DNA of 53,898 bases, the filler included, from Catajapyx aquilonaris (lineage: Eukaryota): the NCBI GenBank assembly GCA_000934665.2. It is 2 parts of 2 records of this genome, joined end to end, with 100 filler letters (N's around TTAATTAATTAA, not from the genome) between each part and the next. Parts side by side here need not be neighbours in the genome. Positions count along the whole stretch, not along the records: positions 27,015 to 53,898 come from JYFJ02005154.1; 1 more part is not named here. One strand, 5' to 3'. Shown here piece by piece: positions 1 through 53,898 of this stretch; within the stretch, counting starts at the first letter, position 1; each line of letters opens with the position of its first letter. A program made the position numbers and the translations under genes. The notes below the pieces were generated by a model, which was given only the letters and a program-made list of their open reading frames with translations, was not told the origin of the DNA and searched no databases.

Positions 1-766
1 ACATTGGTGCAGGATATGATTATCCAGAGTTTTTGCAGTGTCTTTAATACTTTAAATTTATGCATCTTGTGCATCAACCAGTCACAAAACAGTTACTCTA
101 CAGTATATTCCAACAGCATGTAGGCATGAAGGCAATTTTGCAATTCACCAAAAGTTGTTACAGGGCAATTTGTTGATGCAAGAATACTTCAAGCTATGGA
201 GAACAATATGCAGATATTTTCTAGTTTAATATGATTGCAGAAGAAGGTGAGAGCTTCAATGGTAATCGTTCCCAAAATTACCGATTTTATATATTATTAT
301 GTAATTACAATAATTATAATTATAACACAATGCTTTTTTGGAATTACAATTATTGAGCTTGTATAATATTGCATAACTATTAACTTAATATCCCTATTAA
401 TATAAAGCTCAATATTTGTACATATATTTATTTATTTATCACGCCTATTTAAGTCACTTCCCGGGTACGGAGAGCGCTGAAATTTCTCACACCCATGTCT
501 TACCTAGAGGTGACCCCGGGAAAAGTCCCAAAACCTCACTTTCTTGAGTCTAAGGGCGGTTTTCAGCAGCCTTTGCAATTGCCTAGCAACCTTCGCTGTC
601 AACAACCAAAAGTAATGATCTTCCTTCCTAACTCACATTCGAAAATAACCTACATTGCATAGTCAACAATGAAAACAATAGAACAACGGGCAGGTTGGCA
701 AGAATAATATTGCAGCCGGTACACATATGGTATTGTAACAACAGTTGGAGTACTTTGGGGAGTGCC

Positions 767-1812
767 GAGATCAACAATACCGAACAATACAGTACTGCAC
801 AGTACATATCGATAGAACCTGCCACAATGCACCAGGAAAAACAAAAGGAGAGCAGGTATACGTATGTCCGTGTGTTTGGTCTCAGAAGTGTTGAAGGGAT
901 GCGTTCATGTTGAGATTGTGTTATCATCCAATATTTCAAAAAATTCCGATACAAAATTTTCAAATGTAATTTTAAAACCGGGGTTAATGTGAAACGGGGT
1001 AAACTGGAGCGGGGTAAAACGGGTACTTCCCATATATGAAATCTTCCTTGACCTTTTCACAACCAGCACGCTATCATAATTTTCAATTGATCATTGCGAT
1101 TTTGTTTATGGATCATGATTTCCGTGCTCTGGATATGTGATAGGAGACAATGAACATGGTAATAATTTTTCCCTGGGCCGTAAATAAAAAGCGCAAAATC
1201 AGACATTCACGATTCCTGGTGTTCTGAAATACGTAGCCTGGTTTTGATAATCGTTTACTGACTTATTGCAGTATGATTTACTGCGATCTGCACTTATTAT
1301 GAACGGGCTCCCAAGGCTCCCCATAAGGATATAGGTAGTACCCGTTTTACGCCGGTAATTGGTTCCCGCAAAACGCGGCGTAAAATGAAAAGAGGTCAAA
1401 CGAGACAAAATTATAATGGAAGGTTCCAAGATTTCCAAAATTTTCCCTGATACAGTGGTTAAATTGCAGTTTTTAATGCCGACTATTTCAAACATTTATA
1501 ATGCACGTATAATGGGAGGTTCCAGGTTAAGGGTCATCTGATTCTGAGACCGCTTTTCCCTTCTTTTGGCAAGAACTGCAGTAGACGTAGGGTATTTAAC
1601 AGACTTCGAAGGGTTCCGATGAGACCAACAATACGGTACTGTATTTATCGATAAAACCCGCCACAAGGCACCATGAAATACTAAAAAAACGATAGCATTA
1701 TTTTATGGTCGTGCGTTTGGACTCAAAAGTGTTGAAAATAATTTGTTTGCCTATGGCAACAGAATTTTGTGATTACCATAGAAACAGGCCGTGCGAAGAA
1801 GAGGTTCCACTG
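767..1812. repeat. Two diverged copies of a dispersed repeat (about 767-897 and 1621-1737) and a Tigger-like terminus
   Basis: Shared AACAATAC..GTACTG..ATCGATA.AACC.GCCACAA.GCACCA...GTG.GTTTGG.CTCA.AAGTGTTGAA; GAGGTTCCACTG at 1801-1812 is the reverse complement of a pogo/Tigger-like CAGTGGAACCTC end. Confidence 0.55.
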
Positions 1813-3704
1813 CTAGTGCAGTATAGTGCACAATAAAATGATGAGGTCAGCTAGGCTTGGGCTTACCGTGGTTATATCCAAAAGTTAACTAAATCTTAAA
1901 GTAGTGGAGATATTCTGAGACACTCCTGACTGAAGACCACACAGTGGTAACATTGCATGCTGCATGTCAAGAAAATTTCCACAGTTCTTAGCTGAATCTT
2001 GAAACACAGCAGAGAATATAATTATAGCCTACATGTACAATCGCACAATATATCATCCATATTTGGAGATTGCATTTTTTATTCAAAACTCTTGCACATA
2101 TCGCATGCACTGAAGACTGAATCGTGCTTCATGATGAAACATCCATTATTATCAGGGAAATTCCCTTGAAGCCTGTCTCCTGTAACTAATTATGGCCTTC
2201 GTTTGCATTACATCAGCTTACAATGTTACACCATTAGCTCTTGGTTACACCAAACACTTATAAATGTGGACGCAAGCATTAAGATTAACTGCTGCATTGT
2301 TGTAGCCTGTCAGAAGTTCAAAAGCTAGTCTACACTGAAATGCATAATTCCAGTGTTGGTTAGAGTACCGCCATGATTCTCTTGTTGTAATGGTCGCATT
2401 TGTCTTTGTAATGTACGCGGTACGCCAGTAACGCCACATGTTTTGCGTGGGACCATCCCGTGGGTACATGCGAGATGAAGGGAGATTGAGATGAGGATAT
2501 AAGGCGATGATATGAAGCGCCCTTGAGACTGCTGGCAACCTTGTGCGCCTCCCTCCCGAATCCTCCCCGATGAAAAAAGAAAAAAAGAGCGGCGCCGGCC
2601 GCCGCCGGCGGGATCGATAAACAAAAATCGGGCAGCAGAAACCGATCGAAACCGGCGGGGCGGGCGCACTCCGCCACTCGGCCCCGTTGCACTTATTCTA
2701 AATCTGTGCACAAAATAAGTTGGTCGATGCACTGCGCTCACATCGAACAATATGTGTACCGGTATATAATGCAGTGGGTCGACAGAAGAAAATGTAGGTT
2801 GCAATAAGCGCGCACGTGTGTGGTATTTTCTAGAAAAAAAAAAAACATTCATTATCATGACTTGTGTTTCACCTTGAAAGGGTAGGCGATGATCACACCT
2901 GCGACCACCGATGCGAAATATTATGCAATGCGTCAGTGCACTGCGCGATGAGCCAAATGTAAAAAAGCAGTAAACCTTGCGAAATTACTTCACAGGACTG
3001 TACATACCGGAACCGAGTTGGTGCTAGCCGTGTTGAGGATTGCTGTTGCAGCCTGAAGAAGGTGTACGGACTGGCGCCTGGATGACCACCTTGTCATTCC
3101 TCCTGGTCGGAGGCTCCGTACAGGCGCGGCAACCGCTGCTTCCGCCGCCACAACTCGCAGGGAACGGCGAATAGCATCGCGGCTATTAGGAGTAGCTGAT
3201 AGCTTTAGCGCGCATCTTGCAGATCTTAAAGATACGGTACGTTTGACATGTTTAGAACTTTACAATTCACGCGAAAGTTGACTCGATTTTTGTAGTGTAA
3301 ACTTACAAGCAGTATTATGTTGCATATGGATCCGTCCTTTACGCCTGAAAGGTGGTACTGAGCGCTAAATATGGGTTGCTGATGTTCGATGCCAGTTGTT
3401 CCAAATAGAGGGTTCCAACGGGCCGTTCCCAATTGTGTAGAACCATTCCAATCCACAGATTGAATAGGGGATAATCGTCCTAATATTGGCAGATAAAGGT
3501 TTTACCCGATAAATGTAGCTGGCCATTAAAAAAAAAAGCTTGGAGCAAAAAGAATAATCGCCAACTAAGACGGGTGTTTCCATATTGGAACACCCTGTAT
3601 TTTGGAATACACGAACAAAAAACGGCATCTCCGGGCTGTTTAATAAATTGAATGACTCCATAGAATAAGGCGCCGTTAATTATCTAGCAAAAGTACGAAT
3701 TCGA

Positions 3705-3795
3705 CATTTTGCTAAAATCTGATTATGGCCTCTGCCTGTCTGCCATCACCTGATGGCAGACAGGCAGAGGCCATAATCCCGATTTTAGCAAAATG
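3705..3795. repeat. Near-perfect palindrome/hairpin upstream of AK2
   Basis: 28-bp perfect inverted repeat 3721-3748/3751-3778 with a 2-nt spacer, plus a 15-bp outer inverted repeat 3705-3719/3781-3795. Confidence 0.9.
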
Positions 3796-4279
3796 GTGCC
3801 ATCAAGTGTTGGGTCACATTCTGACGAAACGGCGAACACATGGCACAAGTGGCGTCCGAGTTATAACGGAAAATCAAAAGGCACAGTATTAGCGGTTTGC
3901 AGTTTTTTTGTTTTTTTTTTGCTATCTCCTGTAGGCTGTAAAATTAGGAAAATGCTGAATTCTTCCTTTTGTCAGATTTACGACGAAGATACAGATCACT
4001 GAAAAATAACGCAGAATAACTGGACAATCATGAGTGGAATACCCTCCAAATATTTGGTTTCGCTGACCACCGGTTGAAAGAGCTTTTGGGGAGTGTGCTA
4101 CTCGGACATCGCGCTTGACCTTCTCCCAGTGGCTGGTGGGAGTGGCGACCTCTTCCGCTGAGCGGCTCATCTTGTTGGGAAATTGTCCTGACGTCACACA
4201 CTGTTATCGAACAGCTCTCCTCCTTCCTCCCGCTCCCTCCCTCCCTGCTCCCAGCCACCCCTGCCTCTTCCCTGCCAAC

Positions 4280-8566
<4,287 letters not shown>

Positions 8567-9169
8567 GAAGGTTGCAGGCCATACCTGATATTATCAAAAA
8601 TGATAGCAGTCATGTTTATTGTTTGATCCTGGCTGTAGACAGCAATCATGTCTTTTCCACGCACACCTGTCTATTTTTCTAACTTGTCCATAGAAGCTAG
8701 GGACCATTAGAGGAAATGAAGAATTGTCTTGATGTGACTTCTTTTTTATTACCAAATAAACTCCATGAGCCTCTTTCCCAATCACCCTGCCATGCATTCC
8801 TGCCCAATTTGTCCACCAAACCACCTTGATTCCCTTCCCTTTGCCCTGTTCCACACATGAATATTTTATGCTCAGCTCCAGCTACTTTAATATCCCATCC
8901 CTCTTTCATTTTACAATGAATTGGAACTACACTGTACTCCTGATTATCTGGGTGCGGATTATTATCCATGCATCCCCAAAAATTAAAATGTAACATTACA
9001 GTCTGAGAAAATGTGCCGAATTTTTGTCTTGCTACTAGTAGGTACTGCTAACTTAGCAGTACCAGTGCCAACACTGGTACTTCTAAGTTGCAGTATCTAG
9101 CAGGGGGACGAAAATTCCACCCACTGTCAATATGTCTCAGCAGCAAGACTTTTCCTAGAAGACAAAGTA

Positions 9170-9170
<1 letters not shown>

Positions 9171-9205
<35 letters not shown>

Positions 9206-9546
9206 CATCATTATTATCCAGGTAATGCACGAACTCAAGTTATATGGCACGAACCTTTATTATTCATATCACATTAGTATACGTCAGGACCTGATAGCGA
9301 ACCGCCTGGGCCCTCGGGCAGGGCGACTGGGAGGGGATGTGCAAAGTGCAAGTGCAATGTCTATAATGTGGTACATTTTGTGAACTCTCCCGGCTGGATT
9401 AGTCTTATCGGAGATTCCACCCAATACAAAGCCAGAGACGACCTAACTATGCACGAGATGAAGGAGGGAATGCCCGGGCTTGGGAGTGAACCTGGGACCT
9501 TCACATTTGTGGGCGCATACGTTACCGCAGCGACACTCCGACCCCC
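9171..9546 (-). mobile_element. tRNA-derived SINE (copy 1)
   Basis: Homologous along its length to 39700-39939; degenerate A/B boxes on the minus strand; ends in an (ATT)n tract. Confidence 0.75.
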
Positions 9547-12500
9547 CGTAGAAGACAAAGTAAAAATCTATGATAAGTTTTATTATTTTGATTCAACCAA
9601 GCAGCACACACTATAACCTACAGCAGTACAAGTACCTTAAAAACTTGTGAATAGCTCATTTTTTACTATTCCTAGGGCAATTTTCCGATTATCCGTGTTT
9701 TTCGATTATCTGGCAACACCCATGCAGTCATTAGCCCGGATAATCGGGATTACAGTGTACAGTAAATTTAATTGGAATGGGGCTGCCATTTTTAAGAAAA
9801 ATGAGTGCTACGGTGCTACTGTGGGCAGAGATGGCCCTTTGGGCGTAACATCCCAAGCACTATGAAAGTTGGAGGAGTGTTTCTAACCAGCACTGCTGCG
9901 GTGTTGCTTTGTCTTAGTGGAAATTGCTCTTTCTGCTCCAACTTGTTTTGGCAACCACTGGTTTGTGTGACTTCGTAGTGGTATTGCTGCGGTATGGTGT
10001 TGCTGCTTGTTATGGACACAGGTGTACAGATGTTTTATTGATGTTTAAAATTAGTTTGCTGTGGTAACAAAAAATCAGCAAGGATGGGTAGCAAAACAAG
10101 CATAACAAAACAGGAAGAGCTAGTGAACCTCCACACTGTGAGTAGGCTATGACCCTAACAGTAACTGCATCTCGGTCATGATGTGTGGTCATGTACATCA
10201 TAACTGGTTTCAGCGTTGTGGTCTCGAACCAAAGGTGGCTATTTGTGGAACATCTAAGCAAACTGTCACAAGTGCATGAAGTTCAAACTGAGTTATTGCA
10301 TGTATATTTTATCTAAATGCAGATTGTATGCGAGTGTCAGCATAATTACCCCAGAAATTAAATTAGTAAAATCTGTGATTTGAAACTAGACGTTGCATTT
10401 CCTCCCCTGTCATTTGAGCAGAATATTCAGTGCCTCGGAGGCAATCCCAATTCTTGACAGATACAGTACATACATGGTGTATGTATGTAGAAGTAGGGCA
10501 ATAGGCCCTTGATATTTTGGTGAATATATCATAGATAGCTGAGGTTACAAATGGAAGTGACATGGCCCAGAAATGGTTCCTGTCTATCAGGGTAATAGTG
10601 TTGGGGCCTTTAAAAGAATAAAAAGTATATTAGGACCGGAAGCAAATGAGACTGATAGTTCAATAAAATGAACTTGTAAGGCCTACTCCATTCAGGTAGT
10701 ATGCTGCAGTGATTTACTGTAGTTAGTGATAGATTTACAAAGAAACCTGTGTATAATGGGCCCTAATTCAGTGGAAACCTTTCCATTGCAGAACCTGGGG
10801 CCAGTGGCAAGAATATACAGTCCATACTGTACCGTATATTGTAGGTGTTGTGTAGTGTCATATTTTCCTGAGGCAGTGCCTTTTAATTGCCACTTTCCGC
10901 TGGCACAATAACACTTCCAACTCATTCAAGAGAGAAATATGTTTTACTCCTTCAATTTTCAAACAACGGATTAGTGGCGGATGCGAGGGGGATTATTTTT
11001 GTTTCTAATGCAGTAAATAAAAAGGTTATAAGGTCCATAAAAGGTTGAATCCTGTCAATGAATGTGAATGATAATATGATGTATAATAACAGTGTTTTTA
11101 ATCAACAACGTGTGCGTAATGATAAGGCCTGTTTTGCAAAAGTCGAAGAGGAAACTGGTAAACCTTCAACCTTTATATTTCGTTTCTTCATTGTTTTCTG
11201 TTGTGTATCTATTTGTAGTATGTTCGGCAGGGAAAAGAACTATATACCAGGATATTAGAATCTATATGTAATAATTATGTTGAATGAAGACCCATGATTA
11301 CATTTTATTACCTGAATGAATTCCATTTTATCAGCAATACTGCTCCAATAATTCAAATGTAACATAGCATACCGTTAGTACATTATTAGAAAAATTAATA
11401 TTCATATGAGATGCTAATAACATGCATGATTAAAAGGCTTCTTCACCAAGTTTTTTCCCTTTGGTATTTGGTTCTTTTTTTATTTCACTTGACATGCGTG
11501 TAATTTTCAAACAAGCGTAAGTGACTTGACGAGAATGGCACGAAGGTCACATGCAACTCTTAAGGGCCATGCTGAGAGTCCAATTGGTTTAGATCGAGTG
11601 AGAAAAGAAAGTGGTTGCTCTGTGTATTCTTGCATGGAGATAGCATACATTTGTCACTAATATTTGATGCAGTAAGGCTATAATGGCATAAAAAAAATTT
11701 TAAGAACAAAAGTTTTGTTGCATAAATCCCAGATTGTCAGTAAGGCTCTGAAACGCATAAAATCTTATTCAAACAAAACATTATCTCTTTCGAGACGATA
11801 TAATGGGTTCATCTGACCGGCAAGGAGTGCTTCATTTGTTATGCTCTATTTCATTAAAGATTACATTATTCACTCGACACCCGAAATAATTATGCATAAT
11901 AATGGTGAAATAGCTTTGCATTTCTCAATCACAAGTATATGGCTGAATGACGTTATCTTTTACCTAATAAAAATGCCGTTTCCATTAATTAGGTCATTAG
12001 ATATCCAGCTGCTGCACTTATCACTTCCATTGTTATAATAAAAATTTCGCTTTTGGTTGAAGTGGAATAAAATCACTGGGGACCAATAGAGAATATTGTT
12101 CACACTATAATTAGCGAGGATCGGAGACGAATTAGAAGGCCGAACCTTTAACCACTAAGCCACCGTGACATTAATTATTGTGACATGATATTTACAAGCA
12201 GGCTGTGAGAGCAATTATTTGACTTGAAACTCCCGTTGTGTTCTTGCGTATCCAATTTTCGTTTTGTTCAAAGTATCTAATAAAATGCCTTTGGAGAAAA
12301 TGGGCGGGCTGCTTTTGAGCCATACTTAGCGAAAGTGAGAAGAATCTTTTCTGGTTATGGAATCTTTTGTCCCCCCGTGAAATTGCACTAGCCGGGTGCA
12401 CTATCCCATTTCCTATTGAGACGCCAAGCATATCCGCTGTGCAATCTTATTCAATAACCACTACCGGTCGTAATGCTGGATAATCGTCCAAGTAATGGCC

Positions 12501-15449
12501 ATTAACATCGCATTGTCTCGAGCTCTACATTTCACATTATACATTTTTTTTGCATTAGAGCACCACACCCGATTTGAACTACAGATCATTGCTCCATGGT
12601 ATTATTGGAAACCTTTTCTTCCTGACATTTTCTCTATCCCGTCCAGCTGTGTAACAGTTAAACTGCATAAAGATTACGGTCGACGATAGGGGCGCGTTTA
12701 TTATCCTTCTGGCGGGCAAGGGAAAACCTATCTGTGCAGTGCGTGTGTGCGAACGAGTGGGAAAGTGAAATGACAAACCGACCCAGACTCCCGACAGCCT
12801 GCTGCTGCACGAGTGAGGCTCGATTTCAGATTTTCACTCCTCCCGAAACCTTCTTTTCTATTTTCTTTTTCCTCCACTTTTGTCTCCTCCCAACTATGTA
12901 TGTATGCCTCTTTGGCTCACCGGAACAGGACCCTTTTTTTCTCTCTGGAGGAGATTGATTGCCTCTTTTACAGAACGGAGGATATAGAAAGAGAAGCGGA
13001 TTTATGGGGTAATTATTATCTCTGACACCATCTCTGCAAACTGATGGGAATCCATGTGGGAAGGCTTTTGCTGGATGTGTGTGTGTGTATACCCCAGGAC
13101 TCGGGTCCTCACGCGAACATGTCAGAACCGACCAAGAAAGTCCTTGTTTTAAGTCCTTATCCATCCATCCAGGTACTACCTAGGAACAGCAATATTTTGC
13201 CACTGAATAATGCTATGATGCAATGATGTATAATTAGGAGGCTTCCTGCCATTGTGTTCATCGAGATTCTCTCTCTAGGCTGCAGCTACGAGGCCGATAG
13301 AGAAACACGCGCTAATGGGCATCGGCACGTACTTACATTTCCGGAACGAAAGGAAAGACTAAATTATTCTTTAACCTCGTTTTCACTTTTTACATCCGTC
13401 ACTGGACCTCGCCCGTATCGTTTCATCTTTGGTGGGCACCCATCATTTGGAATTGCTTCATCTTATTGTTCGATTTTCTTTCGGTGTGTTCACATGTGGT
13501 TTCATTGTTATTAGGGGAGTGTTTGTTAGGTACAAGTAATATTACACTTATCGCACTGTAAAAATATGCCCTGTGCGATATGGCAACTTGTTCAACCTTC
13601 CAAAATTATAGTGGAAGCGTGCCCATTGGCTGATGCGTTCTGAAATCCATATCACTCCAATAGCCAGATAGCCACAGATGCTTTCCCTCCATCCCACTCA
13701 AACAAACCAAAATTGCAGCCGTAGCCTACCTTTACACCACATAGTAGACTGGCCATTAATGCCACAACATGTGCAGTTTACAGCCGTATCACTATATTGA
13801 TATAGCTTGCAACAACTGCAGGACATGACACTATAGGCCTACTCTTTGCGGAATTACTTTTTCTCAGATAGTATTATTAGTATAGGTATAGCTAGGTGTC
13901 CTTATTTTACGTTTTGGCATGCGTGTGATACTCTATCTATATCATAACGGAACGCCTTACACAATCTTTGTAGTCGAGTATTGTATATCAGAATGAAAAC
14001 ATAAATTGCGTCACTTAGTGAAGTATTTTTATTGGGGATTGTTCCATTTTTACCTTGATGGGGTGTACCGCTTTTTTCTTCTAAATATTGTGTGAAGGGG
14101 TGATAGAGATTGGAAGTCGGATAGTTATGTGACATAAAATTATTTAGTTCCTGTGTTTGCAGGAAAGTACGAGACTTTCACATCATGAACCCAAAGATAA
14201 GGGTCTTATTTTGCCTATAAAATTATAATATCTTGGGCGTTTACGGTATATTTGGCCAGGTCATATAAATGCATATTAGCCACATTTTCTTTTTTTTTTT
14301 TCAAAAATGATATACCAAAATTTTTCATTTTGAATTTGGAAGAACTCATTCCTATAGGGTTTCAATGCACTACTGGAAGAGGCACAGTGCCAGGCACAGA
14401 CATTTTCCTGCATGAATCGGTAGGTACGGTACCTTCTTATTTTATTTTTTTCTATAGCAGGCAGTTACTGCAGCTCGTTCGCTCGAATATTTTCTGCTAC
14501 TGAAAAAATCCAATTATTCCATTTGTAACATTTTATGACAGGGGACTTAATTTGCAATGCAATGAATTTTTTAACTCGAGGACTGGAATTATTTTTTCCC
14601 CTCCTCCCTATTCTCAGCTCTCAGGTTCGAGACTTCACCGCGTGGCAGTGACATAAATCTTGACTGATTGGCGCTAGGCGGGCGCATTTGAATGACATTC
14701 ATCATTGAATGGCCTTATATTGCATCCTATCAACAGCAGCATCTCACGACTTTTCCTGCCAAAATGAAGCAACCAATTCCTAGATAGTGCATAGAATGTT
14801 CACCCACACTCCCACCTCCAAGCTGAGATTTTTTGTAGCTGTCCTTGGGTTGAAGTCGGAACCCAAGACAGGAAATAATTATCATGAATTTCTGCCCCCA
14901 AAATATCAGTGTATACTTCAAGTCAGAGATTTGATTCTTTAAAAATATGCCGGTTTTGTAACTTTCAAAATTACACCCTCCACGGTCCCTGAATTATTGT
15001 ATTCTCAGATCTCACTTGCCACACAGCACGTCGAATATTCTTATTATTTTGTGTTTGACTGAAAAAAATGAGAATCTTATCCAGGAATTTCACCGAAGTC
15101 AAGAATTTACTGAGCCTTCACAGATGCCATTCTTACGACAATACCGTACGGTATATGCCCTGCGGTTGTGATTTTCGGGAATATTTTAGAGCACGTTTGT
15201 GTGCATATTTGAAGTTTCTTTTTAAAGAATGAGACTATATCTATCCAATCTGTCGTGACAAATATCAGGAACAATAATTATGGCGTCCCAGTGAGAATAC
15301 TCGAGCATTTGAAAGTCGGGAATAATAATAAAAAAAACAAGTGTAAATGGATATCATAGACTGGCCAAACAGGGCGGTTTTATTGCTTGAATTGATTCCA
15401 GCCATGTCAAATGGGAACCGTGAAGTAATTCCGGTGAAGTAATGGGGGG

Positions 15450-16190
15450 GGGGGGGATGCTGTAAAGAGCGACGTAAAAAGGGACGTATTGAGCAGCAAT
15501 TGCATATATTTATTATTATGACAACAAGGCGGAGCAGGGAGGGAGGTAGGGGGCTGGACCACAAACGTGACGAAATGAGTCTCCGTAATAAAGGCAGTCC
15601 TGAAAGCGCGACGATACAGTAATAAAGCAAGGTGCAGCGGGCAGCGGCGACTGACCTCCTTTTTCTTCAATGCACCCCCCTCCTCTCCCCAACAGTCTCC
15701 TTTGATGCCCGACCACAATTTCCTTCCCCGTTAAACCGGCCGCATTTTTTTACCAGTTCAAAACCCTCTCAATGTTTACTGGCCCTGTTGGCAACCCTGC
15801 CAAAGGGCCACGACCGCCGCCATCTTTGTTCGCTTGTCCGCTCCGTCTGCTCGGATTGGGTTTCAGCGCATGCGCACTCGGGGTGTACGTGCGGAGCGGA
15901 ACAAGCGAACGGCGTGCGCGGGAGTGTGTGCGCAGAGAGTCCGAAGCGGGGGCGAAAGGAAGATCGCGGTGAGAGGATTCCCCTCGTCCGATTCCGGGAA
16001 TAAATTTCGGCGGACAAATCGTTACCCAGCGGGTCCTAGGTGTGCTCCAGGTGCCGGCCTTAAGGTGGGTGAGCATACGCAGGTGGAGGTATTCAAGGGT
16101 ATTGCCGGTGTGGGTTTGGCGTGCGAAAAATTTGGCACGTTTTTGGCGTAGGGATGGCTTTTCTCCGCAGGGGTTTGCGAGGTAAGGGGA
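15450..16190 (+). promoter_or_regulatory. CpG-rich promoter / probable non-coding first exon, plausibly of ZNF706
   Basis: GC/CpG-rich island with an NRF1/Ewg-type palindrome GCGCATGCGCA (15866-15876), reverse CCAAT (GATTGG 15854-15859) and a donor GAG|GTAAGG at 16182. An acceptor TTTTCAG at about 21893 precedes the ZNF706 ATG. Assignment to ZNF706 is inference. Confidence 0.5.
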
Positions 16191-18656
16191 CAGGAGGGTG
16201 GAGGGTAGAGGAGAAAATAATGGAAGGCAGGGTTGGAAACAAGAGGTGCACAACAGAGTTTGCACGTCGGTCAGGGACAGGTTGGCCACTGCACAGGTTG
16301 TCCTTCCACTGACAGACCCACTCTCTTTTTGAGGGCATGCCACATGGCTTCCTGCAGTCACGGGAGGGGAAAAAATATTGAGTGCTGCTAATCATAATGC
16401 CGGCTAATAAAAGGGCTTGGTGGTCGTGCAATACTGGGTCATGAAATTTGCTTGGCCTGCATTACTTTCAGTCAATTTTTCAGAGCAGGTATTTTGCCGG
16501 GTTTGATGTATGAGTACGTGGTACATTTGACAGTGGCAAAGGTGAAAAATTAATATTACGTTCATTGTAACATTGGTTCTTGGTATTGGGCAATGTCGTG
16601 TAATACATTGGATTGCAGTGGGCTATTAAGGAAACTCTGTCATTAGCCTGCTTGATTAATGATCGCATTTGATAAGTTGTGTCAAGTAGTCTCATTCTAA
16701 TTGGATAATTTCAAATGTGTCTCTGGCACGATGAACTATAACAATGAAGTAAATGTGTCATGGTAGCCATTTCTCCCTAAAATACATAGCTTAAAATTTA
16801 TGAAATGAGGTGCATTTGTAGCAAAGTTTGATGACTAAGCCTCACACTTCAATGGCAATGATGTTATGTGAGTGGCATTTTAAAATTGCAACATTTTTGA
16901 ATAAATAAATTTGCAGTACATTAGAAACAGAAAAGTTCGTTGCAGATACGTATGGTGGCTTGGCTTTTGAAAATCATAATGCAAGGGTACACTGAAAGTT
17001 TCGCAGCTTCAATGGACATATTTCAGCTAAATTTTGTGGCATGGACCAGCATTGAATGGAAATTGCGTATTGGATATGTATGGAAAAGATGCGTGCTGGC
17101 AATTGGACTAAGTTTAGCCAGCCTTGCTCAATTCTATATGCATGCATATGCTGTGCACACTTGACATGTTAATCATGTTGCATGATGTATTCCATATTTT
17201 TAACTGAGACGTTTGTAGAGTTGTAAATTTGTTGGGGAGGTGTAACACTTGTGAGAATTATAATGTGGCTACTGCGTAATGATTCAAATACCAATCATTT
17301 ACCAACTTTCAGCCCTTGTTATTCATTTGATATTCCAATGCTATTGGGGTAAATAGAAAATTCTAGTGTGAAGTTCGAGGGGGGGAAGTTGCAGCTGGAG
17401 TAACTCCCAAGCCTAGGGTGCCTTTACAAATTAGCTAAAACATGTACAAATGCATTAATTCACTGTTTTAATACTGTGGAGTGAAATAAAGTCATTGGAG
17501 GGGGAATTTAACTGTTTCATTGCACTGAGATAATGAGGAGGATTTGGCTGGTATATAACACTGGTACAATGCATGGGACCAGGTTCCTTTGAAGTGCAAT
17601 TTTTTGAATACAATGAGAGTAAAGGGCCAACCCATTGCCCTTGATTTTGTGTCCAATTTGACGGTACTTTTCCCATAAAATTAACATTGGCAGTGAAAGG
17701 TAAAAATGAAACAAAAGAAATGTAGGGAAAGTGTTACCCTTTATTATGAAGGTAGAAGTTCCAGCATTATCCCTGCTTATGTTTATCTAATTGGACCATT
17801 TTATGTCCATTGTGCTTGGCCTTAATTCTCCACAAGAAGTAAGGTAATTATTGATATAGTGAGAAACAATATCAGAAACATTGTTATAGTGCTGTCTTGT
17901 ATTTTAGTTTATTTGTTGCTGTGTTATATTTCACATGGACAGATTGTACTTGTTTGCAAATTTTTCATAATCACTGTGGGCCTGCTTTTATATTGTCATT
18001 GTTTTTACAACTGATATGCCAGAAGAAGAAAGTGGCATTGATTGTGGCTACTAGATAGTAACTCTCCAACTGCAGAAATGTGCTGTCTAAAAGAATGAAG
18101 ATTTGGTATGGAAGGGCCAATTGCACTAGTTGCTCCTATGCACTTTCCTGCTGCAGCTTCTACAGGCACACCCAGTAGGATGGGTTGGTGCAATCTGTCC
18201 TTATGATTTGTACCTCTTTTGTTTTAGTGACACTAAGGGCAAACTTTTTGTCTGACAGAAATTATCATAATATCACTTGCCCCTTGGGAAACAGTGATAC
18301 CAGTATATAGCAGCATTGTTCTATTCGGGGATTTTAAAAGTACAATGGACAAGTTTCTGTAACATCTGACAATGCATTGAAAATTCATCAGCTGAGACCA
18401 AAGAAATTCCTCCTTGATAAGTTTTGGCTACATTCTGGGTCCCCCATAGCAGGTGTCGCTGAAGTACTGTACAGTATATTGATGCATATGTATTCCTCAT
18501 CTACTGTTTGGTCTGTCAATTGAAAGTCTGTAGCTTGACCGTACCATGATATCATTTAAATGATTAGTTGGAATGGTAAGTTACCGTGGCTGTCTCGTCT
18601 TAAATATTATTCTTAGCAGAGCGAGATGATGATGATGCGGATGATGAATAAATATC

Positions 18657-18911
18657 GAGGGTGAACGGTCAGAAGGGCGTATGAACCTGTAAGGGAATTT
18701 TACATGAGAGGGGAAAAAACATTTCATGATTTCAATATTCATTATAATTTTGGTACTTTTTTGTGCAGCACAATCTTATCTGCATTGAAACGTGTGTGTG
18801 CTGCACAAAAAAGTTCCAAATTATAATTAACAATGAAATAATGAACCGTTTTTTCCCTCACATGTAAAATTCCCTTACAGTTTCATATGCCCGTCTGACC
18901 TGTCAACCCTC
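18657..18911. mobile_element. Fold-back MITE
   Basis: GAGGGT...ACCCTC ends with about 115-bp inverted arms (CTGTAAGGGAATTTTACATG / CATGTAAAATTCCCTTACAG; TTTTTTGTGCAGCACA / TGTGCTGCACAAAAAA). Confidence 0.85.
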
Positions 18912-19109
18912 AATATGTAAATAAATTATTGGTTACTCAGATAGGCTGTGCCCTCTAAAGGGGATCTTCTTTTCAATACCTGGCTTTATTCATTAACTAT
19001 GCAGTGATGGATTTTGATTGTGGGAAAGAGCAGAAGAACTCTGAGAAACCAACATAAGAATCTAGAGAATTTATTGAAACAATGTATTTTCACATGAGAA
19101 AATTCTTTA

Positions 19110-19180
19110 TCCAACCTGGGGATTGAACTTTGGACTTAAAGCTGAAGGCAGTGGTGCCAGCCACTAACCACTGTGCTGCC
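19110..19180 (-). mobile_element. Degenerate tRNA-like SINE head
   Basis: Minus strand GGCAGCACAGTGGTTAGTGG...AGTTCAATCCCC resembles A/B boxes but gives no convincing cloverleaf. Confidence 0.4.
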
Positions 19181-21985
19181 CTTAGATAACCATATATTTA
19201 TTTTACATATTCTGCAGATTGTAACACTTTTTTTGTGACGTCAGTGACCAACTAAATATCTTGACTTATTTACGTTTCCAGAAAGCAGTAATATTTAAGT
19301 GAATACTGATTGCTTAATTACTGTTATTCAAGGAAATGTGCTAACGAAAGGTTGCAAGTAAATTACTGCCCCTCCTCATGCCACCTCACAACCCCCACCT
19401 CACAACCTCCAACCTTGGATAATTTCCAGGTAGGCCTGCAATTTTTACAAGTTTAACGTAAACTTTCATTAAACAGCAAGGATGTACAGTCGAGTGTACA
19501 GTTTCAGTCATCTGTTGTTGTTTTTTACATTGCATTACATTTATGAATTAAAATGTAACCTAACACCAAACCAAGCCAACCAGCCAGTACACCATGGGGT
19601 ACACTACTGCAGAAAAACTGTCTCGTACCCACGCAAGCAGCACCAAGTGGCCAGGCAAGGTGGTGTAGGTGGAAATGTGCAAGAATCAAGTCTTGCTTGC
19701 AAATGCATCCACCCCAGCCTGCACTGGCACTGCTTGCCAGGATACAATCCAGTTTTGCTCCAATAGTGTACCTGTGTAGCTGGTATTAAGTGAAGTTATT
19801 TTATTACAGTTTGGTACCCTAGGACTCTCTTTGTGCTTTATGCAATTTTACGTAACTTTAGGCAAGGTTATCAGGAATAATACTCATGTACAAAGTAAAT
19901 TAACATGTTGGAAGTTGCACTGGTATTTTCACACTTTGATTAAAAGTTACTGAAAATCAGACTTTAGATCGTGAAAAGAAAGCAGTTGCAGGATCCATGT
20001 TACACAAAAATTAAGGAAACACTTAACAAACAAGTAAGAAAGTCATTTTTTAATGCTGTCTACTTGAATATATGTTATATAACAAATTAATAGCTGCTAT
20101 TTTACCAGTGTACAATGACTGAACCACCCTAATGTCACTTTCTTTTTCCTAAAGCATTTTCTTGCTAGATTTTTCAAGTTCTGAGGCATATTGTCATTTA
20201 ATTTGTTGAATTTTTTTGTCAGTCTTGTGGCTGTGCAATGGGCTTTTGACCTTAGACAGCCTTTCTTCAATCATTAGAAGACATCATTTTTAACTGTCAG
20301 CTGCTAATTTTTTTTCCAACCAACAGAATACATGTAGCAATTTAAGTGTGAAGTTGAATAGTAGGTTTGTGCATGAAAAACCAGCATTTGGCATGGCAAT
20401 TGGTATTCTTTTATTAACATGGGAGTCATTGTCCTGTGGCTTGAAATTAATAATAGTGCTCTCGCAGGTAACCATGAATTATGTAAGGGTTGCTCAGAAT
20501 ATATTATCACCTGACAGGTAATCTGGATAACCGTAAAACATAAAAGACATAAAAAGCTAAGTAAGTGGTGGCAGGGAGGTTTAGATGTGTTGCTAGGGGA
20601 GGGACCACATGTTATTACAAGATTTAAGCAAGTTTTTGTGTCAGGAGATTTCACTGCCAAAAAAGAAGTGAGGTTTGTTTTCACTTGGAAGTTTGGGCTC
20701 GCAGAAACTTTCGGGAGCTTCCAATTGCGAAACAGTGTGGACTGAATTCTCATCTCATGTTTCACTACATTCCTATGCCCGTTAATATTTAACTGTTTTT
20801 AAGAATTCACCCTAGAAAATGAATCTGCCCTGCATGTAGGATATGAATTAAAGAGAGGGAAAGTTAGGCATGATTTTAACATGGAAAACTTATTGCATGC
20901 AATTGAGTAAGTGCACAGGAGTAATATGTTCATGAGGTGGTTTCTTGACCAAGGTAGCATGAGAGAGTCGGAGTGTTGGCAAGGGGTGGGAGGCATGGGG
21001 GAGAGAAAAAGTGCCATGGCAAGTAAATTCAGGACCCATTGTTTTATTGTGGCAACTTAAATCGATGGGAGGTCAATTTGGAAACCGTTTCCGGAGGCAA
21101 TTACACACTGAGTAGCTGGAGTAGAAAGGCGGCAGAGGTGGCAGGAAGGAAGATGGTAGAAGGTCAGTCTGTTGGTTGGTGGGCAGGAAGAGGAACTCTG
21201 CCTCTATCCTCTCCCCTCTTATGCAACATCTCTTCCCTATTTCCCCTTTCCCCTTTGCATCCCCCAACCCCACACCTCTTCTGCCTCTTTGCACGCATGG
21301 ATTCACCTTCCATTCAACAGACAAATTACAGGAACTATTTATTTATGCAAGATCCCTTATCGTCCCCTGCTATTACATTCAAATGCGGTATTAGATCTCA
21401 GGCGGTGACTGGATTTTTGAAATCGTGTCAAACTGTTATAAAAGGTGTGATGCAAGTCTCAATCAGACACTTTTTTTCTTTGGATGCAAAAGTTTATGGT
21501 GGCACTTGAATCCCTTCCAAGATTTTGCAGCAGCCTGTTCCTGCTCTGGCCAGAGGTTGTTCACGTGTCTCTGCCACCCTTCTTGCTAACATGAGAGGTG
21601 GCCATGGTTTCTCTTTATGGATGCTCATTTCCGGGCAGTGGAATGGTGCAGCGCTGAATTTTAAGGCTGTAGAAGTAGAGCTTGTGATGTGCATGCAAAG
21701 GCCAGGGGGTGTATCTTGTACAATGGCAACCAGGCTGGCTTTGATGTAATGTGCCTCACGTATATTGTGGGCACTAAAATGTCAGTGTGGGTAGCTCAGA
21801 GTAACCCAAAAAGAATATTATTTTATGCCCTCTTTTTAAGGCATTGCCACTTGCATTTAACAGTGCAGCAAAGTTGTATTGGATTACTTTCAGGTACTTG
21901 GTAGGTGTGGCTGCAGTGGGAAGTTGTGTGCCTGAGAGCAGTAAAGTTTCAAGAAAAGGCGCTTTGCATCAGTGTAGGAGGAGGG

Positions 21986-22424
21986 ATGGCGCGAGGTCAG
22001 CAGAAGATCCAGTCACAGCAGAAGTCTGCTGAGAAGCAGGCCAAGATGAAGAAGCAGCAGGGACACAATGCCAACAACCAGAAGAAGGCTGCACAAAAAG
22101 CACTCACCCATGTCTGCTCAGTCTGCAAGGTGCGTCGGATTTCCTCTCAGTAGCCACCAAACAGGGTGACAGAAGGAAACGAAAACGGGTGCAACTGTTT
22201 TGCCACTGCGACACCTGTTGGCCCACTTAATTTTGAATTGCAGTTTTAATGGCTTGTTTTGGGCTGGGTGTGGTGTGGGAATGACGATTCTGTCCCGTCT
22301 GGTGTGTTTCGTGAAGTTGTTTCTTCATTCACAGTCGCAGATGCCAGACCCAAAGACCTACAAGCAGCATTTTGAGAACAAACACCCAAAGATGCCCCTG
22401 CCAGAGGAGCTGAACGATGCTTGA
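21986..22424 (+). CDS. ZNF706: Zinc finger protein 706 homologue (77 aa; 4F5/SERF-like N-terminus plus one C2H2 finger)
   Basis: Exons 21986-22129 and 22335-22424 (GT-AG, phase 0) give MARGQQKIQSQQKSAEKQAKMKKQQGHNANNQKKAAQKALTHVCSVCK-SQMPDPKTYKQHFENKHPKMPLPEELNDA, the recognisable ZNF706 sequence. AATAAA at 22613-22618. Confidence 0.95.
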
Positions 22425-25400
22425 CAGCAGAGATTGTTGTGGGCACTTGGTGGGATGGCATTATGCCTGACATTACCCCAAGTGTCATGGGGGAAAGAGG
22501 TGAGGGAAAGAAGGAAGAAACAGTGGACTTTTTTAAGAGGTGTGGGGGGTAGGGAATTGTGAGGGGAAGGGGGGAAGGATGCTGAGTGTCCAGCAAACAT
22601 TAATTCATTGCTAATAAATGCCACAATCACCAAGTCTTTTTCTTTCTTTTTTTCTTTTTCTTTTTGTTTTACCCTCTTTTTTCCCCCCTGCCCCACGTCT
22701 GCATCAGGTATAGAAAGGGAAAGTTATAAAGGGGGGAAGTGGGGAGAGCAGAGAAGGAGGACAGTCACGGCAGGCAACTAGAGCGCCTTCCTTCCAAGGG
22801 CCTCACCCTCATATTTCGGCCTCCCCGTGCCTGCATTTTTGCAACCAACCTTGCCATTTTCAATTTGGTGACCTATTGTGTCTGCACTTGCATCTATCGG
22901 ACAGGCACTTCTCGTGTGGGACACACCCATTTCTTTCGTTCCTGCCCTGACTGAACCACCCATATCCTATTGGACTGTCTCACGCTGACTCCCAAGATCA
23001 CATTGATCATGGAAAACATATGTAGGGGGATATGCGTCACTCCTTTTCCAAATAATTTTGTTTGCACATGTTGCAGATTTAAAAAAAATATGTGCCTGTC
23101 CTTTGTGCTGTAATATCCTAATTACTTAATAGCATAAAGGCCGTACTATCTTTGGAAATGTGAGGATAATAAATCCAGAGAGTACCGTAGATATCCTTGG
23201 GATAAAATGTGAATTGGTGAGGAAATGAGGTAATAAAAAAGTACAAATAAGAGATGAGAGAGCTCCAGGGGTGGAAAACATGTAGCATTTTTTGACATCC
23301 GAGCTGCCAGGCTCCTTTTGAGTAGGGGGGAGATGGAGGGGCGTATCCATGCAAGTAGTTTCTGCTCGGGTGGTTGCCTGGAGGACACGCCCACGCCCAC
23401 TGGATGGATGCAGAAATAGAGGCCAGGGAACAAAAGGAGTGGAGTGCAACAGCAGCAAAGTCTCCTGGGAATCGAATCAAGTCTGTTTCCCCGTCGCCCC
23501 GGGGCCAAAGAAAGGGCCGGAAGGACTCTTGTGGCCGTGAAAGGATCCGCCCACGCAGCCTCACTCCCTAATTGCAATTACCGAGTCCCGCTCTTTAACT
23601 CTGATCAGCAAGCTGCAAGACATCTTCCTTTATATTTAGTCACGCAACACCCCGATCCTCAGGGTCTTCTCATTCGCGTGTTCACCTGCATTTTTAGGCT
23701 TTATCTCAGATCTACCATTGGAGTCATCGTAAGGTGGTAGATCACCGATGGAAATTAATACCAGGTGTTTAATAGCAGGTTAACGCTCAGTAGCTTAATG
23801 ACTGCCCGAGACAGGAGGGGGGGAAAAAAAGTTTGACCCTGACTTTCCCCCTGAAAATTATGCACCTAGGTAGATGAAGGTGACGTGCGATAGATGCGTG
23901 CATCCTGCCAGATACCAACATATGGCCGGCTAATATGCTCATCTCATGGAAAATTGGCGTCACGGTATGATGTAGGTTGTCCTCTGGAGCAAAGGAAGTC
24001 AAAGTTAGGGAAGAGTGCAATTTGAGCAATGTGTGTTGATTTCTTTGGCTCACGGATAAGATAAGGCCGGGAACAGGAGCATGGGGGTGTGGGGGAGGAG
24101 GAGGAGGACGAAGGTTCCCGTTACTCTCACTCTTTTATTCTTCTGGCTGCGTCAGGAAACTGGCTCTGGATGGCCTTCCGAGGCCACACTCTTGTTGGCC
24201 GTCGCGACCACAACACGTACAACCACCAGGATAAGCACCTTTATTTGATTTGGCATAGCTGTCGCCCCTTCTCCTCTCATCCCAAAGACGTGTTCTAGTT
24301 GTTAATGACTCTTGTCACAATAAACTCGAGAGTCCTCGAATCGGAATAAAAGGGTAGAAAAAAAAGAACTATGGCTTTGTCCGTGAAGTTTGATCACATA
24401 AAAACCTTGATGGTAACTGTTCCGTTGAGTAGTTGAGGTCCACTTGATTCCATGCTATGTGAAGCGTATTGCACCATTATCACAGCATTCCGCAACAGCA
24501 GAGAAACGAAGCAGCAAAAAAAAAAGAAGTTTGAATTAGTCCAAATGTTTGCCATTCGAACACGCGACTTTTATTTGTTATCGAGATAGTTATATAGCGA
24601 GCCTTTTTTTCCCCTCGGAACTATATCGTGTTTTCCAATCAGTTTTCCCTGGAGCGAGGTCTCCACGGGTGATACACATTTCCCCTGGAAGTGTTTTATA
24701 ATCTGCATTGCAGCGTATTTTTTTAAAAAGAAGTCTCAGGTGTGTGTCACAATTGATACGCCCCCTTGGACAATAGTCGTAAACGTCACCATCATTGTTG
24801 TTTACGGCCTGAAGGAAAGGGAGGTTGGGATGGGAAAAAATGGGATTTTTGTTATTAATGACGCTAATTTGGAATACTTAAGTAAACGAAAGAAGAGAAT
24901 GTTTAGGAGTTGCGCCACTATCTTCTAATTACATTTTTCAAATTCGTGCAACTGTGTCATTTTTTTACCCAGTATTTGTGTCACAGTTGGAGTCCGACGG
25001 TGCAGTGTAAATATGGTGACCTCGAGAAATGCCCGTTTGCAATCCTCGAGTTTACTGCCATGAAAGCAAAAGTACAGTAAATATAGCGGCTATGTCCGAA
25101 GATTAGAACGGATCTCTTTTTAGCTCCAGCGAATTCTCTACAAAATAACTTTTTGTGGTAAAAGAGATGGTGGACTATTGTTTGATAGATGTTGGCCAAA
25201 TAAACCAATGGCTGTGATCTTCGGCGAAACAGAATGCGTTAATTAGATCCCTGTGGATCACATGCGTCAAGTGCTGTACAAGGTCCGCAGCTTTATGCAC
25301 CTTCCTTGGTCAAATCCGTCAATGCCGACCCAATAATTATGATGTAGGCTACTTCCGTGACTTTTCGTGACATGTGGGGTGTAAAATATCCCAAAAATAA

Positions 25401-26266
25401 GTCGTGACGTTCTCCCTACCATTGGAGCAGCGTGTGAATTGCTCAGCATTGTTCACACATACTCCATCCTCCACTAATTTCCCCTCCCTGACGATGCGAA
25501 TGAGTGCTTAAATGGACCCCGCCTTTGTTTTTCGCCAAGGCTCTCTCGCCAATCAGCCACGATGAGTCCAGCTGGAGGCACAATGTTGAGGAAGACGAAT
25601 TGCCCTCTATCCTGACCATCCGGATAGCGTGCGTGGGTGGTTTACTGGAGCCAGGAAGAAAGGAAGCAGGAGGCAAAAATCTTGGGCCAAAAAGCCACAG
25701 ACTCGGAGGAATTGCGCAAAAATACAGGGCACTTTCGCCGTCTTCCGCCCGAGTTCTGGAAGAAAATGGTGGAGTTCGCAATGGGGGTGGGGGGCAAGGT
25801 CGCGGTAGTTGAGCCCCCATCCACCCCCTCTCCCTCTCTTATTAAGCCTACCCCCCCTCTCTTATTCCCACCTGCTGCAAGTGGGTCAGTCAGCTTTCGC
25901 CCCGAGTCCAAAAGGGGGTTGGTTAGGAGATCGTCCACTTCGACGTCCTTGGCGCCTTGATCGCCTCTCCCAAGGCGCCGCCGACGATTTGTTGGCCAGT
26001 CTCTTTCTTGGGTGCCACTGCTCCACACGGATCGCCTTTTGCGGCTGCGGCCACCACCAATTGCAGCCATCATCTTCCTACGCGAGTGTTCTTGTGTTTG
26101 GTGAGGAACGAGGCATGAAGCGCAAAAGGCACTTGTTGGGAATCATCTTGTCACTATGCCTCGTCGTCGTCGACGCCGCTCTTGGTGAGTCTTTCGTTCG
26201 CGACAAGGATGCTCGCGGCAACGACGTTCACGGCAACGATGTTCGCGGTAATCTTGTTTGCGACAA

Positions 26267-26509
26267 TCATACGATGTTCGCGACTACATTGGACTTACTG
26301 AGGATCATAGTTTCTGTCGGCGTTGCCCAGGAATGTTCCAATTGGCCCCCATATTTGGCGATAGTTTCCTCTCCCATCCGTGTGTTGAAGTCGTCGATTG
26401 TTGTCTTGCACCCCGTGCGTTCAAGTCTTTTCCGTGAAAGGGAGCGCAAAAATTCTCTTCCTGGTGCCTGCCGCACGGCGAAGGTGCGCCAGCCGTAGGA
26501 GTCACTCAA
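26267..26509 (-). mobile_element. Possible decayed non-LTR retrotransposon endonuclease fragment
   Basis: EFLRSL...TTIDDFNTRMGEE..AKYG resembles the G-D-F-N-A..G motif of LINE AP-endonucleases; flanking frames are interrupted by stops. Confidence 0.35.
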
Positions 26510-26914
26510 CCCAGCCCTCTTGAAATGTCAAAAGGCTTCCGAGGTGCCCATGCTGACTCATTGTAATCACGCATCTTCGCCATTCCTCAGGACAGGTTCA
26601 GGAACCCTCCATAGGCCACATATTGAACTTTATGTTACTCCGCATGGGTAGGGCTCCCATTTTTTTTTGTTTTTTTTGTTTTTTTTTGGCTCCCCACTCC
26701 CTTGGCGCAATTCTTGCTTTGGTTTCTCTTCCTTTGCAGTTGCGCCGCTTTCACTCGGTCGATTCGCGGGCTTCTGGGCGAAAGGGTGTTGGGGGGTGTA
26801 TGGTCGGGCGGGGTGCTTGCCGGGGTGTGGTAAAGGCAGGGGGAGGGCGTGGCTGGATTGCCTTGGCCCCCACCACGACCCTACACATATAGCACACGTT
26901 GGAAGGTGCAAGGG

Positions 26915-27014
26915 NNNNNNNNNNNNNNNNNNNNNNNNNNNNNNNNNNNNNNNNNNNNTTAATTAATTAANNNNNNNNNNNNNNNNNNNNNNNNNNNNNN
27001 NNNNNNNNNNNNNN
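26915..27014. other. Assembly gap with artificial linker
   Basis: 44 N + TTAATTAATTAA (stop codons in all six frames) + 44 N = 100 nt; contiguity of the two halves is not guaranteed. Confidence 0.95.
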
Positions 27015-27715
27015 TGTGAATGAATAAGATGAGGCGTGTATACTATGACAGTCTTTGAGTATAATATGACCAAATCAAACAATGTCGCATCCTGGCTTAT
27101 TGGATGCAACCAGCTCTTGATGCAACCCATTGCACACGTGGGTGTGTCCGTGCTTATCTGACCCCGTGCCTTATCTGCTTTGCTCGGCCACGCAGCCTTC
27201 TTATCTGTCTTGTAAGGTTTCTATCCTCGCCAGGTGCAAAAAGGCAATAATTTATTGTGTCTGCCGGAATTTAGTATGTTACAGTTAGAAAACTGCCATT
27301 TATTTTCCTACTCCTGGTAGATAATAGCTGATTGATTACGATCACATTTAAACCAGTAGTGAAATAGTTCTATTCTGGTGTGGTATAGATGATAGATCTG
27401 GATAGACGATAGAGCATGAAGGAATGCCCAGTCGATGGAGAGTGAAAATCAAATGACGCAAGTCACGCAACGATGTAGGCTGTAGTCTCTGATGTAGGCC
27501 TACAATTATCTTCCGAGTTGCTTATCTCCAACACGAATGTGATTTTGGCACCGGTCGAGGGTTTATGAACTGCGCCCTTGACCCTTCATGCCACTACACA
27601 CCATCCACTTCCCTTTCCCTTTCCCTTTCAACTGGTCTTGGAAGAAGCTAGCTGCTGATGGTCTCCATCAGTTGATGGGAAAAAGAGGGACGTGAGGCAG
27701 GATGGGGGGGNTTAC

Positions 27716-27743
27716 GTCGTCGTCGTCGTCGTCGTCGTCGTCG
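27716..27743. repeat. (GTC)n microsatellite
   Basis: Direct reading; adjacent to a single N at 27711. Confidence 0.85.
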
Positions 27744-28180
27744 TAATAATAAATTAAAAAGTAAATTCATTATAACACATTTAATTATATTTCAATTTGT
27801 CAAATATGCATATGGCAGGGGCCATTGAAATATTCGAATGCCGAGATCCTGTAATTGTACTCCAAAATGTACGGGTTTCTGGACTCCAATTTTTGCACTA
27901 TTCCAGTTGGCACTTCTTTTTAACATGGCTCAACCCAGTACTTAAAATTAAGCCCTTCAAGTAAGTAAGTTGAGCTCCAGATAAAAGTCTGGACAAAAAA
28001 TACAAGATTCGGCACCTGAAATGATGCTAAACTAATAGGTCCCAAAAACTAAAATATGACAATAAGTCAATGAATAGATATGGACAACAGTCGCAAGACA
28101 AAATAAGAGCTGGTTCAGTTCAAATAAATTACACAAACTACTATATATCAGCTACTATCGTAATATATCGGTAAGTCAAA

Positions 28181-28618
28181 ACATCTTTGGGATGAAATCA
28201 TAAACTGTAATAAAAACTATCATCTGGCTGGCCATAAAAAGCCACACTGGTGATTAAGTTTCATATTTTTCTGATTCAATTGTTGTCGCCTTTTAAAGGT
28301 CTGAACTCATATCGAACTTGAAACTACGACTTGTGCGTCAAAGTCGTACTTTTGCGTGTGCGTTTCCATGGCCTTGTTTGCATGGGAAAGAGGGCTGTTT
28401 CTATATCGACTTGTGCGTCAAAGTCGAACTTATGCGTACAAGTCAACTTAAAAGGCGACAACAATTGAATCAGAAAAATATGAAACGTAATCACCAGTGT
28501 GGCTTTTTATCTCGCTTTTTATGGCCAGCCAGAACGAATGCAAATCAACTTAAAATGCATAAGCTTCATTTTTTGCTGATAGTTTTTATTGCCGCTTATG
28601 ACTTCATTCCAAAGATGT
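28181..28618. mobile_element. Fold-back MITE-like inverted repeat
   Basis: Arms ACATCTTTGG...CCAAAGATGT, including TTTTTCTGATTCAATTGTTGTCGCCTTTTAA vs TTAAAAGGCGACAACAATTGAATCAGAAAAA; internal direct repeat GACTTGTGCGTCAAAGTCG. Confidence 0.75.
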
Positions 28619-29399
28619 ATTGGGTGGTTCTATTTCAAATCAGGAATGTCAAAAAATGTCAAGTAGTCGGCGATTTAAAAAAAAATAAACCCACATCCAA
28701 TTGAACTTTTATGGAGAAATCAGTTTTACTATATTAAATTTAGTTATCTAGATATTAATATTGCTTTTAAGGGGTACCAAAATGTAACATTCACAGGAAG
28801 GTGCACTTTTTCCATTGCTTTCAATGAGTATACATGTCCGGAACCGTTCTGAAAACCAATATGACATTTTAAACTCATGCTTTTGGAATAATGGACTGTT
28901 ATGTAATGCATACATTTGCCTTATATAATGGTAGCCTACAGTCACTTTCAAAAATAATCTCCAATCATGCATATTTTGGTCAAAATATTTATATTTCGCA
29001 ATATAATGCACTGTTACGATAAACGTGACGGTTGTGCTGATTATATTTTGTGATATACTCGATGACCCCCTAAAAAGTTATTAAACAAAACCTTTGTTAG
29101 CCCCGTGTGTAGTTGAGATATGCTCGGGGAATTTTATTGTACAGTAGGGGACAGTATTTAATTAGCAGTTACTTCCTCTTGTCAGGAGAAGTACCGATAT
29201 ATGTCAGTGTCATTATTGTAACCTATATCAATAATTATTGTCCACGAACCAATGATGGAAACTTATTTGAATCCCCGTCGCCGCTGGAATGGCTACCCAT
29301 TCATCTCTTTTTTTCTGTTTGTTTGTTTGTTTGTTTGTTTGTTTGTTTGTTGTTGTTGTTGTTTTATTTTTTGCTTCCGGTATGCTTCCACACGATCTT

Positions 29400-29640
29400 G
29401 GGACACTTGGGTTACATCTCACATGATTGTATGACGTACACGTTTTCTAGAGAAGCACTTAATACCCTGACTAAATCTTCTGCAAACTGGATGGCATCTA
29501 CTGCAACTTGGGTCAGCTTGTGTAGTGTCTGTAGTGGCTGTAGGACTTGGAAAGGTTAGGACAGCCCTCATCCCCTTTTCCAGCTTGTGTAGTGTCGCGT
29601 TGTGCTTCATTAGTCCTCCGACTGCGTCACATGGTCCTGA
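29400..29640 (-). mobile_element. DNA transposase relic (Sola2-like)
   Basis: Minus strand reads GPCDAVGGLMKHNATLHKL, like the HGKGPCDGIGGxxK catalytic-region motif. After removing a short insert flanked by a 16-bp direct repeat (CAGCTTGTGTAGTGTC at 29514 and 29581), it continues TQVAVDAIQFAEDLVRVL. Superfamily assignment is from memory. Confidence 0.5.
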
Positions 29641-30043
29641 TGGTCTCCGAAAACTAATAACTAATGCATTTATTACCTCAGTAATGGAGCCAAAATCGAA
29701 AAAATTAACTAACGCAATCTGTGTTAAACCCTCGATGAAAAATTCTGCTTAACTCATCCGCCTCCCTGCATTGCTAAATCTAGTCACCAGCACCCCAGCA
29801 CCTGAGAAGTGCACATTGCGATATTTATACGGTATTCTGTTTGAATGAGCGCCTTCTGAGTGTGGGGACCGAGTTGAGGAGGTGGCCGCCAGAGAGCTCT
29901 GCCAACGGGACTGACCATGTAGTTCTGAGTGGGTCGCCAGGTGACACTATCGGCTTCAGCCACCTGCACTCTAGCGGGCGCAAGTCTGCACTAGCGGAGA
30001 TTTGCCCTATCTCTTGGTTTGTCTGAAACATATCCCGTCTCCG

Positions 30044-30168
30044 GTTGGCACCATTGGCGACTGTCACTTGTTCGTAATCCAAGATGGCGCCCACATTTGT
30101 GCTGAAGAGGAAATTTCCAAGTGTAATTAGTGTTGATTAGACGTGTAATTACACTGGGAGGAGTGCAG
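30044..30168 (+). promoter_or_regulatory. Conserved ZNF promoter/5'UTR exon cassette (copy 1 of 9)
   Basis: GTTGGCACCA(C/T)TGGCGACTGTCACTTGTT...CAAGATGGCG (YY1/Pho motif)...GTGTAATTACAC...GGAGTGCAG|GTAA. Other copies: 31780-31905, 33502-33635, 35670-35796, 37851-37984, 41881-41999, 44304-44448, 49353-49479, 53597-53720. Confidence 0.8.
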
Positions 30169-30254
30169 GTAAGTAGAGTTGTGCTGCAGGACATGCTCTG
30201 TACTGTAAGAGAAAGTAAGAGGTTGGGATTCGTATATTGCAGGGGTACAGGACC

Positions 30255-31026
30255 ATGTCGTTGGCCGTTAAGAAGGAACCGGATGATGAAGACGAGAGCA
30301 TAACGGTGGAGGAGACCTGGCAGTTGCCCTTGAAGGAGGAGACCCCATCATGCTTCGATGGGGACTCCACTCTTATAGAGGACACTCTACGTGAGATCAA
30401 GAAGGAGGCAGCCGAAGAGGAGGAAGAAATGGTGGCGGCCACGTCCAGTCCCGTCGAAGATGAAGACGACCCATTAGCACTTGGCACCAGTGGGGTATGT
30501 CATCTGCTGAAATTACAATATAAATTAGCATTAAACTTAATTAACATTTCAGATCTTGCTAGAGACTGCTGGGGATGACGATGCGGCACAGGAGGAGAAG
30601 CAATGCCCGATTTGCTGGAAACAAATTAACAGTTCAAAGAGATTAAAAACTCACGTAATAAGTCATGCGAGGAAAGACGCATTTCAGTGCGACGTGTGCC
30701 AGAGATGTGTTAGGGGTGCAAGTAATTTCAGAGATCATATGCGAATTCATACGGGAGAGAAACCGTTCTGTTGTGAGATGTGTCGGAGACGTTTTCGTCT
30801 TGAAAGCCAATTGAAAAGTCACATGCGAATTCATGAGGATCAGAGTCCATTTCCATGTGAAGTGTGCAATAAAAAATTGTGGGATGCAGGGAATTTGAAA
30901 CTCCACATGCGCATTCATACTCCAGAGTATGTAATTACTTTAAAGCCATCTCACAGTGTTGCACCATCAAGCTCTTTAAAGTATAAAACGGGCAAACATG
31001 GCATCAGCATGAAAATATCAACGTAG
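30255..31026 (+). CDS. C2H2 ZNF cluster gene A (acidic N-terminal exon + 4 fingers)
   Basis: Exons 30255-30494 and 30553-31026, phase-0 GT-AG intron; CxxC-x12-HxxxH repeats with a TGEKPF linker. Confidence 0.85.
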
Positions 31027-31137
31027 CTCATGAAAGTGGTGTTACTATTTCAAAATCATACTCAAATTGCAGCCATAATTTATCTGCCCAAAGATCATGT
31101 GAGATTTTGCAAGCGTAATTTGCAATATCGTTTACAA

Positions 31138-31266
31138 GCGGTAGATTCATCAAAATGTCGTAAGTCAAATTTTCGTCGTAACCGGTAGTAATCATAGTTA
31201 CTGATATTTAACAATGGTTACGACCGGTTACGACCAAGATTTACGACCATTATATGAATCCACCCC
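31138..31266. mobile_element. Small palindromic MITE (PIF/Harbinger-like)
   Basis: GGTAGATTCAT...ATGAATCCACC ends; internal GTCGTAACCGG / CCGGTTACGAC symmetry. Confidence 0.6.
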
Positions 31267-31572
31267 CAATTGACTCTACAAATGTCGTTAGTAATGTTGA
31301 TCATGACACTCTCTGCTGGATTGTCTTGTACTGTACTGTGTACATAATTTGCAGCATATTTGGGAATTATTCATGTTGGGAAAAGAAGGTTCATTTTTTT
31401 TTGTAATTATGCTGGGAGAAGAATAATTTGTTCTTTGCTTCCATTTAAAAAAAAAAAATCTCTGCACTTTTTGTATCAAAAAGACTATAAACCATTTCAA
31501 AACCATATTAACGGGCGATATTTATATTCTGCCATGGCTGAAAATCCTTTTCGTCATACGTACGAATAGTTA

Positions 31573-31604
<32 letters not shown>

Positions 31605-32087
31605 GATCTTGCAACCCTGTTTTGCACAATGTGGCAACCCTTACTATTGGAATTATTCAATATGAGCCAACGCTTCACGAATATAAATTTTAGCCGATTA
31701 ACATTTAAAACACAAAGCTTTAAAACAGAATGCATTTAATTAATTAATTAATAGTTAATTAATAAGCAATTTTTGTGTGGTTGGCACCACTGGCGACTGT
31801 CACTTGTTCGAAATCCAAGATGGCGCCGATTATTTTGTTTCGAAGCAGATTTTCTGAGTGTAATTAGTGTTAATTAGACGTGTAATTACACTGGGAGGAG
31901 TGCAGGTAACTAGTGGTGGGCTGCTGGACATGCTCTGTACACTCACAGAGAGTAAGTGGGGCTCAGTTGATGAAATGTAGAAGTAGGCCTCTGTTTAACT
32001 TAACATGTCATGAGGAACGTTCCTTCCAATGCAGCTTATCCACTATTTGGGATTAGCCTTTGACCTGATTAGGTGACCTGCAGGGCC

Positions 32088-32955
32088 ATGTCGTCGTTGG
32101 AAGTGAAGACGGAACCGGAGGAAGAAGATGGGAGCATAACAGGGGAAGGGACGGGGCGGTTAACCATGAAGGAGGAGACCCCTTCATGCTTCGATGATGA
32201 ATCCACTCTTAAAGAGGACACTCTCCATGAGATCAAGCCGGAGGTAGCCGAAGAGGAGGAAGAGATGGTGGTGGACACATCCAGTGTGGTCAAAGAAGAA
32301 GACGACCCATTGGGACTCGTTTTAAGGGTTAGTCGGGTATGTAATCTGCTGGAATTGCAACATAACTGATGTACTCTGATCCGCATTTCAGATCAAGCAA
32401 GAGACTTCTGAAGATGGAGAGAATGGGAGGAGCAAATATTGGTGCAGTTTTTGCAATAAAAAAATTCGCAGTTGTCATATGAAAATTCACATGCGAATTC
32501 ACACTGGAGAGAAGCCATACATTTGTGAGGTGTGCCAGAAGAATTTTTGTGATCCAAGTAATTTGAAAGCTCACATGCGGATTCATACGGGAGAGAGACC
32601 GTTTAGCTGTGAGGTGTGCATGAAGAAATTTCGCAGTTCAAGTTATTTGAATACTCACATGCGAATTCATGCTGGAGATAAACCGTATCATTGTGAGGTG
32701 TGCCAGAGAGATTTTTGTGATTCGAGTGGGTTGAAAGCTCACGAGCGAATTCATACTAGGGTAGAAAAACCATATGATTGTGAGGTGTGCCAGAAGAAAC
32801 TGTCTAGCGCAAGAAGTTTGAAAACACATATGCGAATTCACACTGGAGAAAAACCATTTCAATGCAATATGTGCCCTGAAAAGTTCCGCAGTGCAAGCAA
32901 TTTGAAATATCACAGGCGACTTCACGAACCGCATGTTGAGCCATCCAATAATTAA
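32088..32955 (+). CDS. C2H2 ZNF cluster gene B (acidic exon + 5 intact fingers and 1 shortened finger)
   Basis: Exons 32088-32336 and 32392-32955 join in frame (CGG|GTATGT ... TTTCAG|ATC). Confidence 0.85.
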
Positions 32956-33813
32956 TTTAGCAATGCTTTAAAAAGAATGTATAACAGGCAAACATGACCT
33001 CAGCGTAACGCATGCTGTTGCGACATTAACGCTCAATATGAAAAGCATATTTTTCTGTGCGTGATAATGTCATATTATGCAAATGCACGAATGATTTAAA
33101 AAAAAATATTTGTACAGGACATGTAAGAAACACAATAAATTATTTAAAAAATAAATTAATGCACCCTGATTACTCGTTATTATTGCATCTGTATCTACAC
33201 CTGTTCCTCTTCATTTAATACTATTAATAGCGCATCCTACAAATAGTGCATCATCTGGAAATTAATGCATTCCACATGCCAATTAACTTGTAATCAACTA
33301 GTAATTAATAATTAATAAACTACAGTATAGCCAACATTCCTTAATTTGAATAACCTGGGTTCAAAAATGTTGCCAACAGATAATCAACATTTAATTATCT
33401 TTAAAGCGCAGAACTTAACATCCACAAAATATGGTTAAACCCAAGGCATTTAGTTATCTAAATAACAATTAATAAGCGGTTTATTGTTATTAAGAGTGTC
33501 TGTTGGCACCATTGGCGACTGTCACTTGTTCGGAAATTCCAAGATGGCGGCCGTGCTTACTTTTTTTTTTTTAAGTGATAATTTCCATGTTAATTAGTGC
33601 TAATTAGACGTGTAATTGCACTGTGAGGAGTGCAGGTAACTAGAGTTGGTCTGCAGGACATGCTCTGTACTGTAACAGAGAGTGTCAGTTGAGAAAATGT
33701 AGGAGTAGGCCTGTGATTAACTTAATATGTCATGAGGAAATGTTCCTTCCAATGCAGCTTATCCAACTATTTGGGATGTGACCTGACCTTTTTAAGGGTG
33801 ACCTGCAGGGGCC

Positions 33814-34882
33814 ATGTCATCTTTGGGAGTGAAGAAGGAACCGGAGGAAGATGGGAGCCGGACGGTGGAGGAGACGGCTTCATGCTTCGATGGTGATGAT
33901 TCCACGGAGGACGCTCGGGGTGAGATCAAGCCGGGGGCAGCGGAGAAGAGGGAAGAGATGGTGATGGCCGCGTCCAGTGCCATTGACTCATTCGGAGATA
34001 TTTTTGGAAGGGTTAGTGTTGTATGTTTATATACGCAAAGGTGATAAAAGCACAGCCTGAACCGGTGCTCTGTTTTACGACGTCAGGCGTTTGTGTCCGA
34101 CACGACATTTTATGCTCAACATTGCAACCATGCAAATTTTGTTAATGAGTGTTTATTGCATACATCCAAATGCATGTAATGACAGCACCAAAGAAGGAAA
34201 AGACACTTGCGTATGCTTCACCCAATCCGCGCCACATAATAGAAATTGATATACTCTTAATTCGGCATTTCAGATCTGGCAAGAGACGGCTGGAGTTGGA
34301 GTAGACGAGAAATGGATCCAGGAGGGGAGGAACAAAAATTGCTGCCATATTTGCCAGAAAATATTTCACAGTTCAAGTCAACTGAAAACTCACATGCGAT
34401 GTCATGCGGGGAAAAAAGCATTTCAATGTGACGTGTGCCAGAAATTTTTTCGTAGTGCGAGTAATTTGAACCAGCACATGCGAATTCATGATACGGGAGC
34501 AAGACCGTTTAATTGTGACTTCTGCCAGAAAAGATTTCTATCGTCAAGTAGTTTGGAATCTCACATGCAAAGTCATGTGGGAGAAAACCCTTTCCAATGT
34601 GAGGTATGCCAGAAAGAATTGTGTAACGCAAGAAGTTTGAAAACTCACATGCTGATTCATACGGGAGAGAGTCCGTTTCAGTGCGAAGTGTGCGATAAAA
34701 AATTGTGCAATGCAACTAGTTTGGAACAGCACATACGAATTCATACCGGAGAAAAGCCATTTAATTGTGACGTGTGCCAGAAAAAGTTCCGCAGTTCAAG
34801 TCACTTGAGATTTCACATGCGAATTCATACAAAAGAGTACCTATTTGTTTTTGAGCCACGCAATAAAAAATTTAGTGATTGA
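33814..34882 (+). CDS. C2H2 ZNF cluster gene C (shortened acidic exon + 6 fingers)
   Basis: Exon 33814-34011 (or 34020) and 34274-34882, phase 0. The intron is about 200 nt longer than in paralogues, and the DDPL motif is lost. Confidence 0.8.
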
Positions 34883-35978
34883 CCATCTCGCTTTTAAAAA
34901 TAATAACGCATGCCTTAGTATTAAAAATATCAAAATTACTCGTGCAATTTGTACATGCTTGTGGCGACTGATTTCACAACAATGCAGGCATAAATAATAA
35001 TGTCAGATTGTGCACTAACTGTTCGCAATATATTTTACAACATTATATCAGATTTAGAGTTGTGATTTTTTTCTTTTTTTTAATGTACAGGACATGGAAG
35101 AAATAAAATTGCTTAATCCACCTTACTGTGTCTGTATGTTCAACACCTTTTTTATCGATACGCTACTAGGCTACAGCACGTTTTTCGCACAGTACGTTTC
35201 CATGACCATGTAGTAACAATGATCAATAATTTGTTTTTTGATGCCTTGGGACAAACAAACAAACAAACAAGAGCAGTTCAGAATATGAAAAACAAAACTT
35301 GATCAAAAATAATAGCGCCTCAATTAAACCGTACATACAAGTCCGCTTACATGTTTTCGCGGTCGCTGGTTAAAGTTTGTAGATTATTATGACGCTGCAA
35401 GACCTAGTGTAGGTCGGAAGTTGACATCTGGAGTATGACTGCTGAAAAAAAAACAAAATTATGTATACATGATTATGTTGAACTTGTATAATTAATTGTG
35501 ATTAACTTAGTTTTGGATATCCCGGGTTTAACACTGTTGCCAGCAGATACGTAACATTTAATTTGCTTAAAGCAAGTACTATGTTTACCGCATCTAACAG
35601 TTACACACAATGTACGAAATTAATTAATTAATAGTTAATTACTAGGTTAATAATTCGAATAGATTTTGTGTTGGCACCGCTGGGCATCGTCACTTGTTCG
35701 GAATTCCAAGATGGCGCCGATTATTTTGTTCCGAAGCAGATTTTCCGAGTGTAATTAGTGTTAATTAGACATGTAATTACACTGGGAGGAGTGCAGGTAA
35801 CTAGAGTTGGGCTGCAGGACATGCTCTGTACATTCACAGAGAGTAAGTGGGGCTCAGTTGAGAAATTGTAGCAGTAGGCCTGTGTTTAACTTGACATGTC
35901 ATGAGGAACTTTCCTTCCAATGCAGCTTATCCACTATTTGGGATTAGCCTTTGACCTGATCAGGTGACCTGCAGGGCC

Positions 35979-36928
35979 ATGTCATTGGCAGTGAAGAAGG
36001 AACCGGAGGAAGAAGACGACGGGAGCGTAACGGTGGAGGAGACATGGCAGATAACCGTGAAGGAGGAGACCCATTCATGCTTCTACGATGATGAATCCAC
36101 TCATAATGAGGACACTCTGCATGAGATCAAGAAGGAAGAAGCTGAAGAGGAGGAAGAGATGGCGGTGGACACGTCCAGTCCCGTCGAAGATGAAGACGAC
36201 CCATTGAGAGTCGCTTCTGGAAGTACTAGCGGGGTACGTAATCTGCTGTAATTGCGATACATTTACACTAAACTGATTCACATTTTCAGATTATGCAAGA
36301 CACCCTAGCAGATGGAGTGGAAAAGAAGCAGATCCAAAGGAAAGAAAATTGCTGCCATATTTGCCAGAAAATTTTTCGGAGTTCAACTAATTTGAAATTT
36401 CACATGCAAATTCATGCGGGAGAAAAAGTATTTGAATGTGACACGTGCCAGAAGCGTTTCGGTTGTGCAAGTAAGTTGAAAAGGCACATTATGATTCATA
36501 CGGGAGAGAGACCATTCGTATGTGACGTGTGCCAGAAAGTATTTCGATGCTCAGACAATCTGAAATTTCACATGCGAATTCATACGGGAGAAAAACCGTT
36601 TAATTGCGAGGTGTGCCATAAGAGATTCTTAGACGCGCACGGTTTGAAACGTCACATGCCAGTTCATAAGGAAGAGAGAGCGTTTAATTGTGAGGTGTGT
36701 CAGAAGCAATTTCGTGATTCAAGAAGTGTGAAAGCTCACATGCAAATTCATACAGGAGAAAAAATGCTTCATTGTGAGGTGTGCCTCAAAAAATTGTGTA
36801 ACGCAAGAAGTTTGAAAACTCACATGCAACTTCATACAGGAGATAGCCCATTCAATTGTGAGGTATGCCATAAAAAATTGTGCAATGCAACTAGTTTGAA
36901 ATATCACATGCGAATTCATGCTGGATAG
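35979..36928 (+). CDS. C2H2 ZNF cluster gene D (acidic exon + 7 fingers)
   Basis: Exons 35979-36233 and 36290-36928; the stop falls inside the linker (GGA TAG) and is followed by a decayed finger. Confidence 0.85.
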
Positions 36929-37471
36929 AACATGTGAAATGTATTGGACCAGTTTCATAGTTCAAGTAAAGTGCAATATCAAATGCAATATTTCATACAA
37001 CATGCGATTGATCACATGTCAACTTCACACATATGTTGTGCATGACACTCACTGTTGTACAGTATTGTCTTGTACTGTGTAGATATAAGTTGCAACGTTT
37101 GCATGTTGTGAAAAGTGAATCCAAATTTTGAACTCATGATGTGTGAGAGGAGTTTCGTTCCTATTCAGATGTAGCGAGTTTGTATTACCTTACGACGAAT
37201 CATATTTTATTTTTTGTACATAGCAAAATCGCATTAATAAACATTTCAACCGAAATATCTATAAGACCGATTTAGAAAGCCTCGGATCAATATTCTGACT
37301 GTTGCGATCAACATATTGAGCCCCCTTTTTTCTTACAGCCATCCCCATTGTTGCTGCCAACAATATTACACACATAAGTCAGTTGCACCAAAAGTCCCAA
37401 TAATTAATTAGGAACAATCAACATTGCAATAATATATTGTTGACACAATTCCACCTCTTTCTCCCTGGTCT

Positions 37472-37473
<2 letters not shown>

Positions 37474-37567
<94 letters not shown>

Positions 37568-37640
37568 GATCTAACAGGAAAGGAAACTGATTTATAAAAT
37601 AATCATCATCATGTTAAATCATCATTAAATCATAATTCAA

Positions 37641-37677
<37 letters not shown>
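37474..37677. repeat. Compound (ATT)n(ATC)n microsatellite
   Basis: Direct reading; a second ATC run at about 37643-37677. Confidence 0.9.
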
Positions 37678-38167
37678 GTTTGAATTTCCCGCGGTAAAAA
37701 CTGTTGCCAACAGATTAACCTTCAATATTTTTAATCAACGGAAGTTAACATCCGCAGCATTTAAATTAAATTTCGATTGAATTTAAATTAACAATTATTT
37801 ATAAGTAAATTGTTATAAGTACTTCTAGCTAATTATGACTAAGTATGTGTGTTGGCACCACTGGCGACTGTCACTTGTTTCTACGATCGAACATCCAAGA
37901 TGGCGGCGATAATTTTGTTCCAAAGCAGATTATCAAAGTTTATTGCGTTTAATTAGACGTGTAATTACACTGGGGCTACTGCAGGTAACTAGAGTTGGGC
38001 TGCAGGACATGCTCTGTACTCTCAGAGAGAGTAAGAGGCTGAGGGTGGTATGAAAATGTAGTAGTAGACCTGTGATTAATGTAACATGTCATGAGTAACG
38101 TTCCTTCCAATGCAGCTTATCCACTATTTGGGATTAGCCTTGACCTGATTAGGTGACCTGCAGGGCC

Positions 38168-39119
38168 ATGTCATCATTGGGAGTGAAGAAGGAACCGGAG
38201 GAAGAAGAAGATGGGGGCATAACGGTGGAGGAGACCTGGCAGCTTCCGTTGAAGGAGGAGACCCCTTCGTGCTTCGATGGGGACTCCACTCTTATAGAGG
38301 ACACTCTCCATGAGATCAAGAAGGAGGAAGCCGAAGAGGAGGAGGAAGCCGAAGAGGAGGAGGAAGCCGAAGAGGAGGAGGAAGCCGAAGAGGAGGAGGA
38401 AGCCGAAGAGGAGGAGGAAGCCGAAGAGGAGGAGGAAGAGATGGTGGTGGACATGTCTAGTGCGGTCGCAGATGAAGACGACCCATTGGGAGTCGCTTCC
38501 GGATGGGCTAGTGGCGTACGTAATCTGCTGAAATTTCAATAAAAAAACACTAATCTGATTCACATTTCAGATCGTGCAAGATGGAGTAGAAAAGGATTGG
38601 ATCCAGAAGGCATGGAACACCCGTGGGCGCAAAAGAAATCCACTTGAGTGCAGAATATGCCACAAATTATGTGGTTCTCCGCATATGTTGGAAGTTCACC
38701 TGTTTAATCATCGTGAAAAACATTGCTGCTATTTTTGCCAGAAAGAATTCTGTAGTGCAGAAATTTTGAAAATTCATATGCAAAGTCATACGGGTGAGAG
38801 AATATTTCGGTGTGAAGTCTGCGCGAAATATTTTAGCGGTGAAAGTTATTTTAAAATGCACTTGCAAACCATTCATAGGTTGGAGAGTACAAACATATTT
38901 CAATGTGACGTGTGCAAGAAAAAATTCTCTCATGCAGCTACTTTGAAACGGCACATGAATCTTCACGTGGAAGAGAGTTCTTGTGAATTTCAATGTGAAG
39001 TCTGCAAGAAAAAATTGGGTTGTGAAAGTAATTTGAAACTGCACATGCGAATTCACACAACACAGTATGTTAAAATTGAAGACATCTTGAAAAAAACGCT
39101 AAAGGTCCACCTCAGGTGA
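38168..39119 (+). CDS. C2H2 ZNF cluster gene E (acidic exon with EAEEEE expansion + 5 fingers)
   Basis: Exons 38168-38515 and 38571-39119, phase 0. Confidence 0.85.
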
Positions 39120-39409
39120 AACTGCGAAATGCCAATTTTAAATTTCGAAGGCGTAGGTTCTTCAGAGATATGTAGCTAATTTTTTGACATAAAGTGGACC
39201 TTGTTAGTTCTTCCCCTGAGGTCTTCAATTAGTGTTCAGCCATCCCGTAAAAGATTGAATGAAAATCATTATAAAGTTATTATGAAAAAATTGATAAAAA
39301 CTCTGTAAGAGATCATTTCAGATTTTGCAAATTCACAGTTTGCTATTAAATTTGCAACGCCTGTGGTTGATAACTTTTTGATTCTGCACATGTTGTGCTG
39401 AGCTACTTA

Positions 39410-39554
39410 GGGCGGTTTCTCGAACAGTGGTTCAAATGTAAACCGGGTTCAAAGCCAGTTTAATCCCTGATTTGATTGTTGTTAGGCTGTTGTCAAGGGT
39501 TTAGACCGGCTTTGAACCGGGTTTACATTTGAACCACTGTTTGAGAAAACGGCT
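39410..39554. mobile_element. PIF/Harbinger-type MITE
   Basis: TTA on both sides (39407-39409, 39555-39557); inverted arms AACAGTGGTTCAAATGTAAACC / GGTTTACATTTGAACCACTGTT. Confidence 0.8.
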
Positions 39555-39595
39555 TTAGTGTTGTAAAATTATGATTTATTTTTTTTTAAAAAAAA

Positions 39596-39939
39596 ATAAT
39601 AATAATAATAATTGTGGGGGTAGTGCTTCACCTTTCGGCATTCGTCACGGACCTTTATTATTTGATCGTACATAGTGTATACAAGTTGGAGCCATTGAGA
39701 AGCGCCCAGGCCCACGGGCAGGATGACAGGAGGGGATGTGCAAGTGCAGTGCATCTGACGTGGTGGCCATTTTTAGGGAACTCCCCCGGGTGGTTTAGTC
39801 TGTGGAAATACCACCCGAGACGAAGCCTGAGGTGACCCTGAACTCTGCACGAGATGAAGGGGGTGTCCCCGGGCTGGGATCGAACCCGGGACCTTAACAT
39901 CCATGGGCGCGTACGTTACCGCAGCGCCACTCCGCCTCC
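39596..39939 (-). mobile_element. tRNA-derived SINE (copy 2)
   Basis: Minus strand begins GGAGGCGGAGTGGCGCTGCGGT (A box) ... GGTTCGATCCC (B box); same body as 9300-9546; AAT repeat at the 3' side. Confidence 0.8.
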
Positions 39940-40324
39940 TCATAAAATTATGATTTAACATGATGATGATTTAGAAATTAGTTTCCTTGGCAACGGGAAA
40001 TGAAACTGTCAACATCCCATGTTGTTGTCCAATTAGAATCGCATCATCGTAGCATAAATGGCAATGTATTCTACATTGTTGTCACCCTCATTTCCCGCCC
40101 CCAATGAGAAAAAAGTCTACTTGAATCATGTTCGCGTGATTTGCCAAACGTGTTTTAAGCTGGGAGTAGTATTATGTTCTTGAGCTTAGATGTATAGTGT
40201 TTTTTTATTGAGTAAGACAAATCAGATATTTATATGTGAACATCCTGAGATGACACTAATAAATATTTCAAGCGAAACTTCTGTCGATCATTTAGACTAC
40301 GCATTACCTGTGTTCGGACACGCA

Positions 40325-41365
40325 GGATAAGGTGAAGCAGGAGGCGAAGGAAGAGATGGTGTTGACCACGTCAAGTGCGGTTGAAGACGAGTCGTTACTC
40401 GAAAGGCTAGTGGCGTATGTAATATGCTGAAATTGAGATATATTTTCACTAAACTGATTCACATTTCAGAACGTGCAACAGACCGCTGATGATGGAGAAG
40501 AAGAGAACAGGATCCAGAAGGGACGCGGGAATCTGCTCTGGAAGGAATTCTTTTGAGTGCAGAAAATGCCAGAAATTATTTGTTACTCACCAGGAACCGG
40601 AGGAAGATGAAGATGGGAGCATAACAGTGGAGGAGACCCCTTCATGCTTTGATGGGGACTCCACTCTTAATGAGGACACTCTGGGTGAGATCAAACAGGA
40701 GGCAGACGAAGAGGAGGAAATGGTGGTGGACACGTCCAGTCCCGTCGAAGATGAAGATGGCCCATTGAGAGTTGCTTCTGGAAGGGTTAGCAGGGTATGT
40801 AATATGCTGCAATTGCGATACATTTGCACTATTAAATTGATTCACCTTTCAGATCACGCAAGAGACCGCAGAAGATGGACTTAAAAAAGACAGGGTCAGG
40901 AAGGGAAAGAACAGAAATTTCTGCCGCATTTGCAAGGAAAACTTGTATACTGCAAAAAGCTTGGAAATTCACATGCTGATGCATGAGGGAAAAAGTCTGT
41001 TTGATTGCGAGGTGTGCCGGAAAGAATTTAGTCATTCAAACACTCTGAAACGGCACATGCTGATTCATAAAAAAAATTGTCCATTTCAATGCGACGTGTG
41101 CAAGAGAATATTGTGTAGTCCACAAACTTTGAAGGAACACCTACGACTTCATACAGGAGAGAGACCTTTAAATTGTGAGAGGTGCCAGAAAAGATTTATT
41201 CGTGCGCAAGATTTGAGAAAGCACGTGCAAATTCATAAGAAAAAGCAAGCGGAAGAGTGTTCATTTAAATGTGAAGTGTGCAAGAAAATACTGGGCTGTG
41301 CAATCAATTTGAAACTACACATGAGAATTCATACGACACATGTTAATATTTGTGTCAAGCCGTAA
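40325..41365 (+). pseudogene. Rearranged ZNF unit F (two partial units fused; 5 fingers; no promoter cassette)
   Basis: Tail of an acidic exon (about 40325-40414), an intron, then the start of a finger exon (40470; stops in frame). A truncated finger CRKCQKLFVTH is fused at about 40590 to a second acidic exon lacking its ATG; donor 40795, acceptor 40852, finger exon 40853-41365. An ORF from ATG 40489 could still splice in frame. Confidence 0.6.
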
Positions 41366-42181
41366 ACAATTTAGTTGTCCACCATCCGGTTGTTAAATAT
41401 ATGTAAAACAGGCAAACAAGGCCTCACGTAAGTCATGAAAGTGTGGTACATGCTGTGACGACATGATTTCAGAACCATTTAAGGGTAACTGATTTGTCTG
41501 ATATTTTAATTTAATTTGCAATTGTTCATCACACTTGAACTCGCGACTGATGACATTTCAACTCGGTCACGTTGTGCTCAGTAATATGGTGCATATAATT
41601 AACTGTTGTATCGTCTGGTAACATGTACATAATACCTGCACATTTTAGTAATACATGTTGTGAAAAGTGTCAATTTTTTAAAAAATAATTATGCTGTAAA
41701 TAAATTGAATTTTTCATATTCCCGCATTTTTGCCAACAACTGTCATGGCCGCCAACAGAACCTTAGAGCATTATATTTTTGAGGCTAATTACTGCACATC
41801 CACATCATCCATTAAATATGAGCAATGTCATTCATAATTAGTTAGTTAATTAATTACTAAGTGAATTATAATAAGGTTCTGTTGGCATCATTGGCGTCTG
41901 TTTGGAATTCAAGATGGCCGCCATGTTGCTGTTCCAAAGAGGAAATTTCCAAGTTAATTAGTGTTAATTAGACTTCTAATTACACTGGAAGGAGTGCAGG
42001 TAACTAGAGTTGGGCAGCAGGACATGCTCTGTACTCTCACAGAGAGTTAGTGGGGCTCAGTTGTGAAAATGTAGCAGTAGGCCACTGTTTAACTTGACAT
42101 GTCATTAGGAACGTTCCTTCCAATGCAGCTTATCCACTATTTGGGATTAGCCTTTGACCTGACTGGGTGACCTGCAGGACC

Positions 42182-43219
42182 ATGTCGTCGTTGGAAGTGA
42201 AGAAGGAACCGGAGGAAGATGGGAGCCGGATGGTGGAGGAGACCCTGCAGATAACCGTGAAGGAGGAGACCGCTTCATTCTTCGATGGTGAGGATTCCAC
42301 TCTACAAGAGGACACTCCGGGTGAGATCAAGCAGGAGGCAGCCGAAGAGGAGGAAGAAATGGTGGCGGACACATCCAGTACGGCTGAAGAAGACGACCCG
42401 TTGGAAAAAAATACATTGGAGTGCAGTAAATGCCAGAAATTATTTGGCACTCTGCATGAATTGGAAGTACACATGTTAACTCTTAGTGAAAATAATTGTT
42501 GCCATATTTGCCAGAAGAAATTGTTCAATGGAAGTAGTTTGAAAAAGCATGTGCGAATTCATACTGGCGATAGACCATATCGTTGTGGGTTGTGTCCGAA
42601 AATGTTTCGTCAATCAGGTAGTTTGAAAGCCCACGTGCAAAGTCATACGGGAGAGAGTACATTTCAGTGTGATGTGTGCTGGAAAAAGTTTAGTCAATCG
42701 AGATGTTTGAAAACGCATATGCTGATTCATACGGGAGAGAGGCCGTTTCAATGTGAGGTCTGCCAGAACAAATTTCTTAATTCAAGTAGTTTGAAAAAAC
42801 ACATGCTAGTTCATACCGGAGAAAAACCATTTGTATGTGACGTGTGCCAGAAAAGATTTGGTGAGTCAGGTAGTCTGAAAGCTCACGTGCGAATTCATAC
42901 GGGAGAAAAACCATACGTTTGTGAGGTGTGCCAGAAAAAATTTAGTCAATCAAGTAGTTTGAGAATTCACATGCGAAGTCATACGGGAGAGAGACCCTTC
43001 ACTTGTGACGTGTGCCAGAAGAAATTTCGCATTTCAAATCATTTGAAGCAGCACATGCGAATTCATATGGGAGAAAGTCCATTCCATTGTGAGTTGTGCT
43101 CGAAAAAATTTCGCCAATCAAGTAATTTGAAAGATCACATGCGAATTCATACAACAGAATATCTAAATATTATTGAGCCATGCCATGAAAAATTTAGTGA
43201 CGCACCATCAGGCTCTTAA
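42182..43219 (+). CDS. C2H2 ZNF cluster gene G (single coding exon; 8 intact fingers + 1 degenerate)
   Basis: Continuous ORF: the acidic region ...EEDDPL is joined directly to EKNTLECSKC...; the family's phase-0 intron is absent. Confidence 0.9.
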   Translation: MSSLEVKKEPEEDGSRMVEETLQITVKEETASFFDGEDSTLQEDTPGEIKQEAAEEEEEMVADTSSTAEEDDPLEKNTLECSKCQKLFGTLHELEVHMLTLSENNCCHICQKKLFNGSSLKKHVRIHTGDRPYRCGLCPKMFRQSGSLKAHVQSHTGESTFQCDVCWKKFSQSRCLKTHMLIHTGERPFQCEVCQNKFLNSSSLKKHMLVHTGEKPFVCDVCQKRFGESGSLKAHVRIHTGEKPYVCEVCQKKFSQSSSLRIHMRSHTGERPFTCDVCQKKFRISNHLKQHMRIHMGESPFHCELCSKKFRQSSNLKDHMRIHTTEYLNIIEPCHEKFSDAPSGS

Positions 43220-43719
43220 AAATATTATGGCCTCATCATGAAAATATCAATGTAACTATTGAAAGTGGCACATTACATATTTTCACAACCTTGCCGAAAA
43301 TGCAAGCGTAATTTCTTGTGTGTAATGTAACGTCAGATTTTGTTAACACAGTTTGCAATTTAATTTGCAGACTTACAACACGTGCTTGATAACATTTTGA
43401 CACCACATGTTGAGTTCAGTAAATGTGGTGCATAACACTTGGGTTCTGTACACTGTACATAAGTTGCACATATTTTGTATTATGTTGTAAACAGGGAGTA
43501 CATTTTTAAAAAAAAATCCGCACTGCTTACGCTTGCAAAAAGCAGAAACACGCACTACTGGTATTACTTAGCTGTGTACAGTACACGTAATTCTGCATCC
43601 ATACAGAATGTCAAAGTCAATGTGTTTTATCACAACTGCTAATAAACTATTTATTTGGAGCAAACATTGCATTGTTGCCTCTTATTTGAATTTTGCGGAT
43701 TTAACAATGTTGTCAGTGG

Positions 43720-43965
43720 TATTTTTTTATAAATTTTATTATTATTTATTATAGCCTATTATTTATTACTTTATTACTTATTATTTTATTATTTTATTAT
43801 TTATTGGTAATTATTTTATTATTTATTTATTCTTTTATTACTTATTAATTATTTATTATATTATTAATTATTAATTATTTATTTACTTTACTAGTAATTA
43901 TTAAATATTAATTTTGTTATTAATTATTTGTTATTAATTTATTTTATTAATTTATTCCATTTTAT
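43720..43965. repeat. AT-rich low-complexity (TTA-like) tract
   Basis: Direct reading. Confidence 0.8.
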
Positions 43966-44630
43966 TAGAACAGTCACTATTAACATCCTCAGCATTTGGT
44001 TAAAAAAACACCACAATTTAATTAGATGGCGCCATCCCTCATTCTGGATTATTTTCCACTACTTAAGACAACTTAAAAGAGCAATTTATTATTTAAATCG
44101 TAATCAATGCAAAGTATCGATATACCGATTCCAGAATCGACCTGGGCGATAACATCGTATCGATATCGCGCAATTGAAAGGACTATAAATTTTAGCCTTT
44201 TTAAATTAAAAAAAGAGTCAAACATTCGCTTCATTTGGTTAAATTCAAGACATTTAATTAGCTTAGTAATAATAAGTGAAATAATAATTAGAACAATTAA
44301 TGTGTTGGCACCACCGCACCGATTGGCACTACTGGCGACTGTCACTTGTTTGGAATTCCAAGATGGCCGCCATGCTTCTGTTCTAAAGAGGAAATTTCCA
44401 AACTTATTAGTGTTAATTAGACGTGTAATTACACTGGGAGGAGTGCAGGTAACTTGAGTTGGGCTGCGGGACATGCTCTGTACTCTCACAGAGAGTGACT
44501 GGGGCTCAGTTGAGAAATTGTAGCAGTAGGCCTCTGTTTAACTTAACATGTCATGAGGAACGTTCCTTCCAATGCAGCTTATCCACTATTTGGGATTAGC
44601 CTTTGACCTGACTGGGTGACCTGCAGGGCC

Positions 44631-45681
44631 ATGTCGTCGTTGGAAGTGAAGAAGGAACCGGAGGAAGAGGAAGATGGGGGCATAACGGTGGAGGAGACCT
44701 GGCAGCTTCCGTTGAAGGAGGAGACCCCATCATGCTTCGATGGGGACTCCACTCTTATAGAGGACACTCTCCGTGAGATCAAGAAGGAGGGAGCCGAAGA
44801 GGAGGAACAAATGGTGGTGGACACATCCAGTGCCGTTAAAATAGAAGACGACCCATTGGGAGGTGTTTCCGGAAAGGTCAGTGTAGCATGTAATCTTCTG
44901 AAATTGCGATATAATTTACGTGTTCACATTTCAGATTGAGCAAGACACCGCTGAAGACGATGTAGAAAAGGATGGCAACCAGAAAATAAGCGACACGGGA
45001 ATCTCCTCTAGAAGAAATCCACTTGAGTGCAGAATATGTCGGAAATTATGTGGTTCTCTGCATAAATTGGAAATTCATATGCTAATTCACAGTGAAAAAT
45101 ATTGCTGCCTTATTTGTCAGAAACATTTTCCAAAGTCAAGTCATTTGAAATTTCACATGCAAAGTCATTTGAGAGTGAAAGAAATTAATTGCGAGGTGTG
45201 CCAGAAGAAATTGTGTAATGCAAAATATTTGAAAAGGCATATGTTATTTCATGCGGGAGAGACGCCGTTTAATTGCGAACTGTGCCAGAAAAAATTTGTA
45301 AGTTCAAGTGGTTTGATAAAGCACATGCGAATTCATACGGGAGTTAAACCATTTCAGTGTGACGTGTGCCAGAAAAGATTCTGTGATTCAAGCAGTTTGA
45401 CACAGCATATGTTTATTCATACGGGAGAGAAACGATATCATTGCGAGGTGTGCCAGAAAAAATTTCACCGTTCCCGTGATCATCAGATTCACCTGCTTAT
45501 TCATGCCAACGTAAAACCATTCATTTGTGAGATATGTAAGAAAGGTTTTCGTTATCCACGTAATTTGAAACAACACATGTTTATTCATACGGGAGAGAGT
45601 CCATTTCAATGTGAAATGTGCAAGAAATTTTATTGTAGCGCGTATAGTTTGAAAGTTCACATGCGAATTCATACAGCATGA
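44631..45681 (+). CDS. C2H2 ZNF cluster gene H (acidic exon + 8 fingers)
   Basis: Exons 44631-44876 (AAG|GTCAGT) and 44935-45681; an out-of-frame relic finger follows the stop (about 45682-45760). Confidence 0.85.
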
Positions 45682-46021
45682 TTTCAGTGTGAGGTGCGCC
45701 AGAAGAAAAAAAAAATGTGTAATGCAAGTAGTTTGGAAACTCACTTGCACATGCCACTTACAAGTTATAATAAATGTAATTAGGTTTTTTTTCATTACGA
45801 AATTTTTTTTACCTTCATTTTCACGTGGATCGTATGATCTCGACATGACTGTACACACAAAATGGCCGACCAAATTTTTCTGCGCAATTTTTTTTTCTGA
45901 ATTTTATTAACCAAAATCCAGCCTGGATTGAAAAGGGTGAGTTCCACTTTCCTAGAGATATTGTCCAGACTCATCTCATAAAACTAATATCCTCCCACAG
46001 GGTGTCCCATCATAAGTGAAG

Positions 46022-48530
46022 ATGACCATTGAACAAGAAGACGTGTGCTGCGTTCCCACTTGTCCCAACCACAATCATTCGGGACAGTCCCATTCATTTT
46101 ACTTCCCATTTCCTGCCAGCTCCCATTTGCTGCACCAATGGATGAGGATCATTTTAGATCCCCACAACTCAAAGGTCTGCTCGGACCACTTTGCATCGAA
46201 GGACATTGTTGAAGGACAAGAGTCTTCGTTGGATGATGGAAAAGGACAAAGGGTGAAGCTGAAGGAAGGTGCGGTTCCTCACTTCGTACTGAGGAAAGGT
46301 ACTTGTTGTTGGTACTTGTAAGACGACGGAACGGGCATGTTTCAACAGATACGACTAAGCCATAGTGTGGTTACTTTTAGCGATGCAGACTGAAAGTACA
46401 GCAACTCTGAGCAGTCCTACGCCAACGGAGGAAACGCCAGCAACTCCGAGCATTATTCCTACACTAGCGGAGGAAACGCCAGCAACTCCGAGCATTGCTA
46501 CGCCTGCGGAGGGTACTAAAAATTCCAGGAAGTCTCCGAAGCGATGGTCAGCGGCTAGAAAGCCAGTCGCAGTCGGCAAAGGGACAGAAATCGCTGAAAC
46601 CGCAGCAGTAACGTAATGATCTGTACTAACAATAGTGTGCACAGTTGAATAATGTTTGAATATGTGTTACAGTGCAAGTGACGATCTGGCGGAAGACGAT
46701 CGAGCTGCTGATGATGAGCCAGGCAGTGATGACGAAGAACAAGATGTGTGCACGGCGAGTCAAGTGGCGGTGGATGGATTGCCTTGGGTGTGCAGGAAAT
46801 GTCAGCAGGGTTTCTCCGTAAGTGAAGACCTCACGAGACACTTGTCCACGACCCACAATGTCATTGTGTTTCCATGCGAGGATTGCAGGAAGCAGTTTCA
46901 GACGGAACGGAATTTGAAGGTTCACAAGAAGTTCTGCGTCAAGCTTGGAAAAATTGCGGCTCCAAATGGCAAAAGAAACGAGCAGTCAATGAAGGTTGAT
47001 TCAAATCATGCCAATATTTCAAGGAAGTTTGCAAGTGCGAGAATTAAGATTGAACAGATTGGCCAAAGTGCTCAATGTGAAGCACACCAAGCTGAACCTA
47101 ATAACAAATTCAGCTGCGGTAAGAACAATGCAATGAAGAGCAATCAGAATTCCGATGTGAAGAAGAAACAACAAGTGTTCCAGTGTGAAAAGTGCGGCAA
47201 ACACATGAATACCAGGTGGCAGTACGCGTACCACGTACGGCGAGCATGCCCAATGATCAAATCTGTGGCCGAAAGACCTTGTAAGCACAAATGCGAGACG
47301 TGCGGAGAGGGTTTTAGAAGCAAAAAGAAGCTGGCGGATCATTCCTGGGTGCACTACAAGATGTTCAAGTGCCAGACGTGTGGGAAACGATACTTCCTTA
47401 AGCCCAATTTCATGCGGCATCTTCAGACTCACCTGGTTCAGAAGGCGCATGTTGTGAAGGACACTGTAATGTGCGAGACTTGCGGGAAGACTTTTTGGAG
47501 TGGTAAGTTGCTGGAGAAGCATAAAGCGGTGCACAGCGAGAAGCCGTACAAATGCGAGACATGTGGGAAGACATACCGAACTGATAAGTCATTGAAGAAA
47601 CACTGTACAACACATATGGAGCAGTACATGTGCGAAACCTGCGGCAAGATGTTCAGGAATCATTCTGCGCTGCGGAGTCACCACATTTGCCACAACACTG
47701 AACGGCCGCATGTGTGCGAAATATGCGGGATGTCCTTTCTTTTAAGATCTGCTTTGGTGATCCATCGCAGGAGGCATGAAGGTGACAAGCGTTACCCATG
47801 TTCCATGTGCGACAAGGCATTTTACACCAGGTCATCAGCAAAGCTCCACCTCATGCTGCACACTGGGGAGAAACCATGGAAATGCGAGACATGCGGGAAG
47901 CAGTTCAGACTCCGACAAGTTCTGAACAAGCACGTGAAAATACATGCGCCAAAGCCGCACCAATGTGGCACATGCGAGAAGAGGTTTGCCACGAAAGAAA
48001 TGCTGGACATGCATCAGATAGATCACGAGCAGACTCCAGCACTGTTTACATGCAAATGCGGGAGAGGTTTCACCAAGAAGATAAGCTTTAATCGCCATCA
48101 GTCCTATCACTCAAGAGCTGCTCGCACATCGGTGAAATCCGAGAGGACCGCATCTGTTCAGCGGAAAAAGAAAATGTACAAGTGTGCCAGATGCGGTAAG
48201 GTACTTACCACTCAGAACGGTCTCACCTTGCATGAGCGGACACACACAGGCGAAAAGCCTTTTGTGTGCACCACTTGCGGTAAGGCCTTCAACAACTCAA
48301 CGGTACTGACGTACCATTTAAGGACGCATACAGGAGAGAAGCCGTACAAATGCATCATTTGTGAGAAGGGATTCCGCAGCAGCCAACTTCTGACGCATCA
48401 TCTCATCGTGCACAAAAAGAAGCGCCAGACAAAAGCTGATGAACTGATACGTCCGCAGATGATCAAGCCGGACAGTCCGATGAAAGAAAGAAAGACTCGA
48501 AAGTGGAGTGACAATATTCATGCAAAGTAA
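46022..48530 (+). CDS. THAP-domain + about 16 C2H2/C2HC zinc-finger protein
   Basis: Exon 46022-46298 encodes CCVPTC...FPFP...QW...VCSDHF...LKEGAVP (THAP signature). Exon 46381-46612 is Thr/Pro-rich with a duplicated EETPATPSI. Exon 46673-48530 carries an acidic stretch and the fingers. Upstream exon with CAAAATGGCCG (45858) and donor at 45937; acceptor at 46000. The exon 2/3 junction is the least certain. Confidence 0.85.
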
Positions 48531-48863
48531 ATCAGATCATAATACGTCTGATGGATCTGTCGTGTCCGTAATTATCACTTTTTCAGTTCAGTTAAAACAG
48601 TTTTATTAATATTTATGATTAATTTTCAGTGATTCATCCAATGCATTTTTATTCACCATTAAATCCTGTACAACCAGTAACTTTTTTAAAAATTTATTCC
48701 ACTTTTGCACATTCCATCGGTTAAATATATCTGACTAATATTATTTAAATGCGAAATTGTCAAATAAAATCATGTCGTAAAATATATTTTTTTGTACTCA
48801 TTCACATTCGTTCTGATATTCGATCTGATATGGCTTCTCACCGGCGGGGTAACATATCGTCCA

Positions 48864-49235
48864 GAGTCGAAATGGTTTCTCCCCGATCCTGTCAGCCTCG
48901 AAATGGTTTCTCCCTGGTCATGTCAGCCTCGAAATGGCTTCTCCCCGATCCTGTCAGACTCGCAATGGTTTCTCCCCGGTCCTGTCAGACTCGAAATGGT
49001 TTCTCCCCGGGACTGTCAGACTCGAAAAGGTTTCTCCCCGGTGATGTCCGACTCGAAATGGCTTCTCCCCGATCCTGTCAGACTCGAAATGGTTTCTCCC
49101 CGGTCCTGTCAGACTCGAAATGGTTTTTCCCCGGTCCTGTCAGACTCGAAATGGTTTTTCCCCGGTCCTGTCAGACTCGAAATGGTCTCTCCCCGGTCCT
49201 GTCAGACTCGAAAAGGTTTCTCCCCGGTTATGTTA
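48864..49235. repeat. 31-bp minisatellite, 12 copies, core antisense to the ZNF linker codons
   Basis: Unit GACTCGAAATGGTTTCTCCCCGGTCCTGTCA starting at 48864 with period 31; the reverse complement contains ACC GGG GAG AAA CCA TTT (T-G-E-K-P-F). Confidence 0.95.
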
Positions 49236-49660
49236 CAACTCATTTTTACAGTTAACTGTACTGTTGCTACTTACAGGTGTATTGTCATTAAAATAGCCAA
49301 AGGAAATCATGTAAAATTAATTATTATATTAGTATCCTTTTCTTTTGGGACGGTTGGCACCACTGGCCATCGTCACTTGTTCGGAATTCCAAGATGGCGG
49401 CCATGTTTCTGTTCGGAAGCAGATTTTCCAAGTGTAATTAGTGTTAATTAGACGTGTGATTACACTGGGAGGAGTGCAGGTAACTAGAGTTGGGCTGCAG
49501 GACATGCTCTGTACTCTCACGGAGAGTGAGTTGGGATCAGTTGAGAAATTGTAGAAGTAGGCCTTTGATTAACTTAACATCTCATGAGGAACGTTCCTTC
49601 CAATGCAGCTTATCCACTATTTGGGAATAGCCTTGACCTGATTAGGTGACCTGCAGGACC

Positions 49661-50812
49661 ATGTCGTCGTTGGAAGTGAAGAAGGAACCGGAGGAAGAAG
49701 AAGATGGGAGCATAACGGTGGAGGAGACCTGGCAGCTTCCGTTGAAGGAGGAGACCCCTTCGTGCTTCGATGGGGACTCCACTCTTATAGACGACACTCT
49801 ACGTGAGATCAAGAAGGAGGCAGCCGAAGAGGAGGAGGAGGAAGAGATGGTGGTGGACATCTCCAGTGTGGTCGCAGATGTGGAGGACCCACTGGGGGTC
49901 GTTTCCGTAAAGACTAGTGGGGTCCGTAATCTGCTGAAATTGCGATATAAATTTTCACTAAACTGACACACGTTTCAGATCGTGCGAGAGACTGCTGTAG
50001 ATGGAGTAGAAAAGGATGGGATCCAGACGGGACGAGATACAAGAATCGTCTCTCGAAGAAATCCACTTGAGTGCAAAATATGCCAGAAGTTATGTGGTTC
50101 TCTGCATAAATTGGAAATGCACATGTCGATTCACAGGGAAATATATTGCTGCCATATTTGTAAGAAAAAATTTCCAATGTCGAGTCATCTGGCATTGCAC
50201 ATGCATAGTCATACAGGAGTTAAACCATTTCAATGTGAAATGTGCCAGAAAAAATATCTTTACCCCAGCTTTTTAAAAAAGCACATGCTGAGTCATACAA
50301 GAAAGAAACCATCCGTTTGCGAGGTGTGCCAGAAAATGTATTGCGGTGCGAAAGGTTTGAAAATACACATGCGAATTCACACGGGAGAGAGACCATTTAG
50401 TTGTGAGATGTGCCCGAAAAAATTTCGCTCTTCAGGTAATTTGATAACTCACATGCGAAGTCATATGGGAGAGACACCATTTAATTGTGACGTGTGCCAG
50501 AAAAAATTTCGTGATTCATATGGTTTGAAAGTTCACATGCGAAGTCATACAGGAGAGAAACCGTGTCATTGTGACGTATGCAAGAAAACATTTCGTTACG
50601 CACAGGGTTTGAAAGTTCACATGCGAATTCATACAGGTGAGAAACCACATCAGTGTGCAGTTTGCCCAGAAAAATTTACTCAATTAAATAGTTTGAATTG
50701 GCACATGCGATATCATAAAGGAGAGGGACCATTTCATTGTAAAATGTGTCCAGAAAAATTTCTCAGTCCAGGTAGTTTGAAAATTCACATCCAAAGTCAT
50801 ACTGGACAGTGA
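49661..50812 (+). CDS. C2H2 ZNF cluster gene J (acidic exon + 9 fingers)
   Basis: Exon 49661-49921 (alternative phase-0 donor at 49907) and 49979-50812. Confidence 0.85.
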
Positions 50813-51109
50813 CCATTTATTTTGGAGGCGTGGCGTAAATTATTTTAGCAATTCACACCACTCCTGTATTGCTATGCACTATGTGCATGGATAAGTTGCA
50901 ATATTTGCATTTTTAGTAACACATTGTGAAAAGGGCGGAGTCTATTTTTTAATACTCATGCTGTGAGAGGAATTAATTTGTTATTCTGGCCGTGTAACCA
51001 TGTTTGTACTGTACGACTATAAACTGTCTCTATGATGTCCAATCTATATTTTCTACTTAGAAGTTTGGTGTAGTCTAATAAAATCTGCATGACAATTTTT
51101 TAAACAGAT

Positions 51110-51904
51110 GCATTATTATATCATTCTGCAAAAATCGGCTCTAGAATATATCCACTCGAGTGCAAAATATGCCATAAATTATGTGGTTCTCTGCATAAAT
51201 TGGAAATGCACACGTTAATTCACAGGGAAAAATATTGCTGCCATAGTTGTCAGGAAAATTTTTCAATATCAGGTCGTTTGAAATATCACGTGGGAAGTCA
51301 TGTGCCAGAGAGATCATTATTAAGTTGTGAAATGTGCCAGAAAAAATTTCTTTATACCACCTTGTTGAAAAAGCACATGCCAAGTCATACTAGAGAGAAA
51401 CGATTCGTTTGCGATGTGTGCCAGAAAATATTTTGTTATGTAAACGGTTTGAAAAGAGACATGCGAATTCATACAGGAGAGAGACCATATAGTTGTGAGA
51501 CGTGCCAGAAACAATTTCGTGAATCAAATGTCTTGAGACGGCACATGCTTATTCATATGGGAGAGAAACCATTTGAATGTGAGAGGTGCCCGAAAAAATT
51601 TCGCAAGTCAGATCATTTGACAATTCACATGCGAAGTCATACAGGAGAGAAGCCATTCATTTGGGAGGTGGGCCAGAAACAATTTCGTTATTCAAGGGAT
51701 TTGAAATCACACATGCGATTCCATACGGAAGAGAATTCATTTCAGTGTGAAGTGTGTAAGAATGTATTGTGCAATGCAAGTACTTTGAAAGTTCACATGC
51801 GGATTCATACGGGAGAAAAGCCATTTCATTGTGATGTGTGCCAGAAAATATTTTGTGATGCAAGTAATTTTAGACGCCACAAACGAATTCATTCGAGAGA
51901 GTAA
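51110..51904 (+). pseudogene. Orphan ZNF exon K (no promoter or acidic exon; two broken fingers)
   Basis: Open frame 51110-51904 closely related to gene J's fingers ([18 protein letters not shown]); zinc ligands are lost in LKRDMRIH and FIWEVGQKQF; the family acceptor is missing. Confidence 0.6.
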
Positions 51905-52496
51905 CCCCCCTTAATTTTTTCGTTGTCCCATTAAGATACTGCATAATTCACCGTCAGCCGTGAAATTTGCAAAGTAAAAAACTTGCTCACCTTTTGCCAT
52001 CTCTGTCATATTTTAAAAAAATCCCTGTCACTATGATTATATGATTGAAAAAACTTCAAGGTATAACAATGGATAAGTGTTACAAAACAAACAAACAAAA
52101 AAAAAAAAAACACCTGTTGCGAATGTAAATTGATAAAAATATTGTTTGAAATTTAATTTTTGTCATATTGGTACTACTCCAGCCTGTTACGGTATGCCCT
52201 AGTTGCCCATTGAATATATTGTTATTGACTCGACTGATAATAAACTGTTATTTGCAGTAAACAATGCTGCATTGTTGACAACATTCTTTCCTGTCATGTG
52301 TTTGAAAAATCCCGGGTTTAACACTGTCGCCAACGGACATTTAATAATCGAATATTTCTACAGCTAAATACTTAACCTCCATACATGGTTAAATACGAGA
52401 CAGTTAACTAATTTATTTGGAATTAATAAGCTGATCTTAATGCTAACTCCGGTAGTTGCAATATAAATTTGACCTAAACTGTGATTCACCTTTCAG

Positions 52497-53678
52497 ATCC
52501 TGCAAGAGACCGCTGAAGATGGAATAGAAAAGGCACAGTACACAGGAATCTGCACTACACAAAATCCACTTGAGTGCAAAATATGCCAGAAATTATGTGG
52601 TTCTCTGCATAAATTGGAAATTCACATGTTAACTCACAGGGAAAAATATTGCTGCCATATTTGCCAGAAAAAATGTCTTTATCCCAGCCTCTTGAAAACG
52701 CACATGCGGAGTCATACGAGAGAGAAACCGTTCGTTTGCGAGGTGTGCCAGAAAATATTTCGTGATGTAAGTAGTTTGAAAATGCACATGCGAATTCATA
52801 CGGGAGAGAGACCATTTAGTTGTGAGATATGCCAGAAAAAATTTCGTGGTTCAAATGTCTTGAAACGGCACATGCTGATTCATACCGGAGAGAGACTTTT
52901 TCATTGTCATGTGTGCCAGAAAAAATTTGGCAGTTCTAATGTTTTGAAAACTCATATGCAACTTCATACTAGTAAGAAAGCATATGTTTGTCAGGTGTGC
53001 CAGAAAATTTTTTGTCGTGCACGTGCATTGAAAGAGCACTCACGAAGTCATACGGAAGACAGCCCATTTCAATGTGAAGTGTGCAAGAAAAAATTGTGTG
53101 GGGCAGGTAGTTTGAAAACTCACATGCGAATTCATACGGGAGAGAAACCATTTCATTGTAAAATGTGTCCGGAAAAATTTTACTGTTCCAGTAATTTGCT
53201 ATCTCATATCCGAATTCATAAGGAGAAATATTGCTGCCATATTTGCCAGAAAGAATTTCCAGAGCCAAGTGATTTGAAAATTCACATGCAAAGTCATAAG
53301 GGCGACGGAGCATTCATTTGTGAGGTTTGCAAGGAGAAATTCTTAAGTGCAATCAGTTGTAAAAAGCACATGCGAATTCATACAGGAGAAAAACAATTCA
53401 TTTGTGAGGTGTGCCAGAAGGAGTTCATGAATGAGAAAAATTTGAAAAGGCACATGTTAATTCATATAGGAGGGAGACGTTATCATTGCGAGGTATGCCA
53501 GAACCAATTTCTTCATCCAAGTACTTTGAAAAAGCACATGCTAATTCATGCAGGAGACAGTCAGTTTCAATGCGAAGTGTGCAAGAAATTTTTGTATTGG
53601 CACCATTGGCGACTGTCACTTGTTCTGATTCCAAGATGGCGTCTGTTTTCTGTTCCAAATAGGAAATTCCCATATTAA
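52497..53678 (+). CDS. Orphan ZNF exon L (12 fingers + truncated 13th)
   Basis: Intact family acceptor CTTTCAG|ATC at 52496/52497 in phase 0, open to 53678; no acidic exon or promoter core directly upstream; the last finger runs into the next promoter cassette at 53597. Confidence 0.7.
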
Positions 53679-53898
53679 TTAGTGCTAATTAGACGTGTGA
53701 TTACACTGGGAGGAGTGCAGGTAACTAGAGTTGGTCTGCAGGACATGCTCTGTACACTCACAGAGAGTGAGTGGGGCTAAGTTGATGAAATGTAGAAATA
53801 GGCCTCTGTTTAACTTGACATGTCATGAGGAACGTTCCTTCCAATGCAGCTTATCCACTATTTGGGATTAGCCTTGACCTGATGAGGTGACCTGCAGG
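53597..53898 (+). promoter_or_regulatory. Promoter/5'UTR exon and intron of the next ZNF unit (runs off the window)
   Basis: Ninth copy of the cassette plus the conserved intron, ending GGTGACCTGCAGG just before the expected ATG. Confidence 0.85.

Follow-up and report, generated by a model that had tools for sequence, protein, structure and literature searches.

SUMO-consensus sites in the acidic, predicted-disordered heads of a tandem zinc-finger gene cluster of Catajapyx aquilonaris: a candidate effector exon

In the KRAB-ZNF clusters of tetrapods, tandem zinc-finger (ZNF) genes combine a constant N-terminal effector exon with rapidly diverging finger arrays, and KRAB itself, a domain of about 75 aa, is folded and binds TRIM28. 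Within this pathway, auto-SUMOylated TRIM28 is reported to recruit SETDB1 (PMC7915335). The question arises how fast-evolving ZNF families outside tetrapods reach the silencing machinery. The FiNZ-ZNFs of cyprinids are described as large tandem lineage-specific families in which a short Glu-rich N-terminal sequence of 28 aa, with no similarity to known domains, occupies its own exon upstream of a single finger-array exon, and their repression of transposable elements was shown by morpholino knock-down (Wells et al. 2023, PMC10547256). By the describers' own account it is not known whether the FiNZ head recruits heterochromatin factors (PMC10547256), and the word SUMO is absent from two FiNZ papers (PMC10547256, PMC11603059). 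A mechanism has been described for the N-terminal region of Drosophila Panoramix, an acidic, disordered orphan sequence with four psi-K-x-D/E sites amid acidic residues (Andreev et al., 10.1101/2021.07.27.453956). According to that report, E1 and E2 are enough to SUMOylate the region, a direct Ubc9 substrate owing to its acidic, disordered psi-K-x-D/E features; K-to-R substitution abolishes silencing, silencing by the DNA-tethered region requires SUMO, and the region recruits Sov (10.1101/2021.07.27.453956). Elsewhere, SetDB1/Wde recruitment is reported to be SUMO-dependent (10.1101/533091), and in Drosophila cells SUMO-Sp3 is reported to bring in MEP-1, Mi-2, and Sfmbt (PMC2745409).

Here we analyze a cluster of tandem insect-like zinc-finger genes from Catajapyx aquilonaris that have a common short, acidic, predicted-disordered front end. 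Across the window (the whole 53,898-nucleotide stretch of DNA that was analyzed), a six-frame tblastn search with the nine exon peptides returned nine copies of the acidic exon and one fragment, with no further match at E 0.05. The exons of units A to I span 30255-49921 and encode 69-116 aa up to the inferred donor. Both tblastn and the gene models thus bear out the first-pass annotation, which had described an acidic start of about 65-115 aa in each complete unit, on its own exon except in gene G. For seven units (A-E, H, and I), a putative phase-0 GT donor and an acceptor reading TTTCAG before AT would keep the finger frame, and the predicted phase-0 intron between head and fingers is 55-58 nt long in six of these units and 253 nt in C; the splice sites were placed from sequence signals alone. 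The acidic heads are as follows:

30255..30494, plus strand: unit A acidic exon, 80 aa, with VKKE, LKEE, and IKKE
32088..32336, plus strand: unit B acidic exon, 83 aa, with VKTE, MKEE, IKPE, and VKEE
33814..34020, plus strand: unit C acidic exon, degenerating, 69 aa, with site 2 deleted, IKPG, no DPL, and a 253-nt intron
35979..36233, plus strand: unit D acidic exon, 85 aa, with VKKE, VKEE, and IKKE
38168..38515, plus strand: unit E acidic exon, 116 aa, with an (AEEEEE)n insert from a perfect 18-nt tandem repeat (38322-38438)
40308..40391, plus strand: acidic-exon tail fragment upstream of unit F, found by tblastn
40594..40794, plus strand: unit F partial acidic exon, 67 aa, without ATG, promoter block, or sites 1 and 2, retaining IKQE
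42182..42403, plus strand: unit G acidic head, 74 aa, running on into an 8-finger array that ends at 43219, with intron and exon head missing
44631..44876, plus strand: unit H acidic exon, 82 aa, with VKKE, LKEE, IKKE, and VKIE
49661..49921, plus strand: unit I acidic exon, 87 aa, with VKKE, LKEE, and IKKE

The alignment confirms that psi-K-x-E is kept across paralogues at three sites and sometimes a fourth, with C and F as the exceptions, as had been claimed. Site 1 reads VKKE or VKTE in all eight units that have an N-terminus; site 2 reads LKEE, MKEE, or VKEE in seven of nine, with a deletion in C and F; site 3 reads IKKE, IKPE, or IKQE in eight of nine, with IKPG in C; and a fourth site is present in H (VKIE) and B (VKEE). 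The terminal (E/D)DPL likewise holds up, an EDDPL-like end being retained in eight of nine heads (GDIF in C). The deletion of site 2 in two of nine units counts against reading the head as a SUMO acceptor region. Among the six positions after the Glu, acidic residues number 3-5 at sites 1 and 3, 0-1 at site 2, and 2 at site 4; sites 1 and 3 therefore have the acidic downstream run of NDSM-type sites (as defined in PMC5727262), and the acid content of sites 2 and 4 is lower.

The psi-K-x-E motif is a low-information one. We compared its frequency with expectation. The nine heads contain 25 occurrences in 743 residues where 2.2 are expected, while the same letters in permuted order (K-psi-x-E, E-x-K-psi, and E-K-x-psi) were never seen against about 2.1-2.2 expected. 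Seven of nine heads carry three or four occurrences, compared with 0.2-0.37 expected from shuffling each head's own residues (P = 0.0001-0.003 in those seven; 0.12 in C and 0.04 in F), although these nine tests are not independent, since the heads are paralogues and the enrichment in essence samples a single ancestral sequence.

We then asked whether the head matches any described domain, an outcome named at the outset as a refutation of the SUMO reading, and no match emerged from Pfam, PDB sequences, or 1.84 billion representative proteins. Scanning seven heads and the whole of gene G against Pfam-A (hmmscan, E up to 1) turned up no KRAB (PF01352), no ZAD (zf-AD, PF07776), and no SCAN or BTB (PF02023, PF00651), in agreement with the first-pass annotation, which had recognized none of the four. 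A ZAD has four zinc-binding cysteines and the alignment shows at most one Cys per head, which together with the Pfam result argues against a ZAD. A nine-head profile found nothing at E 0.001 or better among the 1.84 billion representatives, a search in which so short and biased a profile has little power, and the best PDB sequence match had an E of 1.4. In a collection that includes arthropod and fish ZNFs, a word search for the head within longer proteins gave 533 candidates, all of them weaker than E 0.01, and one with residues 1-95 of gene G gave 39, all weaker than E 0.1; gene G did not retrieve itself, so Catajapyx's own proteins seem to be absent from that collection. The N-termini of six arthropod ZNF matches lacked the head, and the best ESM Atlas score was 0.90, for an unnamed cluster and at low recognition. 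Given the low power of a short biased profile at such database size, the lack of homologues among these matches argues only weakly that none exist.

AlphaFold2 predicts no secondary structure for the head (pLDDT 61, pTM 0.14), suggesting an intrinsically disordered region rather than a folded domain, whose working parts would be short linear motifs. By sequence and model, psi-K-x-E would thus lie in an accessible disordered region, as expected of the SUMO acceptor consensus, and the site lysines are candidate points of conjugation. We also considered the claim that the hydrophobic-acidic patches resemble SUMO-interacting motifs (SIMs), which have a psi-psi-x-psi or psi-x-psi-psi core with an acidic or Ser flank in ELM-like patterns. 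This claim did not survive: the 'parallel' pattern occurs only in A and I (two of nine heads) and the 'antiparallel' pattern in none, a bare hydrophobic core is present only in B and I, and the conserved MVVD(T/M)SS has no fourth hydrophobic residue except in I. Inspection of the nine-head alignment by eye revealed no CtBP (PxDLS), HP1 (PxVxL), Groucho (WRPW or eh1), or LxxLL motif.

The heads sit in a larger repeated unit. A promoter and 5'UTR block upstream of the acidic exon of H recurs at every other unit except F, where none was found, and at a cut tenth unit; the finger arrays downstream differ in length. These features are as follows:

44320..44630, plus strand: unit H conserved promoter and 5'UTR block, with a CAAGATGGC box (44359) and a putative intron of the 5'UTR spanning 44449-44577
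30041-30216, plus strand: unit A promoter block matching H
31781-32087, plus strand: unit B promoter block matching H
33503-33813, plus strand: unit C promoter block matching H
35671-35978, plus strand: unit D promoter block matching H
37852-38167, plus strand: unit E promoter block matching H
41899-42181, plus strand: unit G promoter block matching H
49351-49660, plus strand: unit I promoter block matching H
53596-53898, plus strand: promoter block of the cut tenth unit, matching H
30553-31026, plus strand: unit A finger exon, 4 fingers
32392-32955, plus strand: unit B finger exon, 5 fingers
34274-34882, plus strand: unit C finger exon, 6 fingers
36290-36928, plus strand: unit D finger exon, 7 fingers
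38571-39119, plus strand: unit E finger exon, 5 fingers
40853-41365, plus strand: unit F finger exon, 5 fingers
44935..45681, plus strand: unit H finger exon, 8 fingers
49979-50812, plus strand: unit I finger exon, 9 fingers

Mean identity is 64% among heads and 46% among finger exons (4-9 fingers per unit gene), and variability in the C2H2 arrays peaks at five helix positions, which from finger geometry we take to be the DNA-contacting ones. The proposed pairing of a constant head with variable fingers is therefore upheld. Diverging finger arrays are preceded by one reused cassette, made up of promoter, head exon, short intron, and the start of the next exon, the same logic as in KRAB-ZNF and FiNZ-ZNF clusters.

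This cassette raises the possibility that the motifs have no specific function, and that recent duplication and gene conversion keep the whole cassette alike, psi-K-x-E being a frozen accident of a K/E-rich ancestor. Conversion of the whole cassette could contribute, because its non-coding parts (promoter 81% and intron 75% identity) are about as conserved as the acidic exon; the motif is also short, and all copies go back to a single ancestral sequence. Against this, divergence between heads is 0.32 at synonymous and 0.14 at non-synonymous sites (dN/dS about 0.44), indicating that the exon is not simply young but subject to purifying selection. Motif codons proved more conserved than flanking codons, a comparison set earlier as a test of the SUMO reading: with only nine short paralogous sequences, pN was 0.031 in the nine psi/K/E columns and 0.156 in the other 70 (permutation P 0.0026), roughly a five-fold difference, and parsimony on a neighbour-joining tree placed 3 changes in nine motif columns and 96 in 69 others (P 0.0066). 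The three site lysines have synonymous changes (pS 0.28) and not one replacement in any copy, while the x positions are free to vary (pN 0.158), and conversion would not selectively spare x positions. Order-specific enrichment in independent ZNF families, described next, points the same way, and we consider a frozen accident very unlikely.

To see how far the pattern extends, we looked at 108 other poly-ZNF proteins. In their heads psi-K-x-E is 5.8-fold enriched, in an order-specific manner that the finger parts do not share. Cyprinid FiNZ-type heads are among those examined: five cypriniform heads carry three or four sites each (IKEE, MKIE/IKIE, VKQE/VKHE, and LKEE), at a density equal to that of the Catajapyx head. 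The parallel to FiNZ-ZNFs drawn at the outset is accordingly closer than was claimed, as the motif grammar is shared by the FiNZ-type heads retrieved. Sequence similarity is where the two part, homology being undetectable: hhalign of the head against the five cypriniform heads gave a probability of 0.5% over 8 aligned columns, and the head profile reached at best 9.5 bits against 120 retrieved ZNF proteins (hmmsearch). The motif excess in these other heads suggests convergence without detectable homology. A broader proposal, speculative and to our minds rather doubtful, is that psi-K-x-E arrays in acidic disordered heads are a convergent, general route to heterochromatin silencing for independently expanded poly-ZNF families that lack a folded KRAB-like domain (this arthropod family, cyprinid FiNZ, and many other fish ZNFs), with direct SUMOylation of the DNA-bound factor by Ubc9 on chromatin and recruitment of SIM-bearing co-repressors. 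If true, it would supply the mechanism missing for FiNZ (PMC10547256).

The SUMO sites are not the sole conserved feature of the head. Twenty alignment columns are invariant, most of them outside the three motifs, and these non-motif columns (E-E-T, S, F, D, S-T, M, and S-S) are equally invariant. The head could therefore dock a dedicated cofactor through an invariant non-SUMO core (EET-x-SCF-D-x-D-ST...ED...EIK, M..D.SS), as KRAB docks TRIM28, with the lysines belonging to the interface or carrying a modification other than SUMO. An analogous fish head offers a precedent, in that co-immunoprecipitation of a FiNZ-ZNF with TRIM33 has been reported (PMC11603059). We nevertheless regard docking as unlikely: AlphaFold2 predicts no structure or helix that would form a docking surface, free variation at x alongside fixed psi, K, and E is the pattern of the SUMO consensus, and a lineage-specific interface would not predict the same four-letter grammar in non-homologous ZNF heads.

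Composition raises a different possibility. The heads are 30-46% Asp and Glu and contain one Trp, one to three Phe, and one to seven Leu each; such aromatic and leucine residues in an acidic, disordered setting also fit an activation domain. The head might then be an acidic activation or bifunctional domain in which W/F/L amid Asp/Glu (TWQLPL, SCFDGDSTLIEDTL) contact co-activators, and psi-K-x-E is incidental or only tempers activity, an effect termed 'synergy control'. A human screen found that activation domains need aromatic and leucine residues set among acidic ones, and also found bifunctional domains (10.1101/2022.08.26.505496), and the authors of the Panoramix study liken its acidic disordered silencing region to activation domains (10.1101/2021.07.27.453956). 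However, W24 is Gly in B, Leu in G, and deleted in C and F, while the site lysines never change, and in the human screen deletion of SUMO motifs rarely altered activation and usually abolished repression (10.1101/2022.08.26.505496). With the lysines so strongly constrained, repression fits better than activation, and we assign the activation reading a low probability.

Functional screens bear on repression itself in several ways. Motif deletion lowered repression in at least 149 of 166 human repression domains bearing a SUMOylation motif, and a 10-aa IKEE tile was sufficient for repression; 12.3% of non-hit tiles also bear a SUMO motif (10.1101/2022.08.26.505496). A screen for repressive domains in Drosophila found no significant excess of SUMO sites in repressive fragments over the remaining ones (PMC9890238).

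Together, these results lead us to a tentative working model, which we rate at slightly below an even chance: the acidic exon encodes a disordered effector head whose three, sometimes four, SUMO-acceptor sites are its clearest working motifs, acting through SUMO-mediated silencing at finger-bound targets. The variable array, with its C2H2 fingers and diversified helix positions, would bind DNA; Ubc9 would conjugate SUMO directly to exposed head lysines; SUMO would recruit SIM-bearing co-repressors of the kinds known in Drosophila (Sov, SetDB1/Wde, MEP-1/Mi-2, and Sfmbt); and the target would be silenced. SUMO conjugation, a repressive rather than an activating effect, SetDB1 recruitment, and the targeting of transposons are all inferred. 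The original proposal of a SUMO-dependent module therefore stands in part: the lack of a described domain, the motif constraint, the constant head with variable fingers, and the FiNZ parallel speak for it, and its SIM component falls away.

This model differs from each described system. In the KRAB pathway SUMO sits on the bridging cofactor, whereas here it would sit on the DNA-binding protein itself. The Catajapyx locus resembles FiNZ-ZNFs in its Glu-rich orphan head, exon architecture, and tandem family, a likeness of design only (PMC10547256); its head is longer (about 70-85 aa), and repression of transposable elements would be a prediction here, in contrast to the knock-down evidence for FiNZ. 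Panoramix, which shares the acidic disordered psi-K-x-D/E array and has no sequence relationship to the head, is a single-copy gene rather than a tandem family. Piwi and RNA, rather than zinc fingers of its own, recruit it, and it needs a Sov-binding LxxLL helix, to which the nearest sequence seen by eye in the Catajapyx heads is L-I-E-D-T-L (10.1101/2021.07.27.453956). Sp3 and MGA (IKEE) and NDSM-type sites share the four-residue consensus, the disordered region, and the acidic run downstream, but as single sites in single-copy factors, in contrast to an array of three or four sites in the head of a gene family. The Catajapyx head is most likely a non-homologous variant of the KRAB/FiNZ kind, a SUMO-acceptor effector region, and probably serves the family as a shared switch, brought to targets by the variable DNA-reading fingers.

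A full-text literature search, covering papers available without subscription, found no description of a SUMO-site-rich head on arthropod zinc-finger clusters and no link between FiNZ and SUMO. The head offers a concrete and cheap hypothesis, namely that SUMO is conjugated directly to a small number of invariant lysines. Should that hypothesis fail, the head would still stand as a previously undescribed effector exon, restricted to its lineage, in a sizeable gene family, and the order-specific motif excess in other poly-ZNF heads suggests that the idea may reach well beyond the Catajapyx genome.

The acidic N-terminal region (head) that precedes the C2H2 fingers in nine tandem zinc-finger genes (units A–I) aligns well across all nine copies, with 20 invariant columns, and carries recurrent matches to psi-K-x-E, the SUMO acceptor consensus. 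Site 1 reads VKKE or VKTE in all eight units having an N-terminus, site 2 LKEE, MKEE or VKEE in seven of nine, and site 3 IKKE, IKPE or IKQE in eight of nine (IKPG in C); B and H have a fourth. A shared 9-residue deletion, lying between two EET repeats, removed site 2 from C and F. Sites 1 and 3, with 3–5 acidic residues among the six positions that follow, have the NDSM form of the SUMO consensus (PMC5727262). Pfam returned no domain in the seven heads scanned (E up to 1), with the fingers and a neighbouring THAP domain scoring as expected as controls, and PDB sequences gave no match to the head. Our alignment agrees exactly with the motif layout given in the first-pass annotation (C and F exceptions included), which also recognised no KRAB, ZAD, BTB or SCAN domain in the head. 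AlphaFold2 on the head alignment produced no secondary structure (mean pLDDT 61, pTM 0.14); together with the absence of Pfam and PDB matches, this model indicates that the head is best described as a disordered region with linear motifs, not as a domain.

We compared motif counts with those expected when each head's own residues are shuffled. Per head, 0.2–0.37 psi-K-x-E are expected and seven heads have 3–4; pooled, the heads hold 25 versus 2.2 expected, and none of the three permutations K-psi-x-E, E-x-K-psi and E-K-x-psi is seen at all (~2.1–2.2 expected for each). The 13 psi-x-K-E matches in the heads are an apparent excess, produced by the second lysine of VKKE and IKKE. The heads being paralogues, the excess of psi-K-x-E counts as one ancestral three-site sequence, unlikely at roughly 10^-3, and not as nine tests. 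The copies are old enough for constraint to show, since the pooled synonymous difference is 0.32 and the non-synonymous 0.14 (36 pairs, ratio ~0.44). The comparison of motif with flanking codons, set beforehand as a refuting test, did not refute the idea: on these nine short sequences the psi, K and E columns of sites 1–3, nine in all, are the more constrained (pN 0.031 versus 0.156 in the other 70 columns), a constraint equalled or bettered by only 0.26% of random nine-column sets. The three lysine columns combine pS 0.28 with zero replacement, and the x columns vary freely (K/T and K/P/Q, pN 0.158). When changes were counted by parsimony along a neighbour-joining tree, so that pairs are double-counted less, there were 3 in the 9 motif columns versus 96 in 69 others (P 0.0066). 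Some non-motif columns are equally invariant, and gene conversion may contribute to the similarity among copies, as non-coding parts of the cassette are similarly conserved. That psi-K-x-E is short and common counts against a SUMO reading; set beside the constraint on the motif columns, a motif without specific function seems to us quite improbable. The further suggestion that hydrophobic-acidic patches in the head resemble SUMO-interacting motifs (SIMs) did not hold up: ELM-like patterns match two of nine heads ('parallel' in A and I only, 'antiparallel' in none), the bare hydrophobic SIM core occurs in B and I only, and the conserved MVVD(T/M)SS lacks a fourth hydrophobic residue, except in I.

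The window DNA is eukaryotic: it carries an adenylate-kinase exon, and its C2H2 zinc-finger genes are interrupted by short introns of the spliceosomal type. The zinc-finger cluster runs head-to-tail on the + strand from ~30.0 kb to the window end; an 89 N gap near 26.9 kb is counted within the window. A six-frame search of the whole window with the nine head peptides found 9 copies and 1 fragment of the acidic exon, and no further copies at E 0.05.

Features of the window
8222–8566, + strand: adenylate kinase exon (Pfam ADK, E 3.4e-09), upstream of the cluster
38322–38438: perfect 18-nt tandem repeat, 6.5 copies, inside the unit E acidic exon
40308–40884, + strand: unit F composite (one acidic exon's tail, intron, frameshifted exon head, finger start)
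44320–44630, + strand: promoter block of unit H, with eight matching blocks elsewhere in the window
46016–48530, + strand: THAP-ZNF gene between units H and I, without acidic cassette
46016–46321, + strand: THAP domain (Pfam E 9.2e-14)
46653–48530, + strand: finger ORF of the THAP-ZNF gene, 15 zf-C2H2 stretches by Pfam
48862–49228: satellite, 31-nt unit, 11.8 copies, 89% match, between the THAP-ZNF gene and unit I
51104–51904, + strand: orphan array of 7 fingers, open, without acidic exon or own promoter block
52497–53678, + strand: orphan array of 12 fingers, open, without acidic exon or own promoter block
53596–53898, + strand: tenth unit, cut, with the same promoter layout as the other units

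In seven units (A, B, C, D, E, H, I) a conserved phase-0 donor and a TTTCAG/AT acceptor, cut between TTTCAG and AT, preserve the reading frame of the fingers. Most units have a GGG/GTATGT-like donor and H has AAG/GTCAGT; the head-to-finger intron measures 55–58 nt (253 nt in C). The unit G head is continuous with its fingers, and neither the intron nor the beginning of the finger exon is present. Unit F lacks an ATG and a promoter block, and its composite is fused onto an acidic exon missing the first eight codons; with the stray acidic-exon tail and frameshifted exon head that precede it, it is probably a rearranged, dead pseudogene. The unit E repeat lies within coding sequence as a recent expansion of microsatellite type and yields an in-frame (AEEEEE)n insert.

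When unit H was compared with the window by BLASTN, the units proved similar within one block only, which begins ~310 nt before the ATG, spans the acidic exon and short intron, and ends ~50 nt into the finger exon. Mean pairwise identity is 81% in the upstream (promoter) block, exceeding conservation of the acidic exon's synonymous sites, 75% in the short intron and 57% in the finger-exon head; further upstream it is 40%, which is unalignable. The promoter block keeps a CAAGATGGC box, a YY1/Pho-like core, and three TAATTA-type repeats. A GCAG/GTAACT donor ~90 nt past the box opens a putative 5'UTR intron of 122–131 nt (~129 nt in H; 74 nt in A), whose acceptor lies 53 nt ahead of the ATG (12 nt in A). 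This layout is shared by all eight promoter-bearing units and the cut tenth, and, judged from these signals alone, the acidic exon would be the second exon.

The proposed pairing of a constant head with variable fingers is likewise borne out: mean identity is 64% for heads and 46% for finger exons, and entropy over 76 fingers (including both orphan arrays) peaks at five recognition-helix positions, which by finger geometry we take to be DNA-contacting. The nine unit genes have 4–9 fingers each. Fingers of H are 40–47% identical to fish ZNFs, and inter-unit finger identity (46%) is no better; the best finger-array match was a damselfly protein (E 1.6e-99; next 5.8e-73), finger similarity being a poor guide to taxonomy. 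The 12-finger array starts with the exon head and acceptor typical of the units; each of the two arrays could be an additional exon of unit I or a truly orphaned array. Units A, C and G share a short C-terminal tail of the form T-x-E-Y-[LV]-x-[IV]-x-[EK]-P beyond their last finger, and E and F have looser forms of it; the unit E tail holds another psi-K-x-E (VKIE).

Two word-based protein searches, a complete HMMER search of 1.84 billion representative proteins and a comparison with the N-termini of 120 retrieved ZNF proteins (best score 9.5 bits) all failed to find a homologue of the head. These negatives are weak evidence, as the profile has few residues and a biased composition and the word-searched collection seemingly lacks the species' own proteome. 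The motif itself recurs: in the 108 of the 120 proteins whose head reaches at least 40 aa, pre-finger heads hold 195 psi-K-x-E versus 33.6 expected, a 5.8-fold excess that serves as a description, not as a P value, since many of the proteins are mutual paralogues. Permuted orders and psi-K-x-D reach 0.6–1.4-fold in those heads, and in the finger regions of these proteins psi-K-x-E is not in excess (25 versus 31.9 expected). Grouped by hand from names, the counts were 23 versus 3.4 expected (cypriniform), 119 versus 19.5 (other fish), 37 versus 6.2 (unnamed sources) and 5 versus 0.5 (three insect proteins). Five cypriniform FiNZ-type heads read IKEE ... MKIE ... VKQE ... LKEE, with 3–4 sites each; hhalign gives no homology to the acidic head (probability 0.5%), so the likeness is one of grammar. 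Two FiNZ papers (PMC10547256 and PMC11603059) do not contain the word SUMO, and PMC11603059 reports co-immunoprecipitation with TRIM33. For the acidic head, a dock for a non-SUMO cofactor strikes us as unlikely.

The best-supported reading, which we hold tentatively, is that the head is a SUMO-acceptor repressor region: on a DNA-bound ZNF it would be a direct SUMO acceptor, recruiting silencing factors. Each proposed step has an arthropod precedent. An acidic disordered region of Panoramix is a direct Ubc9 substrate at psi-K-x-D/E, its lysines are needed for silencing when tethered, and Sov is recruited (10.1101/2021.07.27.453956); SUMO recruits SetDB1/Wde (10.1101/533091); and in Drosophila cells SUMO-Sp3 recruits MEP-1, Mi-2 and Sfmbt (PMC2745409). 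In human cells, SUMO sites were necessary in most repression domains holding them, and a 10-aa IKEE tile sufficed for repression (10.1101/2022.08.26.505496). Against the SUMO reading, a Drosophila screen did not find the motif enriched in repressive fragments (PMC9890238). The head's composition also fits an acidic activator, and an activator or bifunctional region is an alternative to which we give little weight. A constant effector exon on tandem genes with diversifying fingers is already known, as are SUMO-site repression motifs; what is new is a head homologous to no known effector head that combines the effector-exon and SUMO-site ideas. On a bolder reading, if true, SUMO-site heads would be a convergent mechanism across ZNF families.
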